Positions 1 to 64,000 of a stretch of 64,000 nt of DNA are shown piece by piece. This DNA comes from an uncultured Dehalococcoidales bacterium. GTDB taxonomy: Bacteria > Chloroflexota > Dehalococcoidia > GIF9 > AB-539-J10. Each line of letters starts with the position of its first letter. Within the stretch, counting starts at the first letter, position 1. Below the pieces are notes generated by a model. It searched no databases and was not told the origin of the DNA. It saw only the letters and a list, made by a program, of their open reading frames with translations. The stretch is from positions 154,539-218,538 of the forward strand of contig CAZPGJ010000004.1 in NCBI GenBank assembly GCA_964586515.1, given 5' to 3'. Both the position numbers and the translations under genes were made by a program.

Positions 1-1
1 T

Positions 2-2161
2 TTCCCCGGCGGTGGAGTAGCGCTTATTCGGCCATTCTTTGCCTGGCTTGTCTCTGGCACTATTCTGCTTGTCAGTCACGGGGCAACAACTCTATATCAC
101 ATGGAAGTGATAGCCGCTTACGTGCCTGCTATTCTGGGCGGTCTGACACTTATCCCCGTGTACTTTATTGGCAAGGAACTGTTTAACCGCTGGGTCGGCG
201 TAATTTCAGCTGCTCTAGTTGGCATCCTGCCCAGTGAATTTCTGCATCGTTCGCTGCTTGGCTTTACCGACCACCATGTAGCTGAGACTTTGTTTACCGC
301 CGTGAGCGCACTCTTTCTGATAATGGCCATTAAGCGAGCTCGAGAAAGGGAGATGTCCTTCGGGCACATTCTAAGTAGAGACTGGTCAACTATCAGGAGA
401 CCTCTCATCTATATGCTGCTCGCTGCCATCTTCTTGGGCTTTTATCTCCTTACCTGGCAAGGTGGGCTGTTGTTCGTCTTTATCATATTTGTTTACCTGG
501 TGATTCAGTTCGTAGGGGACCACATGACGCGTAAATCGAGCGACTATCTGTGCATTATAGGCACTCCTCTTTTCCTTATCGCCTTCCTCATGCTTCTTCC
601 GTTATTGGGCAGTGGCAGCTTTGAAGGGCTTTATCGTGTATCTATGCCAATTGCCATATTGGTGCCCGTACTCTTAAGCGTTATCTCGCGGCTCATGTCG
701 GGCAGGAATTTGAGGCCTGTTTACTACCCTTTGGCTCTACTGGCACTGCTTGGAATCGGGCTGGCTGCTTTGCATGCTATCAATCCCTCCCTATTTGGGT
801 ACATGTTCAGCCAATTCAGGGTCTTCAGTCCGGCTGGCGCGATGCTGACTGTCATGGAGGTGCATCCCCTGGACTTGAGCATAGCCTGGGCCAACTTTAA
901 CACCTCCTTCTTCATCTCATTTGTCTCCTTTGCCATGCTTATTTACATCGCTATTAAGGAAAGAAGTGCCGACAAGACCCTGTTCCTGGTATGGAGCATT
1001 ATGATGTTGATAGCAGTCTTTGGACAGCGCCGCTTCGGTTACTACTATGTCGTAAATGCTGCCTTGCTCACAGGGTATTTCTCCTGGAAAATGCTGGACT
1101 TGGCTGGATTGAGAAAATTGCTGGCTAAGCCTAAGGAACTTGTGGGAGCGGTTAAGAAATTCAAGAAAGGGAAAAAAGCCAAGGAGAAAGCAAGGAAAAA
1201 AACATTTATGCAGCCCAGAGGCGCCTGGGTAAATGTCATCATCGTGGGAATAATCCTCTTTTTCGTCGTCTTTTTCCCCAGTATTGGAGTGCGGGGGAAG
1301 ACGCCTACCAAAATTGCTGGAAGTGGTCCGGATTGGTTTTCCATTGGATACACACCGTATATTGCCGCGATGCCAAATCAGATTATGAACGAGGGGTGGT
1401 ATAGCGCATGTGTATGGCTAAGGGATAACAGTCCCGAACCTTTTAGTGACCCCAATTCCTATTATGAGATATACCCGCCGCAGAGTGAGTTTAAATATCC
1501 CGAGACCGCCTACGGCGTAATGTCCTGGTGGGACTATGGCTACTTTATCATGCAGATTGCCCATCGCATACCCAATGCCAATCCTGGCCAGAATGGGGCT
1601 AAGGAAGCCGGCGAGTTCTTTACCGCCCAGAATGATAGTTCAGCCCGGGAAATTGTGGAGCGGTACGACTTACGTACGAAATATGTGATGATTGACTATG
1701 CAATGGCAACGCCAGCGAAGTTCTATGCTATGGCAGAGTGGGCTGGCAGCAATGAAAGCAAGTTTTACGGAATTTATTACGTGCCTTCATCAAGTGGTGG
1801 TGGGCAATGGACATATTTATTCTATCCCACCTACTACGACTCTCTTGTGGTTAGGCTCTACAACTTTGACGGCCAAGCCGTGACTCCCACGAAACCGATA
1901 GTCATATCTTATGAAAATAAGGTGACCAGTACGGGACAGGAGTATATGGAAGTCACCGGTGCGCAATATTTCTCCAGCTATGAAGAGGCTCAAGCTTATG
2001 TCGCAAGCCAGACGTCTGGAAACTATAGAATAGTGGGCACCAGCCCCTTTACTAGCATTGTGCCTCTTGAAGCATTGAACAGCTATGAGCGCGTCTATTC
2101 ATCTGGCGACACTACAAATCAAACAACCGTGAAAGTTTTCGAGTACCTGGGCGGGTCCTGA
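2..2161 (+). CDS. aglB: Archaeal-type oligosaccharyltransferase (AglB/STT3 family), 5'-partial
   Basis: WWDYG motif (SWWDYGYF), GFTDHHVAE, TVME (TIXE-like), many TM segments and a soluble C-terminal domain. The frame of ORF 101..2161 is open back to base 2 (FPGGG..RPFFAWL), so the gene starts before the window. Confidence 0.9.
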   Translation, partial: FPGGGVALIRPFFAWLVSGTILLVSHGATTLYHMEVIAAYVPAILGGLTLIPVYFIGKELFNRWVGVISAALVGILPSEFLHRSLLGFTDHHVAETLFTAVSALFLIMAIKRAREREMSFGHILSRDWSTIRRPLIYMLLAAIFLGFYLLTWQGGLLFVFIIFVYLVIQFVGDHMTRKSSDYLCIIGTPLFLIAFLMLLPLLGSGSFEGLYRVSMPIAILVPVLLSVISRLMSGRNLRPVYYPLALLALLGIGLAALHAINPSLFGYMFSQFRVFSPAGAMLTVMEVHPLDLSIAWANFNTSFFISFVSFAMLIYIAIKERSADKTLFLVWSIMMLIAVFGQRRFGYYYVVNAALLTGYFSWKMLDLAGLRKLLAKPKELVGAVKKFKKGKKAKEKARKKTFMQPRGAWVNVIIVGIILFFVVFFPSIGVRGKTPTKIAGSGPDWFSIGYTPYIAAMPNQIMNEGWYSACVWLRDNSPEPFSDPNSYYEIYPPQSEFKYPETAYGVMSWWDYGYFIMQIAHRIPNANPGQNGAKEAGEFFTAQNDSSAREIVERYDLRTKYVMIDYAMATPAKFYAMAEWAGSNESKFYGIYYVPSSSGGGQWTYLFYPTYYDSLVVRLYNFDGQAVTPTKPIVISYENKVTSTGQEYMEVTGAQYFSSYEEAQAYVASQTSGNYRIVGTSPFTSIVPLEALNSYERVYSSGDTTNQTTVKVFEYLGGS

Positions 2162-2334
2162 GTAAAAATACAGCCATCCATTGCAAGTGGAGGGGGATTT
2201 GTGGGCTCTCATAGTTGGGGCACTGCTAGAACGTCAGTACCAGGTAATAATCCCTGATGGCCTCTTCACGGGAAGCTGGAAAACATAAGACTGCTTACTG
2301 AGCCATCTTGGTATTCCGACCTTTCCTCTTTTGT

Positions 2335-2525
2335 TGTCATTGCGAGCAACCTGCCCGCCTGTTCACCGTACGACTTCGGCAGGCGAGCCAAGGCTTGGCA
2401 GGCGGGAGCGTGGCAATCTCTATTGCCCCCACCGAGATTGCTTCGGCTGACTTCGTCAGCCTCGCAATGACAAAGGGGGTGTCGTGCCTCGCAATGACAG
2501 AAGAAGCGTGTGCCTCGCAATGACA
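2335..2525. repeat. GTCA/TGAC-tagged palindromic (REP-like) cluster with nested insert and three right-end copies
   Basis: TGTCATTGCGAG...GCAATCTC left half, GAGATTGC...CTCGCAATGACA right half; CTCGCAATGACA recurs near 2461, 2488 and 2514. Confidence 0.85.
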
Positions 2526-2614
2526 ATTTGCGTTGTCAAACGCTCTTCTGATAAAGTGCTTAAAAAGTAAGAAGGTGGTAGGTTAGCAATCTTGAGTAAT
2601 GGAGTTAAGCAGGG

Positions 2615-2623
2615 TGGTATAAT
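2615..2623 (+). promoter_or_regulatory. Extended -10 promoter for the rml operon
   Basis: TGGTATAAT about 20-30 nt upstream of the rmlA start; no clear -35. Confidence 0.5.
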
Positions 2624-2654
2624 ATTTGCTACCCCCTAGGGAATGGCATTTGGA

Positions 2655-3722
2655 ATGAAAGCATTAATATTGGCTGGTGGTAAGGGAACTAGACTTAAGC
2701 CACTGACCAACACCTTGGCTAAACAGCTTATTCCGGTGGCTAATAAACCAATACTTTACTACGTTTTGGAGCAAATTGCTGAGGCCGAGATAAGGGATAT
2801 TGGTATTATTATTTCACCGGAAACAGGGCAGAGGATTAAGGAAGTGGTGGGAGATGGTTCAAAGTGGAATGCTCAAATTACCTACATTTTACAATCCGAA
2901 CCTTTGGGTCTTGCCCATGCTGTGAAGACAGCGCAAGACTTCCTTGGCGATTCTCCTTTCTTGATGTTTCTTGGCGATAATCTTATTCAGGGCGGCGTCA
3001 AGAGCTTTGTTAAAGAGTTTACTACAAAGAAGGCTGATGCACTTGTTCTGCTTAAAGAAGTTGCCGACCCACGCCTATTCGGCGTTGCTGAACTAAACGA
3101 AAAAGGCGAGATAACCAGGATTGTGGAAAAGCCACGGGAACCGAAAACTAATCTGGCGGTGCCCGGCGTTTACCTCTTCACCAGGGACGTACATCAGGCG
3201 ATAGACAGGATAAAACCCTCATGGCGAGGAGAACTTGAAATAACCGATACCATTCAACAACTCATTGATTCCGGCAAAAAAGTGTGCAGTCACATCCTCA
3301 CCGGCTGGTGGCTGGATACAGGGAAGAAAGATGACCTCCTGGAAGCTAACCGTATTGTCCTTGATGAATTTATGAAACGCGATTTAAGAGGTGAGATTGA
3401 TGCCGCCAGCCAGGTGGCAGGCAGAGTCGAGGTCGGAGAGGGAACAAGCATAGAACACAGTACCATCAGGGGGCCGGTATCTATTGGTGAGAATTGCCAT
3501 ATCAAGGACTCCTATATTGGTCCTTTTACCAGCATTGCTGCGGGAACGACTATTGAACGGTCCGGCATAGAGCACTCGGTTGTCTTGGAAAACTGCTCTA
3601 TTCGCAATATCGAGCGGTTGAGTGACTGTGTCATCGGTCGGTGTGCAGTCGTGACCAGGCGCGGAGACGGCTTCAAGGCAACCACGCTCTTTATCGGAGA
3701 TGATGCCAAAGTAGAACTGTGA
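2655..3722 (+). CDS. rmlA: Glucose-1-phosphate thymidylyltransferase, long form with C-terminal beta-helix
   Basis: [40 protein letters not shown]; alternative ATG at 2643. Confidence 0.92.
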
Positions 3723-3770
3723 GAAGGGGTCAGGGACTAGAGAATCAGGGGTCGGTATGAGAAAAAGCCT

Positions 3771-4157
3771 ATAACAATTCGTAGTTATCAGGACTTGGAG
3801 GTATGGCAAAGGGCGATGGATCTGGTAGAAGATTGCTATCGACTGACAAAGGAATTTCCCAAGGAAGAAGTCTATGGGCTTTCAAGTCAGTTGCAACGTT
3901 CAGCGGTTTCAATTCCAGCCAATATAGCCGAAGGCCGAGAACGGGGACGTACAAAAGAGTTTCTCCATCACCTTTCAATCGCTTATGGTTCCCTTGCTGA
4001 ATTAGAGACTCACATTTTGATTGCTCGACGCTTGGACTGCGTTAGTGAAGAGAATATAGGGCAATTGATGGATAAAATGGCGGAGATTGGGCGTATGCTT
4101 AATGGTTTGCGGGGGTCTTTAAAACACAGAACCCAGTCCCCGATCCCCAGTTCCTGA
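3771..4157 (+). CDS. Four-helix-bundle protein (23S rRNA IVS protein family); start codon uncertain
   Basis: IRSYQDLEVWQRAMDL..FPKEEVYGLSSQLQRSAVSIPANIAEG signature. The conserved N-terminus lies upstream of the TTG at 3795; the ATG at 3757 is out of frame. Confidence 0.85.
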   Translation: MTIRSYQDLEVWQRAMDLVEDCYRLTKEFPKEEVYGLSSQLQRSAVSIPANIAEGRERGRTKEFLHHLSIAYGSLAELETHILIARRLDCVSEENIGQLMDKMAEIGRMLNGLRGSLKHRTQSPIPSS

Positions 4158-4187
4158 CCCCTACTGGGTGATTAAAGAGGGCAAACT

Positions 4188-4757
4188 ATGCCATTTGCTT
4201 TCAATAGGTTAGAGATTCCGGGGGTAGTCTTGATAAAACCAGAGGTTTTTGTGGATGGGAGGGGTTTCTTTACGGAAACATACAAGATGACGAATTTTGT
4301 TACTGCTGGCATAAAGGTAAATTTCGTCCAGGAGAATCACTCCCGTTCTGGTAAAGGGGTCCTGAGGGGATTGCATTATCAAAACCCACCCTTTGCACAG
4401 GGAAAGTTGGTGAGGGTGATAAGGGGCGAGATATTTGATGTCGCCGTTGACATTAGAAAGGGCTCGCCTACCTGGGGTAAATGGGTAGGGGTAATCTTAT
4501 CGGAAGAGAATAAAAATATTCTCTATGTTCCGGCAGGCCTTGCTCATGGGTTCTGTGTCCTTTCAGAAATTGCCGAGGTCATATATAAAACCACCAATGT
4601 CTACTCCGCTGAATCTGAAGCTGGTATTATCTGGAATGATGAGGACTTGGATATCGAGTGGCCTGTTAAGGAGCCGATTCTATCTGAAAAAGACAAGAAA
4701 TGGCCTGCGCTAAAGAATGCGGATATCAAATTTTACTATGCAGAGGAGGCAAAATGA
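4188..4757 (+). CDS. rmlC: dTDP-4-dehydrorhamnose 3,5-epimerase
   Basis: DGRGFF, QENHSRS..GVLRGLHYQ, QGKLVRVIRGEIFDVAVDIR. Confidence 0.95.
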   Translation: MPFAFNRLEIPGVVLIKPEVFVDGRGFFTETYKMTNFVTAGIKVNFVQENHSRSGKGVLRGLHYQNPPFAQGKLVRVIRGEIFDVAVDIRKGSPTWGKWVGVILSEENKNILYVPAGLAHGFCVLSEIAEVIYKTTNVYSAESEAGIIWNDEDLDIEWPVKEPILSEKDKKWPALKNADIKFYYAEEAK

Positions 4758-5758
4758 AGCTACTTGTCACCGGCGGCGCCGGCTTTATCGGCAGTAATTT
4801 CATTCGTCATATGTGGCAGGCGCACCCGGATTGGGAGATAACCAATCTGGACAAGCTCACCTATGCCGGCAACCTGGAAAACTTAAAAGACATACAAGAC
4901 CAGTCCGGCTACCACTTTGTCAAAGGAGACATAGCTGATAGGAAGCTGGTAGATAAGCTGCTGAGCCAGGGGCCCGATGTCATTGTGAACTTTGCTGCTG
5001 AGAGCCACGTTGACCGCAGCATCCTGGACGCCTCGCCATTCATCGAGACTAATGTTAAAGGGACTCAGGTGCTCCTCGAAGGGGCAAAAAAGCACGGGAT
5101 TCAAAGATTTATCCAAGTGTCCACCGATGAAGTCTATGGCTCTATTAATAGCGGCCGCTTTACTGAAGAATCAACTTTATCTCCCAACAGCCCGTATTCA
5201 GCCAGCAAAGCCGCTGCTGACCTTTTATGTCGCGCCTACTTCAAGACCCATCATCTGACGACAATTATCACCCGCTGCACCAACAACTTCGGACCGTACC
5301 AGTTTCCTGAGAAATTAATTCCCTTGGCTGTCACCAATGCCCTGGAAGATAAACCAATCCCCGTCTATGGCGATGGCCTCAACATCAGGGACTGGATCTT
5401 TGTAGTTGACCACTGCCGGGCTCTGGATGCCGTCATTCAGAAAGGCCAGCCCGGAGAGATATATAATATCGGCGGCGGCAATGAGAAGACCAACCTGGAA
5501 ATTATCCGCAAGCTGCTGGAGCTGCTGGGCAAACCACAGAGCCTGATGCAATTCGTTACCGACCGTCCTGCCCACGACCGCCGCTACGCTCTGGATTGCG
5601 CCAAAATAGCCACAGAACTGGGCTGGAAGTCAGATTATTCCTTTGAAAAAGCTTTGAGCGCTACTGTTGACTGGTATCTAAAGAACGAGTCCTGGTGGCG
5701 GTCAATCAAAAGCGGCGAGTATTCCGAATACTACAAGAAAATGTACCTCAAAAGGTGA
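4754..5758 (+). CDS. rmlB: dTDP-glucose 4,6-dehydratase
   Basis: MKLLVTGGAGFIGSNF, DKLTYAGN, AAESHVDRSI, YSASK; start set at ATG 4754 after GGAGG, overlapping the rmlC stop. Confidence 0.95.
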   Translation: MKLLVTGGAGFIGSNFIRHMWQAHPDWEITNLDKLTYAGNLENLKDIQDQSGYHFVKGDIADRKLVDKLLSQGPDVIVNFAAESHVDRSILDASPFIETNVKGTQVLLEGAKKHGIQRFIQVSTDEVYGSINSGRFTEESTLSPNSPYSASKAAADLLCRAYFKTHHLTTIITRCTNNFGPYQFPEKLIPLAVTNALEDKPIPVYGDGLNIRDWIFVVDHCRALDAVIQKGQPGEIYNIGGGNEKTNLEIIRKLLELLGKPQSLMQFVTDRPAHDRRYALDCAKIATELGWKSDYSFEKALSATVDWYLKNESWWRSIKSGEYSEYYKKMYLKR

Positions 5759-6624
5759 AAGTAGCGGTCACAGGCGCTAACGGGCAACTGGGCACTGATT
5801 TGTGCCGAACCCTGCATAACTTCGATGTCGTTCCCTTTACGCATGCTGATATCGAAATTGCCGATATGGCTTCTGTCAGGGAAGCCATGCTGAAACACAA
5901 GCCGGCTATTATTATAAATACCGCCGCTTATGTTCGAGTTGATGACTGCGAAGACGAAAAAGATAAAGCTTTCCAGGTGAATGCTCTGGGGGCCCGCAAT
6001 GTCGCTGTGGTTGCCCAAGAACTCGGAGCCCGGCTGGTCCACATCAGCACCGACTATATCTTCGGCGGCGAGGCTAAGCCGCGGACTACCCCCTATACCG
6101 AATTCGATACACCTGTTCCCCTGAGCGTTTATGGAAAATCCAAGCTGGCTGGGGAAACCCTTGTCCGCCATCTGTGCCATAGACACTTCATCGCCAGGGC
6201 TTCGGGACTTTTCGGCGTGGCCGGCTCCAGCGGCAAAGGCGGCAACTTCATTGAGGCCATGCTCAGGCTGGCCAGAGAGCGCGATGAACTCAAGGTGGTC
6301 AATGACCAGGTCTTTTCCCCCACCTACACCAGTGACTTAGCCCAAAAAATAGGCCAGCTAATGACCACCGACTATTACGGCATATTCCATATCACCAACA
6401 GAGGCACCTGCTCCTGGTATGAGTTCACCACAGAGATATTTAGGCTGGCTGGCATAAAGACCCCGGTCGCCCCCATAACTTCAGGCCAGTACCCCCAGAA
6501 AGCCCGGAGACCCCGCTATTCGGTGCTGGATAATTACCACCTGCGTCTCCTGGGCATGGACGACATGAGGCCCTGGCAAGAAGCGCTAAAAGATTACCTG
6601 ATAGCCAGAGGTCACATCGCCTGA
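5755..6624 (+). CDS. rmlD: dTDP-4-dehydrorhamnose reductase
   Basis: GANGQLG, HISTDYIFGG, YGKSKLAGE, ARRPRYSVL; GTG 5755 overlaps the rmlB stop. Confidence 0.93.
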   Translation: MKVAVTGANGQLGTDLCRTLHNFDVVPFTHADIEIADMASVREAMLKHKPAIIINTAAYVRVDDCEDEKDKAFQVNALGARNVAVVAQELGARLVHISTDYIFGGEAKPRTTPYTEFDTPVPLSVYGKSKLAGETLVRHLCHRHFIARASGLFGVAGSSGKGGNFIEAMLRLARERDELKVVNDQVFSPTYTSDLAQKIGQLMTTDYYGIFHITNRGTCSWYEFTTEIFRLAGIKTPVAPITSGQYPQKARRPRYSVLDNYHLRLLGMDDMRPWQEALKDYLIARGHIA

Positions 6625-6645
6625 AAGCAATCAGCCCTTTTCCCA

Positions 6646-6905
6646 CGTCATTGTGAGCCCTTCCCCACATGTCATTGCGAGCGACCTGCCCGCCTGCTCG
6701 CCGTACGACTTCGGCAGGCGAGCCAAGGCTTGGCAGGCGGGGGCGCGCGGCAATCTCCGAGATTGCTTCGGCTGGTTTCACCAGCCTCGCAATGACAGGG
6801 CCGTGTCATTGTGAGCCCCGACTTGTCGGAGCGAAGAATCTCCCCTCTCTGCTCAAGTCTGTCATGACCGGAATCGAAGGGCCTGTCCTAAGTAAAGGCG
6901 AACGG
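6646..6905. repeat. REP-like palindromic repeat cluster at the left edge of the TA islet
   Basis: Several GTCATTG(C/T)GAG left halves, one complete unit closing with CTCGCAATGACA, and a nested 57-nt insert matching 2350..2406. Confidence 0.85.
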
Positions 6906-7077
6906 GGCGGGCGGTGTAGAAGGAACATTTTTGAATCCTAAACTGTTATTTTTACCTTTTGATGCTTGATTTTTCTTACTTTGTCCATCTCGTTAGGCAC
7001 ACCTGAAGGTACACCGCTACTCACCTTCACAAACATATATCAGCTATCTAAAATCTTCAGGCAAAACAGCAATTCGC

Positions 7078-7106
7078 TTGCTTCTCTTCTGTATATATCG
7101 TATGAT
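7078..7106 (+). promoter_or_regulatory. Sigma70-type promoter of the TA islet
   Basis: TTGCTT-17 nt-TATGAT. Confidence 0.5.
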
Positions 7107-7152
7107 TGTCCACATTAGGAGTTAAGAAATATGTGTATTATCCGAGGACAAG

Positions 7153-7437
7153 ATGGATAGGGCCAGAATCCTTGAGAAAATTGCTCAGGCACTTAAGGAG
7201 CAAGGTGCAACCAAGATAGCCATCTTTGGCTCCTATGCTAGAGGGGAAGAGAGACCAGACAGCGATATTGATGTCATTGTAGAATTCTCGGAAAAGAAAA
7301 GCCTTCTTGAGCTAGTGAGGATGGAGAGGGAGCTCCATGAAGCATTAGGAATAAAGGTAGACTTGCTGACGGAGAAGTCCATAAGCCCATACCTGATTGA
7401 TATTGTGAAGCAGCAAATGGAGGTAATCTGCGGGTGA
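7153..7437 (+). CDS. Minimal nucleotidyltransferase (MNT) antitoxin-type protein
   Basis: IAIFGSYARGEERPDSDIDVIVEF (GS..DxD motif), 94 aa. Confidence 0.88.
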   Translation: MDRARILEKIAQALKEQGATKIAIFGSYARGEERPDSDIDVIVEFSEKKSLLELVRMERELHEALGIKVDLLTEKSISPYLIDIVKQQMEVICG

Positions 7438-7476
7438 GAAAGGACGGAAGAACTAAGAGCAAAGGAGGTAGTTAAG

Positions 7477-7677
7477 ATGGCGATCAGGGAGCGCCTTATC
7501 AATAAGATACAATCTTTGCCAGAGGATAAGCTCGATGAAATTGCCGACTTCATCGAATTTCTAGAGGTAAAAGGGAAAGCACAATCTGCCCTGGCAGAAT
7601 ATGGGATGGGCGACTATTTGAACCAACTGTCAGCCTACGAAGAGATGCTGGCTGCTGGCAAGATAAAGTGGACATAA
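7477..7677 (+). CDS. DUF2281-like antitoxin
   Basis: LINKIQSLPEDKLDEIADFIEFL pattern; GGAGG RBS; overlaps the PemK/MazF toxin start. Confidence 0.7.
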   Translation: MAIRERLINKIQSLPEDKLDEIADFIEFLEVKGKAQSALAEYGMGDYLNQLSAYEEMLAAGKIKWT

Positions 7678-8012
7678 AAAGAGGAGATATTTTCTTAGTC
7701 GACCTGAATCCTGTTGTAGGCGCAGAACAAGCAGGCATAAGGCCTGCCCTAGTAATACAGGTAGACAGAGCAAATGCAGCTAGCCCTCACACGGTCATCA
7801 TTCCATTCACCACAAGGATAAGAGAGGTTAAGCTACCTTCCCATGTCAGGATACCTGCTGGTATTGGAGGATTGGCAGAGGACTCGATACTTCTGTGTGA
7901 GCAGATAAGAGTCATTGACAAAAGAAGACTGGTGCGGAAGATAGGCAGTATTGGAGAAGACTATTTAGGAGAGCTTGGCATAGCTATCAAGGTGATATTA
8001 GGTCTGGAATGA
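7668..8012 (+). CDS. mazF: PemK/MazF family endoribonuclease toxin
   Basis: RGDIFLVDLNPVVGAEQAGIRPALVIQ, LCEQIRVIDKRRL. Confidence 0.9.
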   Translation: MDIKRGDIFLVDLNPVVGAEQAGIRPALVIQVDRANAASPHTVIIPFTTRIREVKLPSHVRIPAGIGGLAEDSILLCEQIRVIDKRRLVRKIGSIGEDYLGELGIAIKVILGLE

Positions 8013-8029
8013 ACGAGAGTGCGACCCTT

Positions 8030-8140
8030 CAGGGTCGTGCCGCGCGAGGCTAAAGCTGGACCTCTCGTCATTCTGAGTCCCGATGCAATCGGGACGAAGA
8101 ATCTAACCTCTGCTCAGGCCTGTGCTGAGCGAAGTCGAAG
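8030..8140. repeat. Palindromic repeat cluster (CGACCCTTCAGGGTCG unit plus GTCATTCTGAG left half)
   Basis: Perfect palindrome CGACCCT-TC-AGGGTCG; GTCATTCTGAG-(TCCCGATGCAATCGGGA)-CGAAGAATCT; CTGAGCGAAGTCGAAG. Confidence 0.75.
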
Positions 8141-8188
8141 AGGTAAATTTCGCTTGACTAATTTAACTTCCGACTCTAGACTGGGGTT

Positions 8189-8288
8189 GGTGACTATTTC
8201 CGGGAAGTTAAGTAATGATGTTGGCAGGGGAACTCTAAACAGTATACTAAAGCAAGCTGGTCTGAAAGGAGTGGGAAGAGATGTTTAA
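8189..8288 (+). pseudogene. hicA: C-terminal half of a HicA toxin
   Basis: VTISGKLSNDVGRGTLNSILKQAGLK matches the HicA C-terminus; the N-terminal half is replaced by repeat DNA; directly upstream of hicB. Confidence 0.75.
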
Positions 8289-8496
8289 ATATACAATTGT
8301 AATTGAGAAGGCTGATGGTAATTATTCTGCATACTGTCCGGATTTGCCCGGCTGTGTAGCTACGGGGGCAAGTGTAGAGGAAACGACGGAAAGAATAAAA
8401 GAGGCTATTCAATTCCACATTGCAGGACTCAAGGCGGAAGGCTTGGATGTGCCACCGCCTGCCACTACTGCTGCTCTTGTCGAAGTAGCATTGTAG
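8281..8496 (+). CDS. hicB: HicB family antitoxin
   Basis: YTIVIEKADGNYSAYCPDLPGCVATG..EAIQFHIAGL. Confidence 0.88.
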   Translation: MFKYTIVIEKADGNYSAYCPDLPGCVATGASVEETTERIKEAIQFHIAGLKAEGLDVPPPATTAALVEVAL

Positions 8497-8503
8497 AGGA
8501 TTG

Positions 8504-8634
8504 AGAAAGCCCGGAGACCCCGCTACTCGGTGCTGGACAATTACCACCTGCGTCTCCTGGGCATGGATGACATGAGACGTTGGCGAGAAGCACTTAGAGA
8601 GTATATGATAAACAAAGGACATGTTAAACGATAA
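8504..8634 (+). pseudogene. Second copy of the rmlD 3' end
   Basis: Encodes KARRPRYSVLDNYHLRLLGMDDMRRWREALREYMINKGHVKR-stop; direct repeat of 6497..6624. Confidence 0.9.
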
Positions 8635-8761
8635 GGAAACGGTTGCTATGCAACCTTGTATTCAAGTATTATAGAGGATACAGCTTCAGACATAAATACT
8701 CCTTTGAGTAACACTTAGTGGGTGTCTTGGTCAGCTTTGATGGCACTATAGGAGGAAGCTA

Positions 8762-9739
8762 GTGATTGTAGTTCAAACTCCTTTAAGGGTAAGTTTTGTT
8801 GGAGGGGGCACTGATTTTGATGACTTCTATTTATCTCATGGTGGGGCTGTCATTAGTACTGCCATTGATAAATATGTCTTTGTCATTGTAAAGGAGAGAT
8901 TTGATGATCTAATTTGCCTGAACTACACGAAAAGAGAGCGAGTAGAAAGGGTAGATGACCTCGACCATGAGCTCGTCAGAGAAGCTATGAGAATAACGGG
9001 AGTAAGCAAAGGGATAGAGATTACAACCCTTGCTGATGTACCTGCAGAAGGAACTGGCCTTGGTTCATCGAGTAGTGTTACTGTAGGGTTGCTTCAAGCT
9101 CTCTATGCTTACAGGGGCGAACTCAGGACAGCCGAGACTTTAGCTCAGGAAGCATGCCGCATAGAGATAGACATGCTGAAGCACCCCATAGGGAGACAAG
9201 ATCAATACATCGCAGCATACGGCAATCTTCGCTTCATCACCTTCAGCGATGCTGGCGTTGAAGTTGATAAAGTTGAGCTTTCTCCCGAAGAGAAGAGAAG
9301 ACTAAATGATAATCTCCTTTGCTTCTATACAGGCATGACTAGAAAAGCAGGCGAAATTTTAAAGGAGCAGAAAGCAAACATAAACGACCGTCTTAACGTG
9401 TTGGGTGAAATGAAAAAACTTGCCTTTCGGGCGAGAGATGCTATCATGCAAGGTGCTTTTGATGAGTTGGGAGAGATTTTGCACTCAAGTTGGGAATTGA
9501 AAAAGACCCTTGCCAGCAAGATAACCAATCCCCAGATAGACGAAAGGTATGAGGCTGCTCGGAAAGCGGGAGCCATCGGCGGCAAGATTAGCGGAGCTGG
9601 AGGGGGTGGTTTTTTGCTCCTATATTGTCCGAAGGAAAAACAAGATACAGTGAGAAAAATCCTCAAACTTCGAGAGCTTCCTTTCCGCTTTGAGGCAGAT
9701 GGAAGCAAAGTAATTTTTAACTATAGGAGAGAGAGTTGA
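8762..9739 (+). CDS. hddA: D-glycero-alpha-D-manno-heptose-7-phosphate kinase (GHMP kinase)
   Basis: TPLRVSFVGGGTD, GTGLGSSSS, IGRQDQY, GGKISGAGGGGF; next to gmhA. Confidence 0.85.
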   Translation: MIVVQTPLRVSFVGGGTDFDDFYLSHGGAVISTAIDKYVFVIVKERFDDLICLNYTKRERVERVDDLDHELVREAMRITGVSKGIEITTLADVPAEGTGLGSSSSVTVGLLQALYAYRGELRTAETLAQEACRIEIDMLKHPIGRQDQYIAAYGNLRFITFSDAGVEVDKVELSPEEKRRLNDNLLCFYTGMTRKAGEILKEQKANINDRLNVLGEMKKLAFRARDAIMQGAFDELGEILHSSWELKKTLASKITNPQIDERYEAARKAGAIGGKISGAGGGGFLLLYCPKEKQDTVRKILKLRELPFRFEADGSKVIFNYRRES

Positions 9740-10299
9740 AGGTCTTGGATGCTATAGCTAAATACATATCTGGTGTGAGTGCCACATTGGAGAAGCTTCC
9801 AGTAGAGAAGATTGCCGAGGTTGTTAATTCGTTAGAAAAAGCACGACTCGAAGGCAATAAAGTTTTCATTTTTGGCAATGGAGGTTCAGCAGCTACCGCC
9901 TCACATTTCGCCAGTGACCTTTCCAAGGGAGCTATCCGCGAGGGAAAGCCACGGATAAAAGCCTTTGCTTTGACTGACAATACCCCCGTGCTTACAGCTT
10001 GGGCGAATGACACCTCTTATGAAAATATTTTCGCTGAACAGTTGGAGAACTGTGTTGATTCTGGAGACATTGTGATTGGCATCAGTGGAAGTGGCAATTC
10101 GCTAAATGTGCTGAAAGCTATGAATGTGGCAAGGGCCAAGGGGGCTAGCACCATCGGCTTTATCGGTTTTGACGGTGGAAAACTTAAGAGCCTTGTGGAT
10201 ATTGCCATTATAGTTCCCAGCCATAATATGGAGCAGGTCGAGGATGTACACCTGCTTCTTGAGCATGTTATCACCACCTGTTTAAGAGAGGCGCTTTAG
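9736..10299 (+). CDS. gmhA: Sedoheptulose-7-phosphate isomerase
   Basis: FGNGGSAATASHF, TAWAND, ISGSGNS, EQVEDVHL. Confidence 0.88.
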   Translation: MKVLDAIAKYISGVSATLEKLPVEKIAEVVNSLEKARLEGNKVFIFGNGGSAATASHFASDLSKGAIREGKPRIKAFALTDNTPVLTAWANDTSYENIFAEQLENCVDSGDIVIGISGSGNSLNVLKAMNVARAKGASTIGFIGFDGGKLKSLVDIAIIVPSHNMEQVEDVHLLLEHVITTCLREAL

Positions 10300-10300
10300 A

Positions 10301-11281
10301 ATGAATGTTCTGGTTACCGGGGGGGCTGGGTACGTCGGAAGCATCGTCACCGAGCACTTACTAAAACAAAAGCATAAAGTAATTGTCCTTGATAACCTGC
10401 GACAGGGACATAAGGAAGCTGTCTTATCACCCGCTGAATTTGTATTGGGCGATATATGCAGCGTTGAGACACTTGAGGAAATAATTCGCCGTTTTAAGAT
10501 TAATGCTGTAATGCACATGGCAGCCGAGACAGTGGTGGAGTTCTCCATAACCGACCCCTGGAGGTATTTCCAGAATAATGTAGTCGGGAGCTTAAACCTG
10601 CTGGAAGCGATGCGAAAGCACCAAGTCCACAAATTGGTCTTTTCGTCAAGCGCCGCAGTTTATGGAGAACCTGAGTCCACACCCATAGGGGAAGAGCATC
10701 CTAAAGCACCAATAAATGCCTACGGCGAATCTAAGCTTATGTTTGAACGTATTCTTAGCTGGTATGGCAGAGCCTATGGGATTAAGCATATATCCTTGAG
10801 GTATTTTTGTGCTGCTGGGGCGACAAAGCTTCTGGGTGAAGACCATCGTCCCGAGACACACCTCATCCCAAACGTCCTTAAAGCAGCCTTGAACATAAAC
10901 AATCCGGTTTCTGTATTTGGCACAGACTATCCAACGAAGGATGGGAGCTGCATCCGGGATTTCGTTCATGTGGTGGATATTGCCCAGGCCCATCTCTTAG
11001 CTCTAGAAAAGATAGGTGGCCTGAGCGGTAACATTTATAACTTAGGAAATGGCAAAGGGTATTCGGTGCTCGAGGTCATCAAAACTGCGGAGGAAGTTGC
11101 AGGCGTGGAAATCCCGGTCAAATTTTGCCCTCGCCGTCTTGGGGATCCCACAACCCTTGTGGCCAGTGCAGAACGAGCCATGCGAGGATTGGGCTGGAAA
11201 CCTCAATTTTCTAAACTCGAAGATATCGTCGAGAGCGCCTGGCGCTGGCTTAAGGACCATCCTGATGGATATAAGCAATAG
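10301..11281 (+). CDS. galE: UDP-glucose 4-epimerase
   Basis: GGAGYVGS, FSSSAAVYG, YGESK, LRYF, RDFVHVVDIA. Confidence 0.88.
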   Translation: MNVLVTGGAGYVGSIVTEHLLKQKHKVIVLDNLRQGHKEAVLSPAEFVLGDICSVETLEEIIRRFKINAVMHMAAETVVEFSITDPWRYFQNNVVGSLNLLEAMRKHQVHKLVFSSSAAVYGEPESTPIGEEHPKAPINAYGESKLMFERILSWYGRAYGIKHISLRYFCAAGATKLLGEDHRPETHLIPNVLKAALNINNPVSVFGTDYPTKDGSCIRDFVHVVDIAQAHLLALEKIGGLSGNIYNLGNGKGYSVLEVIKTAEEVAGVEIPVKFCPRRLGDPTTLVASAERAMRGLGWKPQFSKLEDIVESAWRWLKDHPDGYKQ

Positions 11282-11297
11282 CTGCATCGTCAAGGCA

Positions 11298-12041
11298 ATG
11301 ATACTTGCCGCAGGAGAAGGCACCAGGCTAAGACCACTCACCTTGGAAACTCCGAAGGTGCTTTTACCTGTAGCGGGTGTGCCACTGATTTATTATACCC
11401 TTGCCTGGCTCAGAAGCCATGGCATAGGAGAAGTATGCGTCAATCTCCACCACCTGGGTAGCAGGATAAAGGAGTCGCTTGGCGATGGCTCTCGGTTTGG
11501 AGTTAAAATCCGTTACTCTGATGAGGATGCACTTCTGGGGACTGCTGGCGGGGTGAAAAATGTTGAGGATTTTTTTGATGGCGCGTTTGTTGTTGTATAT
11601 GGGGATGTCCTTACCAATTTTGACCTCTCGAGCATGATGAAGCTCCACTGGGATAAGCAGGCTTTAGCAACGTTAGCAGTGACCGAGACGTTTAATCCTT
11701 CGGAAGTTGGTGTTGTTCAGATGGAAAAAGGCGGCAGGATTCTCTCTTTTCTTGAGAAGCCCCGGAAGGGAACTGAACCGGGGAATGTGGCGAGTGGTGG
11801 GATATACGTGTTAGAAAGGGATGTTCTTGACTTTATACCGAGCCAGGGCTTTTGCGATTTCGCCTACGACGTCTTCCCTAAACTCATAAGAGCAAATCTT
11901 CCTGTTTACGGGTATGTACTTAGACACGAAGATTACCTCATTGACATTGGCACCATTGACAAATACCTCAAAGCGAATGAGGATGTAAAATCAAGGAAGG
12001 TGAAAATAACGTATGAAGAACAGAGCAGTGTTCCTGGATAG
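11298..12041 (+). CDS. hddC: NDP-sugar pyrophosphorylase, probably heptose-1-phosphate guanylyltransferase
   Basis: MILAAGEGTRLRPLT..PK, LLGTAGG, YGDVL, IDIGT; substrate inferred from the hddA/gmhA/gmhB context; start trimmed from 11049. Confidence 0.75.
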   Translation: MILAAGEGTRLRPLTLETPKVLLPVAGVPLIYYTLAWLRSHGIGEVCVNLHHLGSRIKESLGDGSRFGVKIRYSDEDALLGTAGGVKNVEDFFDGAFVVVYGDVLTNFDLSSMMKLHWDKQALATLAVTETFNPSEVGVVQMEKGGRILSFLEKPRKGTEPGNVASGGIYVLERDVLDFIPSQGFCDFAYDVFPKLIRANLPVYGYVLRHEDYLIDIGTIDKYLKANEDVKSRKVKITYEEQSSVPG

Positions 12042-12627
12042 GGATGGTACTATTGCCCGGGATGTTCACTATTGCCGGCGGCCAGAGGATTTTGAACTGC
12101 TCCCCACCGTTCCTGAGGCGATAAAGCTTCTAAATGATAGCGGTTTCAAGGTTATAGTCATCACCAACCAGTCAGGTATTGCTAGAGGCTATTTTACAGA
12201 GCATACGCTGGCTAAAATTCACGAGAAGATGAAAGACGAGCTTGCTAAGCTTGGAGCGAAGGTAGATGCTATTTACTACTGCCCGCATCATCCTGACGAC
12301 GGCTGCGACTGCCGAAAACCACGAACAGCTCTTTTTCGCCGGGCTGCCCAGGATATGGCGATAGATTTCAATTCGTCCTATGTGGTTGGGGATTTGCCCA
12401 TGGACATAGAAGCTGGCAGAAATTTGGGATGCACAACGGTCCTCGTAGCTACAGAGCCTAAACAAGGAAAGGATATCCTAGGCTCTCCAGATTATACCGC
12501 AGGCACTCTCCTTGACGCTGCCCAGTGGATAACGAGACATGCACAGGCCCTTCACAAACCTAGAAACCTCCGTATCGACCGACGTTCCAGCAAAGCTGGT
12601 CATAATGACAATACCAAGGTAAATTAA
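12013..12627 (+). CDS. gmhB: D-glycero-D-manno-heptose 1,7-bisphosphate phosphatase
   Basis: FLDRDGT, ITNQSGIARG, CPHHP..CDCRKP. Confidence 0.9.
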   Translation: MKNRAVFLDRDGTIARDVHYCRRPEDFELLPTVPEAIKLLNDSGFKVIVITNQSGIARGYFTEHTLAKIHEKMKDELAKLGAKVDAIYYCPHHPDDGCDCRKPRTALFRRAAQDMAIDFNSSYVVGDLPMDIEAGRNLGCTTVLVATEPKQGKDILGSPDYTAGTLLDAAQWITRHAQALHKPRNLRIDRRSSKAGHNDNTKVN

Positions 12628-12961
12628 GGTCTCTTTCGTAAGATAAAAAAATAAAGTCTGAGTCAATTATGCCTTTATCAATTAATACATGGTCAACAGT
12701 GATAAGCAGTCTTGTTATTCAACTGCTGGACTTGTTTCACTGATTAGAGTTAGATACGATGGCTACCGTCTGGTAACAACTGTTTTGTCAAGGAGGAGGC
12801 ATGCGTGGGACGGAGAGACTAGTGGTCAGCTTTGTTCTGGGCCTCGTGACCCTACCCCGTTTTATAGGAAACTGTGAATTAGAGTTTTCTGGTCGTTTTT
12901 GGCATACTCCATTGGGATAAATGTGTTATGTAACACCTGAATAATAGCCTGTTAAAACTAT

Positions 12962-13885
12962 TCATTGTGAGTTAACAGGCTGGCATACCTTCAATTGAAC
13001 AATAAACTCGTTCGAAAATTTTTCTGGTTCATACGCACAACTGATCTCTAGGGGGATATTTGCTAGCTTCATTGCTTGAGGAAATATTTCACAAAATGAT
13101 TCAAAAGTCCACACGGTACAATGGGTATATGCGTCATTCCTTTCTCTTTCAATTAGTTTGATAATATCATCTGCGGAATGGAATTCATGCTGTTTTTCTG
13201 GTTTAAAGGCAGAATAGTCTAAAGTCCATGCATCTTTTGTATCAACTTTGCAAATATTCATAAAACAATCCAGGACTTGTTCAATTGATGGTTTTGTAAG
13301 CCCTTCTAAGTCATAAGCCAGTAATTGGGTTAATGTGGTTTCTCTTCTATAATAATCGAATGTATATCGCCGATCTGGTATTGCGAGGGATATTATACCT
13401 TTTGGTTGTATTATTTTCGCAAGACATCTCAACCAGCCAAGGGGATTCGGACAATGTTCAAGAATATGAGATGCAATAATATAGTCAATCGTTTTTACCT
13501 TGGATAGAATATCTTCGTAGGAAATCTCTTCAATAACAAAATCTACTGGGACGATGTTTCCTATTTCTAACCATCGGGCGCCCTTATATTTCTCCCTTAA
13601 TCGTTCAGTCGAAAAAAGGTTAACATAATAAATAGTGCCTTCGTCTTTCCTAACGACAGGAACATGCAGTGGGCCTATTTCCAGGCCAACGCCTGAAGTG
13701 ACACTACAGCCCATCCGCAATTTGTCATTTCGACTTAATTGATTATTTTGGACTCGTTTGAAACGGGATTTCTTTGCAGTAAGTGTTTTATCAAGCGCGA
13801 ATAATAGGTAGCGCGTGAATGCAAGGGGATGCTTCAAAATACCTTTCTGACCATAGATCTCCTTGGCTCTGTTTATGAGACTCAT
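12962..13885 (-). CDS. SAM-dependent methyltransferase domain protein
   Basis: GLEIGPLHVP, DYIIASHILEHCPNP, LAIPDRRYTFD; visibly AT-rich. Confidence 0.75.
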   Translation of the reverse strand: MSLINRAKEIYGQKGILKHPLAFTRYLLFALDKTLTAKKSRFKRVQNNQLSRNDKLRMGCSVTSGVGLEIGPLHVPVVRKDEGTIYYVNLFSTERLREKYKGARWLEIGNIVPVDFVIEEISYEDILSKVKTIDYIIASHILEHCPNPLGWLRCLAKIIQPKGIISLAIPDRRYTFDYYRRETTLTQLLAYDLEGLTKPSIEQVLDCFMNICKVDTKDAWTLDYSAFKPEKQHEFHSADDIIKLIERERNDAYTHCTVWTFESFCEIFPQAMKLANIPLEISCAYEPEKFSNEFIVQLKVCQPVNSQ

Positions 13886-16800
13886 GGTAGCGCGCTACCC
13901 TGGCCAATCAGTATTGGCGAAAGCTCGCCGAGATGGGAGAACAAGAACCTCATCAACCCCTCATAATCTGTCCGTACAATAATATCGAATAGTCTTCGGA
14001 CCTGTGGCGTAGGATTGTTTCCAACCAGCAGAACGCCAAGGCCGTGCCCGTGCTCAAATTCAAATGACGGGTAGAGACTTTTGACCTCTTGCCAGAATTT
14101 CCATACCCCGAACGTCTCCCCATATTCTTGAGTATCGTGTAACATAATAATTCCACGGTCAGACATCTTGGGCAGCCATAAGTTGAAGTCGTGAGAGACT
14201 GCTTCGTAGGTATGTAGGCCATCAATGTGCAAAAGATCGATGGAACCAGCTTCAAATTGGAGACAGGCTGCGTCAAATGTCTTTCTAATATACTTGCCGC
14301 AATTCTGATATTTTCTATTCAGGATGGACGTGAATTCTCTAAAAACGTCTTCTCCGTAATAGCCGGCTTGTTTATCACCCTGCCAGGCATCAATGGCGAT
14401 GCATTCAATTGCTGATCTCATGTCGCGTGAGGCCTGACATGCTGCGAAAAAGCAATTTCCGTAGTGGGCCCCAAGCTCGACAAAGCGTCTTGGTTTCATA
14501 AAACCCAGAAGGCAGAACAGAAACGGTATGTGTGCCTCCCATGCAGACAGGGCCGGATCTTCGTGAGGCGTAAAGGCCTTTGAGAGGAATTGGCTCAGGA
14601 GTTCTGTCTCCGTAAGCGACTTCAAAAACTCCGTATCTTCGGTGAATGCGGGCGCTAGACTGCCAAACTTCGACGCATTTGCGCAGCTATTAAGTGCAGC
14701 AATTCCCGTCTCTCCTTCTGGATTGCCTGTCCCCACAACCCTAAGGAACTTCTCCAGTTTTTTGTTCTTGTGTTCCTTTAGGAACTCCTTTGCCAGTTGC
14801 AAAAACTTGTAACGGCGGCGGATTTGGGGCAGCGGTTCGAGATGAGCAATATCGAGAGGGGCGCGGGTCCAGCCAGCCGCTAGTAAGTCGTCAATGCTTA
14901 CGCCATCAGCGCTATACAGGCTGGGCTGACCGTAGTACGCGGCGAAGTCACGAACCACATCAAGGCTTAACGTTCCCTTCTTCAGCACCCTTTCAATCAT
15001 ATCTCTCCAATGAAATCCCCACCTGGGGTCCTTACGGGCAGCCGGGAGCGCATCATAAGCGAGATAAATCTGTATAAACTTTAAGGCGAAGTGGTCCAGG
15101 CTGCGAATCGGTATGTGTATCAGCTCACCGAGGTCAACTTCAGTTAGTCCGCTAACTGTCTCGCCCGAGTCATCTTTGACGCCGTGATTTCCCTGGATGA
15201 ATCGCCAGCTCTTGTTAATGAATGCTGATGAATGTATGGCAACCTTCTTGTAGGCGCCTCGAAAGGGGGGAATCAGGCAGGGCGATGCAAATGTAAACTC
15301 TTCATCTGTTGTCAGGGATGCCGGGACGCAGTTTTTCCAATGGAATGCCAGCAGATAGTCACTTTTCGCGTCCTTGATATGCGATAGGAACTCAATCCGG
15401 CTTGTGATGGATAGGAACTCGTCCGCATCAAGGGGGAAAATCCAGGAATCAGGATACTCGTGGGCGGCAATTCCAGCCAGTTTGTTTGTAATGTCCGCCT
15501 GATAATACCCCGGATTGTCGAAGGAAAACACCTTGATATTATCTCGAGCTTCTGCCATCTGGAGGAGGAATTCCCGGGTCCCATCAGTTGAGAGATGGTC
15601 GGCTGTGTAGACCATGTCGAATAGGGCGCAAATGTGGGACATCCATGCCGCAATCATGTCTCCCTCGTTTCTTACGAGGGTGACTGCCACAGCCGCTGGC
15701 TTATCGCCAGCCTTCTTCGCTAACGCCTTCGGTTCACGGAGACTAATTAGTTTAAGAGGATGGAATATGCTTCTTTCCTTCCGATAACTACTCACGATGT
15801 CTTCATATGTCCTAATTACGTCGTCTGTCACATTCTCTATATAAAATTTAGCTATGAAATCTTTTCTTGCATTGGCCCCCACATTCTCTCTAATTTCTTT
15901 GTTCTCTATAAGCAAGACCAGTTTCTTTACCCACTCTTCTTTTGAACCCGCCAGAAAGCCGTTTTTACCGTCTGTAATGCATTTACCGTAACTATCAGTT
16001 CGGGATGCGACGGTGGGGACGCTCACTAAGGCTGCTTCAAAGATTTTCAGTTCACTTTTCCCGGCAGTGAACGGGTTATTTTGTTCCAGAGGTGCGATGT
16101 TGATGTCCAGCCGGGATAGATGGTCGAGCATGTCGAGGTAGGGCATAAACGGTTTTCTGACAATCCTGCTACCGAACCTATTGAATCCTTTGGGCAAGAC
16201 TACAGCGCCTACTATATGTAATTCCGTATTTTCATATCTTTCCAATATCTCATACAGTGCGTCCGCTGCCTCCAAGAAGTCCTTGTCGTGCGTCACTGTT
16301 CCGCTAAAGTAGCCTATCTTTATTTTCTTCTTCTCTTCGGCGTACCCCCTGGACATCAATTTTTCTGCCAGTTCGTACTGAGCTTTATTTATGGTATTTG
16401 GGACGACGAATGTTCTCTTGCCCCTGGCCCGGCTCCTGCTTGCCAGATAATCTGTGGGGCAGGTGGCGAAATCGCATCTGTCTAAAGTGTCACGGAAACT
16501 CTTGGGATACTCATATCTTTGGGAAGCCGTCCAGCTTTTCCAAGGGTATATAAAATTGGCTGATTCCGGTTCGAATACGAGGTCGTCGCAGTCAAAGACG
16601 ATAGGTACGTCGTGCAGTCTGAATTCGTCAATGATTCTTTGCATATTTTCAGACAGGGCTGCCCTGAAGATTATCGCCACATCTGGAGTTGGAAGCTCCT
16701 CCAGCCTTTCCGCGATCCTTTCACGGCAAACGTAACATTCGATTCCTCTGCTCGCTAAACCTTCAATAATGTTATAGACTCTGTACCTGCAGGATGTAAA

Positions 16801-17163
16801 GACAAATTGGCTGACCTCGTCGCCCGGTACGAATACCACCCCCTTTATCGTTCGAGATCCGATGATTCCAGATGAAAGCTTTGAAACCGAAGGGGCATAA
16901 ATTTCGAAGTTGCGCTGCCGTTTAAGGATTTTCGAGACGGCATCTACGCGAAACGATGTATAAACTCTCAGCCACCATCTTCCTTTTATGAAGAAGCTCC
17001 TCCAGCCTTCGTTGCGGATGACCCAGATGGCCCTCAGTCCAAGCTCATAATAGTAGCGCCTTCTGGTACCCGGGCGAAATAGTTTCCTAAGAACCTTTCG
17101 ACGTGTATTCAGCAAGAATTCGTTACCCATGGCTGCCCACCTGTGCATCTCTTTTGCCTGCAA
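13882..17163 (-). CDS. Multidomain glycan enzyme: NEGW module + GT4-like + GT2-like + class I methyltransferase
   Basis: FDCDDLVF / KSELKIFEAA (GT-B); LVRNEGDMI..DHLSTDGT..PLDADEF (GT2-like); ELGAHYGNC..HIDGLHTYEAV (methyltransferase). Confidence 0.85.
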   Translation of the reverse strand: MQAKEMHRWAAMGNEFLLNTRRKVLRKLFRPGTRRRYYYELGLRAIWVIRNEGWRSFFIKGRWWLRVYTSFRVDAVSKILKRQRNFEIYAPSVSKLSSGIIGSRTIKGVVFVPGDEVSQFVFTSCRYRVYNIIEGLASRGIECYVCRERIAERLEELPTPDVAIIFRAALSENMQRIIDEFRLHDVPIVFDCDDLVFEPESANFIYPWKSWTASQRYEYPKSFRDTLDRCDFATCPTDYLASRSRARGKRTFVVPNTINKAQYELAEKLMSRGYAEEKKKIKIGYFSGTVTHDKDFLEAADALYEILERYENTELHIVGAVVLPKGFNRFGSRIVRKPFMPYLDMLDHLSRLDINIAPLEQNNPFTAGKSELKIFEAALVSVPTVASRTDSYGKCITDGKNGFLAGSKEEWVKKLVLLIENKEIRENVGANARKDFIAKFYIENVTDDVIRTYEDIVSSYRKERSIFHPLKLISLREPKALAKKAGDKPAAVAVTLVRNEGDMIAAWMSHICALFDMVYTADHLSTDGTREFLLQMAEARDNIKVFSFDNPGYYQADITNKLAGIAAHEYPDSWIFPLDADEFLSITSRIEFLSHIKDAKSDYLLAFHWKNCVPASLTTDEEFTFASPCLIPPFRGAYKKVAIHSSAFINKSWRFIQGNHGVKDDSGETVSGLTEVDLGELIHIPIRSLDHFALKFIQIYLAYDALPAARKDPRWGFHWRDMIERVLKKGTLSLDVVRDFAAYYGQPSLYSADGVSIDDLLAAGWTRAPLDIAHLEPLPQIRRRYKFLQLAKEFLKEHKNKKLEKFLRVVGTGNPEGETGIAALNSCANASKFGSLAPAFTEDTEFLKSLTETELLSQFLSKAFTPHEDPALSAWEAHIPFLFCLLGFMKPRRFVELGAHYGNCFFAACQASRDMRSAIECIAIDAWQGDKQAGYYGEDVFREFTSILNRKYQNCGKYIRKTFDAACLQFEAGSIDLLHIDGLHTYEAVSHDFNLWLPKMSDRGIIMLHDTQEYGETFGVWKFWQEVKSLYPSFEFEHGHGLGVLLVGNNPTPQVRRLFDIIVRTDYEGLMRFLFSHLGELSPILIGQGSALP

Positions 17164-17314
17164 GATATGCCTTCACTTTCCTGAAGAAGCTGCTCCAGCC
17201 TTCATTTAGGATGACCCTGATAGCTGTCGGCCTGAGCTCGAAGTAGTAACGTCCTCTGACGCTCGGGCGTAAGAACTTTTCAACTGTCCTTTGATACCTG
17301 TTCACAAGACGCAT
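17123..17314 (-). pseudogene. Detached NEGW C-terminal module, probably the frameshifted tail of the GT4 gene
   Basis: MRLVNRYQRTVEKFLRPSVRGRYYFEL..IRVILNEGWSSFF, homologous to the C-terminus of 22719..23816. Confidence 0.6.
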
Positions 17315-18782
17315 GACTATCCCCGGCTGAGTCTGCTATGATTGAGCCTCGGGATTCCTTAAGTAGCTTTTTTGCGAACGCTTTCCGTTCTATGATGTCT
17401 TCGTATATTTCAATTACGTCATCTGCTACATTCTCTATATAAAACTTAGCTATGAAATCTTTTCTTGCATTGGCCCCCACATTCTCTCTAATTTCTTTGT
17501 TCTCTATAAGCAAGACCAGTTTTTTTACCCACTCTTCTTTTGAACCCGCCAGAAAGCCGTTTTTTCCGTCTGTGATGCATTTGCTGTAGCTATCTGTCCT
17601 GGATGCGACCGTAGGGACACTCACTAAGGCTGCTTCAAAGATTTTCAGTTCACTTTTCCCGTCCTTGAGCGGATTATTTCGTTCGAGAGGAGCGATGTTG
17701 ATGTCCGTCTGTGATACATATTCGAGCATGTCGAGGTATGGCATAAACTCTTTTCTAATAACCCTGTCGCCAAACCTGCTAAATCCTTGAGGCAAGTCTA
17801 AGCCACCTACTGCATGGAATTCGGTGTTTTCATATCTATTCAGTACCTCATACAGCGCTTCTACCGCCTCCAGGAAATCCTTATTGTGTAATTTCCCACC
17901 GCTAAAGTAGCCTATCTTTATTTTTTCATTTTTTTGGCCGCAACTCCTGGTCGTCAATTTCTCTGCCAGTTCATATTGAGCCTTATTTATGGTATTTGGG
18001 ATGACAAAGGTTTCCTTGCCTCTCGCCCGGATCCTATTTGCCAGATAATCTGTGGTGCACGTGGCAAAATCGCACCTTTTGACAGTGTCAAGGAAACTTT
18101 TGGCAAACTCGTATTTTTGGGAAGCTGACCACCCTTCATACCAGTCTATGTAATTGGCTAATGCCGGTTCGAATACGAGTTCGTCGCAATCAAAAACCAC
18201 GGGTATATTGTGCCGCTTAAAGGTGTCAATAGTTACCTGTACGTTTTCAGACATGGCTGCTCCGAAGATGACCACCAAGTCAGAGGTTAGGAGTTCTTTG
18301 ATGTTTTGCCGGTTCATCCTGTAGAATACGTTGCACTGGATTCCTTTAGCTGTCAGGCCTTCAATGATATTGAAGACTCTGTACCTGCTTGATTGACTAG
18401 AAGGGTGACGTATCAAATCGCCCGGTAGGAATGAGACCTTTCTGACCGCACTAGTCGGTCCCTTCGACGTAGAAGGTGCATACACCTCTATTGTATCCTT
18501 TGCGACCGTTCCCTTCTTACCCAGTTCATAACGCACTGCGGCTACGGTCTGGCGCAAGCCATGCGTCTTGTAATATCTAAGTGTCCTGGGAACAGCATCT
18601 AGTGGAGGGAATCTGTGTTCCAGCCAGCCTCTTGTTTTTTTGAAGAAACTGTGCCAGCCTTCGTTCCGGATGACCCAGATGGCCCTCAGCCCAAGCTCAT
18701 AATAATAGCGGCTTCTGGTACCCGGGCGAAATAGTTTTTCAAGAACTTTTTGATACATGCCCAGAGGAAATTTCTTACTCAC
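17280..18782 (-). CDS. NEGW module + GT4-like glycosyltransferase
   Basis: Paralog of the GT-B part of 13882..17163 (RYRVFNIIEGL, FDCDELVF, KSELKIFEAA); GTG start. Confidence 0.85.
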   Translation of the reverse strand: MSKKFPLGMYQKVLEKLFRPGTRSRYYYELGLRAIWVIRNEGWHSFFKKTRGWLEHRFPPLDAVPRTLRYYKTHGLRQTVAAVRYELGKKGTVAKDTIEVYAPSTSKGPTSAVRKVSFLPGDLIRHPSSQSSRYRVFNIIEGLTAKGIQCNVFYRMNRQNIKELLTSDLVVIFGAAMSENVQVTIDTFKRHNIPVVFDCDELVFEPALANYIDWYEGWSASQKYEFAKSFLDTVKRCDFATCTTDYLANRIRARGKETFVIPNTINKAQYELAEKLTTRSCGQKNEKIKIGYFSGGKLHNKDFLEAVEALYEVLNRYENTEFHAVGGLDLPQGFSRFGDRVIRKEFMPYLDMLEYVSQTDINIAPLERNNPLKDGKSELKIFEAALVSVPTVASRTDSYSKCITDGKNGFLAGSKEEWVKKLVLLIENKEIRENVGANARKDFIAKFYIENVADDVIEIYEDIIERKAFAKKLLKESRGSIIADSAGDSHASCEQVSKDS

Positions 18783-18920
18783 TGTTGCTTACTTGCTCTG
18801 TCTATTTTGCCTAGAAGATAGCCCTTGACTTGTCTGAAAAAGCTTCTCCAGCCTTCGTCGCCAATAACCCTGATTCAAGAAATAACAAGGTGGTAGACGC
18901 AATTTATTTTCATAACCTAC
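18779..18920 (-). pseudogene. Decayed NEGW C-terminal module of a deleted gene
   Basis: YHLVIS-stop-IRVIGDEGWRSFFRQVKGYLLGKIDRASKQQ-stop; the final TGA overlaps the GTG of the next gene. Confidence 0.7.
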
Positions 18921-19139
18921 TTAGAAATGTATTTGCATATCATACCGTTTTCGCTTTTCGCCTAGGCTCGCGCTCCTTGATTCTCTGCCTTATAAACTCC
19001 TCTATTCTTCCGCATATGCCCTCTTGGTCGGGAAAGGCCTGCACGTAATTGTACCCATTCAGTGCTCTTCTTTCCCGCTCCATGTCGTTTGCATAATGCG
19101 CACTATTTATTGTGCCATAATCTCTGGCACAGGCTTCAG

Positions 19140-19330
19140 GAGATACACATTCTCTCTCACAATTACGGTACGGCATATTTCCTTTAGCCGAGCAATATAG
19201 TTTTGACCGACCTTTGAAGTGGTAACAACGATGGAACTAGATACCTCCTCCAAGCTGCGCAGAAAATACCAGACGTATTCGTCAACCAAATTGTGTCTGT
19301 CAAAATGGCGGAGATACAAACACGTTTCAT
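19140..19330 (-). pseudogene. Frameshifted, truncated RgpF-type rhamnan synthesis protein N-terminus
   Basis: ATG at 19330 (ATGA overlap with upstream stop) gives MKRVCISA; a one-base shift continues HFDRHNLVDEYVWYFLRSL..VIVRENV, typical of the RgpF N-terminus; homology then ends. Confidence 0.7.
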
Positions 19331-22300
19331 TTGCCTTGATCTTGATATGGCTTCCTCACGAATAGCTCGAAGCCTGCTGCAATCTTTTCCTGCGACGTCT
19401 GGCTCAGCCCAAAGAACATCCGCCATATTTTGGAATGACGCAGCGCCGGCTTGCGCCAAAGGTCAACTAACTCACCGCACGAAGTGGATCGAAACATTTC
19501 AGCTGCGGGCTTACCCATATCTGCTTGCAATGCTGACTGAGCCTCCGAGAGGAGCCAGGAAATTGCATAAGCAGGGTTGAAGTTGTCTGATACTTGGAGG
19601 TCAAGAATTTCAAATGGCTCGAACCACTTTTCAAGCCCATAGCGGGTAACATTGTAAAAATGCCACGGTGCTTCATGCGTGGGCTGAAGAAATGCTGTAT
19701 GGACGAGGGCCTGCCCTCCAGGGCGAAGTACACGATAAATTTCAGAGGCTACACGAAGAGGAGAATGATAGTGCTCAAACGCATTCATAGCTATAACCGC
19801 TGAGAACGTGTTATCGGCAAAAGGTAAAATATGAGCGTCAGCCACTATATCAGTGTGGTGAAAGATTGCCGCTTCAACCTCAACTACATTTTCACATCGG
19901 CATATTGTGCCCCCAGCGCTCAAATTTAATATCCATCCTGGTACGTTTTTTATTAACTCTTGTGCGCGGTGGCTTAGTGGATTACTTATGTGGTCCTGCG
20001 GCATTACTTTAGGAGTCGCAAGTCCGGGGAAAAGAATTGGTCGGCCATGAACGATTGGCCACTCGCGTCCGCTACGAGCAGAACGCAGTGTATTGCCATC
20101 TGCCAGTTCGAGTGGTTCGCAAGTTTCAGGACAGCGCAACAGTGGGATGATTTGGTTAAGACGCCCGACGGCATCCTCACTATTTGTAAACCCACTCTCA
20201 CCAGCCTCCGACCCTGATACTTCCTTGACTACGACAGGGCATATCGTAGGCTGGTTGTCTGGGGCTGGTAAGGGCACCTTAAGCCACGGGTGGCGCTTCT
20301 GTATGTAGGTAACTAAGCGCCGCTTGAACACGGGAACCTCCGTCTCCGTTCTGCACAGAGATGCCTCGTGGACGCGGTAACGCGCCAGTACCTCAGGCAC
20401 ATTCCAACCGAACATCCCGCTCTCAGCGAATTTACACCATAAATCGTAGTCCTCCCACCCGTACACTAGGTCATAGCCACCAACCCTACTCCATGCAGCT
20501 TTTCGAACCAAGGCCATGGCATCAATATAATTCCCACCGGCTAGGCGGGTGACATCAAAGGGTTGGTAGCCCATCATAACACTATCGTCACCAAAACGCT
20601 GGATTTGTGGATATACAAAAGACGCCCCTGTTTCCTTGATGACCTCGAGACAGTGAGCAACGCAGTCGGGTAATAGTTCATTGTCAGGATCCAGCGGCAA
20701 GACAAAGGAAGTTTCCGCCTCGGCAAAACCAACATTGCGTGTAAGGTCCAACCCCGCGTTTGTAGCGTTCTTGACCAGCAATGCGCGGTTGAAACGCTCC
20801 GCATGTTGTTTCAGCCACTTCAGGGCAAGGGCAGGCGAATCATCGGTAGATACATCGTCTACCACAACCACGTCAATATCGGGTATAGTCTGCCTGCGAA
20901 CAGAGTTGAGCGCTTGCGTTATATATTGTCGATAATTGTGGAGCGGAATAACCACCGTTACTTCGGATGGACGAAGCGCATCGTGTTCAAAGACGATTTC
21001 ATGTTGAGGAATAGTGGGAACATTAGTCTTTAATTCGCTAGCACGCAAAATTTCAAGTTGGAAAGCTAGCGCTGCACGCCGCCCCCGATGCAATACCTGT
21101 TCAATCAGAGGGGCCATCAGCTCTATTTGCCGCTCTGGGCCGTACGACCAAAGAACATCATGAAAGGCATTTTGCGCAATTTGCCTTCGCAGCTCGGCAT
21201 CTTTAACCAACCTTGAGAGAGCCTCATACCACTGCTCTTCAGTTTCGGCCAAAAAACCGGTTACCGCGTCACGGATTGCTAACCGAAAAGGCTCCGTCGG
21301 GGACGCGACCGTTGGTACACCAACCAGGGCAGCCTCAAAATACTTTAACTCGCTTTTAGCCTCACAAAACAAATTTGTCACCTCAAGGGGTGCAATGTTA
21401 ATATCAAAGCGTGCCATTTCATCAGGTAGTTGATTCAATGGGACAAACGCCCGCCACTCAATTTGGGACTCTAAGCTAGCTAACTCTGGAAACTCAGAAA
21501 TGGCGAGACATTGTCTATCCCGGTAAAAAAGTACCAGACGAGAGTTAGGGTGCTCCCGCAGGACGCGGGCCACAGCACCCGCTGCTTGCCTAAAATCTCG
21601 TTGGTGGGTACGAGTACCAGCTGCGTAACCGATGCGAATTAGGCCGTCTTCTTTTGTGAGCTTACGTCTCCTGACCGCCATTCTTGAAACCCGCAAGGTC
21701 TCTTCATCAAAGCCGTTGGGTAAAATCCAGGTTGGTTTCCCCATCTGGCGCATATGCTGAGCTAATAAGGGAGTGGGAGCAATGCAATAATCGGCCCGAA
21801 GCAATGCCATCCGAACACGCTCATAGACCTGTTGCACGTGTTTTTCATTGAGTTCCTGGCTGCGTATTCCATCTATCACCTCCCTCGCTGCAAGTTTAGG
21901 CTCGAACATGAGATCATCTACGTCAAATACTATGGCTGCGCCGTGTTGCCGGGCAGCGTCGACTGCCAGAGCAACAGCCCCATCCCATCTGGCGCGCCAA
22001 ATAATCAAGATGTCAGCTCTTGAAATTTCAGGTAAACGAGCAGCAATTTCTTCCACCCTTACGATATTCGTAATTGCCCCCAGCATCTTCGCTGCGGCAG
22101 CATATCGTTCAACACGGTAGATATGACCCGGCTGGTCAGGTTCCCCGGAGATATACGTTATTCGAGGCCGTTCAGGTGCGACAAAAGAACTGGCTCGGGT
22201 TGTCACCTGCGGCCCCCCGAGCTCCTCGATTTTGTCTGAGGAGGGCATGTCATCAGAGTTCCGAATATTGCTTGCCACCCTGCGGGGAAGTCGCTGATGA

Positions 22301-22716
22301 GCATCTTGCAGCCTGTCTGCTATCGTGTTATTAAGTACAGCTGCATCTGTAGCGCGCAGGTGGTAAAGGAACTCTCTGATATTTCTTCTGTTGAGATTTC
22401 TAGCAACCGCTTTGGGTTTGATTACAGCCGTGAGTGCTAATCTTGCCAGAAGCCGCCTTCTTGTGCCTGGAGGTAATATCTTGTTGGCAATGCCATGCAC
22501 CTTGTAGTGTCTGGATGTCCCGGGAACAGCATCTGGTGAGAAGAGTCTGTGTTCCAGCCAGCCTTTTGTTTTTTTCAAGAAGCTCCGCCAGCCTTCATTC
22601 CGGATGACCCTGATGCCCCCCAGCACAAGCTGGCAATAGTAACGCCTTCTGCTGCCCGGGCGTAATAGTTTTCCAATAACTTTTTGATACATACTCGGAG
22701 AAGATTTGTTACTCAT
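19327..22716 (-). CDS. Multidomain glycan enzyme: NEGW module + GT4-like + GT2 + Trm112-like knuckle + methyltransferase
   Basis: FDVDDLMF / KSELKYFEAA; VVIPLHNY..VVDDVSTD..PLDPDN; LRCPETCEPL; DIVADAHILPF..NAFEH. Confidence 0.85.
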   Translation of the reverse strand: MSNKSSPSMYQKVIGKLLRPGSRRRYYCQLVLGGIRVIRNEGWRSFLKKTKGWLEHRLFSPDAVPGTSRHYKVHGIANKILPPGTRRRLLARLALTAVIKPKAVARNLNRRNIREFLYHLRATDAAVLNNTIADRLQDAHQRLPRRVASNIRNSDDMPSSDKIEELGGPQVTTRASSFVAPERPRITYISGEPDQPGHIYRVERYAAAAKMLGAITNIVRVEEIAARLPEISRADILIIWRARWDGAVALAVDAARQHGAAIVFDVDDLMFEPKLAAREVIDGIRSQELNEKHVQQVYERVRMALLRADYCIAPTPLLAQHMRQMGKPTWILPNGFDEETLRVSRMAVRRRKLTKEDGLIRIGYAAGTRTHQRDFRQAAGAVARVLREHPNSRLVLFYRDRQCLAISEFPELASLESQIEWRAFVPLNQLPDEMARFDINIAPLEVTNLFCEAKSELKYFEAALVGVPTVASPTEPFRLAIRDAVTGFLAETEEQWYEALSRLVKDAELRRQIAQNAFHDVLWSYGPERQIELMAPLIEQVLHRGRRAALAFQLEILRASELKTNVPTIPQHEIVFEHDALRPSEVTVVIPLHNYRQYITQALNSVRRQTIPDIDVVVVDDVSTDDSPALALKWLKQHAERFNRALLVKNATNAGLDLTRNVGFAEAETSFVLPLDPDNELLPDCVAHCLEVIKETGASFVYPQIQRFGDDSVMMGYQPFDVTRLAGGNYIDAMALVRKAAWSRVGGYDLVYGWEDYDLWCKFAESGMFGWNVPEVLARYRVHEASLCRTETEVPVFKRRLVTYIQKRHPWLKVPLPAPDNQPTICPVVVKEVSGSEAGESGFTNSEDAVGRLNQIIPLLRCPETCEPLELADGNTLRSARSGREWPIVHGRPILFPGLATPKVMPQDHISNPLSHRAQELIKNVPGWILNLSAGGTICRCENVVEVEAAIFHHTDIVADAHILPFADNTFSAVIAMNAFEHYHSPLRVASEIYRVLRPGGQALVHTAFLQPTHEAPWHFYNVTRYGLEKWFEPFEILDLQVSDNFNPAYAISWLLSEAQSALQADMGKPAAEMFRSTSCGELVDLWRKPALRHSKIWRMFFGLSQTSQEKIAAGFELFVRKPYQDQGK

Positions 22717-22718
22717 GG

Positions 22719-23816
22719 TTACTTACTTGCCCTGCCTTTCCTTCGAAGATGTGCCGCCACTTCTCTGAAGAAGCTTTTCCAGCCTTCGTTCAAGATTACC
22801 CTGATGCCACTGAGCCCCAGTTCGTAGAAACGGCGGCGGCGAGTGCCCGAGCGCAGCAGTTTTTCGGTGACTTTCTGGTAGCGGTTCACGAGCTGCATAG
22901 GTATGCTTTGTTGAATCTGGTGTAGCTGGGATTCCAGGCTGTGTATCTGAGATTCCAGGCCATTTATCTGGGAGGCTTTCTCCCGACGGCTCGCCTCGAG
23001 GGAAATTATCCTGGAGTCCCTGGCCCGTAGGGTGCTATTAAGCTCACTAGTCTGCCTTTCGTAGTCTTTCACAAGGCTATCAGAGACATCGACAAGCCAG
23101 CTATTTACATTGACGACCTGTGGCTCGAAATTAGCATCCGAAGCTAGGCCCACGATATACCAAGGTCTTTTCTTATTAGTTCCCGTGAAATAAAATTCCT
23201 TGTCTCTCTTGTCTGTTACAAACTCCCTGTGGCTGGAGTGTTTGTCGGATGAAATGTTCCAGAGGTTTGACCCGGAATAGACCTTCTGCCCCAGCAGGTG
23301 TACATTCCTGAAGTATGTCCCCAATAGTTGCTCGAATTGACTATGGTACAATTCTTTTACATGAAAGGAACTGGTCAAGCCAAGTTCGTCTGTGAGGACC
23401 TTTTTATTCGGTGTTGAGACAATAAATAAACCGTCGTCCTTTAGCAGCCTCTTGACTTCAGACAAAAGCTTGTCGTGTTCCTCTACATGCTCAATGCCTT
23501 CAAAGCAGACAGCCACATCGAACTTCTTCTCGCCTTCAATAGGTACAGCGAGTATGGAGCCTTGTATAAACTCCAGATTGTCTTTTATGTATCTGCCCCT
23601 GGCGTGTTGTACAGTTGGTTTGTCGATTTCCACGCCGGTGACGTGTTCGGCTTCTCTGGCTAACATGTATGTGCCATAGCCCTCGCCGCAGGCAAGGTCC
23701 AATACTTTTTTGCCCTTTACAAAGTGAGAAGCAAAGGCGTACCTGTGAAGGTGCTCATACTGAAGCCGGGTCTCCTCAATCCAAGGCAAAAACCTCTCGC
23801 CCGTGTATTCAAGCAT
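22719..23816 (-). CDS. Methyltransferase + coiled coil + C-terminal NEGW module (WbdD-like layout)
   Basis: YTGERFLP, HLHRY, VLDLACGEGYG, FEGIEH; heptads LESQIHS-LESQLHQ; MQLVNRYQKV..NEGWKSFF. Confidence 0.85.
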   Translation of the reverse strand: MLEYTGERFLPWIEETRLQYEHLHRYAFASHFVKGKKVLDLACGEGYGTYMLAREAEHVTGVEIDKPTVQHARGRYIKDNLEFIQGSILAVPIEGEKKFDVAVCFEGIEHVEEHDKLLSEVKRLLKDDGLFIVSTPNKKVLTDELGLTSSFHVKELYHSQFEQLLGTYFRNVHLLGQKVYSGSNLWNISSDKHSSHREFVTDKRDKEFYFTGTNKKRPWYIVGLASDANFEPQVVNVNSWLVDVSDSLVKDYERQTSELNSTLRARDSRIISLEASRREKASQINGLESQIHSLESQLHQIQQSIPMQLVNRYQKVTEKLLRSGTRRRRFYELGLSGIRVILNEGWKSFFREVAAHLRRKGRASK

Positions 23817-23821
23817 TGCGG

Positions 23822-24559
23822 CTATTTTCCTTGCAGCATTGCCAGATAGTGATTTATTACACTCTCAGTATCACCCATGGTGACAATCTGGCCTTCGTTC
23901 AATAGTATCGACCGGTCGCACAGCTTCTTCACGGACTCCAGGGCATGTGAGACAAAGACTATGGTCCTGCCGTCGGTTTTGAACTGGTTCATCTTGTCCG
24001 CGCACTTTTTCTGGAAGGCTTCATCGCCCACGGCAAAGACTTCGTCTATGAGGAGGGTGTCAGGGGTGGCGTTGATGGCGGTGGAGAAAGCCAGCCGCAG
24101 GAACATGCCGGAGGAAAAGTTCTTCAGCTTCATATTTTCGAATTTCTTGAGCTCGGCGAAGTCGAAGATGTTGTCATAAGCCTTGTCCACCTGTTTTCGC
24201 CCCAGGCCGAGGATGGAGGAGTAGATATAAACGTTTTCGCTGGCAGTTAACTCGGGTTGAAAGCCAACGCCCAATTCCAGGAAGGAAGCAACCTTGCCGT
24301 TCATGCTGACCGAGCCACTGTTAGGGTACAGGACCTTTGCCAGTATTTTGAGCAGTGTGCTCTTTCCCGAGCCGTTCCTGCCGATTATGCCCAGCGCTTC
24401 GCCCTTGTTGACCTCGAAGCTGACGTTCTTTAGCGCCCAGAACTCTTCGTAGCTGAACTGCCTCTTGATAAGGCCGACTACGTTCTGGAAGACCGTGGTC
24501 TTCTTTTCGTGGGGGATGCGAAATCTCTTGGAGACGTTGTCTACGACTATGGCGCTCAT
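23822..24559 (-). CDS. wzt: Polysaccharide ABC transporter ATPase, without C-terminal carbohydrate-binding domain
   Basis: FWALKNVSF, GRNGSGKST, FSSGMFLRLAF, IDEVFAVGD; 245 aa. Confidence 0.92.
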   Translation of the reverse strand: MSAIVVDNVSKRFRIPHEKKTTVFQNVVGLIKRQFSYEEFWALKNVSFEVNKGEALGIIGRNGSGKSTLLKILAKVLYPNSGSVSMNGKVASFLELGVGFQPELTASENVYIYSSILGLGRKQVDKAYDNIFDFAELKKFENMKLKNFSSGMFLRLAFSTAINATPDTLLIDEVFAVGDEAFQKKCADKMNQFKTDGRTIVFVSHALESVKKLCDRSILLNEGQIVTMGDTESVINHYLAMLQGK

Positions 24560-24567
24560 TAGTCTAT

Positions 24568-24735
24568 TTCACCCTCACCTTAATCCTCTCCCGTCCAGGG
24601 CGAGGAGAAATGGTTGGCAGTCCTCTCCCATCGAGGGAGAGGAAAGATAGTCGGCAATTCTCTCCCACCAGGGGAAAAGCAGATTGCCATGTCCCGAGAT
24701 CCCTCGCTTCAGCTCGGGACGACTCGCGATGACGG
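24568..24735. repeat. Repeat cluster between wzm and wzt (CCCTCACC..CCTCTCCC family plus GTCA/TGAC right half)
   Basis: CCCTCACCTTAATCCTCTCCC, CCTCTCCC-ATCGA-GGGAGAGG, and GATTGCC..GTCCCGA..TCGGGAC..CTCGCGATGAC. Confidence 0.75.
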
Positions 24736-24763
24736 CCAAGGCCGTTGTCCACAATTATGGCGC

Positions 24764-25519
24764 TCATGCCAGCTCCTCGGCAAACCGGCGGTGTAATCTG
24801 CCGAAAACGAGGCTGCCCACGAGAAAGGCGGCGGCGGCGAAACCAACGACGACCACAACGCTATACGGTGAGGGCAAAGTCCCGGCGACCATTACATCGC
24901 GGTACATAGTTATGAACTGAGTTACCGGATTAAGCGTGTAATAGGGTAATAGAGAAGCAGGAACTATGCTAATGGGATAGAAGATGGGTGAGCAGAAGAA
25001 GAGGACCTGGAGCAGGACTTGCCATATCTGGTTCAGGTCACGGAAGTAGACATAAAGAGAGGACAAGAGCAGCCCGGCGCCGTAAATGAACCAGAAGAAG
25101 GGTATGTAAATCAGGAGGAACAGCGGCGTCGTGACGGGCAAATGTCCGAGCACGACGACTATTATGAGCAGCAAGACCACAAACGTGAGCAGGGAATTTA
25201 TCAGACCGGACAGGACATCGCTCAGCACCAGTATCTGACGCGGTATGTAGACCCTGGTTACCAGGCTGGCCTTGCCGACGATGGCCTGGAGGCCGGAGTT
25301 GGTGCCGGTGGCGAAGAAATTCCAGGCCATTATGCCCACCAGCAGGTTTATGGCGAAATTCTGCTCTTGGCCGTACAGGTGTCTGAAGACGAAGTACAGG
25401 ACGCCTGCCATCAGAAGCGGGCTGAGCAGAGACCAGAAAAAACCAAGGGCGGTATTCTGGTAGCGGTTCTTGAGGTCAACGGTGGTCAGGTTCCAGATTA
25501 GCTCTCGGTATTGCAACAT
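24764..25519 (-). CDS. wzm: Polysaccharide ABC transporter permease
   Basis: DLKNRYQNTALGFFWSLLSPL, YFRDL, PIFYP, LNPV. Confidence 0.92.
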   Translation of the reverse strand: MLQYRELIWNLTTVDLKNRYQNTALGFFWSLLSPLLMAGVLYFVFRHLYGQEQNFAINLLVGIMAWNFFATGTNSGLQAIVGKASLVTRVYIPRQILVLSDVLSGLINSLLTFVVLLLIIVVVLGHLPVTTPLFLLIYIPFFWFIYGAGLLLSSLYVYFRDLNQIWQVLLQVLFFCSPIFYPISIVPASLLPYYTLNPVTQFITMYRDVMVAGTLPSPYSVVVVVGFAAAAFLVGSLVFGRLHRRFAEELA

Positions 25520-25532
25520 CTTTACGGTTTAC

Positions 25533-25561
25533 ATTATAGCAAGTAATGGACTTTATGTCAC
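25533..25561 (-). promoter_or_regulatory. Sigma70-type promoter for the wzm-wzt-GT operon
   Basis: Minus strand GTGACA-17 nt-TATAAT with TG extension, ending 13 nt before the wzm ATG (near-leaderless). Confidence 0.6.
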
Positions 25562-25831
25562 TTTTGGCATACTGCCCTTCTAGCCGTCAACATGGGACGG
25601 CCCTTCAGGTGCTCTGGGCGTCCCGCTGGCATCTCTTGGTGCACCGAAGCTTATGGAAACCTTCCCGTAGGTCCGACGTCGCGTCCTTTGACGCACCCGA
25701 AGCTAAAGAGGCGAAGCAAAAAGACAACAATTTGCCTGAAGAAAGACGTCCAAACTTGAGGCTGCGAGTTGGACAACCCCAACAGCCACCGGTAAGGGCG
25801 CCGGTGATAATCGAAGAAATTGCTTAACCTC

Positions 25832-26407
25832 TCAATCACAGGGAGGAGTCATTCCTGAGCCCGGCTTCTTCGAGCTTCCATCGCCCCCTGCTAGACCTGC
25901 AAAGTCTTGTGGGCGACCTCTGAATCCGTTGTCTTCTTTCGAATCTTCTTGTTTAAAACGCAGTGACCAACAAAATCCCAAATTGTCAAAAGCCGAGCCC
26001 GCGCTATCTAGAACTTCCGGAGTATCGTAGAAATAGATTTTAGGTACACAACATCTGATAGAAGCGTCGGTTTCTATGGTATTCACCAGCTTAGAGATGC
26101 GTGTTGATTCCACAACTGTATCACTATTAAGCAGGAAGATGAAGTCTCCGTCTGCCAGTTGCACGCCTCTATTATTCCCTTCTGCGAAGCCGTAATTCTT
26201 ATCCAGTGCAAGTATATGGACCCAAGGGAAGGTGTTCTCTACATATTCTACAGACCCGTCTTGGGAAGCATTATCAACAAATACTATTTCGAATCTGTCT
26301 CGGGGATAATCTGAGTTTTCTAAGGAAGCAAAACATTCTCCCAAGAAACGCTTGCCATTGTAATTGACCACGATGGTGCTTACAAAGGGAAGGTTATTGT
26401 TATTCAC
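25832..26407 (-). pseudogene. C-terminally truncated GT2 glycosyltransferase
   Basis: IVVNYNG, VDNASQDGS, NYGFAEGNN, LLNSDT; similarity to neighbour 26459..27430 stops after GFCWSL and the frame ends in repeat-like DNA. Confidence 0.75.
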
Positions 26408-26458
26408 AGGTCCTCCCGACGGCCTGTTCTTACCATCTTGAGTTCACGCATGGCAGCA

Positions 26459-27430
26459 TTACCTCGCAATGTGCAGTAGTTGAGCCCACTCCAGATTCCA
26501 ATTCAGCCTTCGAAGCAAGGCGAAGTCGGAAATCTTTCTTAATAGCTGGTACTGGTCTCGCCGCTGCTTTATATTGCTCCACTCTCGCCACAGGGAAGCC
26601 AGGGCATCAAATTTGGCCCTGATATATGACCGGCCCTTGGCCAGACTATAGATTATTATCATGAGCTCTATTACCAGGAGTATGGGCAGGCAAGCTAGTA
26701 AGGTTAGAGGTTTTAACGTGCTCAATAGCAGAATGTGCCGATTTTTCTCGAGGCGAAATAGTTTCTCAGGGTCCATCTTCAGGCGGTATTTGTGAAAGAC
26801 TGTTGATTCGGGCAGGCAGTATATCTCATGACCCATCAAACGCAGGAGCCAGGAGACGATGACATCGTCGTTCCCCATAAAGCACCACCCGGGTGCGCCA
26901 CCCATCTGTTCGAGCAACTGGCGCCTAATTAGATAGGAGCAACCGCTGACCCCAGGCACGTTCTCAGGGATGACTGAATTATCATCCTCCCTGCCTAGAC
27001 TGCGGCAAAAGCCCAGGCCAGTGATATGAATATTCAACCCCAGGGCGTTGATTTTAGTCCGGTCATTAAAAAGCAAAACCTTAGGCGTTACGGCTCCTGC
27101 CTGCGGGTTCTTATCTAAAAAAGCTACCATAGCACTTAGCCAGTTGGGAGCAACTTCGGTGTCTATGTTGAGTGGCGCAATATAGTCACCAGTAGCATAA
27201 GCTAAGCCAGCATTAATACCACCAGCATAACCTAAATTTTTATCGTTAACAACAAATGTCAAGTCAGGGAACTTGCCTCGAGCGTACTCTAAGCTGCCAT
27301 CGCTGGAATTGTTGTCAACGAAAATAACCTCGAAATTCTTATAGCTTTGTTTCAAGACTGACGAAATGCAAGCATCAAGATGCGACATCCCATTGTAATT
27401 TACTAAAATCACCGACGCTTTCTTTGCCAT
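26459..27430 (-). CDS. GT2 glycosyltransferase (rhamnosyltransferase-like)
   Basis: VILVNYNG, VDNNSSDGS, NLGYAGGIN, LNIDTE. Confidence 0.88.
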   Translation of the reverse strand: MAKKASVILVNYNGMSHLDACISSVLKQSYKNFEVIFVDNNSSDGSLEYARGKFPDLTFVVNDKNLGYAGGINAGLAYATGDYIAPLNIDTEVAPNWLSAMVAFLDKNPQAGAVTPKVLLFNDRTKINALGLNIHITGLGFCRSLGREDDNSVIPENVPGVSGCSYLIRRQLLEQMGGAPGWCFMGNDDVIVSWLLRLMGHEIYCLPESTVFHKYRLKMDPEKLFRLEKNRHILLLSTLKPLTLLACLPILLVIELMIIIYSLAKGRSYIRAKFDALASLWREWSNIKQRRDQYQLLRKISDFALLRRLNWNLEWAQLLHIAR

Positions 27431-27543
27431 AGCCTCCTTCAGACAGAACGCATACTAGCTGACTCCCTTTACAGTATTCAACGTCAGACGCTCTTGAGAA
27501 CTGGTCAATAGTCTAGAGTCGGGAGTTAGATTAGTCAAGGCAC

Positions 27544-27615
27544 TGAGTTCGTCGAGTTTATTGAGTTTGTTGAGTTCATTGGGTTCACTGAGTTTATTGG
27601 GTTTGTTGAGATGGC
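27544..27615. repeat. Degenerate 9-nt tandem repeat (about 8 units, consensus TGAGTTTRT)
   Basis: TGAGTTCGT CGAGTTTAT TGAGTTTGT TGAGTTCAT TGGGTTCAC TGAGTTTAT TGGGTTTGT TGAGATGGC. Confidence 0.8.
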
Positions 27616-27655
27616 TAGATTGCTACGCCCTTCTAGCGAAGGGCTCGCAATGACA
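27602..27655. repeat. 54-bp direct repeat, left copy (REP right half)
   Basis: Matches 28480..28533 with one mismatch. Confidence 0.9.
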
Positions 27656-27796
27656 AAGTAGGGCTACAATTGCGTGAGAAAGGGGATGGGACCGAGGCCC
27701 GGATCTCTACAAATACCAGGGAGCAGCACTTGGTGGGCATCGCGCTACATGAATTGAACTTTCATCGTGATGCTCGATAACCCACTCCATATCTGA

Positions 27797-27825
27797 TTGA
27801 CCTTACACAGGAAGAGAGCTATAAT
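27797..27825 (+). promoter_or_regulatory. Sigma70-type promoter of the RHH-MazF pair
   Basis: TTGACC-17 nt-TATAAT. Confidence 0.7.
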
Positions 27826-27854
27826 GATTGTGGAATGAAATGTGGAGGAATTCG

Positions 27855-28106
27855 ATGGTTAAGAAAGTGATACAGGTTCCGGTTGATGAAGAGTTGCTTA
27901 TTGCACTGGATCAAACGTCCAGGAAGCAAAATAAAGCCAGGGCAGAGTTGATTCGTGAAGCCTGTCAGCATTATCTGGAGCAAGTGGAATCTGAAGAACT
28001 AGATCAGTTATATCAGCAAGGGTATGAGAGGTTGCCCGAGGAATCGGAGTTGGGAGAGGCCCAGATAGCTCTGGCTGGTGAGATTTTGTCCGGGGAGTCG
28101 TGGTAA
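27855..28106 (+). CDS. Ribbon-helix-helix (CopG-like) antitoxin
   Basis: VIQVPVDEELLIALDQ..RAELIREACQHYL; GGAGG RBS before ATG 27855. Confidence 0.8.
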   Translation: MVKKVIQVPVDEELLIALDQTSRKQNKARAELIREACQHYLEQVESEELDQLYQQGYERLPEESELGEAQIALAGEILSGESW

Positions 28107-28424
28107 GTGCGCCGAGGCGAGGTGTGGTGGGCTGAGCTACCACCACCTGTTGGCAGACGGCCAGTAGTCTTACTGTCGAGGGATATTGCATACCGAGTGA
28201 GAACTTCGATTACTGTCGGTATAGTCACACGTATTGCCCGTAACATCCCAGTCGAGGTGCCACTTGGCACAGAAGATGGGATGCCTCAGCAGTGTGTGGT
28301 AAACTTGGATGGCATCCTCACCATTCCTAAAGCCAGGCTGGCTGAGCGAATTACCACCCTTTCACCTCAGAAGATGACAGCTGTTGCTAGGGCGATTATT
28401 TTCGCTCTTGACTTGAAAGTCTAA
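28107..28424 (+). CDS. mazF: PemK/MazF family toxin
   Basis: MRRGEVWWAELPPPVGRRPVVLLSRD, CVVNLD. Confidence 0.88.
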   Translation: MRRGEVWWAELPPPVGRRPVVLLSRDIAYRVRTSITVGIVTRIARNIPVEVPLGTEDGMPQQCVVNLDGILTIPKARLAERITTLSPQKMTAVARAIIFALDLKV

Positions 28425-28479
28425 GTCGGGGAAACGATTTTGGCATGCTTACCTTCAATTTTGACTTTTGGTCATTGAT

Positions 28480-28576
28480 TTTGTTGAGATGACTAGATTG
28501 CTACGCCCTTCTAGCGAAGGGCTCGCAATGACAGAAGTGGTGTGCAATAGCGAAGTAGAAGACAGCTCGCAATGAC
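28480..28576. repeat. 54-bp direct repeat, right copy, plus an extra CTCGCAATGACA end
   Basis: 28480..28533 matches 27602..27655; second right end near 28566. Confidence 0.9.
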
Positions 28577-28598
28577 AAAGAAGAACGCAACGCCAGGT

Positions 28599-29501
28599 TT
28601 ATTTTCGCCTGCTTAAGGTGTTCAGGATTATGCCGGTGAAGATGCTTAATATGCCGGCCATAATGAATAGAGTGGTCAGTACGGTGCTGCCTATTGCTAG
28701 CTCGCCTGTTGCAGAGGCTATATGAACCACTCTGAAGCCGATGATGAGGCCAATCACCAGCAAGATGCCGCCCGCCAGTCCGAAGAAGAACAGGGGTCTC
28801 CTCTGTGAAATCATGACTACTATTCGGCTGATAATTTCTATGCCATGCCTTATCGGGTTGAGGGTTGAGCCATCTATGGTATATATGTTTGAGATGGGCA
28901 CCTCGGTTATCCTAAGGTTCTTCTCCACAGCGCGAACTATTGTTTCTTCTGATACGGCCATCCCCTTTTCCTTCAGCTCCAGTTCGGATATTGCCTTCCC
29001 AGAGAAGGCTCGAAAGCCACATTCGGAATCGGAGATATTGGTTTTTGAAGCGAGACGGGCTGAGTGTAAAAGGACTTTTTGTCCGAGGCGGCGGTAATGG
29101 GGAGTCTTATCTTTCTGTGCCTCTCTAGAGCCGATGGCGAGGTCAAAACCCTCCAAAATGGGTTTGATGAGAGCGGGAATTTCATTAGGGTCGTGCTGGG
29201 CATCGGCATCCAAGAGAACGAAGACATCTGGATTTCTCTTCTTTGCCTCTGCCAGTATGCTCTGGATAGCAGCCCCGTAGCCCTTGTTCTCGTGGTGTCG
29301 GATTACGGTGGCGCCAGCCAGCTCGGCAACCCTGGCTGTGTTATCGCTGCTTCCATCATCAGCGACAAGGACTTCATCCACGTATTGCCTTGCCTGGAGG
29401 ACTACGCTTCCTATATACCTTGCTTCATTGTATGCAGGTATGCCGGCAAGGACACTAACCTTATGTTCTTTGTTTTGAGTGTGAAGTCCAGAGCCTTTCA
29501 T
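28599..29501 (-). CDS. GT2 polyprenol-phosphate glycosyltransferase-like protein with C-terminal TM helices
   Basis: IPAYNEA, DDGSSD, NKGYGAA, LDADAQH, DSECGFRA. Confidence 0.85.
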   Translation of the reverse strand: MKGSGLHTQNKEHKVSVLAGIPAYNEARYIGSVVLQARQYVDEVLVADDGSSDNTARVAELAGATVIRHHENKGYGAAIQSILAEAKKRNPDVFVLLDADAQHDPNEIPALIKPILEGFDLAIGSREAQKDKTPHYRRLGQKVLLHSARLASKTNISDSECGFRAFSGKAISELELKEKGMAVSEETIVRAVEKNLRITEVPISNIYTIDGSTLNPIRHGIEIISRIVVMISQRRPLFFFGLAGGILLVIGLIIGFRVVHIASATGELAIGSTVLTTLFIMAGILSIFTGIILNTLSRRK

Positions 29502-29575
29502 TCTATCTCTACTTTTGCCAGATTGCGGGGTTTGTCAGGGTCATACCATCGATTGATATAGGGAGGTAATAAGCT
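29498..29575 (-). pseudogene. Remnant second copy of the glmS 3' end
   Basis: Encodes INRWYDPDKPRNLAKVEIE-stop; 29513..29542 is identical to 30698..30727. Confidence 0.85.
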
Positions 29576-29718
29576 GTTCGAGTCTAACGTGCACCCACGA
29601 CTTACGGTAAGTAACCCTTTATCTTCCATGACAACTGAAATCATAAGCCATAGCGTAATTCATTGCAAGCCTTGAGTTTGTTAAGCTATACTACATTAAG
29701 TTTTTCGAAGGTAAGGCC

Positions 29719-30651
29719 ATGAAGGTTTTAGTGACTGGCGGAGCTGGCTTTATTGGCTCGCACTTGGTTGACGCGTTAATACAACAAGGGCATCGAGTGG
29801 TTGTGGTAGATAACCTATCAACGGGCCAGCTTGAGAATATTAACTCAGCAGCAGTGTTTTATAAGGTGGATATTTGCAGCCCTGAACTGGAAAGGATATT
29901 CGAGGAGGAAAGACCAGAGCTAGTTAATCATCAAGCGGCTCAAACAGTGATCCAGAAATCGATGGAGGATCCTGCGTTTGATGCGAAGCAAAACATCTTG
30001 GGTGGCTTGAACCTCATTTTGCAATGTGTGCGGTTTGGGGTCAAGAAGATTGTGTATGCATCCTCTGTGGGAGTATATGGCGGACCAAGATATCGCCCGG
30101 TAGATGAAAGTCATCCAGTAAATCCAATGTCCTATTATGGGATCTCAAAACACACGATAGAGCATTATCTTCACGTTTTCTGTCTTGAGTACGCACTGCG
30201 CTATGTAGTGCTCAGGTACTCCAATGTCTATGGTCCAAGGCAGAATTCTAAAGGTGAAGCTGGAGTGGTAGCTATCTTCACTTGTCAAATGTTGCAGGGA
30301 GAGCGTCCTACTATATTTGGCAAGGGGGATAAAACTCGCGACTATGTCTATGTATCTGATGTAGTGACAGCCAATCTTCTGGCCATGGAAAAAGGTGAGA
30401 ATATTATCCATAATATTGGCACTGGGGTGGAGACATCGGATCAGGAAATATTCAATCTTTTGGCTGGGTTGGTAGGGTATCATGGTAGTCCTCATTATGC
30501 ACCGGTGCGGAAGGGGGAGATCTATAGAATTTACCTAGATTATTCGAAAGCCCGAAAGGAAATGGGTTGGCAGCCGCGATTCTCGCTCAGAGACGGGTTA
30601 GCGGAAACAGTTGGGTATTATCGAAGCGTGTTAGCGAAACAACGCATATAG
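29719..30651 (+). CDS. NAD-dependent epimerase/dehydratase (GalE-like)
   Basis: GGAGFIGSH, YGISK, LRYSNVYGPRQ, RDYVYVSDV. Confidence 0.88.
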   Translation: MKVLVTGGAGFIGSHLVDALIQQGHRVVVVDNLSTGQLENINSAAVFYKVDICSPELERIFEEERPELVNHQAAQTVIQKSMEDPAFDAKQNILGGLNLILQCVRFGVKKIVYASSVGVYGGPRYRPVDESHPVNPMSYYGISKHTIEHYLHVFCLEYALRYVVLRYSNVYGPRQNSKGEAGVVAIFTCQMLQGERPTIFGKGDKTRDYVYVSDVVTANLLAMEKGENIIHNIGTGVETSDQEIFNLLAGLVGYHGSPHYAPVRKGEIYRIYLDYSKARKEMGWQPRFSLRDGLAETVGYYRSVLAKQRI

Positions 30652-30679
30652 GAAGTAATGCTGCCGTGTCTTACCTTGT

Positions 30680-32455
30680 TTACTTCACAGTTACCGATTT
30701 TGCCAGATTGCGGGGTTTGTCAGGGTCGCATCCCCGATTGACAGCGAGGTAGTAAGCCAGGAGCTGGAGGGGGACTACGGCGACCATAGGATAGAATAAC
30801 TCATCGACTTCGGGGAGCCTGACCCAGGAATCATAAATGTCACTTTTCCTATCGGAGACGCCGATAATATAGGCGCCACGTGATTTAGCCTCCATAGCAT
30901 TGCTCAGGGTTTCGGAAAAGGTGTAGTCAGCAGGGCAAATCACAACTACCGGTGTGCCGGGCTCTATGAGGGCTAAGGTGCCGTGCTTGAGTTCCCCGGC
31001 GGCCATACCTTCAGCATGGATATAGGAAACCTCCTTAAGCTTCAAGGCACCTTCAGCGGCGATGGCAAAGTTAATTCCTCTGGCTATGTAGTAGACATCA
31101 TTCCTGTCTTTTAGCTTCTGGCTGAGCTTGATAAGCTCGCTTTTGTTCCAGTCCAGAACGCTGATTATCTCGCTGTTCAAGCTGGCAAGCCTGGCTGCCG
31201 CTTCGTCGAAAGAGTTAACCATGGAGAAGGACAACAGGTAGAATATGGCTAGTTGGGAGAGGAAGGTTTTGGTAGCAGCTACGGCTATCTCAGAACCACA
31301 ATTCAGGTAAATGACCTGGTGGCTCAGGTCAGCCAGTATGGAGTTGGGGCGATTGATGATGGAGATAATTTGAGCTCCAGCATCTTTAGCCGCTTTTACC
31401 CCTTCAACTACATCAGTAGTCTCGCCACTCTGAGAAACAGCGAGGACAATGGTGTTTTTGTCCACGGAGCTGGCGAAATAACCGAACTCAGAGGCCATAA
31501 CTACATCGCAAAACTTCTTGCCCACTCTGGAAAAGAGGTATCTGCCGACCAGAGCGGCATAGCGAGAGGTGCCACAGGCAGTTATAATCACTTGCCTTGC
31601 TCTCAGAATGTCTAGGGCAATCTCGTTAAAGCTCTTCTCGTCTTGATGGGCTATTTGGCTAAGCACCTGAGTTTGCTCCATTATCTCCTTGAGCATGAAA
31701 TACTGATAGCCTCCTTTGTGGCTCTCAGCCCAGCTATGGTCGAGCTTCCTGGATTGCTTGACCAGCTTGTTTCCCTGGGCATCGAAGAATTGGATTCCTT
31801 CTTGTGTCAGCATCACCACTTCGTTATCTTCCAAACTCATCACCTGCTTGGTATATTGAGAGAAAGCCAGAGCATCGCTACTAACATAGTAATCGGAGGC
31901 ATCAATGCCCACAATCAGGGGATTATTCCTCCTTGTGCCTATGATTTTGCCGGGGTCATCAAGGGATGTGGCCAGAAAGGCGTAGGAGCCCTCGAGTTTC
32001 GGCGCTATATTTAACACAGCCTGTTGCAGGGAGCATCCGTTTTTGAGCTCATCTTCGAGGAGGTGAGGGATGACTTCGGTATCCGTTTCCGAAGTAAACT
32101 TGTGTCCCATCTTGATAAGTTTCTGGCGAAGCTGCTGATTGTTCTCAATGATGCCGTTGTGAACTATAGCCACTTTGCCACTACAATCGGAATGAGGGTG
32201 GGCATTGAGTTGGGTAACAGCGCCATGGGTTGCCCAACGAGTATGCCCAATGGCTATAGTGCCGGGAAGGCTCGCCAGGTTCTGTTTCTGGATGACTTCG
32301 TCCACCTTGCCGGCATCTTTCCTTATCAATAGCCTGCCATCATATAAAGAGGCTATGCCTGCTGAATCATAGCCCCGATATTCCAGACGCTTTAAAGCAT
32401 CGAGAACAATGGGAACTGCCGACTTCTGACCACAATAGCCAATGATGCCGCACAT
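30680..32455 (-). CDS. glmS: Glutamine-fructose-6-phosphate aminotransferase
   Basis: MCGIIGY, LEYRGYDSAG, GHTRWATHG, PRNLAKSVTV. Confidence 0.97.
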   Translation of the reverse strand: MCGIIGYCGQKSAVPIVLDALKRLEYRGYDSAGIASLYDGRLLIRKDAGKVDEVIQKQNLASLPGTIAIGHTRWATHGAVTQLNAHPHSDCSGKVAIVHNGIIENNQQLRQKLIKMGHKFTSETDTEVIPHLLEDELKNGCSLQQAVLNIAPKLEGSYAFLATSLDDPGKIIGTRRNNPLIVGIDASDYYVSSDALAFSQYTKQVMSLEDNEVVMLTQEGIQFFDAQGNKLVKQSRKLDHSWAESHKGGYQYFMLKEIMEQTQVLSQIAHQDEKSFNEIALDILRARQVIITACGTSRYAALVGRYLFSRVGKKFCDVVMASEFGYFASSVDKNTIVLAVSQSGETTDVVEGVKAAKDAGAQIISIINRPNSILADLSHQVIYLNCGSEIAVAATKTFLSQLAIFYLLSFSMVNSFDEAAARLASLNSEIISVLDWNKSELIKLSQKLKDRNDVYYIARGINFAIAAEGALKLKEVSYIHAEGMAAGELKHGTLALIEPGTPVVVICPADYTFSETLSNAMEAKSRGAYIIGVSDRKSDIYDSWVRLPEVDELFYPMVAVVPLQLLAYYLAVNRGCDPDKPRNLAKSVTVK

Positions 32456-32596
32456 CTTAACCTTCCCCGACTAGAGTGAAGCTAATTGTCTTGAGTACCT
32501 GTGACAACCTCTTTTTTGACTCTTGACTTTCTACGATAGACATGTCGCTAATTAGCTCAATATTAATTATATCGCGATTTGGTTTATATTCAACCT

Positions 32597-33922
32597 TCAT
32601 GCTTGGTTTTCTAGCTTTCTTAGTAGCTCTCTTCTTTTGCCTTCGTCAAGTCTTATTTCGTTGTCCTCTACCTGGTATCGGGGCTCAAGCAGGACCATCT
32701 TATTCGCACCCAGGTCTTGGCTCAAACATACCTGTGGTCCTACGAAAGAATCAGGACCCACTCGAACCCCGGGCATGAGGCTGGCATTTACTCCGATGCG
32801 GCAACCTCGACCCACAATTGCCCCTAGTTTATCATAGGTGGTATCCACCAGAGTATCACCGACTTTTATCCGGATATTCCCTTCATCGAGCCGGAAATTA
32901 GCCAGCACAGTACCAGCACCCAAAGAGCAACCATCATCCACTATGGAGTCACCGATATAATTGGAGTGAAACCAGCAATTATCGCCGATGTAGGAGTGCT
33001 TTACCTCAGTGGAATAGCCAATAACAGAGTTAGAACCAATGTGGCTGTAGTCTCGCACCAGGGCATTATTGCCAATGATGGACTTTGCCCCGATATACAC
33101 AGGACCTCGAATCACAGCATTTTCCAATACCTTAACATTATCGCTCAGGATAACTTTTCCTTCGATGTTCGCTTTCTTGGAGACACGGGCTGAAGAGGCA
33201 ATATAAGGTTGAGCGTTGTCCAGAAAATACTCCATTACTTTGAAGATATGCCAGGGGTATTTTATGGGTGCCCAGAAATCGTTGTGGGGAATCACCTTGA
33301 TCTTGTGTCCTGACTTCACCATGTTGTCCAGGGCGCATTCATAGACATCATCCCTGTTGGTCCGCACGGTTTTAATATAGCGTAAAAGCTCTTCCGAGTT
33401 ATTATGGCAGTGAATCAGGATGTTTACTAGGTTGCTGGGTTCCTTACCGGGAGTGGGCTTTTCCACGATGTGTAGTAGCTCATTTTGAGAGTTTACCTGG
33501 AGATAGCCTCCCGGGAAGTATTTCTGGACTTGATAACCCAGGATATAAGAGGATGTAGAGGTTTTTTTAGCTGCGGCGATGATTTTGGTGTACGCTGAGC
33601 TTGAGAAGACATCATTGGGATTTATGACCAAAAGCTGCCCGTGCAGGAAGGGCTCAGCGCTTTTCAAAGCATCAGCGATACCTGATGACTTTTTTTGTAA
33701 AGCAAGGTCAACTTTTATCCCGGGAATTTTTTTAGTTATTTGCTTTATCTTCGCTGTGTTTTTCGGATTCCCAATGATTACAAAATGACTCAAACCTGCC
33801 TCGCAGGCTACTTCTATTTGATGTTCGAGCAATGGCTTCCCGAGAAAATCAAGAAGGAACTTGTCTTCAGTGATGGGAAACATCCTTTTGCCGCGGCCAC
33901 CGCAGAGAAATACAGCTTTCAC
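32597..33922 (-). CDS. glmU: Bifunctional sugar-1-phosphate nucleotidyltransferase/acetyltransferase (archaeal GlmU type)
   Basis: Nucleotidyltransferase N-terminus plus beta-helix with YIGDSIV, GAGTVLANFR, KLGAIVG; located between glmM and glmS. Confidence 0.75.
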   Translation of the reverse strand: MKAVFLCGGRGKRMFPITEDKFLLDFLGKPLLEHQIEVACEAGLSHFVIIGNPKNTAKIKQITKKIPGIKVDLALQKKSSGIADALKSAEPFLHGQLLVINPNDVFSSSAYTKIIAAAKKTSTSSYILGYQVQKYFPGGYLQVNSQNELLHIVEKPTPGKEPSNLVNILIHCHNNSEELLRYIKTVRTNRDDVYECALDNMVKSGHKIKVIPHNDFWAPIKYPWHIFKVMEYFLDNAQPYIASSARVSKKANIEGKVILSDNVKVLENAVIRGPVYIGAKSIIGNNALVRDYSHIGSNSVIGYSTEVKHSYIGDNCWFHSNYIGDSIVDDGCSLGAGTVLANFRLDEGNIRIKVGDTLVDTTYDKLGAIVGRGCRIGVNASLMPGVRVGPDSFVGPQVCLSQDLGANKMVLLEPRYQVEDNEIRLDEGKRRELLRKLENQA

Positions 33923-35280
33923 CTGTTAGCCTCCACCAGACTTTGAACAAGTTTTTTGCCTTTGTTTATAAGCTCATCAGTCTGTGTCTGCGATGTTGAC
34001 TCGGAGATTACTCGGAGGACAGGTTCGGTGCCACTAGCTCTGATAAGTATCCAGGAGTCAGGAAAATCCAGCCTCAGGCCATCAAGAGTATTTATCTCAT
34101 CATAAGCAAATAGGTGAGCCTTTTCTTTTACCTGAGCCATGACTGACTCTTTAAGTTCATCAGGACAAAAAACCTTTGCTTTTCCGAAGAATAGTCTGGG
34201 CATACCTTGGAAGAATTGTCTGATTTCGCCAGCATTGCTTAGCTGACTTAACAAGAAAAGTGAGGCGAAAATGCTATCGGGATAATAGCCCGCTTCGGGG
34301 ATGATGTAGACACCTACCTGTTCCACTCCTAAGGCAGCATCGAGCTCCTGGGCTAGATGAGCCACAGCGACATCGCCAACCCTGCCTTTAATCACTTCTA
34401 CTCCCAGGTCTTTCACTGCCAGGTCAAGAAGTGTTCCAGTTTCTACTGTGGTGGCAATCTTTTTCCTTCCCGTTTTCTTGACGACCAATCTCGAGATGAA
34501 GGCGATGGGCTCGTTGAAACCGAGGAAACCTTCTTTATCGCAGAAAACAACGCGGTCAGCATCGCCATCAAAGCAAATAGCTAAGTCAGCATTATGTTGT
34601 CTCAGGAAATTAACTGTGTCCTGAAGAGTATCCTCCTTGGGATCGGGGCTTCTCCCCAGGAAAAGGCCATCTGGCTCATCATTTACAGGTAGTACATCAA
34701 GGCCCATCTGGACAAAGATGGCGCTGGCAAAGTTGGAGGCAGCGCCATTGCCAGGGTCAACGACTATTTTTAGGTGAGGATTAAATCCTGGCCGAGAAAG
34801 CTTGCCTTTAATAAAGGAAAGGTATCTTTGTTTCATATCTTGTGCTTGCTCCAAAGTTCCTTTCTTCCCCTGGCGGAATTTTTGTTCAAAATAGACTTTC
34901 TCTATCTCCGCTTCTTGAGCCTGGCTATATCCCAGCGAATTCTCGGTGAAGAGCTTGATTCCATTGAACTCAGGTGGATTGTGGGAGGCTGTGACCATAA
35001 TTCCAGCGGCAAAGCCCGATTCCCGGGTGAGTAATGCCAGCGCTGGAGTAGGCAGAATGCCTAAATCAACTACGTTTATGCCACAGGAAAGCAAGCCTGC
35101 ACAAACTGCTTCCTTAATTACATCCCTGCTTATCCTGGTGTCGGTAGCGATACAAACTGTGGAGGCCGGAGGCAGGGTAGTGCCTATGGCTAAGGCAACC
35201 CGGCGGTAGAAATCGGGCGATAAATCTTGGTTGATTACGCCCCGGATACCACTGGTCCCAAATAGTCTCCTTGTGTGCAT
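33919..35280 (-). CDS. glmM: Phosphoglucosamine/phosphomannomutase
   Basis: LFGTSGIRG, MVTASHNPP, FDGDADR, RASGTEP; start trimmed to ATG 35280. Confidence 0.8.
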   Translation of the reverse strand: MHTRRLFGTSGIRGVINQDLSPDFYRRVALAIGTTLPPASTVCIATDTRISRDVIKEAVCAGLLSCGINVVDLGILPTPALALLTRESGFAAGIMVTASHNPPEFNGIKLFTENSLGYSQAQEAEIEKVYFEQKFRQGKKGTLEQAQDMKQRYLSFIKGKLSRPGFNPHLKIVVDPGNGAASNFASAIFVQMGLDVLPVNDEPDGLFLGRSPDPKEDTLQDTVNFLRQHNADLAICFDGDADRVVFCDKEGFLGFNEPIAFISRLVVKKTGRKKIATTVETGTLLDLAVKDLGVEVIKGRVGDVAVAHLAQELDAALGVEQVGVYIIPEAGYYPDSIFASLFLLSQLSNAGEIRQFFQGMPRLFFGKAKVFCPDELKESVMAQVKEKAHLFAYDEINTLDGLRLDFPDSWILIRASGTEPVLRVISESTSQTQTDELINKGKKLVQSLVEANR

Positions 35281-35294
35281 TTCCTGTCTGCCCG

Positions 35295-35359
35295 TGTCAT
35301 CCTGAGCGAAGCGAAGGATCTCCGAGATTCTTCGGTCGTTACACTCCCTCAGAATGACA
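35295..35359. repeat. Complete GTCA/TGAC palindromic unit
   Basis: TGTCATCCTGAGCGAAGCGAAGGATCTC-CGAGATTC...CTCAGAATGACA. Confidence 0.85.
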
Positions 35360-35488
35360 TGAGGGGTGAGTAGTTGCATTAAGTAGAGGATAGCACGGAA
35401 TCGAGTGGTTGGCAATTAGTACACAATGTAATGATATATGTTAAACTATGCTTCCCGGTCGTAAGCAGCGCTGTTTTGGAAGCATATA

Positions 35489-35935
35489 ATGATAAGGGAA
35501 ATAGCTTTAACTCTGTTAGCCACAGTTTTGCCCATTAGTGAATTAAGGGGTGGTATACCATTGGGCATATCTTTGGGATTGAACCCCTGGTTTACATTCT
35601 TTATAGCGGTCGTTGCTAACGCCTTGATATTTTTCCCCATCTTCTTTATTTTGCGCCTTTTTTACGATAAGCTCTTGTCCCGAATCCCGTTGTTCAACAA
35701 GTATCTGGATAGCTTAAGGAAAAGAGGCAAGCCGAGAGTAGATAAATATGGATTCTGGGGATTATTTTTGTTTGTGGCTGTGCCCTTGCCTCTCACTGGG
35801 GCGTATACGGGGACTATTTTGGCCTGGCTACTGGACATGGATTGGAAGAAAGCCTTTCCTGCCGTTGGGCTGGGTGTAGTTGTGGCTGGCATCGTAGTGC
35901 TCTTAATAACTCTGGGGGTAACTAGCACTTCCTGA
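35489..35935 (+). CDS. Small multi-drug export family membrane protein (COG2426-like)
   Basis: LPISELRGGIP, FVAVPLPLTGAYTG. Confidence 0.8.
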   Translation: MIREIALTLLATVLPISELRGGIPLGISLGLNPWFTFFIAVVANALIFFPIFFILRLFYDKLLSRIPLFNKYLDSLRKRGKPRVDKYGFWGLFLFVAVPLPLTGAYTGTILAWLLDMDWKKAFPAVGLGVVVAGIVVLLITLGVTSTS

Positions 35936-36037
35936 GAACGAAGTTTTTCAGGGGTAACTAAATTAAACTCCAATAATCAATTCAGGAGCGATTTTTGCTA
36001 GGGCGAGCATAACGATCTTAAGCATAGTCGATAATAA

Positions 36038-36073
36038 AAGGCTGGGTATCCTTATGTACAGATACCCAGCCTT
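36038..36073 (-). terminator. Intrinsic terminator
   Basis: 13-bp stem AAGGCTGGGTATC / GATACCCAGCCTT with 10-nt loop, followed by TTATTAT on the minus strand. Confidence 0.7.
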
Positions 36074-36103
36074 CCGGTGATTCTGCCACCTATGATATTA
36101 GCT

Positions 36104-36244
36104 TTAACCCTTCCCTATTCTGAACATCTTGGTCCCGCATACGGGACATACGCCTTGAGTAGCCGGCCTGCGGTTCTTCATGATTATGCTTCTGGTATTC
36201 TTCATTTCCCTTTTAGCACGGCACTTCATGCAGTATGCTTGCAT
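36104..36244 (-). CDS. 46-aa zinc-finger protein (DUF5679-like), not in the ORF track
   Basis: MQAYCMKCRAKREMKNTRSIIMKNRRPATQGVCPVCGTKMFRIGKG; GGAGGT RBS; own terminator. Confidence 0.85.
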   Translation of the reverse strand: MQAYCMKCRAKREMKNTRSIIMKNRRPATQGVCPVCGTKMFRIGKG

Positions 36245-36487
36245 CTGTTCACCTCCCTTTTTGTAAAAGGATAAGCCATCCACTACTAGAATGTCAATAG
36301 GTTTCCCTTAAATATTGTAAAAAGTTTCGTTACTTATGCGTATTATTTCCAATTTGGAGATGAAATTTATCAAATGGTGGACGGATGCTTTAAAAATTTG
36401 ATGACTGAATTTCATGAATATGAAGGTCTCGTTGACGTGTTCACTGGTGGCGGGTTGGGTTACTTACTTAAATGATTTGACCACAAG

Positions 36488-37084
36488 TTAGATGTGAAGT
36501 TGCTGTAGCACTTGGCGTGCCTCCTGACTTGCTCGAGCGCGGTGGCTGATTTGATTCTTCATCTCCGATGGAAGTTCGGCCATGGTCTTACCTAGTTCAG
36601 TAAGAAAAAAAATAGGGTCATAGCCAAAGCCATTTTCTCCTTTAGCCTCAAGGGTGATCATGCCATGACACTCGCCATAACATACTTTAGATTGATCCTC
36701 TGGAGTAGCTATAGCAATGACGCACTTAAAACAGGCTGTTCGTCTCTCCCAGGGAACGCCGTTAAGTTTAGCTAAGAGAAGGCTCACTTTCTCTGCATCA
36801 GTAGCAGCTTCACCAGCAAAGCGAGCTGACTTGACACCCGGCTCCCCATTAAGGGCATCCACCTCCAGTCCCGAGTCATCGGCAAGAGCAGTGAGCTGGC
36901 TTAACTTGGCATAAGTAATGGCCTTTAACCGAGCATTTTGCTCGTAGCTATTCCCCGACTCGGTGACGACTTTTGCTATTCCTTCTTCGGCTAGCGTGGT
37001 TATTTTATAACCAAGACCAGCTAAGAGAAAGCGATACTCCTTGATCTTCCCGGAATTGAAGGTAGCTAAGAGAAGCTTCGGCAT
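36488..37084 (-). CDS. rdgB: XTP/dITP pyrophosphatase
   Basis: LATFNSGK, ADDSGLEVDALNGEPGV, GFGYDPIF, SHRARA; start trimmed to ATG 37084. Confidence 0.92.
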   Translation of the reverse strand: MPKLLLATFNSGKIKEYRFLLAGLGYKITTLAEEGIAKVVTESGNSYEQNARLKAITYAKLSQLTALADDSGLEVDALNGEPGVKSARFAGEAATDAEKVSLLLAKLNGVPWERRTACFKCVIAIATPEDQSKVCYGECHGMITLEAKGENGFGYDPIFFLTELGKTMAELPSEMKNQISHRARASQEARQVLQQLHI

Positions 37085-37091
37085 TTTGTCG

Positions 37092-38186
37092 TTAGATATC
37101 TTGAAATCTTGGTGCCAGCTTCTTTGCCACTTCAGGCATGGTGGTGTATTCCATTTCCTCAAGCGGGAGACGATGCGGTTCAAACGGGCCCATTCGGCGC
37201 AGGAAATCCGCCATAATGTTTGCCTGGTGACGAGCCTCATCGAAAGCAGGGTCATCGAAGAGGTCACGAGGCCCGACAAGCTTGCCATTAGCAATTTGGA
37301 AACCAGCAGCTACCACTCGTGGTGGACCGTCGAAGCGGCAAGGATTACTTTCCCGGACAGCTACCGGCATTAAGGGCCCGTGGTGGGACCCTCTCATCCA
37401 GCCTTCTACTATATGAGGAGATGCAAAGGGTTCTAATACTTCGCCCACGGCGGGAAATTTTCCCTGGGAGCGAACGATGCAGACAGGGTCATCCTTGCCT
37501 ACATATCGGCCTGCCATGAGAGATAGTCTCTGAGTAGAAGAGACAGCAGCGATTTCACCACTCTCCTTATGGTACACCGCTTTAACGGCATAGCGGCTTG
37601 GTGCGCCGAGAAAAACCAGCATGTCGTAAATCTCTTCGGGAGCGTTAAAAGTGATTTTTTTGTGCTTTTTGACGTCGTGGACTTCAAAGGTGAAGCCAGA
37701 GTGCATATTGGAGGCAATAACTAGCCCAATGGTGTTGAAAGGGTCAGCGAATATTTTATATAGTGGCAGATTCCAGGCGCCAGATGCCGTCTTATCTGCC
37801 ATAAATATGACTATGGTTTCAGCCTGGCGCTCGGAAAATTGCATCTCAGCCGTACCAGGTCCCATCCCTTTGACAGTGCCAGAGAAAGCATCAGATAGAA
37901 GGTCCTGCCCGGCACCATGTAGCTTCAAACGCTTAGCTACATTGGTGCATTCCACAAATGTATCCCAGGCTAACTTGTGGACTTGTTCACCATCTTCACC
38001 CTGTTGGTGGGTCATTATCAACTGGAGGTCGTCGCCACAAACTGTAACGTGATAGTCTATGAGCAGCCCCTGGCCTTGGGCATGTTCCAGTTTTTCCTTA
38101 GCCTTTTGTATTACATCGGGGTGGCTGGAAGAATGCCCGACATAGCCACCGACATCTGCTTTGATAACGCTTAAAGTTAATTCCAT
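37092..38186 (-). CDS. fbp: Fructose-1,6-bisphosphate aldolase/phosphatase (class V)
   Basis: LSVIKADVGG, GDDLQL, GAGQDLL, YVGKDDPV, GWMRGSH; AGGAGG RBS. Confidence 0.93.
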   Translation of the reverse strand: MELTLSVIKADVGGYVGHSSSHPDVIQKAKEKLEHAQGQGLLIDYHVTVCGDDLQLIMTHQQGEDGEQVHKLAWDTFVECTNVAKRLKLHGAGQDLLSDAFSGTVKGMGPGTAEMQFSERQAETIVIFMADKTASGAWNLPLYKIFADPFNTIGLVIASNMHSGFTFEVHDVKKHKKITFNAPEEIYDMLVFLGAPSRYAVKAVYHKESGEIAAVSSTQRLSLMAGRYVGKDDPVCIVRSQGKFPAVGEVLEPFASPHIVEGWMRGSHHGPLMPVAVRESNPCRFDGPPRVVAAGFQIANGKLVGPRDLFDDPAFDEARHQANIMADFLRRMGPFEPHRLPLEEMEYTTMPEVAKKLAPRFQDI

Positions 38187-38227
38187 TTTACCTCCTACCA
38201 TAGTTTAACAATGGAAAGGGGTGAACG

Positions 38228-38872
38228 TCAATCTGGGATGAAGATTAGCCCCTCTTCACTATTACCTAAAGCCCCCACTCTATTTTGGTGATAGAGTGAA
38301 GCAGTGTAAGCTGCCACCGCAGCATCGCACAGGTCGTGGTCGAACATGTCTAAATATGGTTTAAGACCAGGTAAAATTTCTCCTAACCTATCCCTGAGGA
38401 AACTCATCCCTTGTTTGGTAGTTTTCCGGGGCACAGTTTTGCCAAAGAGGCGGACTTTGCTGGCAAAGGGATAGACCTCAATGACTTGACCAGCTTGTTT
38501 CACCTCACGGCCAATGCTAGTTTTGAGCTCGATACCACGGTAGATCAAGTCCTTGATAAAGGTTTTCTTGCTAGTGGGGTAACAAGGAATTCCTTGTTGC
38601 CTCAGTTCTTGGTCGCATTGCCTGTTCTTTCTTGGGAATTTGGGCTGGCAAGAGCAACTTTCCTCAAGACAGCATAACCCCAGTGGTAAGCTCAATGGGG
38701 CGTCGATGGCTATTACTTGGGGCGAATAGAAATTTAACAGAGCGACGATATCTCTGTTCTCTGTCAAGAAGCCAAAGTAAACAGGTTGTGATTTGCCATC
38801 CAATCCTAAACAAGCGCTAGGTTTGGCCTCAGTTGAGGTTAAATCAATGCCCAAAAAAGTGGGATACTTCAC
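38228..38872 (-). CDS. DUF429-like predicted nuclease
   Basis: FLGIDL, IAIDAPL, IEVYP, DLCDA. Confidence 0.7.
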   Translation of the reverse strand: MKYPTFLGIDLTSTEAKPSACLGLDGKSQPVYFGFLTENRDIVALLNFYSPQVIAIDAPLSLPLGLCCLEESCSCQPKFPRKNRQCDQELRQQGIPCYPTSKKTFIKDLIYRGIELKTSIGREVKQAGQVIEVYPFASKVRLFGKTVPRKTTKQGMSFLRDRLGEILPGLKPYLDMFDHDLCDAAVAAYTASLYHQNRVGALGNSEEGLIFIPD

Positions 38873-40275
38873 TTTACTGGAGAAGACTGTTTTCCTAACC
38901 GTTTTAATATTTCTCTAGCTGCCACTATACCTGATGCTGAAGCTTGGACTAAGCCTCGGCTGACACCGGCGCCATCGCCAGCAGCGAATATATTATGGAT
39001 CTCGGTCTCTAAACAAGGAGTCAACTTTAGCTGACTAGAGTAGAATTTAACCTCTATCCCGTAAAGCAAAGTATATGGAGAAGCTATGCCCGGAACTAGT
39101 TTGTCCATAGCCTGAAGCATTTCCACTATACTCTTGAGATAACGATAGGGGAGGGCAAAGCTTAAATCCCCCGGGGTTGCCGCTTTCAAGCTGGGTTCGG
39201 TGGAATTATTCTGGATGCGGGCTTGTGTGGAGCGGCGACCGTCCATTAAGTCCCCCAATCTCTGCACTAACACACCGCCGCTAAGGATATTAGCTAGCCT
39301 CGCCAGATACTTACCATAGGCAATAGGTTCATGGAAAGGCTCGGTGAAGGTGGTGCTCACTAAAATGGCAAAGTTAGTATTTTTTGTCCTGGGTTGGGCA
39401 TAACCAATGCCATTGACCGTAATAACAGGGTCGGAGCCACCTGTGGACTCCATAATCACCTCGCCTCCAGGACACATGCAGAATGTTCTAACCCGGTCAT
39501 TGAAACTTCGGGAATAAAATTCGAGTTTTGATTCATACAATGTCGAAGTTAATTTCTCCATGGTTGTAATTGGTACTTCGATTCGGCAACCTACATCTAC
39601 AGGGTTGGAATCGAGACTTAGTTTAAGCCTCTCGGCTTCATTGCATAGCCATTCTGACCCCTCCCTCCCCGGGGCTAGGATTAAGTAGCGACAACTTAGG
39701 CTTTCACCATGGCTAGTTTCAACAGCTTTGACCGCACCATCGTCAACTACAATATTCTCAATTGTTATTCCTAGCCTTATGTCTAATTTAGATGACAGGT
39801 AATTCTGCATAGCCTTCAATGTTTCGTGACAAAGCTCTGTCCCCAAATGGCGCAATTTAACAGGGGTTAATGTGAGCCCGACCGAGGCAGCCTCTCGCCC
39901 CAGTTCAGCTGTATTTGCTCCCATGCCATAAACTTTGAGAGGGGCGCCAAATTTGAGATAGATTGAATCCACATAATCTATAAGTGCTTGGGCTTGGTCT
40001 AAGCCGATAAGTTCTTTGAGCCGGCCGCCTACTTGGGTGGACAAAGTCAGTTTGCCATCGCTGAAAGCTCCAGCACCTCCAAAGCCACTTACTAAATTGC
40101 ACGGGGAGCAGAGTACACAGCGTCCATTTCCGTTTTGAACGGGACAAACACGAGCATCAATTTCTCCTCCCTTGTCCAGCAGCAAAACGTCGAGGCCGGC
40201 ATTACACAATTCCAAGCTGGCGAAGATACCTGCAGGACCGGCACCAACTATGGCGGCATCATAAATTTTGGCCAT
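38869..40275 (-). CDS. FAD-dependent oxidoreductase (COG2509-like)
   Basis: IVGAGPAG, GGAGAFSDGK, FCMCPGG, GDGAGVSRGL. Confidence 0.85.
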   Translation of the reverse strand: MAKIYDAAIVGAGPAGIFASLELCNAGLDVLLLDKGGEIDARVCPVQNGNGRCVLCSPCNLVSGFGGAGAFSDGKLTLSTQVGGRLKELIGLDQAQALIDYVDSIYLKFGAPLKVYGMGANTAELGREAASVGLTLTPVKLRHLGTELCHETLKAMQNYLSSKLDIRLGITIENIVVDDGAVKAVETSHGESLSCRYLILAPGREGSEWLCNEAERLKLSLDSNPVDVGCRIEVPITTMEKLTSTLYESKLEFYSRSFNDRVRTFCMCPGGEVIMESTGGSDPVITVNGIGYAQPRTKNTNFAILVSTTFTEPFHEPIAYGKYLARLANILSGGVLVQRLGDLMDGRRSTQARIQNNSTEPSLKAATPGDLSFALPYRYLKSIVEMLQAMDKLVPGIASPYTLLYGIEVKFYSSQLKLTPCLETEIHNIFAAGDGAGVSRGLVQASASGIVAAREILKRLGKQSSPVK

Positions 40276-40292
40276 TTAGGTTCATCCTAGGG

Positions 40293-41264
40293 TTATTGAC
40301 GTAACCAATCGGTTAAAAGGTTTCCAGATTTAAGGATGTCATCGGCTGCGGAGTATGGGTCGAGCTCTCCTTTTTCCACCCTCTCTATATAGCTACTCAG
40401 TTGCCCATCTTGCTCGATTAACCTGAGCAACTTATGAGTGAGTTTTCGTTCTAGAGTTTTTATGAAGTCCTGTTTTCGTTGGAGTTGGCGACGTTGTGAA
40501 AGTCGACCCTCTTTACAGAGGGCTTGGTGGTGTAATTGAATTTGTTTGTAAAGTTCCTCAATGCCGGCGTCGTTAACTGCTTCCGTGTCTACCACAGGTG
40601 TATTCCACCAACTTGGCTCACGAAGCTGTAGCATAGCTTGTATATCGCGGACAAAGTTGGCGGCACCAGGATGGTCAGCCTTATTAACTACAAATATGTC
40701 AGCGATCTCAAACAGTCCTGCTTTCATCGTCTGGATAGCGTCCCCGGATTCAGGACATAATATAACGAGCACAGTATCAGTCTTCTCCATAATATCTACC
40801 TCGCTTTGCCCTACCCCTACCGTCTCTACCAGGATAGTATCTTTACCAGCGGCGTCAAGCAACTTAATCACGGAGCTGGCAGTTTGTGGTAGCCCGCCCA
40901 CACTGCCACGAGTCGCCATACTGCGAATGAAAACTCCATCGTCAAGATAATGTTGTTGCATTCTTATCCGGTCACCTAATACGGCCCCTCCCGTGAATGG
41001 GCTTGAAGGATCTACGGCAATTATCCCGACTTTTAAGTCTTGTTTCCGCATCAATGCTGTCAGCTTGTCTATCAAAGTGCTCTTTCCTACTCCCGGGGGG
41101 CCGGTTATCCCTATGCAATATGCCTTCCCCAAGTGAGGAGCGATGAGCTTCATTATTTCGGGCACTTGGCTGCTTTCGTTTTCTACCAGGCTGATGACAC
41201 GTGATAGGGAGACGTTTTCTCCCTTAAGCATCTGTTCCACTAGCCTCATAATTTTAGGAGTCAT
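40293..41264 (-). CDS. meaB: MeaB/ArgK-type GTPase
   Basis: GITGPPGVGKST, AVDPSSPFTGG..GDRIRM, ETVGVGQ, VNKAD. Confidence 0.9.
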   Translation of the reverse strand: MTPKIMRLVEQMLKGENVSLSRVISLVENESSQVPEIMKLIAPHLGKAYCIGITGPPGVGKSTLIDKLTALMRKQDLKVGIIAVDPSSPFTGGAVLGDRIRMQQHYLDDGVFIRSMATRGSVGGLPQTASSVIKLLDAAGKDTILVETVGVGQSEVDIMEKTDTVLVILCPESGDAIQTMKAGLFEIADIFVVNKADHPGAANFVRDIQAMLQLREPSWWNTPVVDTEAVNDAGIEELYKQIQLHHQALCKEGRLSQRRQLQRKQDFIKTLERKLTHKLLRLIEQDGQLSSYIERVEKGELDPYSAADDILKSGNLLTDWLRQ

Positions 41265-41417
41265 CTATTATGGGGTGAGGTTATTTTATAGCTTTCCAGA
41301 TTAGCGGTCAAATAAGTTTACTGATATGGTAAGAAGGGCCGAAGCTCAATTCAATTGCGAGCTAAGAAAGTCTGTAGACAGGCACTAACAAAATTGTTTG
41401 GCGATTCGCGTCTTTCT

Positions 41418-42056
41418 TTACACTGGTTTGCCCACAGGCATTATGTATAGGGGCTTAATTTGTTCATCTACCCCGAGGACTGTCCTCACCTCTTCATCAT
41501 CGAAGGCGCCAACTTCCACTGTGGCCAGTCCTAAAGCCACGGCTTGAAGATGGATGTTTTCACCTGCATGTCCTACCTCTATGTGAACATATCTCTCTCC
41601 ACGTCTGCCATATCTGTAGGAAGTCCTGTGATAAAGAGCGCAGATGACAATATCCACCGGGGCGTCGATAATAAATTCTTGGTTCGGAGTTGCTTTGGCT
41701 AAATCTGGTCTTAAATCGGCCGGTTTGTGTAAGCTCAAGGAATGGGAATCTGCTTCATAATGGTAAATGCCGGCTTGTAGTTCTTCGGGGGCTTGCTTTG
41801 CCTCGCTGGTAGTGACACAATGTTTGCCAACGACCACAAAAATTTCTAGGGGATAGGTAGCTCCAGCACTGGGCGCTGCCCTAAACCCTCTAGTTCCGGT
41901 GATGCCCTGGGCCGACCAGAGTATTTGACTCAATTGAGGTGAATCTAGCGGCTCCCTACGGTATCTACGAACTGATCTACGCCTTAGTATCGTTTCCTCT
42001 AATGAAACCTTGCCTTTCAACTGAGGAGAAGGAAGCTTAATTATGGTTTGCCCCAT
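41418..42056 (-). CDS. SagB/ThcOx family nitroreductase-like dehydrogenase
   Basis: RRSVRRY, PSAGATYPLE, EVGHAGENIHLQA, VGAFDD. Confidence 0.88.
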   Translation of the reverse strand: MGQTIIKLPSPQLKGKVSLEETILRRRSVRRYRREPLDSPQLSQILWSAQGITGTRGFRAAPSAGATYPLEIFVVVGKHCVTTSEAKQAPEELQAGIYHYEADSHSLSLHKPADLRPDLAKATPNQEFIIDAPVDIVICALYHRTSYRYGRRGERYVHIEVGHAGENIHLQAVALGLATVEVGAFDDEEVRTVLGVDEQIKPLYIMPVGKPV

Positions 42057-42094
42057 GCCAGATTCTTTGCTACACACAGAATAACAAATAATGT

Positions 42095-43552
42095 TTAGCC
42101 CTTGATAACTCCCATAGGTATAGCCATAGCCACTTTTCTGGAAATGCCAGCTTGGTGAACAACATCTATGACTTCAGTAACATCTTTGTAAGCCTGAGAA
42201 GCCTCTTCAGCTAGCGCAGAAATGCTTCCTGCTTTAACAGTGATACCTCTACTTTCTAGTTCTCGTATGACATCTGTTCCTCTGATACTTCGTTTGGCAG
42301 CACCCCGGCTTAGTACCCTACCCGCGCCGTGACAGGTGGAGCCAAAGCTTTCCTTCATGGCTTTCTCAGTACCCACAGCAACAAAGGAACAACGTCCCAT
42401 GTCTCCGGGCACGAGCACAGGTTGCCCGACCTCTCTGTAGCGTCTGGGAGTATCCTTATGGCCTGCTGGAAAAGCCCTGGTAGCTCCTTTGCGGTGAACG
42501 CAGACCTTAACCTTGCGACCATCTATCGTGTGTTCTTCTATTTTGGCTATGTTATGAGCAACATCATAAACCTGCCTCATGTCCAGTTTCTCAGGACTTT
42601 TACCGAAAATTTTAGAGAAACTTTCTCTAACCCAGTGGGCAATGCACTGTCGGTTAGCCCAGGCATAGTTAGCAGCGCATGCCATAGCACTTAAATAATC
42701 TTGGCCTTCCGGTGACTCTATGGGAGCACAAGCAAGTTGCCGGTCGGGGAGCTTTATCCCATACTTTGATACCACCTGCTCCATGACCCGCAGATGGTCA
42801 GTACATACTTGGTGACCAAAGCCGCGAGAGCCTGTGTGAATTAAAACCAATATCTGACCTATCTCAGCGATGCCCATAATGTTAGCTATGTGGGAATCGA
42901 ATATCTCCTTCACTACTTGAATCTCAAGAAAATGATTTCCTGAGCCTAATGTCCCTGCCTGAGGTGTACCCCTTTTTGCTGCTTTATCGCTTATTTTATT
43001 GGGATCAGCACCACCGAGACATCCACCTTCTTCAGTAACATCCAAATCTTCCTCGGAGCCCAGGCCACGCTTCACTGCCCAACGGGCCCCTTCAACCATC
43101 AAGTGATTCATCTCTTTTTGACTTACCTTTATTTTCCCTTCAGAGCCAAGGCCTGATGGCACGTTAAGAAATAATTCATTAATGAGCTCACTAATTCTAG
43201 GTCGCACTTCAGCTTCGCTGAGATTGGTACGCAATAACCTTACACCACAATTAATATCATAACCCACTCCCCCTGGGGAAACTACACCATCCTTAATATC
43301 CATTGCTGCCACTCCGCCTATAGGGAAGCCATAGCCCCAGTGGATATCCGGCATGGCAAGGGAGTAACCTACTATACCGGGAAGAAAGGCAACATTAGCA
43401 ACTTGTTCTGGCGTTTGTTCCTCACGTATAGATTCCAGCATTTCCTTACTGGCATATATTAGGCCAGAAACCCTCATACCAGTTTTATAATCTTCGGGAA
43501 TCTTCCACCGATAATCGTCTATCTTAATAAGCTGTCCTTGCCAGCGCGCCAT
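42095..43552 (-). CDS. rtcB: RNA-splicing/repair ligase RtcB
   Basis: PDIHWGYGFPIGG, YDINCGVR, GSGNHFLE, HRKGATRA, STCHGAGR. Confidence 0.96.
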   Translation of the reverse strand: MARWQGQLIKIDDYRWKIPEDYKTGMRVSGLIYASKEMLESIREEQTPEQVANVAFLPGIVGYSLAMPDIHWGYGFPIGGVAAMDIKDGVVSPGGVGYDINCGVRLLRTNLSEAEVRPRISELINELFLNVPSGLGSEGKIKVSQKEMNHLMVEGARWAVKRGLGSEEDLDVTEEGGCLGGADPNKISDKAAKRGTPQAGTLGSGNHFLEIQVVKEIFDSHIANIMGIAEIGQILVLIHTGSRGFGHQVCTDHLRVMEQVVSKYGIKLPDRQLACAPIESPEGQDYLSAMACAANYAWANRQCIAHWVRESFSKIFGKSPEKLDMRQVYDVAHNIAKIEEHTIDGRKVKVCVHRKGATRAFPAGHKDTPRRYREVGQPVLVPGDMGRCSFVAVGTEKAMKESFGSTCHGAGRVLSRGAAKRSIRGTDVIRELESRGITVKAGSISALAEEASQAYKDVTEVIDVVHQAGISRKVAMAIPMGVIKG

Positions 43553-43563
43553 CTCCGTAGCTC

Positions 43564-43983
43564 CTAAATGTCGAGAATTATCTGTGCCCTGTAGCCATCA
43601 CTATTTTTATCTAGCTTTAACATATGATATGTGGCTGCTTTTACCCCTCTCTTTATCTTGTGTTTCACTGGGTCAAAACCTTCTCCATGGCAGGTAGCCT
43701 TAAGTTCATTGTGAGTCAAACTTTCAATATCGAATCGGTTGAACAGAATGTGTTTGGCATCAAAAAAGTAAATGAGTTCATTAAGCCATTCAACGAGCAA
43801 GCTGTCTCTGTCATCGCTGCTTACTTTCAGATTGAAGTGCGATTTCTCTTCAATACTTTCGGGCTCAGTGATCAAACTGAACAGAGCCAGAGCAGCGTTG
43901 GAAAAGAGCTCTTCGATATCTGTCCCATAGGCAATGATGCCTATGTCGGCAGCGTGGTCAATTATTTCAAAAGCCTTTTTCAT
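43564..43983 (-). CDS. Archease
   Basis: FEIIDHAADIGI, VKAATYH, ILDI C-terminus; directly upstream of rtcB. Confidence 0.92.
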   Translation of the reverse strand: MKKAFEIIDHAADIGIIAYGTDIEELFSNAALALFSLITEPESIEEKSHFNLKVSSDDRDSLLVEWLNELIYFFDAKHILFNRFDIESLTHNELKATCHGEGFDPVKHKIKRGVKAATYHMLKLDKNSDGYRAQIILDI

Positions 43984-44301
43984 TCCTCTAATGTCCATTA
44001 TACTAAAATAGCAACGACATCTCCATTTATGCTGGCTCTTTTTGCACTTCGCTCAAGCTGTTGTTACAATCAATGCTGAAGACAGTAAAGTAGGCATCTT
44101 CCCCGCGAGCTGTGCGATTTGGCAAATTATCAATTACCTTGTATTATTAAGGTAGTAATGGGCAAATGCCTGTGTCCAATTTGACTTCTGTGTGTGGAAA
44201 GTTATATGGTTCTAGCGATGCAGCGAATAAATACTAAAGACAAAGTGAACCTACAGCTAGCAGCCCATTATAAAGAATTTGTCTGTAAAAGGTAGATAGT
44301 A

Positions 44302-45420
44302 ATGCCCTCCCAGCATTATATGGAATGTGCTTTATCTCTGGCTAGGTTAGCTATGGGATGTACCAGTCCTAACCCGGCAGTGGGGGCAGTAGTTGTTAAG
44401 GATGGACTTGCTGTCGGCATGGGATATACTCAGCCTGCTGGCTCGGATCATGCTGAGATTATGGCGCTCCGTCAGGCTGGTGATAAGGCGCAGAGTGCTA
44501 CCATGTATGTTACCCTGGAGCCTTGTCCTCATTATGGGCGCACTCCACCTTGCACTGAAGCTATAATTGATGCCGGCATTTCAGAGGTTCATATAGCCTT
44601 GCTTGACCCCAACCCTGTGGTTTCCGGGCGTGGGGTAAGCAGGCTAAATGCAGGAGGCATCAAGACCCATATAGGCATGTGTCAGCAAGAAGCTTATGAA
44701 ATAAACGAGGCTTATATTAAGCACATTACTACGGGATTACCATTTGTCGTGGCCAAATTCGCCATGAGCCTTGACGGCAAGATTGCTACCAAAACTGGTG
44801 ATTCTAAATGGATAACCAAGGAAGAGGCAAGAAAGTATGCGCATGCCCTGCGCCATACTGTCGACGCCATAATGGTAGGGGTAAACACCATTATTGCTGA
44901 TAATCCTCGCCTCACCGCTAGAGGTTGTGGTGGTAGAGGTGGTATAGGAAAAATGCAGCCTCTACGTCTGGTTGTTGATAGTAAAGGAAAAGCACCGTTG
45001 AACGCTCATATTTTTGAGCCGCCAGGTGAGGTTTTGCTCGCTGTAGCAGCACCTTTTGACTCTGTAAAGAAGGAAAAATTTGTACAGGCGGGTGCCGAAG
45101 TACTGGAATTGCCGGCCAGAGAAGGCTCGGTAGATATTGTGGAGTTATTGAAGTTGTTGGGGAGGCGAAAGATTGTCACTGTCCTAGTGGAGGGAGGTGG
45201 TAAGCTTCTTGGTTCACTTTTTGACCACCACTTAGTGGATAAAGTATTGGCTTTCATTTCACCGATCATCATTGGCGGCCATGAGGCTGTATGTGTGGGG
45301 GGAAATGGCGTTGACAATATAGCGAAGGCTCTGCGCCTTAGTCGAGTTGACATTAAGAGTTTCGGTGATGACATATTAGTTAGTGGATACGTGGAGAAAC
45401 AATTACCGCAAGAGGCGTAG
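44302..45420 (+). CDS. ribD: Riboflavin biosynthesis deaminase/reductase
   Basis: PNPAVGAV, HAE, TLEPCPH..TPPC, SLDGK, VEGG. Confidence 0.95.
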   Translation: MPSQHYMECALSLARLAMGCTSPNPAVGAVVVKDGLAVGMGYTQPAGSDHAEIMALRQAGDKAQSATMYVTLEPCPHYGRTPPCTEAIIDAGISEVHIALLDPNPVVSGRGVSRLNAGGIKTHIGMCQQEAYEINEAYIKHITTGLPFVVAKFAMSLDGKIATKTGDSKWITKEEARKYAHALRHTVDAIMVGVNTIIADNPRLTARGCGGRGGIGKMQPLRLVVDSKGKAPLNAHIFEPPGEVLLAVAAPFDSVKKEKFVQAGAEVLELPAREGSVDIVELLKLLGRRKIVTVLVEGGGKLLGSLFDHHLVDKVLAFISPIIIGGHEAVCVGGNGVDNIAKALRLSRVDIKSFGDDILVSGYVEKQLPQEA

Positions 45421-45437
45421 GTTCTTAGGTGTCTGGT

Positions 45438-46079
45438 ATGTTCACAGGGATAGTTGAAGAGATTGGTATAGTTAAGGGAACAAGCCGAGACCACTTGGCC
45501 TTCGAAGCCCACAAGGTACTTGAAGGAACGAAGGTGGGCGATAGCATAGCTGTTAATGGTGTTTGCTTAACTGTTGTCTCCTTGGAAAATCATGGCTTCA
45601 GTGTTAATGTTATGCCTGAGACATTACGTTGCACTAATCTTGGTAGACTTCATTATAGCGACCAGGTAAATTTGGAAAGGGCACTGGTACTGGGGGGACG
45701 TCTGGGTGGCCATTTGGTGTTGGGTCATGTCGATGATACGGGAGAGGTAATGGATGTAATCAGCGAAGAAACCGCGCGTATTATGAGGATTTCAGCACCA
45801 GCTAAACTGATGCCGTACATTGTAGATAAAGGCTTTATCGCTGTTGATGGTGTTAGTCTCACCATTGTAGACCTCGATGATTTTTCTTTTGTTGTGTCTC
45901 TAGTAACTTATACTATGGAACATACTACGTTAGGGGGGAAAAGACCTGGGGACGTAGTCAATTTAGAAATAGATATCTTAGCTAAATATGTGGAAAATCT
46001 TAAGGAGCGAAAAAGGCAAAGTTTAAACCTCGAGTTCCTTAGGGAATATGGATTTGTAGGGGGAATAGATGCTGGCTAG
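45438..46079 (+). CDS. ribE: Riboflavin synthase
   Basis: [35 protein letters not shown]. Confidence 0.95.
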
Positions 46080-47271
46080 TATTTCAGAGGCAATTGAAGA
46101 TATAAGGGCAGGCAAGTTTATCATTATCGTTGATGATGAGTCGCGTGAAAATGAAGGGGACCTGGCCATGGCTGCCGAGAAGGTTACCCCTGAGGCGATA
46201 AATTTTATGGCTAAGCATGGGCGAGGACTGATTTGCTTTCCTATTACTGGCCAAAGGCTCGACGAATTAGGAATACCACTGATGGTTACCAATAACACCT
46301 CACGCTACTCCACTGCCTTCACAGTTTCTATTGAGGCCAAGGATAAGGTTACTACTGGCATCTCTGCCTTTGATCGAGCACAAACCATAAAAACGGTGCT
46401 TGATCCTAATACCAAGACGGGTGACCTAGCTCAGCCTGGGCATATATTCCCTATTCGAGCCAAAGATGGTGGGGTGCTAGTACGCGCAGGGCACAGCGAA
46501 GCTATTGTTGATCTGGCTAGACTGGCTGGGCTTTATCCTGCTGGTGTTATATGCGAGGTCATGGATGAGGATGGCACTATGAGGCGTCTGCCTCAACTTG
46601 AAGCTATGGCTTCTAAGTTTGACTTAAAGATAATAACCATCGTTGATTTGATTGCTTACCGTCTTCGCCATGAAAAACTGGTGCAAAGAGTAACCGAGGC
46701 TAAGCTGCCTACTAAGTATGGCGAATTTACAGCCGTGGCTTACAAGAGTGCTGTTGATGCCGCTGAGCATATCGCTCTAGTCAAAGGTGACATATCGAGT
46801 GATGAACCAGTCTTAGTACGTGTTCACAGTGAGTGTCTCACCGGAGATGTCTTTGGTAGTTTGAGATGCGATTGTGGAGCCCAGATTGAAATGGCTTTGC
46901 AAAGAATAGCCAAAGAAGATCGAGGTGTTTTCGTTTATATGAGACAGGAAGGGAGGGGGATCGGGTTTCACAACAAGCTTCGCGCCTATGCTCTTCAGGA
47001 TCAAGGAATGGATACCGTGGAGGCTAATATAGCTTTAGGTTTTGCTCCTGATTTAAGAGATTATGGGGTGGGTGCCCAGATTTTGGCCGACTTAGGTTTA
47101 CATAATATTCGATTACTCACCAATAATCCTAAGAAAGTGATCGGGCTGGAAAGCTATGGGATTAAAATAGTAGAGACTGTTCCCCTAATAGCCCCGGCTA
47201 CTCCTTATAATATCCACTACTTAGAAACCAAGCAAAAGAAGTTAGGACATATTCTAAATCTAGAAAAATGA
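46069..47271 (+). CDS. ribBA: DHBP synthase / GTP cyclohydrolase II
   Basis: [33 protein letters not shown]. Confidence 0.96.
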
Positions 47272-47358
47272 CAAATGACAAAGCTCAAACGTCAAAGAGA
47301 GATAGTGTTTAGGCAGTTGAAATTGATTTGAAATTTGGATTTTGAAATTTGGCATTTG
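47266..47358. repeat. Heptamer repeats in inverted arrangement
   Basis: AAATGAC AAATGAC AAAGCTC AAACGTC, then a short spacer, then TTTGAAA TTTGGAT TTTGAAA TTTGGCA. Confidence 0.7.
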
Positions 47359-47376
47359 TTTATAGGAGGGTAAATA

Positions 47377-47847
47377 ATGGCTAAGCATCATTATGAAGGT
47401 ATCCTGATAGGAAAAGGTCTTAAGTTTGCTGTGGTTGTTTCTCGATTTAATGAGTTAATAACCACGAAGCTGCTTGAGGGAGCAAGAGACGCTTTATTGC
47501 GCCATGGTGTTGCTGAGGGGGACATCGATATTGTCTGGACTCCAGGTTGTCTAGAGATCCCACTTATAAGCGAAAAATTAGCACAAAGTAATAAGTATGA
47601 TGCCATAGTATGTCTTGGTGCGGTAATTCGCGGCGGCACTCCTCATTCTGAGTATGTTGCTTCCGAGGTAAACAGAGGAATTGGCAGAGTGAGTTTGGAT
47701 ACTGGCCTACCCGTAATACAAGGCATAATCACAGCTGATACTTTGGAGCAGGCCATCCAGAGAGCAGGGGCTAAAGAGGGTAATAAAGGCTTTGCTGCTG
47801 CGGTAAGCGCTATTGAAATGGCAAATCTGCTTAAGGCTATTCAGTGA
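47377..47847 (+). CDS. ribH: Lumazine synthase
   Basis: [25 protein letters not shown]. Confidence 0.95.
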
Positions 47848-48091
47848 CTTTATAGACTTTGTCACCTCGCCTTACTCTATCAGGAACTTTTATGCCCACA
47901 AGGTCACCGCGCTTGCCCGCGGTGATGTTAACGCGCTCAATCTGCATAGATTCTACAGCTAGTTCCATGTCTGTAGTGCTGCCCTTGATATGGATTTTAT
48001 CACCAATTTTCAATGTGCCGCTTAGCTCTATACCAGCTACCACAGGCTTAGCAAAAAAATCTGTTACCTTGCCAATCTCTACATCCGGCAT
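47837..48091 (-). CDS. Small translation-factor-type beta-barrel protein
   Basis: [43 protein letters not shown]; GGAGG RBS before ATG 48091. Confidence 0.75.
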
Positions 48092-48203
48092 TTCCAGGAC
48101 CTCCCTTCTTAGAGATAATGTACACCCTTCGGGGTCAAAAATCAACAGGCGAAGGTGATACTGTGACATTCAGCTGGCAGTGATTCAACAAACAGAAGGG
48201 CTA

Positions 48204-48232
48204 TTGACACCGAAAATAGAGAATATTAATAT
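48204..48232 (+). promoter_or_regulatory. Sigma70-type promoter
   Basis: TTGACA-17 nt-TAATAT. Confidence 0.55.
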
Positions 48233-48392
48233 TGAAGTAGCAACTCAAAAGCCCAGCTAAGCCTGGGACCATATGGATCTATAAATCGAACGTCTGAAGA
48301 AAAAGACAACACCGTAATCGTTTCACAATTTTGCTCATTTTGAATGGACTAAGCCAATGTGAACCACAAATATTCAGAAAGGAGGTGATTCC

Positions 48393-48599
48393 ATGCCACA
48401 GTCGATAGAGTATCAAAAAGTGATGACGGAGATAGTGTACATCAATCTGCCTGGCCCAAGCGAGCCCACCGACAGAATGACGGGTGGTGAACTATTGCAT
48501 GGTTTTCTAGCAGATTTGTATGCGACGTCAAACCCAGATACCAAGGCCTTTGTCATGGCTTTGTGCAACAAGTGGAATGTGCGTTACCGCCAACTGTAG
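48393..48599 (+). CDS. Hypothetical 68-aa protein
   Basis: AAAGGAGGTGAT RBS, upstream promoter, plausible composition. Confidence 0.75.
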   Translation: MPQSIEYQKVMTEIVYINLPGPSEPTDRMTGGELLHGFLADLYATSNPDTKAFVMALCNKWNVRYRQL

Positions 48600-48920
48600 G
48601 GCACAACTTGTTAGCTAAATACAGGATTGGCAGCGGCTGATGTCTAGTTCAAGACTAGCATAGAGCACTATTCAAGGTATCCTGGTTAGAAGTTTCGCTC
48701 GAAACAAAAGAGCTGAGCAAATAGACGAGGCCTTCAAACTCGAGGGGTAATTGCGTATTGTCAGCCAAAATGGGACATAATTAAGACAACAGTTGATGGG
48801 TATTTAGGGGCTTGTCCTGCCCCCGGGAGGAAGTAGATAGGTGTATGTAGGTGACGAAAGTGGGACGATTTGACCTTTTGGGGGCCCGGTGTTACCTATG
48901 TGGTCAGCCAGGACAATACC

Positions 48921-48949
48921 TTGACAAGTTGTGCTGCTAAGCTTATGAT
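48921..48949 (+). promoter_or_regulatory. Sigma70-type promoter
   Basis: TTGACA-17 nt-TATGAT. Confidence 0.7.
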
Positions 48950-48996
48950 AGTAAATCAATGAACCCACAAATAAATCTAATTGGAGGTAGTGCGCC

Positions 48997-49317
48997 ATGA
49001 CCGAAAGAAAAGAAGTGCAACCATATAGTCCAGAGGAGATACTTTCCTTCGACCGCATTAGAAGGGCTATGACAAGCAGAGTTTTGGATAGGATAGAAGA
49101 ATTGTGGCAGGGAAAACAGCCTCTAAGTGTTGAGCAGGTGAATGAAGTGATTGCGAGTGAATGGCAGAGAGTAAAGGATGCGGTAAGGTCATCACCAGCA
49201 GCACGGGAAGCTTTCCGTAAGTATTTGGAACGCACCGTCTCTGAACAAATAGACAAGTTGATGAAAGAGGATAAAACTGAGCTGGAATCATTAGGCGTTG
49301 TAGAGAAGAGTCTATAA
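48997..49317 (+). CDS. Hypothetical helical protein (106 aa)
   Basis: GGAGGT RBS and strong promoter upstream. Confidence 0.78.
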   Translation: MTERKEVQPYSPEEILSFDRIRRAMTSRVLDRIEELWQGKQPLSVEQVNEVIASEWQRVKDAVRSSPAAREAFRKYLERTVSEQIDKLMKEDKTELESLGVVEKSL

Positions 49318-49318
49318 A

Positions 49319-49564
49319 TTGGTCCCACAAGATAAAGTTAAGCTAGGCGAACACGTCAACCGAGACCGGGATATAGGTCAGTTGATTAATCACCTCGATA
49401 TGCTAGATGAGAGACTGGATAATTTGGATTCTATAGTAACATCACTTATAGAAAGGGTCATGGGAAGACCTCTTGCTATCGAAGTAACCTGCCCTAGTTG
49501 TGGTCAAACTATACAGATCAATGTCACCAGCGGTGTAAGGCTGCGAGGTAAAGAACAGCCATAG
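49319..49564 (+). CDS. Hypothetical coiled-coil + zinc-knuckle protein
   Basis: LDMLDERLDNLDSIV heptads then TCPSCGQ; starts 1 nt after the upstream stop; start codon uncertain. Confidence 0.65.
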   Translation: MVPQDKVKLGEHVNRDRDIGQLINHLDMLDERLDNLDSIVTSLIERVMGRPLAIEVTCPSCGQTIQINVTSGVRLRGKEQP

Positions 49565-49684
49565 CAAGCATCGTATTTTTATCAATGTTTAATTTCTAAA
49601 CCACCCAATGATAAGTAATCTTCTATTTCTGTCATATTATCAAATGGTTGCCCTGTTTAGCTATGTTTGTTACAATCGTCAAAT

Positions 49685-49757
49685 GGGCGGTTAGCTCAGT
49701 GGTTAGAGCGCTGCGTTGACATCGCAGAGGTCACTGGTTCAAGTCCAGTACCGCCCA
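49685..49757 (+). tRNA. tRNA-Val (GAC), CCA not encoded
   Basis: Acceptor GGGCGGT/ACCGCCC, D arm AGCTCAGTGGTTAGAGC, anticodon loop TTGACAT, T loop GGTTCAAGTCC. Confidence 0.96.
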
Positions 49758-49808
49758 TTTTTTGATGAAATCATGTTTGATTTCTAGATTTATAATAGAA
49801 AGTTAGAG

Positions 49809-51539
49809 ATGAAATCAAAAAAAGGGGATGAGCAACTGGAACGGATGCGTCACTCCGCATCTCATATCATGGCTGAGGCAGTACAATATCTCTTTCCCGA
49901 GGCTAAATTCGGCATTGGGCCGATCATTGAGAATGGTTTCTATTATGACTTTGAGCTGCCACGCCCATTAACACCGGAAGATTTGCCTGTAATTGAGAAC
50001 AAGATGAGGGAGATTATTAGTCAGGATGTACCGTTTGTTGCAGAGGAAATGAGTAAGGATGAAGCGCGTAAGCTCTTTGCTACTCAGCCCTATAAGCTGG
50101 AGCTTATCAACGAAATCACCGATAGCAGTGTAACTATCTATAAACAAGGTTCTTTCACCGATTTATGTCGTGGTCCTCATCTAGCCTCTACGGGTGAGGT
50201 AAAAGCATTTAAACTTACTCATCTAGCTGGAGCATACTGGCACGGTGATGAAAAGCGACCCATGTTGCAAAGAATTTATGGGGTGGCTTTTGAAAGCCAA
50301 CAAGAGCTTGACGATTATCTATTGTGGCAAGCTGAAGTCATTAAACGCGACCATAGAAAACTAGGTAAGGAACTTGACCTCTTCAGTACTCACGAGGAAA
50401 TTGGTCCTGGCTTAATTTGCTGGCACCCCAGAGGTGCTTTGATTCGACTAATCATCGAGGACTTCTGGAGGACAGAGCACATTAAGCGAGGCTATGACAT
50501 CGTTTACACTCCCCATATTGCCAAGCTCGATTTGTGGAAAACTAGCGGGCATTGGGAATTCTATCGGGATTATCTATTCTCACCGATGGAAATTGAGGGA
50601 CAGCAGTATATGCTAAAGCCCATGAACTGCTTGGGCCATATTTTGATTTATAAAAACCAGTTGCACAGTTATCGAAATTTGCCCTTGAGATATGCCGAGT
50701 TAGGCACAGTATATAGGTATGAGCGGGCTGGTGTATTATATGGGCTTGCTAGGGTCAGGGGATTTACTCAAGATGATGCTCACATTTTTTGCCGACCTGA
50801 TCAGGTTGAAGAAGAAGTAACGGAAGTTCTGAACCTGGCACAATTCATGATGTCTAGCTTTGGCTTTGGTGAGTATGAATTGTTGTTATCAACGCGTCCT
50901 GAGAAATATGCGGGCACAGTTTTAATGTGGGAAGAAGCTACGGGATCCTTGAAACACGTTCTAAAGAAACTTGCCTTGCCTTATGAAGTGGATCCTGGCG
51001 AGGGGGTTTTCTACGGGCCTAAAATCGATATTAAACTCAAAGACGCTTTAGGGCATGTTTGGCAAGGTCCTACCATCCAGGTTGATTTCAATTTGCCACA
51101 ACGCTTTAATGTCTGTTATATTGGTGAGGATGGCGTGGAACATAATGTGGTGATGATACATCGCACAGTTTTAGGTAGCATGGAGCGTTTTTTAGCTTGC
51201 CTCACAGAACATTATGGTGGTGTCTTCCCGGTATGGTTATCGCCGGTTCAAACAATAATAATTCCCATAGCAGATCGCCATGTTGGCTATGCACATAAGA
51301 TAGAGGGCGATTTCAAAAATGAGGGTATCCGGGTTCGGGTTGATGACCGCTCTGAGAGGATGAATTTGAAAATAAGAGAGGCTCAACTGGAGAAGGTCCC
51401 ATATATGCTTATAGTTGGTGATAAAGAAATGGCTTCATCCAGTGTGTCACTTCGCTTAAGGAATGGCGAGAATCTGGGCTTAGAAACTCTAGTACAGGTT
51501 GAGAATAGAATAAGGACAGCTATAGAGGCCAAGTCTTAA
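49809..51539 (+). CDS. thrS: Threonine-tRNA ligase
   Basis: RHSASH, DLCRGPH, RDHRKLG, KPMNC, RVRGFTQDDAH. Confidence 0.97.
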   Translation: MKSKKGDEQLERMRHSASHIMAEAVQYLFPEAKFGIGPIIENGFYYDFELPRPLTPEDLPVIENKMREIISQDVPFVAEEMSKDEARKLFATQPYKLELINEITDSSVTIYKQGSFTDLCRGPHLASTGEVKAFKLTHLAGAYWHGDEKRPMLQRIYGVAFESQQELDDYLLWQAEVIKRDHRKLGKELDLFSTHEEIGPGLICWHPRGALIRLIIEDFWRTEHIKRGYDIVYTPHIAKLDLWKTSGHWEFYRDYLFSPMEIEGQQYMLKPMNCLGHILIYKNQLHSYRNLPLRYAELGTVYRYERAGVLYGLARVRGFTQDDAHIFCRPDQVEEEVTEVLNLAQFMMSSFGFGEYELLLSTRPEKYAGTVLMWEEATGSLKHVLKKLALPYEVDPGEGVFYGPKIDIKLKDALGHVWQGPTIQVDFNLPQRFNVCYIGEDGVEHNVVMIHRTVLGSMERFLACLTEHYGGVFPVWLSPVQTIIIPIADRHVGYAHKIEGDFKNEGIRVRVDDRSERMNLKIREAQLEKVPYMLIVGDKEMASSSVSLRLRNGENLGLETLVQVENRIRTAIEAKS

Positions 51540-51565
51540 ATACTGTTCCAGGGGGTAGAAAGAGC

Positions 51566-52111
51566 ATAGTTAAAGAATTATTAACCAATAGAAGAATCAG
51601 AGCCAGAGAAGTTCGTCTCATAGGGGAAGATGGTGAACAGCTGGGCGTGGTGCCTCTACAGAAAGCATTACAAATTGCTTATGAGCGTGGCTTCGATTTG
51701 GTGCAAGTAGCATCAACAATGACGCCGCCAGTATGCCGACTTCTTGATTATGGTAAATATAAGTATGAGCAAACTAAAAAGGAACGCAAGGCGAAACGGG
51801 GCCAAAGAGTTGGCTTACTCAAGGAGGTTCGTTTAAGACCCAAGATAGAAGAGCATGATTTACAGGCAAAAATTAAGACCACGAAGAAATTATTGGAAGA
51901 GGGCAATAAGGTACGGTTAGTGCTAAGGTTTAGAGGACGCGAAATTATTTATCCTGAACTAGGTTGGAATGTGCTGCGTAAAGTGGCTGAAGCCTCGAAG
52001 GAATTAGCCGTGGTAAGTAGCTCCGTTAATGACGAGAGGAGTATAGCCGTGGTCTTATCCCCAGTTTCTCAGAAGAAATCTAAGGAGACAGGAACAAATG
52101 CCAAAACTTAA
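51566..52111 (+). CDS. infC: Translation initiation factor IF-3, ATA start
   Basis: In-frame ATA at 51566 after GGGGGT gives NRRIRAREVRLIGEDGEQLG; DYGKYKYE, KEVRLRPKI. Confidence 0.93.
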   Translation: MVKELLTNRRIRAREVRLIGEDGEQLGVVPLQKALQIAYERGFDLVQVASTMTPPVCRLLDYGKYKYEQTKKERKAKRGQRVGLLKEVRLRPKIEEHDLQAKIKTTKKLLEEGNKVRLVLRFRGREIIYPELGWNVLRKVAEASKELAVVSSSVNDERSIAVVLSPVSQKKSKETGTNAKT

Positions 52112-52295
52112 GACCCATAAAGGGGCAAAGAGCCGTTTTCATATAACGGGTAGCGGCAAGCTGATGCGCACTAAATGCGGTAAGAGCCATTTGAGGCGAA
52201 AGAAGGCTCCGAGAACTAAGCGCCTCTACGATGAAACGATACCGGTTTCCTCAGCGGATAGGAAGAGAGTAAGGAGACTTTTACCCTACAAATAG
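52098..52295 (+). CDS. rpmI: 50S ribosomal protein L35
   Basis: MPKLKTHKGAKSRF. Confidence 0.96.
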   Translation: MPKLKTHKGAKSRFHITGSGKLMRTKCGKSHLRRKKAPRTKRLYDETIPVSSADRKRVRRLLPYK

Positions 52296-52374
52296 ATAGT
52301 AGGGAGAGGAAGTAGTTCATTTTGTTATTAAAGAGAAAAAGATAACGCCCAAGAAGGATTAAAGGAGGAAGAAC

Positions 52375-52740
52375 TTGCCACGAGCTAGAAGCGGGAAAGT
52401 TACTCACAGACGACATAAGAAAGTACTTGAACTGACCAAAGGGCATCGGGCTGCCAGGCACAAGCTTTATACTGTAGCTCATCAGTCTATGCTTCATGCC
52501 TTAGATTATTCCTACCGTCATCGTCGTGAGCGGAAAGGCGACTTCAGAAGGCTATGGATTACTCGCATTAATGCTGCGGCACGGGCTAGAGGGCTTACTT
52601 ACAGTCAGTTTATAGTCGGGTTAAAAAAATCAAATGTAGAAATCGATCGCAAGATGTTAGCTGAGATGGCAGTCAAAGATCCTGAAGGTTTTGCTACATT
52701 AGTAGCTTCGGTAACTGAGAATAACTCACCCCGCTTGTAA
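52375..52740 (+). CDS. rplT: 50S ribosomal protein L20
   Basis: [25 protein letters not shown]; TTG start. Confidence 0.96.
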
Positions 52741-52799
52741 TGACGTTATGCCTGAAAAATCCAGGATTTTTGGATAAGGATAACATTGCGTGGCAGTCG

Positions 52800-53834
52800 A
52801 TGCTGAAACAACTCAAAGACCTTCATGCGCAAGCTCTCGAGGAGCTAAATAAAGTTGATAATCCGCGGGAGCTGGAGTTGTGGCGCGTTCGCCACCTGGG
52901 TAAGAAAAGCAGTTTAACTCAAATTCTACATTCTTTGGCTGCCTTGCCCCTGGAAAAACGACGAAGGGTGGGCGCCCAAGCTAACGAAATCAAGAGAGCT
53001 TTAGAGTCAAGCCTGGAAGAGAAGGGGAAATTACTACAGGAAGCCCTCTTGGCCTCTCCTCGGCAATCCCAAAGATTAGATGTTACCTTGCCTGGTCGGC
53101 CTCTCCCGGCAGGCCGACTTCACCCCACCACTCAAATACTTAAGGAAATTTGCGACGTTTTCCAAAATATGGGCTTTCAGGTAATTGAAGGACCTGACGT
53201 GGAGTGGGATTACTATAACTTTGAGGCCTTAAATATCCCCCAACACCATCCGGCGCGAGATATGTTTGCTACCCTATGGATAGATGCAGGCATAGGGGAG
53301 AAAGCCAGACTTTTGCGTACGCACACTTCCCCGATGCAGATCAGGTTGATGGAGAGGGAACGACCGCCAATAAGAGCCATAGTACCGGGTCGAGCTTATA
53401 GATATGAAGCGACCGACGCCACTCACGAATCTATGTTTTATCAGGTTGAGGGTCTGGCTGTGGATAAGGGCATAACCCTGGCTGATTTAAAAGGCACCTT
53501 GTTTGACTTTTGCCGTTGTATTTTCGGTGAGGAAAGGAAAATGCGCTTCCGCTGCGATTACTTCCCCTTCGTGGAACCCGGGGTAGAGGTAGCCATCGGG
53601 TGTTCAGCCTGCGGTGGGGTCGGCTGCCGACTGTGTGGCTACAGCGGCTGGATCGAAATACTGGGGGCGGGGATGGTGCATCCCGACGTCCTGGCACGGG
53701 TGGATATCGACCCCAAACTTTACAGTGGTTTTGCTTTCGGGTTGGGAGTTGAGCGTATACCTATGCTGCGCTATGGTATTGATGACATCCGCCTCTTTTA
53801 TAGCAATGACCTCAGGTTTCTGAGGCAGTTCTAA
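52800..53834 (+). CDS. pheS: Phenylalanine-tRNA ligase alpha subunit
   Basis: [30 protein letters not shown]; start trimmed to ATG 52800. Confidence 0.96.
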
Positions 53835-53850
53835 ATTTTAAGGTGATAAC

Positions 53851-56322
53851 ATGAAAGTTTCCCTCAAATGGCTCAAAGATTATGTTGACATAAAACTTGC
53901 TCCTGAAGAGCTGGCCAAGATGCTAACCATGGCTGGCTTGGAGGTCAAAAGCATGCAGGCTATAGGTGGCACCTGGGATAATGTGGTAATAGGGGAAGTA
54001 GTAGCAGTAAATCCTCATCCTAATGCTGACCGCCTTAAACTAGCTACAGTTGACGTGGGCACTGAGCAAGTCACCACGGTTTGCGGTGCCTCTAATATCG
54101 GCCTTGGTCAAAGAGTGACTTTTGCCCACATAGGAGCCCGGCTTATAGACCCGCACACTGGAGAAGCTATGGTGCTAAAGCCGGCTAAGATTCGTGGCGT
54201 TGTTTCCGAGGGCATGGTCTGCTCGGAGAAGGAGCTGGGGATTTCTGATAGTCACGAGGGCATTTTGGTATTGCCGCCGGAGGCGCCCATAGGCGCTCCT
54301 CTCGGTGCTTATCTGGGCGATGTGATTTTGGACTTAGATATAACGCCCAACCGCCCCGATTGCTTATCCGTAATTGGCATCGCCCGCGAAATTGCTGCCC
54401 TAACTGGCGAACCGCTGCGCTTGCCTGAGATTCGTTACGAAGAAACGGAAGATTCAATAGGTTCTTTCGCATCCGTTGACATAGCCGCTCCCGACCTGTG
54501 CCCCAGGTACTGTGCCAGCTTGGTTACCGGAATCAAGATAGCCCCCTCCCCGGGCTGGCTACAGCAGCGTCTCAATAGCTGCGGCATGCGTCCCATTAAC
54601 AACGTGGTTGATATTACTAATTATGTGATGCTGGAATATGGTCAGCCCCTTCACGCCTTTGATTATCATAAGCTTAGTGGCCGACAAATTATCGTTCGTA
54701 GGGCTGGAAATGGTGAGACCATAACTACCCTCGATGGCTCAAAGCGTGCTCTTATTCCGGACATATTGGTTATTGCCGATAAGGAGGAAGCTGTCGCTGT
54801 GGCTGGAATCATGGGTGGTCTGGATTCCGAAGTTACGGACAAGACTGACAGTATCCTCCTGGAATCGGCAAATTTTAACCAGGCTGCCATTCGTCGAGGT
54901 TGTAGCCATCTTCAATTCCAAAGTGAGGCCTCGATGCGCTTTGATAAAGGGCTTAATAGCGAGCTTCCGCTACTACCATTGAAACGGGCCACTCAATTGC
55001 TGCTGGAGCTAGCCGGCGGCAGGGTAGCCAAGGGCATAATTGATGTTTATCCCGGGGAATCAGAACCAAAGCCTATATTGCTTTCTGCCCAGGAAGTGAA
55101 ACGTATTTCGGGCTTGGAAGTTACTATTGAGGAAATGCTTAAGGTATTAAAAGCCTTAGGCTTTGAATGCCAGGAGGACAGTGCGGGCTCGCAGATTTTG
55201 GTGTCTGCGCCTTACTGGCGCAGCGACATCAAATGCTCTGCCGACCTCGTGGAGGAGGTAGTCCGCATCATCGGTTATGAAAAAGTCCCGATCACCAGGC
55301 TTGGCTCTCCTTTGCCTCAACAAAAATCAAAATTGTCACAGCCAGCCCAGCAGAGCAATCTCAAGGAGAAATTGCGCAACGTCCTGACTGGCTTTGGCTT
55401 TCAAGAGATATTAACTTATTCTCTGGTCAGCCTGGAGAAGTTGCAAAAGCTTTCCTCGAAGCTTGAGTTGAGTATTCCGCCTTTAAAGGTAGCTAACCCC
55501 ATGACGAGGGAACAAGAATACCTGCGTACCAGCTTGCGGGCTGGTCTTCTGGCCACGTTGGCACATAACCAAAAATTTGAGCAAGCCGGCATAAGGCTCT
55601 TTGAAATTGGCAAGGTATTCTTGCCCCAGCATCCTCACGTCATTGCGACCCTGAGTGAAACGAAGGGGAAGCAATCTCAAGAAGAAAGAGAGCTACCCCA
55701 GGAAAAAGAGATGCTCTGTGCTGTACTCAGCGGCGCAAGGGCAGAATTGTCCTGGCAAGCTGATAAAGAGCCGCTTGATTTCTTTGATGCCAAGGGGATA
55801 GTGGAGAATCTCCTGAACCATTTGGGGCTGAAACCGAGTTTTGATACTGGCGATGATGAAATTCTATTCCCGGGAAGAGGGGCTAATATAATCGTTGAAG
55901 GTGACAAAGTAGGTGTTGTAGGGGATATGCACCCCAGGGTAACACAAGCCTTTGAGCTTTCTGGTGCTGCTTGCCTTATAGAAGTTGACCTGGAGAAATT
56001 GTTGACCAAGATTACTGGAATAAAGGAATATCAACCTCTTCCACGGTTTCCCAGCGTAACCAGAGATATCGCCTTAGTAATAGATGAGCAAGTGAGCTAT
56101 GGAAGAGTAGAGAACATAATCCAAAGCTTCCCGCTAGTGACAAAAATAACTCTCTTTGACCTCTATCGAGGAGAGCAAATAGCCGAGGGCAAGAAGTCTT
56201 TTGCCATAAGGATTATTTACCAATCGCCCAGTCATACCTTGACCGACGAGGAAGTTGACCGGACTCAGGAACAGATGCTTAGTAGGCTGAATCAGGAACT
56301 TGGTGCCAGTTTGAGGGATTGA
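53851..56322 (+). CDS. pheT: Phenylalanine-tRNA ligase beta subunit, with two repeat-derived in-frame inserts
   Basis: [35 protein letters not shown]. Confidence 0.97.
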
Positions 56323-56432
56323 TTCTCTGAATCTAAAGTGAACAATCTGGACTTAATTTCGCTACTAGGTTTAATTTCCTCGAACTTTGCGAAGGTACAA
56401 AGCCTGTGTTAGGCGAAGTTGTCGGAAGCCTA

Positions 56433-57287
56433 TTAAATATTTTTGTAATAAAGAATTTCAGTTATTTTATAGGTAGCTTTGAGAACTTTAAATGCAATTT
56501 CATCGATTTCCATGTCACGGATTATTTTATACTCCTCCAATTTATCAACGGTTACTTTATAGTCCTCTTCTTTTTCGAAGATCTTTTCATATCCTCCTTC
56601 CTTTTTAGGGATCAATTTGTATGACTTTGCCTTACCTTCTGCACCTCTAACCTTTATATTTTTTCTGTTTTTAGCAAAATTCACCATCCACACGATATCT
56701 CCATGGATGAATTTATCCAAAACTTTCCTGCCTTCTTGACTTTTGAATTTAAGTTCCTGAAATGCCTCTTCAATTTCTTGTTTTTTCTCCTTTGGAACTT
56801 CTTCGATTAATTTAACTAAGGAGTTATACTTCTTATCCTTCTTCAACCATTCCAACTTCTTCAATATAACTTCAGATAATTCAGCGTTCCTGGTGGTTTC
56901 CTCCCTTGCTAACTTCTCGGCTAACCTTTCTCTTAGTCCAGACTCAATTGCGGTCCTACATAGACCAATTGTCCCTGCGGGAACTCCTGCTCTAAAACAC
57001 ATACTAGCAAATGTCAAATATTTGAAGATGTCCTTTTCACGCCGAACCCTTTCGAACTCTATGTTTCCTATTCTATCTCTATGTTTCAACAACTCATTAC
57101 TGATATTATTAGCTGCAAGCTCTCGGATGATTTGCTGCTCATGTAGAAAACCATAATTATTCGTTAGCATTTTGTCTATCCCCTCAATATCAGTATCTTT
57201 GGGTGTAAACCCATAGTGATATTTCACTATGTTTTTAATTCGTGCTTTTGCTTCACCAGAGATTGAAGACACCTTTGTTCCGCTCAT
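56433..57287 (-). CDS. AT-rich hypothetical protein, possibly HEPN/DUF4145-like
   Basis: 284-aa ORF with MCFRAG...TIGLCRTAIESGLRE helical pattern; composition visibly unlike its neighbours. Confidence 0.6.
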   Translation of the reverse strand: MSGTKVSSISGEAKARIKNIVKYHYGFTPKDTDIEGIDKMLTNNYGFLHEQQIIRELAANNISNELLKHRDRIGNIEFERVRREKDIFKYLTFASMCFRAGVPAGTIGLCRTAIESGLRERLAEKLAREETTRNAELSEVILKKLEWLKKDKKYNSLVKLIEEVPKEKKQEIEEAFQELKFKSQEGRKVLDKFIHGDIVWMVNFAKNRKNIKVRGAEGKAKSYKLIPKKEGGYEKIFEKEEDYKVTVDKLEEYKIIRDMEIDEIAFKVLKATYKITEILYYKNI

Positions 57288-57336
57288 GTTTAGGCTAAAC
57301 TTCTATAACTACTTGTTTACAAACCAAGTGTCTGTA

Positions 57337-59052
57337 TTACTCAGCTAATTCTTCCTTCAGTAGCCTGTTAACCTCGGCGGCCAAATTGTCTAAAGACAAA
57401 AGCTGGGCTTTGTTCTCCGCGCGCCATTTGGCCTCCACACTCTGGCTCTGTAAAGTGCGTGGGGATAAGGTCAAGCGCAGTGGTATTCCCAGGAGGTCGG
57501 CGTCGTTGAATTTAACGCCGGGAGACTCCTCACGGTCATCGAAAAGCACCTCAATGCCCTCTTTTTGCAAATCTTGATAAATCTTTTCCGCCGTAGGGAG
57601 GACTGCCGATTTTTCTAACGATAGGAGGCAAAGGTAAACTTGATAAGGGGCTGCGGAGAAAGGCCAGATAATACCTTTATCATCATGGCTTTGTTCTATG
57701 ATGGCAGCCAGCAACCGTCCCAGTCCAATGCCGTAGCTGCCCATAACAATAGGGCGGGACTTGCCATCGGTATCCAGGAACGATGCCCCGAATCTCTCAC
57801 TGATGAAGGTTCCTAGCTTGAATACATGCCCCACTTCGATGCTTCGGGTATACGTGAGCTTGTTGCCACACTTGGAGCAGCTGTCTCCAGACCGAGCCAA
57901 GGCAATATCAGCCATAAGGTCAACCTGGAAGTCCCTGGGGTAATTGGCATTCCTGAAGTGATACCCCGGCTTATTAGCGCCGACAATGAAGCTGGAGCCT
58001 GAAGTTATAGAATCATCAGCTACGACTTTTATTCCTTTTATACCTATGGGTGAAGCAAAACCAGCCACAAGTCCAGCTTCATTCACCTCGCCTTCCGTAG
58101 CCAGGCGAAGCTCAGAGCATTTTAGATTGTTTCTCAACTTCGTCTCGTTGACTTCCAGATCGCCCCGAATGACAACGAAGACGAATTCTCCGTCAGCATA
58201 ATAAAACACCGCCTTAAGCGTTTGGCTTGTCGGCACACCGATAAAATCAGCCACTTCCTCTATGGTCTCTGCATTCGGCGTGGCTATCTCCTCGAGGGGT
58301 AGAAGATTCTTCGCTTTGCTCTGGACAGCGGTTTTGGCAAATTGAGCCTTTTCAACATTGGCGGCATAGCCACAGTTGGAGCAATAAATAACCTCATCTT
58401 CACCGTCTTCGGTGAAGACCATGAACTCGTGGGAATCCTTGCCCCCTATAGCGCCACTATCGGCTTCTACCATTAACGCCGGCAGGCAAAGGCGGGCATA
58501 GATATTCTTGTATGCCTGACACATCTTCTGGTAACTCTCATCCAGGCCAGCTTCATCGGCGTCAAGGCTGTAAAGGTCTTTCATGATAAACTCGCGGACT
58601 CTCAATAAACCGCCGCGGGGACGGGGTTCATCGCGAAGTTTTACCTGTATTTGATAGAGGAGCAGGGGAAGCTCCCGGTAACTTTGCACGTATCGGTGGA
58701 CAAGGTCGGTAATAACCTCTTCATGGGTGGGTCCCAGAGCCAGTGTGTGCTCCTTGCGGTCGGTTAAGGTGAAGAGAGACTTGCCGAAGGATATATCCCT
58801 GCCTGATTGCTGCCACAGTTCAAGAGGCTGCAACACGGGCAGCATCACTTCCTGCCCGCCGGCTTTATCCATTTCGTCCCTGACTATATTCTCTATCTTT
58901 CTGAGCACTCGCCACCCCAGAGGCAGATAGGAGTAAATACCGGCAGCCTCCTGAGCAATCATGCCTGCCCTGAGCAGTAGCTGGTGGCTGACGCTTGCTG
59001 CTTCAGCAGGCGCCTGCCGTAATGTCTTGCCAAAAAGCTTTGAGAAACGCAT
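57337..59052 (-). CDS. proS: Proline-tRNA ligase (with INS editing domain)
   Basis: LGPTHEE, RDEPRPRGGLLRVREF, GAIGG, IEVGHVFKLG, GSYGIG. Confidence 0.97.
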   Translation of the reverse strand: MRFSKLFGKTLRQAPAEAASVSHQLLLRAGMIAQEAAGIYSYLPLGWRVLRKIENIVRDEMDKAGGQEVMLPVLQPLELWQQSGRDISFGKSLFTLTDRKEHTLALGPTHEEVITDLVHRYVQSYRELPLLLYQIQVKLRDEPRPRGGLLRVREFIMKDLYSLDADEAGLDESYQKMCQAYKNIYARLCLPALMVEADSGAIGGKDSHEFMVFTEDGEDEVIYCSNCGYAANVEKAQFAKTAVQSKAKNLLPLEEIATPNAETIEEVADFIGVPTSQTLKAVFYYADGEFVFVVIRGDLEVNETKLRNNLKCSELRLATEGEVNEAGLVAGFASPIGIKGIKVVADDSITSGSSFIVGANKPGYHFRNANYPRDFQVDLMADIALARSGDSCSKCGNKLTYTRSIEVGHVFKLGTFISERFGASFLDTDGKSRPIVMGSYGIGLGRLLAAIIEQSHDDKGIIWPFSAAPYQVYLCLLSLEKSAVLPTAEKIYQDLQKEGIEVLFDDREESPGVKFNDADLLGIPLRLTLSPRTLQSQSVEAKWRAENKAQLLSLDNLAAEVNRLLKEELAE

Positions 59053-59055
59053 ATT

Positions 59056-59301
59056 CTACTCTACTATTATGGTGGGTTTCTTAAATAATTTATACGATAC
59101 AAAATTTATAAGTAAAACTGCGCCCTCGCCCTTACAAAACGAGCAAGAAGGTTCAGTACTCACCACATACTCGCTAACACTTGGCTCATGAGTACCACCG
59201 TGGCACTTTGGACATATAACTTTTCTCGGTGTCAATAACTGTGTCAAAAACGTGAAAGTGGCTATAACTAGACTGATTATTGCTAAAGTAACTGCTAACA
59301 T
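59056..59301 (-). CDS. Small membrane-anchored zinc-finger protein
   Basis: N-terminal TM helix, CPKCHGG and CSFCKGEG (DnaJ-type CxxCxG repeats); stops 3 nt before the proS start. Confidence 0.55.
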   Translation of the reverse strand: MLAVTLAIISLVIATFTFLTQLLTPRKVICPKCHGGTHEPSVSEYVVSTEPSCSFCKGEGAVLLINFVSYKLFKKPTIIVE

Positions 59302-59457
59302 GATACTCTTTCCTTTATCTTGTCATTTTTCAAATAAAAGTTATTGATCTACCTCACCCCGAATCCCCTTAGTAGCTCCCTTATTTTAGGAATATTTTCA
59401 GTCATTTTGTTCCTCCTTTGGTATACAAAAGTATAATGACCCTGAGATAGCTAATTA

Positions 59458-60507
59458 TTAGCTGGCCATAGCTTCTATTTCCCTCATCAAAGCTGCTACA
59501 AAATCCTTTTCCTGAAGCACCCTAATCTTCTCGCCTTTTTTGAAAAGAGCACCCTTGCCCTTGCCGCAGGCAATGCCGACGTCGGCATCCTTAGCCTCAC
59601 CGGGGCCATTGACGATGCAGCCCATAACTGCCACTTTAACAGGTTTGCTTAATTTTTCCAGGCGTTTGCTTACTGCCTCAGCCAGAGCAATGATATCAAC
59701 TTCAGCCCGGCCGCAGGAAGGGCAGCTCACTAAGGTGGGACCTCGTTCGCGAAGCCCCAAGCTTTTTAGAATTTCGTAAGCCACGAATACCTCTTCGCAG
59801 GGATGAGCGCTGAGAGAAACGCGTATGGTATCACCAATCCCCCGATAGAGAAGTATGCCGATGCCTATGGCGCTGCGTATGGCTCCCGTCCGGGGTAGCC
59901 CGGCCTCTGTGACGCCCAGATGGAGCGGATAGGGCATTTTATCGGCAATCATTTGATAAGCCTGAATAGTGGTGAGAACATCAAAGGCTTTAAGGGAGAC
60001 CTTGATTAAATCGAAGTCCAGGCTTTCCATAAGCCTTACCTGCTCTAATGCCATGTTGACCATGCGCTCAGCTGGCGGGGCCTTGGGCTGAAAATCGGCC
60101 GGTAAACTGCCGGCATTTACCCCGATACGGATGGGCACCTCTCTTTCTTTAGCAGCAGCTACCACCTTGGCAATTTGCTCTTTGCCTCCTATGTTACCGG
60201 GATTGAGGCGAAGTCCATCAACACCGGCCTGCAGCGCAGCCAAAGCCAGCCGGTAGTCAAAATGTATATCAGCGATAAGAGGTAAGGAAACGCTCCTTTT
60301 TATAGTTGTGAGGCTTCCGGCAGCTTTCTTATCGGGGACTGCTACTCGCACGATTTCACAGCCGCAATCCTCTAGTTTCCTAATCTGGTTTATAGTGGCC
60401 GGAATGTCACGGGTATCGGTCTTGGTCATAGACTGCACCACGATGGGCGCATCGCCGCCAACGATTACGTTGCCAATTCTCAATGGTTTGGAGATTCGAT
60501 GTATCAT
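59458..60507 (-). CDS. ispG: HMBPP synthase
   Basis: VQSMT, ADIHF, RLNPGNIG, CPSCGR, VMGCIVNGPGE. Confidence 0.96.
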   Translation of the reverse strand: MIHRISKPLRIGNVIVGGDAPIVVQSMTKTDTRDIPATINQIRKLEDCGCEIVRVAVPDKKAAGSLTTIKRSVSLPLIADIHFDYRLALAALQAGVDGLRLNPGNIGGKEQIAKVVAAAKEREVPIRIGVNAGSLPADFQPKAPPAERMVNMALEQVRLMESLDFDLIKVSLKAFDVLTTIQAYQMIADKMPYPLHLGVTEAGLPRTGAIRSAIGIGILLYRGIGDTIRVSLSAHPCEEVFVAYEILKSLGLRERGPTLVSCPSCGRAEVDIIALAEAVSKRLEKLSKPVKVAVMGCIVNGPGEAKDADVGIACGKGKGALFKKGEKIRVLQEKDFVAALMREIEAMAS

Positions 60508-61808
60508 ATTCCGAAGCCCTTTGGTAGACGCCAGATATCTACAGATGTTATTAAAACTACGAGTGCAATTAAGAAGGCAGTCCCGATGGTATAGGCCAGG
60601 CGCATTGTTCGAGGCGAAAGACGCTTCCCACGCCTGACCCCTTCGATTAATGCCACCAGCATCCCTCCTCCATCGAGAGGAGGTATGGGGAAGAAATTGA
60701 ATATTGCAAGACCCAGGCTAATCATACTGGCCATAAATAACATGCTGCTGGCACCGGAAGTGCGTACCACTTCCACCGTTAATTGACCGGCGCCTATCGG
60801 TCCAACGAGGGCGTTGCTCGGAGTTTTTATGATTTCAGGGATAGCCTTTACTATGAGCACAGGCATATAAATGATATCCCTAGCCCCCAAATAGACTGCC
60901 TTCCACACAGGAGGTCGCTCTTGTTCGATATGAGCCCCGTCTACCCATCGCAGCTCTACACCCGGCAGGGTTTCGTAGCTGGCATTAGTCAAAGAGGCTG
61001 CAGTCTGGGTCCCGTCTCGCCACAAAACCAGATTTATTGTTCCACCCTCAGGAACGGAACGCAGAGCGCTGGACATGCTCTCGTTATTGTATATGAGTTG
61101 TCCATTGATATAGTGGATGTAATCACCGGCTCTAACGCCAGCCTCATAAGCTGGTGAGCTTTCGTCCACTTGACTTACCATATTCCAGTAAATGTAGACG
61201 CCAACCACTCGCTGCCCTTCTGACGGGTTGAATTCCGGCTTCGCCGCAGTTTGTATTTGTTGCCCGTTCCTGAGCAGAAGCAAGGTTATTTGTGCCCCTT
61301 GTGCGACTGAATTTATTATGTTTTGCATATCTCCTTGTGTATGAACGGGTTGACCATTTACCTCCAGGATTATATCTCCGGGCTCGATGCCCGCTTGTTC
61401 GGCAGAAGAATTATTTACCACTGCTCCGACCATAAGCCCGTTGCCGGCAGGGACACCTACGGGTAGCCCAAGAAAAGCACTGAGCAGAATAAAGGCCAGA
61501 ACGATGTTCATCACCGGACCGGCAGCATAAATTCCTAACCTGGTCCAGGGTCCTTTACCGGCCAGACTTCGGGGTACGGTGGGGTCATTTTCTCCAGCAG
61601 CCTTAACAAAAGCTCCCAGAGGTATGGCATTAACTGAGTATATTGTCTCACCTCGTTTAATACCAAAAAGTCGTGGAGGAATACCTATGCCGAACTCTTC
61701 TACCTTGACTCCGGTACGTTTGGCAGTAATGAAGTGCCCTAATTCGTGAAGACACATTGCCACAAATAGAGCTACTACGAAAAGAATAATGATTACGGCA
61801 ACGCTCAT
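60504..61808 (-). CDS. rseP: M50 intramembrane metalloprotease with two PDZ domains
   Basis: HELGH, NFFPIPPLDGG, two PDZ-like segments. Confidence 0.92.
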   Translation of the reverse strand: MSVAVIIILFVVALFVAMCLHELGHFITAKRTGVKVEEFGIGIPPRLFGIKRGETIYSVNAIPLGAFVKAAGENDPTVPRSLAGKGPWTRLGIYAAGPVMNIVLAFILLSAFLGLPVGVPAGNGLMVGAVVNNSSAEQAGIEPGDIILEVNGQPVHTQGDMQNIINSVAQGAQITLLLLRNGQQIQTAAKPEFNPSEGQRVVGVYIYWNMVSQVDESSPAYEAGVRAGDYIHYINGQLIYNNESMSSALRSVPEGGTINLVLWRDGTQTAASLTNASYETLPGVELRWVDGAHIEQERPPVWKAVYLGARDIIYMPVLIVKAIPEIIKTPSNALVGPIGAGQLTVEVVRTSGASSMLFMASMISLGLAIFNFFPIPPLDGGGMLVALIEGVRRGKRLSPRTMRLAYTIGTAFLIALVVLITSVDIWRLPKGFGI

Positions 61809-61834
61809 CTCTTATCTCTATATCCCGGGTTGCT

Positions 61835-62980
61835 TCATCGCCCAAGCTCCCCGCAGTGACCGGGGGAAAAGCGTGTAGCGCATTCCCTTGCCCAGTTATC
61901 GGCAGCCAGTATTTCCTCCAGGGATGGCTGGCTGATGTTCCGATGTTGCTCCAGTGTTTCTTGCACAATTTTGGCTATATTGGGAAAACTTATTCTATGG
62001 TTGAGAAAGAGCTCTACAGCCACCTCGTCCGCGGCACAAAGCACTGTCGGGTAAGTTCCTCCTAATTTGCCAGCATCCACAGCTAGTTTGAGACAGGGAA
62101 ATCTATCATAGTCTACGGGCTCAAAGTTCAGAGAGTTGATTTTATTCCAGTCAAGGCGGGGTAGTTCTGAATTAGGCCACCGGCGGGGATAGGAAAGAGC
62201 ATATTGAATAGGCAATCTCATATCAGGCCAGCTAAGCTGGGCTTTCAGGGAACCATCCATAAACTCCACCATGGAATGAACGATAGACTGGGGATGAATT
62301 AATATTTCAATACTATCAAAGGGGAAAGAGAAAAGCCAATGAGCTTCGATGACCTCTAATCCTTTATTCATGAGCGTTGCTGAATCTATGGTTACCTTCC
62401 GTCCCATCTTCCATACAGGGTGCTGAAGAGCTTGCTCCGGGGTCACCCTAGCCAATTGTGACTGTGAATAGTCATAAAAAGGTCCTCCAGAGGCAGTGAG
62501 AAAAAGCCTCCGCGGTTTATTTTCTTCCCCCTGCAAGCACTGCCAGATAGCACTATGCTCACTATCAATAGGCAGAATTTGAGCGTGATGGAGGCCGGCT
62601 TCACGAACAATAATTTCACCGGCCATCACCAATACCTCTTTGTCAGCTAGGGCAATCGTCTTGCCTGCCTGTAAAGCCGCTAAAGTAGGGCTCAGTCCTG
62701 CCTTACCTGCAGTGGCCACGATAATGAAATCGGCCTCGGGATGGCTAGCTATTTCTTCTACGGACAGAAATTCCCCGCCATAACTAATGTCAGGCCCCAC
62801 TGAGGAACAAAACATTTTGGGCTGAAATTCACTAATTTGCCTTTCCAGAAGTTTAAAATTTTTGTTCCCTGTCAGAGCTACTACTTTTAATTCGTCAGGC
62901 AAGGCACGGATTACATCTAGAGCCTGCCGCCCTATGGAGCCCGTCGAGCCCAGGATAGCTATTTTTTTCACACCACCCAC
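61835..62980 (-). CDS. dxr: 1-deoxy-D-xylulose-5-phosphate reductoisomerase
   Basis: LGSTGSIG, PIDSEHSA, IDSATLMNKGLE. Confidence 0.96.
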   Translation of the reverse strand: MGGVKKIAILGSTGSIGRQALDVIRALPDELKVVALTGNKNFKLLERQISEFQPKMFCSSVGPDISYGGEFLSVEEIASHPEADFIIVATAGKAGLSPTLAALQAGKTIALADKEVLVMAGEIIVREAGLHHAQILPIDSEHSAIWQCLQGEENKPRRLFLTASGGPFYDYSQSQLARVTPEQALQHPVWKMGRKVTIDSATLMNKGLEVIEAHWLFSFPFDSIEILIHPQSIVHSMVEFMDGSLKAQLSWPDMRLPIQYALSYPRRWPNSELPRLDWNKINSLNFEPVDYDRFPCLKLAVDAGKLGGTYPTVLCAADEVAVELFLNHRISFPNIAKIVQETLEQHRNISQPSLEEILAADNWARECATRFSPGHCGELGR

Positions 62981-63777
62981 ATTACGTAATAGTATACCAC
63001 TGCCCCGACAAAGATGAGGCTATCGAAGCGGTCGAGGATACCGCCGTGTCCCGGTAGCAAATTACCTGATTCTTTCACCTCCATATTGCGCTTGAGCAGA
63101 GATTCAACCAGATCGCCAAGCTGGGCAAAGAGGCCAACGAGAAAGCCCAGGAGTATAATTTGCCAGTATTTAAAAGTGAAAGGAGAAATGAGGTTGAGGA
63201 CCATCGCTACCACAATGGCGGCCGGAATGGCGCTTACTAAGCCCCCTATGGCCCCCTCCCAGGTTTTGGCCGGGCTTATCGTGGGGGCCAGCTTACGTTT
63301 GCCCCACGTCCTGCCAATAAAGAAGGCGCCGGTATCATTGGCAAATGTGGTAAGCATAGCTAGGTAAACCCAGTTTCGACCGTCTGCCAAACTGCGCAAA
63401 TTCAGCCAGTAGCTGAGCATCCAACCCACATAGAGAGCGCCTACTATTGTCCATGCCCAGTTGCGGAATGCCTCTTCTCTCGATGGGCGGAGTAATAGCC
63501 AGATCAAGGAAATCAGCACAGTGGCAGTGATGACTATGGGTAGCACATCGGGGTTCGTGTAATGCGGGCTTAAGACAAGCGCCAGCGCCCATAACAAACC
63601 CAGATAAATCAGAGGCTCTCTTCTGTCAAAATTGGCCATATGGTAGAACTCGTAGGTGCCGGCTAACGCTGCTGCAGCTATGATAAGAGTAAACCAAGGC
63701 CAGGGGTTACCAAACCAGATGGCAAGAATAACGAGAGGCACGCCCACAGCCCCAGTAATAACTCTATACTTGAGCAT
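62968..63777 (-). CDS. cdsA: Phosphatidate cytidylyltransferase
   Basis: NDTGAFF, ISPAKTWEG, GDLVESLLKR, PGHGGILDRFDS. Confidence 0.95.
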   Translation of the reverse strand: MLKYRVITGAVGVPLVILAIWFGNPWPWFTLIIAAAALAGTYEFYHMANFDRREPLIYLGLLWALALVLSPHYTNPDVLPIVITATVLISLIWLLLRPSREEAFRNWAWTIVGALYVGWMLSYWLNLRSLADGRNWVYLAMLTTFANDTGAFFIGRTWGKRKLAPTISPAKTWEGAIGGLVSAIPAAIVVAMVLNLISPFTFKYWQIILLGFLVGLFAQLGDLVESLLKRNMEVKESGNLLPGHGGILDRFDSLIFVGAVVYYYVMWVV

Positions 63778-63863
63778 AGCGCTATTTTAACAGCTTTTAA
63801 CTATATGTTTGCTAGTGTCCAATCTCATGAATGGGTTTCATCAAACCAGCATTGTGTCTGATA

Positions 63864-63890
63864 TGTCACCCTGAGCGACAGCGAATGGTT
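63864..63890. repeat. Degenerate GTCA-type left half
   Basis: TGTCACCCTGAGCGACAGCGAA resembles 35295 onward. Confidence 0.55.
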
Positions 63891-64000
63891 CAGGGGCAAA
63901 GCAACAAGTAGCGAAAGACTGAGAGACAATAATTGAATGTTATCAAACATCTCTAACAATTAGTGCAGATTTTTTGCCGGATATTGATGCTGCGAATTAA

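Follow-up and report, generated by a model that had tools for sequence, protein, structure and literature searches.

A YGTC-tagged hairpin repeat read in frame inside housekeeping genes of an uncultured Dehalococcoidia bacterium

The genome of an uncultured Dehalococcoidia bacterium very probably hosts a REP-type family of hairpin repeats, copies of which have entered genes and are read in frame. In the 64-kb stretch of DNA analysed here (the window, part of a contig of ~221 kb), copies of the repeat DNA are written into protein-coding genes at places where the protein appears to tolerate added residues, and comparison of related species shows repeated insertion or overwriting at identical codon positions. 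Comparison of orthologous sequences confirms repeat-derived segments in pheT (twice), proS, dxr and a SagB-type nitroreductase gene. This bears out a preliminary description of the window, which had reported the repeat inside four genes at five sites, in three reading frames and with the pheT, proS and SagB frames unbroken, as DNA-level insertions of an intergenic repeat read in frame as in Rickettsia RPEs; the alignment with relatives that it had proposed as a check was run, and found orthologues without these residues. In-frame insertion of repeats is a known phenomenon, described for Rickettsia RPEs and CGTC-tagged REPs, and is found here in a new lineage.

Structure and intergenic copies of the repeat

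Repeats in the window are 28-90 nt long, with a minimum unit of 28 nt. A unit consists of a YGTC tag that stays unpaired, a stem of 5 bp, an internal loop (GA/GAA, 2x3 nt), a swappable apical hairpin that varies from 2 to ~17 bp, and a 3-nt unpaired tail that reads CTC, CTA, CCC or CTG. It is asymmetric, with the tag at one end, the tail at the other and no terminal inverted repeats. The basal stem is ATTGC/GCAAT or ATTCT/AGAAT, and its arms covary: these pairs were counted 26 and 8 times, respectively, along with ATCCT/AGGAT and ATTAC/GTAAT, and Watson-Crick pairs fill 222 of the 240 stem cells in 48 distinct repeat units. All DNA and RNA folds left the tag unpaired, and C or T precedes GTC in all 15 exact intergenic left arms; no exact left arm (n = 15) lies inside credible coding sequence. 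The degenerate left arm GTCATYSYGAG, with at most one mismatch, matched 28 times in the window against 5.9 expected, and none of 100 shuffles gave as many.

About 16 intergenic copies are present in the window, frequently as inverted dimers (Table 1). The unit at 8066 folds as DNA at -10.4 kcal/mol (z = -4.75), and the apical module of the array at 2335, GCCAAGGCTTGGCAGGCGGG, is also found in the pheT allele of relatives L003 and L004. The dimer at 35295 precedes the true start of the phosphoglucomutase gene, whose open reading frame is over-long, its PGM domain beginning at aa 49. The tags-outward arrangement of dimers recurs in Novosphingobium (L204) and in a Helicobacter canis prophage (L206), and repeat density tracks the clade bearing the inserts.

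Table 1 Coding and intergenic copies of the repeat in the window
Feature	Position	Strand	Details
Decayed unit in SagB-type nitroreductase gene (VTTSEAKQAP)	41788-41817	-	Frame a; 21/28 identical to canonical 28-mer
Decayed unit in pheT	55334-55362	+	Frame b; 10 residues; 21/28 identical to canonical 28-mer
Intact unit in pheT (site 1)	55638-55678	+	Frame a; 15 residues; CGTC tag, ATTGC/GCAAT stem, CTC tail
Decayed unit in proS (AVQSKAKNL)	58302-58329	-	Frame a; linker preceding editing domain
Decayed unit supplying the final 8 codons and the stop codon of dxr (GHCGELGR, stop)	61828-61861	-	Tag read as GHC
Intergenic array	2335-2525		Tags-outward dimer 2335-2472: long unit 2335-2420 (+) facing unit 2434-2472 (-)
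Left-arm-only copies in array 2335-2525	2488-2499, 2514-2525	-
Intergenic array 3' of rmlD	6646-6842		Left-arm-only copy 6646-6658 (+); unit 6804-6842 (+)
Tags-outward dimer within array 6646-6842	6670-6797		6670-6757 (+) with 6759-6797 (-)
Intergenic unit, ATTCT/AGAAT subfamily	8066-8105	+	Apical hairpin with GCA triloop
Intergenic unit between ABC transporter genes	24696-24734	-
Intergenic unit	27616-27655	-	DNA fold z = -4.4
Intergenic unit and left-arm-only copy	28494-28577	-	Unit 28494-28533; left arm 28565-28577
Tags-outward dimer	35295-35359		35295-35322 (+), 35324-35359 (-); upstream of phosphoglucomutase true start
Decayed intergenic unit (TGTCACCCTGAGCGACAGCGAATGG...)	63864-63898	+

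Repeat-derived segments in pheT, proS, dxr and the nitroreductase gene

Judged within the window, pheT site 1 is the one coding site that exceeds chance. With a PWM trained on intergenic copies only, this unit scores 30.2 bits, which none of 300 codon shuffles of a 19-kb coding set matched, whereas codon-shuffled coding sequence attains the scores of the other four sites; the pheT unit at 55334, with 19.8 bits, is equalled by 17% of shuffles and is therefore not significant alone. The best-scoring proS match (58123-58174, 23.3 bits) is indeed a chance match: it encodes the RGDLEVNETK segment of the editing domain, the amino acids are unchanged in three syntenic relatives, and the DNA of those relatives has no match to the right arm of the repeat at this place. 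These results would favour the view that all the coding matches are chance resemblance or native protein sequence and that no repeat DNA entered genes. That view is highly improbable, as pheT site 1 lies above all 300 shuffles, and orthologue comparisons refute it for the five sites in Table 1: for each of them, perfect or near-perfect units are present in relatives at the same codons, and more distant orthologues do not have these residues. The four other sites are thus accepted on comparative evidence rather than on similarity within the window, since shuffles match them equally well. The comparison with shuffled coding sequence that the preliminary description had offered as a possible refutation sets pheT site 1 apart from chance, but not, on the window by itself, the other four.

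At pheT site 1, the whole inserted block (~55627-55680, with CCCTGAGTGAAACGAAGGG as the apical module of the unit) spans 18 residues, aa 593-610. It is the sole internal indel among 120 PheT homologues, which fall into length classes of 805, 819, 823 and 828 aa, and it coincides with a gap in PDB 2rhs_B and 3pco_B; the DNA alignment identifies the allele of L001 as empty. Three to four alleles were found across related species, with the same PheRS loop empty, minimal, extended by 4 aa or extended by 9 aa in genomes 83-88% identical in PheT. At the second pheT site (55334), L019 encodes MSLRAKRSNL, one base off the canonical 28-mer, and L018 has a near-perfect unit, while L020 and orthologues of 68% identity or less are 5 aa shorter. 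The PheT inserts are located in a variable loop of the B6 domain and in the B5-B6 linker, and the PheT structure model has a pLDDT of 38.

The proS site is occupied in L002 by a perfect GTCATTCTGAGCGAAGCGAAGAATCTC. Other species show many variants, including double units, and both arm subfamilies and shared apical modules occur at this site in relatives; the segment is absent from L001, L008, L010 and all distant ProS. In dxr, DNA and protein alignment of L001-L003 gave a tail of GGTCACTGCG.GGAGCCTGAGC.ACGAAGCAATCC, encoding GHC.EPE.RSNPGIER followed by the stop codon. The window gene has lost 1 nt and now stops at a new TGA, resulting in 381 aa compared to 389 aa; its Pfam DXPR_C domain stops at aa 366, and Dxr of L009, L012 and L027 ends without the repeat-derived tail. 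At the nitroreductase site, close relatives encode VIASEAKQAP, 9 aa are missing from homologues with no more than 68% identity, and alignment with homologues including three PDB entries leaves a gap of 9-17 aa. The AF2 model of this protein has a mean pLDDT of 96, and the insert (residues 81-90, block mean 72) is its only low-confidence stretch, predicted to lie between strands E70-76 and E96-101 with a short DSSP strand, E81-83, inside it.

All four genes are full-length open reading frames that keep all their Pfam domains. Coding units of 28-56 nt correspond to 9-18 aa, and the number of residues added ranges from 2 to 18 in the window, with a maximum of 28 among relatives. Net length changes at the coding sites are +6, +15, +18, +27 and +42 nt, a multiple of three in every surviving copy. 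When empty and filled alleles were compared, no target-site duplication was visible and the ancestral codons had been replaced. All of the sequence data come from MAGs or metagenome contigs, in which mis-joins can occur at short repeats, and the insert-bearing alleles might in principle be artefacts of assembly or binning. The likelihood of this is negligible: the inserts are 28-56 nt, below read length, with colinear pheT sequence on either side, the same alleles appear in dozens of independent assemblies (JGI, ENA, NCBI), and the reading frame is intact in every insert-bearing allele. In an independent metagenome sample, the same 28-mer is in frame in HypF, TilS and MurD, as well as in DUF1015, Eco57I-type methylase and T9SS-tail proteins.

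The coding copies are read in three frames (VIA.., LS..SNL and GHC..), which yield the unrelated peptides VIASEAKQS, SLRAKRSNL and GHC... The recurrence of VIASEAKQS in unrelated proteins would be expected of a selected protein module, with the intergenic copies as remnants of genes that encoded it. We regard this as extremely unlikely, since it is contradicted by the frame usage, one DNA giving unrelated peptides, and by the covariation of the arms at the nucleotide level; in addition, third codon positions are conserved, and intergenic inverted dimers and left-arm arrays cannot encode protein. Nor do the coding copies consist of left halves only, as the preliminary description had it, because left arm, centre and right arm are all present in the window or in better-preserved orthologues. 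Its view that the copies stand at different stages of decay agrees with four of those in the window, which are mutating away and have lost the DNA fold (z of 0 or above), but not with the intact pheT site 1 unit, which is conserved in ten species above all other 28-nt stretches of the gene.

Conservation, orientation and possible routes of spread

Among ten species, conservation of the pheT site 1 unit is 0.945 compared to a gene mean of 0.787, a value reached by none of the ~800 other 28-nt stretches of pheT, and at third codon positions it is 0.933 compared to 0.630 for the gene. Species that do not form sister pairs on the PheT tree share the 41-nt variant at 100% identity, and the same holds for the 56-nt variant; the distribution of the insert on that tree is patchy. 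Orientation is strict as well: the tag comes first in 14 of 14 credible coding units from 11 host genes. All three frames are stop-free in this orientation, and were orientation set only by which frames are open, the probability of this outcome would be 0.6^14 = 8e-4. The same 26-28-mer is shared by at least four phyla; near-identical versions of it are carried by Chloroflexota, Alphaproteobacteria, Cyanobacteria and Campylobacterota prophages. Passive decay does not explain why the pheT unit is so conserved in nucleotide sequence, why coding copies keep to one orientation or why the 26-28-mer is identical across phyla, and these three features point to a putative recognition or copying machinery for CGTC-type REPs.

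The same features, with the identity of the 41-nt and 56-nt variants, would also be compatible with selection on the pheT hairpin, and perhaps on others, as a cis-acting element (an mRNA structure or a DNA site for protein binding), the peptide being a by-product. We consider this unlikely. Among close relatives, empty alleles are frequent and intermixed with filled ones, which indicates that the element is dispensable; the other four window copies have lost the fold; under nearest-neighbour rules the minimal unit is no more stable than shuffled sequence; and Rfam contains no family matching the repeat. Gene conversion from other copies would, in turn, equally yield the conservation seen in pheT.

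For a repeat that is copied into genes, we propose that units may be copied by a putative trans-acting activity that would recognise the folded single strand (tag and hairpin), analogous to HUH/RAYT-type enzymes acting on GTAG REPs, and/or that gene conversion between dispersed copies may spread them, with selection then sorting the surviving insertions in essential genes. The simplest explanation for the nucleotide conservation of the pheT unit would be either that copies elsewhere in the genome keep converting it or that the hairpin as such is under constraint. Simple cut-and-paste does not fit, because no length change amounts to the 28 nt of a unit and the inserts stand in place of ancestral residues. 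Pfam and NCBIfam searches of the window found no transposase or recombinase linked to the repeat, and tblastn of 2.0 Mb of related loci with IS200/IS608/RAYT queries, a weak test, found no IS200/RAYT-like gene. It is conceivable, though doubtful, that a putative conserved trans-factor writes the 26-28-mer tag-first into the same codons of essential genes, or that the hairpin is a co-opted mRNA cis-element. If true, this would explain why no other stretch of pheT is as conserved as the unit and would give a handle on how CGTC-type REPs move.

In-frame colonisation of proteins by selfish palindromes, documented before mostly in Rickettsia and a few Proteobacteria, now extends to an uncultured, free-living lineage of Chloroflexota, and the allelic series provides a natural experiment in which the gain of new loops by essential enzymes, and their tolerance of them, can be followed. 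The units also leave lineage-specific indels in the marker genes pheT and proS and give rise to spurious 'hypothetical proteins' by the thousand, with consequences for annotation and phylogenomics.

Comparison with known repeat families

The repeat fits the CGTC/TGTC-tagged REP superfamily (Di Nocera, De Gregorio & Rocco 2013, PMC3733652), so that the CGTC/GTCA tag noted in the preliminary description was an apt hint. According to the text of that paper, the superfamily includes RPE-4 and RPE-6, accepts TGTC as a tag variant and has in-frame intragenic copies, also in tRNA synthetase genes, and no dedicated transposase was found for it; Chloroflexi are named there for GTAG repeats only, the five CGTC phyla being given in a figure. 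Shared with the present repeat are the unpaired CGTC/TGTC tag at one end, a stem that opens with complementary A-T pairs, the mostly tags-outward (HH) dimers, and a mainly intergenic location with some copies in frame in genes. CGTC-3 (GTCATTGCCGGG...CCCGGCAATCC, peptide VIAGLDPAIH) appears to have the identical outer 5 bp, ATTGC/GCAAT, as judged by back-translation of VIAGLDPAI. As described in the same text, the stem of CGTC REPs runs without a break for 8-9 bp, the loop has 4-5 nt and the short unpaired tail has the consensus CCA. Here the stem is 5 bp and leads into an internal loop and an apical hairpin that can be exchanged, and a 3-nt unpaired tail is present but reads CTC, CTA, CCC or CTG; the paper's list of intragenic REPs does not include the present peptides.

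GTAG REPs and REPINs are likewise short hairpins with a conserved unpaired tetranucleotide, form inverted doublets, cluster 3' of genes and are proposed to be acted on as single-stranded hairpin DNA, but their tag is GTAG and they have RAYT tyrosine transposases, while the tag here is YGTC and no RAYT/IS200-like gene was found in the window or the related loci. Intragenic MITEs (ERIC, BOX, Anabaena; Delihas 2007, as cited in PMC10969869) are also small non-autonomous repeats that give new peptide segments. They measure 70-300 bp, have terminal inverted repeats that span 15-30 bp and come with target-site duplications; the present repeat has no terminal inverted repeats and shows no duplication, and its units are far shorter.

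RPEs, reported inside genes in PMC10969869, share with the present repeat palindromes in frame in unrelated housekeeping genes, which remain intact and gain peptide segments, and RPE-4 and RPE-6 have the CGTC tag. They are, however, described as about 150 bp and restricted to Rickettsia (Ogata et al. 2000, via PMC10969869 and PMC3733652), and the present repeat falls short of the roughly 100-150 bp, encoding a conserved peptide of tens of residues, expected of an RPE. The coding unit here is 28-56 nt (9-18 aa) in a free-living Chloroflexota lineage, and the 26-28-mer is present in at least four phyla. Four features are new: identical codon positions are used again and again, with allelic series; all credible coding copies are tag-first; the pheT unit is better conserved over ten species than any other 28 nt of the gene; and one 26-28-mer is common to at least four phyla.

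Architecture and setting of the repeat

The architecture of the repeat was read from the intergenic copies and their folding. Each unit runs from an unpaired 4-nt tag (CGTC or TGTC) through a 5-bp stem (ATTGC...GCAAT), a 2 × 3-nt internal loop (GA / GAA) and an apical hairpin of variable size to a tail of three nucleotides, in most cases CTC. At its smallest the unit is the 28-mer GTCATTGCGAGCGAAGCGAAGCAATCTC, centred on GCGAAGC; d(GCGAAGC) is the classic GNA-triloop DNA mini-hairpin and is very stable. Among 48 distinct units, drawn from the window and from related loci, the stem is ATTGC/GCAAT in 26, ATTCT/AGAAT in 8, ATCCT/AGGAT in 1 and ATTAC/GTAAT in 1, with Watson-Crick pairs in 222 of the 240 stem cells and covariation between the arms. 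The long intergenic units fold well above shuffled sequence (z -3.8 to -4.75), and the minimal unit shows no folding advantage over shuffled sequence under nearest-neighbour rules. A degenerate left arm is over-represented in the window (28 matches against 5.9 expected). Rfam returned one tRNA and nothing else for the whole window at gathering thresholds, and zero matches for 2150-8250 at E ≤ 1.

Glycan and cell-envelope genes make up the first 36 kb of the window, and gene identities for 41-64 kb were assigned by Pfam. The nearest homologues of PheT and the nitroreductase come from MAGs named 'Dehalococcoidia bacterium'. The glycan cluster holds an AglB/STT3-like oligosaccharyltransferase, rmlACBD, and three very large paralogues that combine glycosyltransferase and methyltransferase domains and have repeated N-terminal segments (direct-repeat families D1-D6) in common. 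Between rmlA and rmlC, one gene encodes a '23S rRNA intervening sequence protein', a bAvd-like four-helix bundle. Two MazF/PemK-type toxin genes each adjoin repeat units, the second with an RHH-like antitoxin ORF upstream, and their neighbourhoods are joined by a 30-nt inverted repeat that is 93% complementary. Imperfect ~10-nt tandem repeats (GAGTTTATTG / GAGTTCATTG ...) adjoin one unit, and a shorter version of the run precedes another.

Repeat units, coding copies and genes of the window
Feature	Position	Strand	Basis or remark
Oligosaccharyltransferase gene	101-2161		AglB/STT3-like
Facing unit pairs	2335-2472, 6670-6797, 35295-35359		tags outside
Intergenic units with CCTGCCCGCCAAGGCTTGGCAGGCGGG	2349-2405, 6684-6742
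Additional left-arm-only copies	2488-2525, 6646, 28565		within some arrays
23S rRNA intervening sequence protein gene	3795-4157	+
First toxin gene	7668-8012	+	MazF/PemK-type
30-nt inverted repeat	8153-8182 / 27510-27539
Three large paralogues	13882-17163, 17280-18782, 19327-22716	-
~10-nt tandem repeats	27540-27612
Unit adjoining tandem repeats	27616-27655
Second toxin gene	27855-28424	+	MazF/PemK-type
Unit after shorter tandem run	28494
SagB-type nitroreductase gene	41418-42077	-	Pfam
Nitroreductase coding copy	41788-41817
pheS apparent insertion	52740-52800		probably a start-codon artefact
pheT	53851-56322	+	Pfam
pheT site 2	55334-55362
pheT site 1	55638-55678
284-aa ORF	56433-57287	-	no Pfam or NCBIfam match
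proS	57337-59052	-	Pfam
proS chance match	58123-58174		rejected
proS coding copy	58302-58329
dxr tail copy	61828-61861
dxr	61835-62980	-	Pfam
rtcB, archease, ribD/E/BA/H, thrS, infC, rplT, pheS, ispG, rseP, cdsA	within 41-64 kb		Pfam

Repeat units inside housekeeping genes

Coding copies were scored with a position weight matrix trained on intergenic arms alone, with the 19-kb coding set, codon-shuffled 300 times, as the control. The copy at pheT site 1 scored 30.2 bits, ranking among the intergenic copies, and was matched by 0 of the 300 shuffles. The remaining candidate sites could not be separated from chance inside the window and were therefore compared with relatives. Together, the two approaches confirm the preliminary description in placing repeat-derived DNA inside pheT, proS, dxr and the nitroreductase gene in three reading frames. 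Its view that only left halves are retained had to be given up, since both arms are present and each coding copy is a whole unit. The coding segments derive from repeat DNA, and the positions they occupy are permissive. In the four decayed window copies the fold is lost.

Another candidate was rejected. The second-best match in coding sequence (23.3 bits, in proS) falls by chance on RGDLEVNETK of the editing domain; three syntenic relatives have the same amino acids, and their DNA mismatches the repeat right arm. No lineage-specific insertions were found in thrS, infC, rplT, pheS, ispG, rseP, cdsA or the rib genes, apart from one in pheS that is probably a start-codon artefact, the ORF extending 20 codons further upstream than in the syntenic relative L001 and overlapping the end of rplT.

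Site 1 is the only internal indel among 120 PheT homologues (82-88% identity) and the window sequence, whose lengths group at 805, 819, 823 and 828 aa. The empty allele reads FLPRG--KDLPEE. One filled allele (..HPPVIASEAKQSQEE..) is the minimal 28-mer in DNA, the window allele is a unit carrying the apical module CCCTGAGTGAAACGAAGGG, and a third allele (..VIASDLPAKAWQAGAKQSQ..) is a unit with the 27-nt hairpin CCTGCCCGCCAAGGCTTGGCAGGCGGG, a module also found inside intergenic units of the window; in L030 a full unit is accompanied by a left-arm-only copy. Across 80 GTDB species, the insert is present in 20 of the 33 nearest by PheT identity and in 0 at ≤61% identity. On a neighbour-joining tree of PheT its distribution is patchy, with the empty L001 nested among filled alleles and keeping the ancestral flanks RG-KD, which points to recombination or to repeated gain and loss. 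The solved PheRS beta chains 2rhs_B and 3pco_B have a gap or a far shorter loop here. An AlphaFold2 model of PheT (12 close homologues) was set aside at a pLDDT of 38, so the surface mapping of PheT uses sequence alignment to PDB chains alone.

At pheT site 2, species at least 69% identical have 5 additional residues. The relative L019 reads ATG TCA CTG CGA GCG AAG CGA AGC AAT CTC (MSLRAKRSNL), which differs from the canonical unit by one base and uses a second frame; the unit of L018 is near-perfect, and that of the window agrees with the canonical one at 21 of 28 positions. A third pheT site, at codons about 443-455, is absent from the window and confined to one sub-clade (L028-L030), where it holds a perfect unit read as NVIASEAKQSP.

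The proS copy of the window reads AVQSKAKNL, and a perfect GTCATTCTGAGCGAAGCGAAGAATCTC occupies these codons in L002. Elsewhere the site holds VIASEAQQS, double units or units bearing apical modules, and it is empty in L001, L008, L010 and all distant ProS, where an 8-residue linker stands without a unit. Both covarying arm subfamilies occur here (ATTCT/AGAAT in L002 vs ATTGC/GCAAT in L029), and one apical module sits on differing arms in L006 and L009 vs L030. In relatives, the dxr tail reads GHC.EPE.RSNPGIER*, from GGTCACTGCG.GGAGCCTGAGC.ACGAAGCAATCC. In the window, a 1-nt deletion and an earlier TGA give a protein of 381 aa vs 389 aa, and the repeat-coded tail is absent in L009, L012 and L027. 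L020 Dxr has a much longer C-terminal extension holding another repeat-coded peptide (YHSEGAKRPKNL), which makes the 3' end of dxr a recurrent landing site as well. The nitroreductase reads VTTSEAKQAP in the window vs VIASEAKQAP in close relatives. Representatives ≤68% identical are nine residues shorter here, and gaps of 10-17 residues appear in three PDB homologues. In the AlphaFold2 model (mean pLDDT 96), the sole internal dip, residues 81-90, is the insert, which lies between strands E70-76 and E96-101; DSSP adds a short strand E81-83 inside it. Taken over all sites, four window sites are decaying and shared sites have been remodelled recurrently.

Between pheT and proS, the position of the 284-aa ORF is empty in the syntenic L001 and L002 and holds three unrelated genes in L003, including a HATPase_c_3 protein. 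This position looks like a variable insertion slot.

Length, orientation and conservation of the coding copies

Net length changes are +6, +15, +18, +27 and +42 nt, with variants of +54 and +69, all multiples of three vs a unit of 28 nt, and ancestral codons are overwritten at filled sites. Comparison of empty and filled alleles revealed no target motif and no target duplication at empty sites; an 'AGGGGC' common to two empty L001 sites corresponds to the ancestral PRG/TRG residues and is not a scar. The tag end comes first relative to the host gene at 6 of 6 Dehalococcoidia coding sites and, in a sample of metagenome copies of the exact 28-mer taken independently, in all 8 units that lie in six Pfam-confirmed hosts: HypF, DUF1015 (two units), TilS (two units), an Eco57I-type methylase, a T9SS-tail protein and MurD. 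Four reverse-oriented 'coding' copies in that sample lie in long ORFs with zero Pfam matches and were treated as spurious. Five of the six frames of the unit are open, and if open frames alone set orientation, 14 of 14 forward copies would have p of about 0.6^14 = 8e-4. A filter acts on both the length (multiples of three) and the orientation of coding copies.

Conservation was measured as mean pairwise identity per 28-nt window in ten species whose pheT site 1 holds the minimal unit. The unit reaches 0.945 vs a gene mean of 0.787 (best other window 0.919), and 0.933 vs 0.630 at third codon positions. None of the ~800 other pheT windows reaches either value, and the codons directly flanking the unit vary normally. 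This conservation may reflect conversion from the genomic pool of copies, or constraint on the hairpin.

Spread of the units may depend on a trans-acting activity that works on the folded single strand, on gene conversion among copies, or on both. Replacement-type junctions and module swapping favour templated copying over cut-and-paste. No transposase was found among all main window ORFs with Pfam and NCBIfam. In 2.0 Mb of related loci, tblastn with IS608 TnpA, IS200 and E. coli RAYT gave one spurious match, a weak test.

Distribution and relation to known repeats

Repeat density is greatest in the insert-bearing clade. The exact 28-mer occurs in at least 120 metagenome contigs, and a 26-mer is 100% identical in at least 40 places on a Novosphingobium resinovorum megaplasmid, for example as a tags-outward dimer ~20 nt downstream of a stop codon. 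Near-identical copies are found in Methylosinus, Methylobacterium, several cyanobacterial plasmids and Helicobacter canis prophage records. The arrangement of left-arm-only copy, full unit and inverted unit is common to the megaplasmid (L204, 1499-1577) and a Helicobacter prophage (L206, 2980-3092). In another prophage record (L205, 2990-3030), the same 26-28-mer lies in reverse orientation inside an annotated Mu-type transposase ORF.

Identity with GTAG/RAYT REPs is ruled out by the tag, and no RAYT was seen in the window or the related loci; a MITE is ruled out, as terminal inverted repeats and target duplications are lacking. Full-text literature searches by repeat DNA and peptide strings returned nothing relevant, and no literature was found pairing Dehalococcoidia with 'repetitive extragenic palindromic'. 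The closest likeness is to the CGTC-tagged REP superfamily defined by Di Nocera et al. 2013, in which a TGTC tag is allowed, 8-9 bp stems begin with A-T pairs and carry loops of 4-5 nt, the short tail has the consensus CCA, and most copies form HH dimers with no dedicated transposase (PMC3733652). In-frame intragenic copies are known there, tRNA synthetase genes included, and Rickettsia RPE-4 and RPE-6 belong to the superfamily (PMC3733652). The in-frame insertion seen here is real and of a previously described kind, and the preliminary analogy with Rickettsia RPEs is apt. According to a 2024 MITE review, in-frame fusion in the manner of RPEs is unusually common in Rickettsia and no more than conceivable in other prokaryotes (PMC10969869).

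The present repeat matches the superfamily in tag, A-T start, dimer arrangement and genomic distribution. Its 3-nt tail is usually CTC, where the superfamily consensus is CCA. Its stem-loop geometry differs, and its peptides are missing from the published table of intragenic REPs (PMC3733652). Back-translation of the CGTC-3 peptide VIAGLDPAI(H) gives GTCATTGCCGGG...CCCGGCAATCC; judged from this peptide, CGTC-3 would share with the present repeat both its tag and its outer stem, ATTGC/GCAAT. What stands out here is recurrence at the same sites, strict orientation, and a coding copy conserved beyond its host gene and common to several phyla. In behaviour the repeat is of the CGTC REP or RPE type, and it fits best in that superfamily as a further member of divergent architecture.

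Follow-up and report, generated by a model that had tools for sequence, protein, structure and literature searches.

The window, by which we mean the whole 64,000-nt stretch of DNA that was analysed, comes from an uncultured sediment Dehalococcoidia bacterium and encodes both subunits of phenylalanine-tRNA ligase (PheRS; Table 1); pheT is an essential gene. The PheT protein has the complete five-domain architecture of tRNA_bind, B3_4, B5, tRNA_synthFbeta and FDX-ACB (PF01588, PF03483, PF03484, PF17759 and PF03147) and is similar over residues 2-821 to the solved Staphylococcus PheT (2RHS_B, E = 4e-157). In the relatives, the neighbouring gene is orthologous to pheS and carries PF02912 and PF01409. 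By its domains, its full-length similarity and the pheS gene immediately upstream, the protein is a bacterial phenylalanine-tRNA ligase beta subunit. It was modelled by AlphaFold2 with a mean pLDDT of 87. An Rfam scan of the window at gathering thresholds found only a tRNA.

Inside pheT, on the forward strand at positions 55639-55678, lies the 40-mer GTCATTGCGACCCTGAGTGAAACGAAGGGGAAGCAATCTC, an exact member of a repeat family, which is read in the PheT frame as the 13 residues V597-S609. A first-pass annotation had described it as an in-frame repeat insertion, and its coordinates and translation were confirmed. The 40-nt form has a single open frame, the one used in pheT; the 19-nt core has stops in the other two forward frames. 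The DNA fold predicted an outer ATTGC/GCAAT stem, the inner CCCT/AGGG stem that had been noted before as a nested mini-hairpin, and then GT/AC. The hairpin is weak (-5.2 kcal/mol, z = -1.2) and, therefore, a structure-dependent maintenance of the pheT copy is not obvious. The insert was reproduced with 0 differences in Logan contigs of three runs (depths of 27, 140 and 5.5); since these independent assemblies are identical across it, it is no assembly artefact. Weak evidence of transcription comes from one run annotated as RNA-Seq, which contained contigs of the relatives' B28 and empty alleles but may include DNA carry-over.

Relatives with an empty site read FLP[RQ]GKDLPEEKE: in 38 close relatives FLP[RQ] is followed directly by GKDLPEEKE, and three outgroup loci have the equivalent. 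The proposed near contiguity of the flanks thus held, with flanking residues slightly different from those first written down. The gap expected in PheT alignments was found as well, with 17 residues missing from 2RHS_B opposite query residues 594-610. In the AlphaFold2 model, residues 596-612 (pLDDT < 50) are flanked by strands 581-591 and 617-627, which places the insert as a disordered tip on the beta-hairpin formed by these two strands. Within PheT, this site would be the motif-2-like loop of B6/B7, the non-catalytic domain. Among 79 PheT orthologues, the hairpin loop is 7-40 residues long (mode 12), and the four longest loops but one are all repeat-bearing. Given their predicted disorder, the approximately 18 added residues are most likely a neutral passenger which the enzyme tolerates. 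A motif-2-like loop in a dead catalytic domain that tolerates 14-28 extra residues would be useful for the engineering of insertion sites in PheRS.

Table 1 Positions of the PheRS genes, the parts of the pheT insertion and further repeat copies in the window
Feature	Position	Strand	Remarks
pheS (PheRS alpha subunit)	52740..53834	+	364-aa ORF; operon gene upstream of pheT
pheT (PheRS beta subunit)	53851..56322	+	823-aa ORF; downstream of pheS; host of the insertion
Older, decayed copy of the basic unit, TGTCACAGCCAGCCCAGCAGAGCAATCTC	55334..55362	+	B5-B6 linker of pheT; read in SLRAKRSNL frame; 21/28 positions match
Net 54-nt (18-codon) insertion vs empty alleles	55630..55683	+	CATCCTCAC + 40-nt repeat + AAGAA; encodes 18 residues; codon alignment filled/empty
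5' tag and arm, C-GTC-ATTGC-GA	55638..55648	+	identical in 12/12 filled DNAs; arm also in intergenic copies
Variable core of the 40-nt form, CCCT-GA-GTGAAAC-GA-AGGG	55649..55667	+	replaces GCGAAGC (7 nt) in the 28-nt basic unit
3' arm and tail, GAA-GCAAT-CTC	55668..55678	+	pairs with 5' arm in DNA fold; 2/11 sites variable among 12 DNAs
85-nt intergenic copy	2336..2420	+	27-nt module and further 30-nt module nested in same shell
38-nt intergenic copy	2434..2471	-	core GCTGAC-GAAG-TCAGCC; tail-to-tail with 85-nt copy; fold -10 kcal/mol, z = -3.0
Two solo 5' arms	2488-2525		after the 38-nt copy of 2434..2471
Second long intergenic copy, about 87 nt	6671..6757	+	family D8; 95% identical to 2335-2410
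38-nt intergenic copy	6759..6796	-	compensatory core-stem changes GCTGGT-GAAA-CCAGCC
53-nt intergenic variant copy, GTCATCGCGAG...GGCAATCT	24681..24733	-	between ORFs 23822-24559 and 24764-25519
38-nt intergenic copy	27616..27654	-	core CCCTTC-GCTA-GAAGGG; DNA fold z = -4.1
38-nt intergenic copy	28494..28532	-	identical to 27616-27654 copy

Repeat family and core modules

The members of the family have the layout (C/T)GTCATTGCGA(G), a variable hairpin core and GAAGCAATCTC. They are composed of a (C/T)GTC tag, the arm ATTGC, GA, an exchangeable core around a mini-hairpin of the GCGAAGC type, GAA, the arm GCAAT and a CTC tail. The pattern GTCATTGYGA..N5-35..GCAATCT gave 5 matches in the window vs 0.00 expected; the intact repeat ends that had been pointed out in the pheT copy are, therefore, real and beyond chance. 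The pattern CATTGCGA matched 11 times vs 1.85 expected. Among 11 strict two-arm matches, overlapping hits included, the pheT copy is the only genic one. Six two-arm copies, one variant-arm copy and solo arms are intergenic; for the folds of intergenic copies, z was -3 to -4. All copies in the window have C or T before GTC, and the pairs 2336/2471, 6671/6796 and 35295/35359 are oriented tail-to-tail. Neither Y1_Tnp nor another candidate transposase was found among 20 small and medium-sized ORFs of the window, and a literature search for the arm sequence returned unrelated primer matches only.

The cores behave as modules. A 55-nt pheT allele consists of the 28-nt unit with 27 contiguous nucleotides added at GCGA^AGC, between genes which are 97% identical, and the same 27-mer is nested in intergenic copies of the window. 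A single contiguous insertion into the 28-nt unit can not have produced the 40-nt form, since the longest shared prefix and suffix account for 10 + 11 = 21 of the 28 nt; this form is, therefore, called a core replacement. Unrelated contigs contain its 19-mer core nested within different outer shells, and 28-mers and 19-mer cores of identical sequence are scattered over unrelated and viral contigs. Of 42 exact 28-mers in the viral contigs, 41 have a pyrimidine before GTC. Elsewhere, other long open frames contain the repeat DNA in five different reading frames.

Alleles of the insertion site

The site was compared in 120 close relatives with 83-88% protein identity, many of which come from metagenome assemblies. 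PheT scans of metagenome and genome contigs were swamped by distant orthologues, and the useful relatives from these were only L001, L081, L082 and L083. The site was filled in 82 of the 120 close relatives and empty in 38; the same site was filled in L083 (75% identity) and L082 (65% identity), and the three outgroup loci were without the loop. Occupancy is old, and filled and empty sites coexist in a genus-level clade of sediment Dehalococcoidia; with these lineages filled, the description of the insertion as young is not supported. The alleles form a series of the empty site, the 28-nt basic unit, this unit with the 27-nt palindrome (55 nt) and the 40-nt form, and the reading frame is kept in every one of them. 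The 40-nt form was present in at least 14 diverged relatives, the nearest of which are only 86-88% identical to the window in DNA. Gene-wide nucleotide diversity amounted to ~0.11 and was the same within and between filled and empty alleles.

The junctions of the relatives' copies are all the same. Empty and filled alleles have distinct flank haplotypes (D/E and E/Q at 38/38 and 80/82), and the three core states lie on one flank haplotype; since all filled alleles have it in common, one origin of the filled alleles is indicated. Linkage of the allele state extended to residues no more than about 5 positions away (mutual information of 0.9 and 0.78), with none farther out, and the L163/L164 gene pair is a mosaic with its breakpoint at the insertion site. 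The short linkage and the mosaic pair argue for a shuffling of the alleles by recombination, some of which could be chimeric assembly because so many relatives come from metagenome assemblies. Recurrent gain and loss, as read from the scatter of the alleles (43 changes on the PheT tree), was rejected on the grounds of the distinct flank haplotypes and the mosaic pair. In the downstream flank, filled and empty alleles differ at ~8/18 positions, far above the 11% background, which a simple insertion does not account for; the empty allele retains the ancestral sequence. MITEs have terminal inverted repeats and a target-site duplication. As to these two features, the arms are the only inverted repeat of the pheT element, and the unit of L083 lies within GKDELP...GKKELP, a possible diverged duplication of ~18 nt; no duplication is seen in the alleles of the main clade.

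Variable sites were counted in 12 DNAs with a filled allele. The repeat arms varied at 2/21 sites vs 9/9 in the adjoining upstream 9 nt (Fisher 3.8e-6) and 15/35 downstream (Fisher 4.5e-4), and the 5' arm at 0/10. With every site of the adjoining 9 nt variable among the 12 carriers, the allele class is not a recent coalescent, and a recent sweep of the filled allele was discarded on the same grounds. The older copy in the B5-B6 linker is fixed in L083 and in each of the 120 close relatives, where it adds 5 residues compared to L082 and the outgroups. Among the 12 DNAs its sequence varies freely, and its region (residues 485-492) was modelled with pLDDT < 50. A third site of pheT holds another copy in the lineage at 75% identity; in-frame copies thus occur at three pheT sites, in different lineages. 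Because the intact arms are common to all lineages, they point to maintenance or homogenisation and not to recency. We infer a homogenising process that keeps the pheT copy intact; it would work either by ectopic copying, with other copies in the genome as the source, or through a trans-acting enzyme that recognises the repeat. A wild population thus presents a natural series of alleles at one site of an essential, single-function gene, with the decayed copy elsewhere in the gene as an internal clock, and old occupancy combined with a near-invariant repeat is a testable signature of ongoing homogenisation or enzyme recognition.

Origin and maintenance of the pheT copy

Very probably, a REP-like nested-hairpin repeat has left an in-frame, translated copy here, which is old and shared, was spread by recombination, had its core rewritten and forms a neutral disordered loop. 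A single event probably founded the filled alleles, which would then have been carried onto diverged backgrounds by recombination. The core would have been rewritten at least two times after the insertion, once by insertion of the 27-nt palindrome exactly at GCGA^AGC and once by a swap of the mini-hairpin for the 19-nt module CCCTGAGTGAAACGAAGGG, which would have given the 40-nt form of the window. Only changes that keep the frame, in the one stop-free frame, would have survived.

A possible, if rather unlikely, alternative is an active landing pad, where a trans-acting ssDNA enzyme (RAYT/TIRYT-like or other) repeatedly replaces or refreshes element and core at a fixed site. Such an enzyme would account for the series of cores as well as for the near-invariance of the arms. 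In its favour, arms, tag and tail are invariant including their non-palindromic positions while the flanks vary. The one flank haplotype of the three core states, the precise 27-nt step between nearly identical genes, the scatter of identical 28-mers and 19-mer cores over unrelated and viral contigs and the conserved pyrimidine-GTC tag agree with it. On the other hand, no candidate enzyme was found among the 20 window ORFs, excision or insertion intermediates were not seen in the contigs, the comparison of arms and flanks rests on 12 DNAs only, and the core states are no more scattered on the tree than the empty state, for which recombination alone is a sufficient explanation. As a tentative extension, the pheT hairpin could be a fixed recombination site at which the ssDNA enzyme refreshes the arms in trans and swaps the core for palindromic modules, in 12-, 27- and 30-nt steps via GCGA^AGC. 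If true, essential proteins would carry cassette-like, fast-changing surface peptides, the DNA element would stay "young" as long as the site is occupied, and the 28-mer and 19-mer modules would travel between unrelated genomes and viral contigs.

It is improbable that the insert was co-opted, with the peptide VIA...KQS under protein-level selection for PheRS function, e.g. a tRNA or subunit contact. The arm-encoded V-I-A and K-Q-S are indeed kept in 77-81 of the 82 carriers, next to a variable HPx, and the frame is retained in every allele. However, the synonymous positions of the six arm codons are invariant as well, which indicates a constraint on the DNA; the inter-arm peptide is free in length and sequence (SE, TLSETKG, DLPAKAWQAG), the insert is dispensable in 38 close relatives, disorder is predicted for the region, and elsewhere five different frames are used to read this DNA. 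Even less probable is the original reading of a young, lineage-specific insertion which had no time to decay. The intact ends suggested it, and beside the decayed copy in the same gene the copy looks fresh, but site and flank haplotype are shared with 82 of 120 relatives and with lineages at 75% and 65% identity, and the closest carriers of the 40-nt form are diverged in DNA as given above. An assembly artefact, or an ancestral loop that resembles the repeat by chance, can practically be dismissed, as nothing speaks for it besides the source being a metagenome-assembled genome, and three run assemblies with depths up to 140, a chance expectation of 0.00 and outgroups without the loop speak against it.

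Comparison with known palindromic repeats

The pheT repeat is a variant of the REP/RPE-like intragenic palindromic repeats. Such repeats are already known (Rickettsia palindromic elements, RPEs, and intragenic REPs). In the broad sense, the family is REP-like, with a short (20-40 bp) palindromic unit in multiple, mainly extragenic copies. Small dispersed repeats of cyanobacteria, ~21-27 nt long, reportedly insert into one another and into conserved genes; very small, nested and in conserved genes, they would be alike and offer a lead, although sequence and host phylum differ.

Closest in layout are the CGTC-tagged REPs (Di Nocera, De Gregorio & Rocco 2013, BMC Genomics 14:522; PMC3733652). Both are short palindromes with an unpaired CGTC/TGTC tag at one end, a stem that opens with A-T and T-A pairs and an unpaired 3-nt tail; both are mostly intergenic with some genic copies, and no dedicated transposase is known for the CGTC REPs (PMC3733652). 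Their host genes include tRNA synthetase genes, and RPE-4 and RPE-6 are CGTC REPs (PMC3733652). Other features differ: instead of a continuous stem of 8-9 bp, the pheT family has 5 bp ATTGC/GCAAT, tandem G.A and a 2-bp mini-hairpin; instead of a loop of 4-5 nt, its core is the GAA triloop of GCGAAGC or a nested hairpin of 17-57 nt; CTC takes the place of CCA as the tail, and the pairs in the window are tail-to-tail, whereas CGTC REPs form mostly head-to-head dimers (PMC3733652). Furthermore, the host belongs to the Chloroflexota, a phylum not listed for CGTC repeats (PMC3733652).

REP/REPIN elements, which are mobilised by RAYT transposases (Bertels & Rainey 2011, PMC3116915), are likewise short hairpin repeats, often in inverted pairs, and REPs are thought to be moved as ssDNA by a Y1 (IS200/IS605-like) enzyme that recognises tag and hairpin (PMC3116915). 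Unlike the RAYT-linked REPs with their GTAG tag, the pheT family has (C/T)GTC, and no RAYT was found among the 20 window ORFs; REPINs are almost entirely extragenic, and a nested exchange of cores is not described for them (PMC3116915). RPEs are in-frame palindromic repeats in unrelated housekeeping genes whose peptides are compatible with fold and function (PMC10969869), and the pheT repeat, too, lies in frame in a conserved gene at a structurally tolerant site, the disordered hairpin tip. Classic RPEs are ~100-150 bp long and encode one conserved peptide in one frame, whereas the pheT unit is 28-55 nt long with a modular, nested core, occurs in several reading frames elsewhere and resides in free-living sediment bacteria.

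The repeat within the PheT reading frame

The 40-mer repeat was found on the plus strand at 55639-55678, exactly where the first-pass annotation had placed it, inside an 823-aa ORF which directly follows pheS, contains all five PheT Pfam domains and matches solved PheT chains over its own full length (E = 4e-157 to 2RHS_B); the repeat encodes residues V597-S609. Its flanks had been expected to be nearly contiguous in other PheT proteins and, indeed, Staphylococcus PheT showed a gap of 17 residues opposite query residues 594-610 in the HMMER alignment. Among 120 PheT relatives (83-88% identity) from Dehalococcoidia MAGs and sediment metagenomes, 38, each with a PheT of 805 aa, have the empty site FLP[RQ]GKDLPEEKE, and three outgroup loci (55-57% identity) read likewise. 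By codon alignment, the net insertion amounts to 54 nt, comprising CATCCTCAC, the 40-nt repeat and AAGAA. The loop spans 7-40 residues across 79 diverse orthologues (mode 12; 30 in the window), and four of the five longest loops contain repeats. An assembly artefact was checked for in Logan contigs of three runs from one sediment study (depths 27, 140 and 5.5), which showed zero differences over 55300-56000 or over the insert itself; the empty allele of a relative was present on a minor contig in one run. The pheT insertion is a real feature. Contigs from a cold-seep library labelled RNA-Seq carried the 28-nt and the empty allele of relatives, which is weak transcript evidence since DNA carry-over is possible in such a library.

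In an AlphaFold2 model (35-sequence alignment, mean pLDDT 87), strands 581-591 and 617-627 pair as a beta-hairpin, and the insert residues 596-612 score below 50 in pLDDT, without secondary structure. We take this hairpin (581-627) to be the motif-2-like element of the B6/B7 "catalytic-like" domain of PheRS, which has no catalytic role (T. thermophilus PheRS structures, e.g. 1PYS and 2IY5). In this loop, which is predicted to be disordered, the repeat is most probably tolerated as a passenger.

The spacer between pheT and proS is a variable spot: in the window it holds a 284-aa ORF without a Pfam match, in L162 a 780-aa TPR protein and in L167 two other genes, and in four relatives (L164, L165, L166 and L168) pheT directly abuts proS.

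The repeat family and the allele series at pheT

Further copies with the ends of the pheT copy were found within the 64-kb window; the two-arm pattern has 5 matches (0.00 expected) and the base before each copy is C or T without exception. For the two tandem solo 5' arms no matching 3' arms were found. DNA folding gave strong hairpins for the intergenic copies (z = -3 to -4) and the same nested shape, weakly, for the pheT copy (-5.2 kcal/mol, z = -1.2). Sibling families have different arms on the common scaffold YGTCA-4 nt-GA(G)...GAAG-4 nt-TCTC. One tail-to-tail sibling pair falls in the first 120 nt of a predicted ORF, the true start of which probably lies further downstream, so that the pair would be extragenic. 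Rfam held no family matching the repeat, and the arm sequence was not found in the searchable literature. Units near pheT in two distant loci, L105 (Dehalococcoidia, 56% identity) and L126 (bacterium, 38% identity), have the same arms and different cores, which hints at a spread of the family well beyond the clade of the 83-88% relatives.

Positions of repeat units and neighbouring features (window coordinates unless a locus is named)
Feature	Position	Strand	Remark
pheS	52740-53834		
pheT	53851-56322		823-aa ORF
pheT copy	55639-55678	+	net insertion 55630-55683
Decayed 28-nt basic unit	55334-55362		B5-B6 linker of pheT, other frame
Copy GTCATTGCGAG-GCTGACGAAGTCAGCC-GAAGCAATCTC	2434-2471	-	same ends as pheT copy
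Copy with compensatory core changes	6759-6796		same ends
Two identical copies	27616-27654, 28494-28532		core CCCTTCGCTAGAAGGG; same ends
Two long copies (85-87 nt)	2336-2420, 6671-6757		same ends
53-nt variant copy	24681-24733		
Two solo 5' arms in tandem	2488-2525		TGTCATTGCGAGGCAC...; adjoin complete unit
Sibling-family units	6646, 6804, 8066, 35295, 35348, 63864		
Sibling pair	35295-35359		arms ATCCT/AGGAT and ATTCT/AGAAT
ORF with sibling pair	33919-35415	-	
9-nt tandem array	27541-27619		GAGTTYATT-like, at least 6 copies; directly adjoins copy 27616-27654
Similar junction	28474-28493		resembles that of array and copy at 27541-27654
23S-rRNA-IVP/bAvd-like and MazF/PemK genes	3795-4157 and 7668-8012		both adjoin repeat clusters
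pheT-proS spacer	56323-57336		
284-aa ORF	56433-57287	-	in spacer
Third pheT site	L083:5772-5799		28-nt unit, in frame
Unit near pheT	L105:2466-2502		
Unit near pheT	L126:8927-8964		

Of the two genes adjoining repeat clusters, the one for a four-helix protein like 23S-rRNA-IVP/bAvd (E = 2e-40) lies within a cluster of rhamnose-sugar genes, and the MazF/PemK toxin gene (E = 5e-29) lies near it.

At the pheT site the repeat occurs in several lengths. Besides the empty, ancestral sequence of 38 relatives, 64 carry a 28-nt form (B28; GTCATTGCGAGCGAAGCGAAGCAATCTC, read VIASEAKQS) and four a 55-nt form (D55), in which a contiguous 27-nt palindrome, CCTGCCCGCCAAGGCTTGGCAGGCGGG, sits in B28 exactly at GCGA^AGC, giving VIASDLPAKAWQAGAKQS. 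The 40-nt form of the window (T40; 14 relatives) has the 19-nt CCCTGAGTGAAACGAAGGG in place of the 7-nt GCGAAGC and cannot be B28 plus a single contiguous insertion. A 67-nt form with several nested shells was found in L082 (65% identity) and a 30-nt variant, GTCATTACGAGCCGAAGGCGAAGCAATCTC, in L083 (75% identity). The 27-mer of D55 is also nested in the same shell within the intergenic long copies of the window, where it contains a further 30-nt module; the T40 core 19-mer recurs in unrelated contigs within other shells (gtcctga...gaaggaactc and tgtcaccctga...gaagggtctc), and the canonical CCCTGAGCGAAGCGAAGGG is a sibling basic unit in its own right as well as nested inside ATTGC shells. The exact B28 28-mer was present in 41 IMG/VR stretches; the base before it was T in 29 cases, C in 12 and G in 1. 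Often it was part of a long open frame, which could use any of the five frames in which the 28-mer lacks stops. T40 is interrupted by stop codons in both other forward frames, so that its sole viable forward frame is the one used in pheT. The pheT forms differ by steps of 12 and 27 nt, each divisible by three; intergenic cores show no such constraint.

Age and history of the filled allele

The first-pass annotation had regarded the insertion as young, which is not supported since 82 of the 120 relatives as well as L083 and L082 carry filled alleles. Nevertheless, when 12 filled DNAs of diverged background were compared, 0 of 10 sites varied in the 5' arm and 2 of 11 in the 3' arm, compared to 9 of 9 in the upstream and 15 of 35 in the downstream flank (Fisher p = 3.8e-6 for arms against the upstream 9 nt, 4.5e-4 against both flanks). 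Six arm codons are the same in all carriers, synonymous positions included, and cores are close to invariant inside each allele class. Since its arms are near-invariant despite wide occupancy, the repeat at this site is old in distribution and "kept young" in sequence. The decayed second copy (+5 residues) varies freely among DNAs; every one of the 120 close relatives carries it, as does L083, and L082 and the outgroups lack it. L083 has a third, in-frame unit, GFECQ-KTVIASKAKQSP-QISISVPYWR, in a B5-domain hairpin (net +6 residues). The points of interest are what preserves the pheT repeat and what rewrites its core; for the preservation, candidate causes are other copies in the genome serving as templates, enzyme recognition and selection on DNA or RNA.

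On a PheT tree calculated without the insert columns, allele states were scattered and required 43 changes; well-supported branches alone forced at least 14 for the empty state. Empty and filled alleles differ in flank haplotype, with D against E (38/38 and 80/82) and E against Q (36/38 and 79/82), and at ~8 of 18 downstream positions; linkage to allele state was gone beyond ~5 residues, and nucleotide diversity was 0.11 both within classes and between filled and empty ones. The pheT genes of L163 (T40) and L164 (B28) are near-identical over the first 1.8 kb (1-10 differences per 150 nt); from the insert on, divergence is abruptly higher (15-39 per 150 nt). Such a pattern means that recombination had a breakpoint at the repeat or that the assembly is chimeric there. 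From flank haplotypes, linkage decay, equal diversity and the L163/L164 pattern we infer a single origin of the filled haplotype, an empty allele of ancestral type and extensive recombination, although chimeric assembly could be behind part of the recombination signal. L161 (D55) and L162 (B28) are 97% identical throughout apart from a 27-nt indel, so this event is comparatively recent. GKDELP and GKKELP on the two sides of the L083 unit may, as a weak indication, represent a diverged target duplication.

Comparison with known repeat systems

The family shares with the CGTC-tagged REPs (Di Nocera et al. 2013; PMC3733652) the tag, the A-T stem start, a tail of 3 nt, a mainly intergenic location of its copies, a few of which lie in genes, and the lack of a known transposase; the same paper names tRNA synthetase genes as carrying intragenic REPs. 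However, it lacks their continuous stem of 8-9 bp, loop of 4-5 nt, CCA tail and head-to-head dimers and, therefore, was filed in none of the four CGTC-REP families. RAYT-mobilised REPINs (PMC3116915) offer a mechanistic model; a Y1 transposase was not found in 20 window ORFs. Like the Rickettsia palindromic elements (PMC10969869), the pheT repeat is an in-frame, tolerated insertion, although it is far smaller and of modular build. In sum, it is akin to REP/RPE-like intragenic repeats and represents a distinct variant of them.
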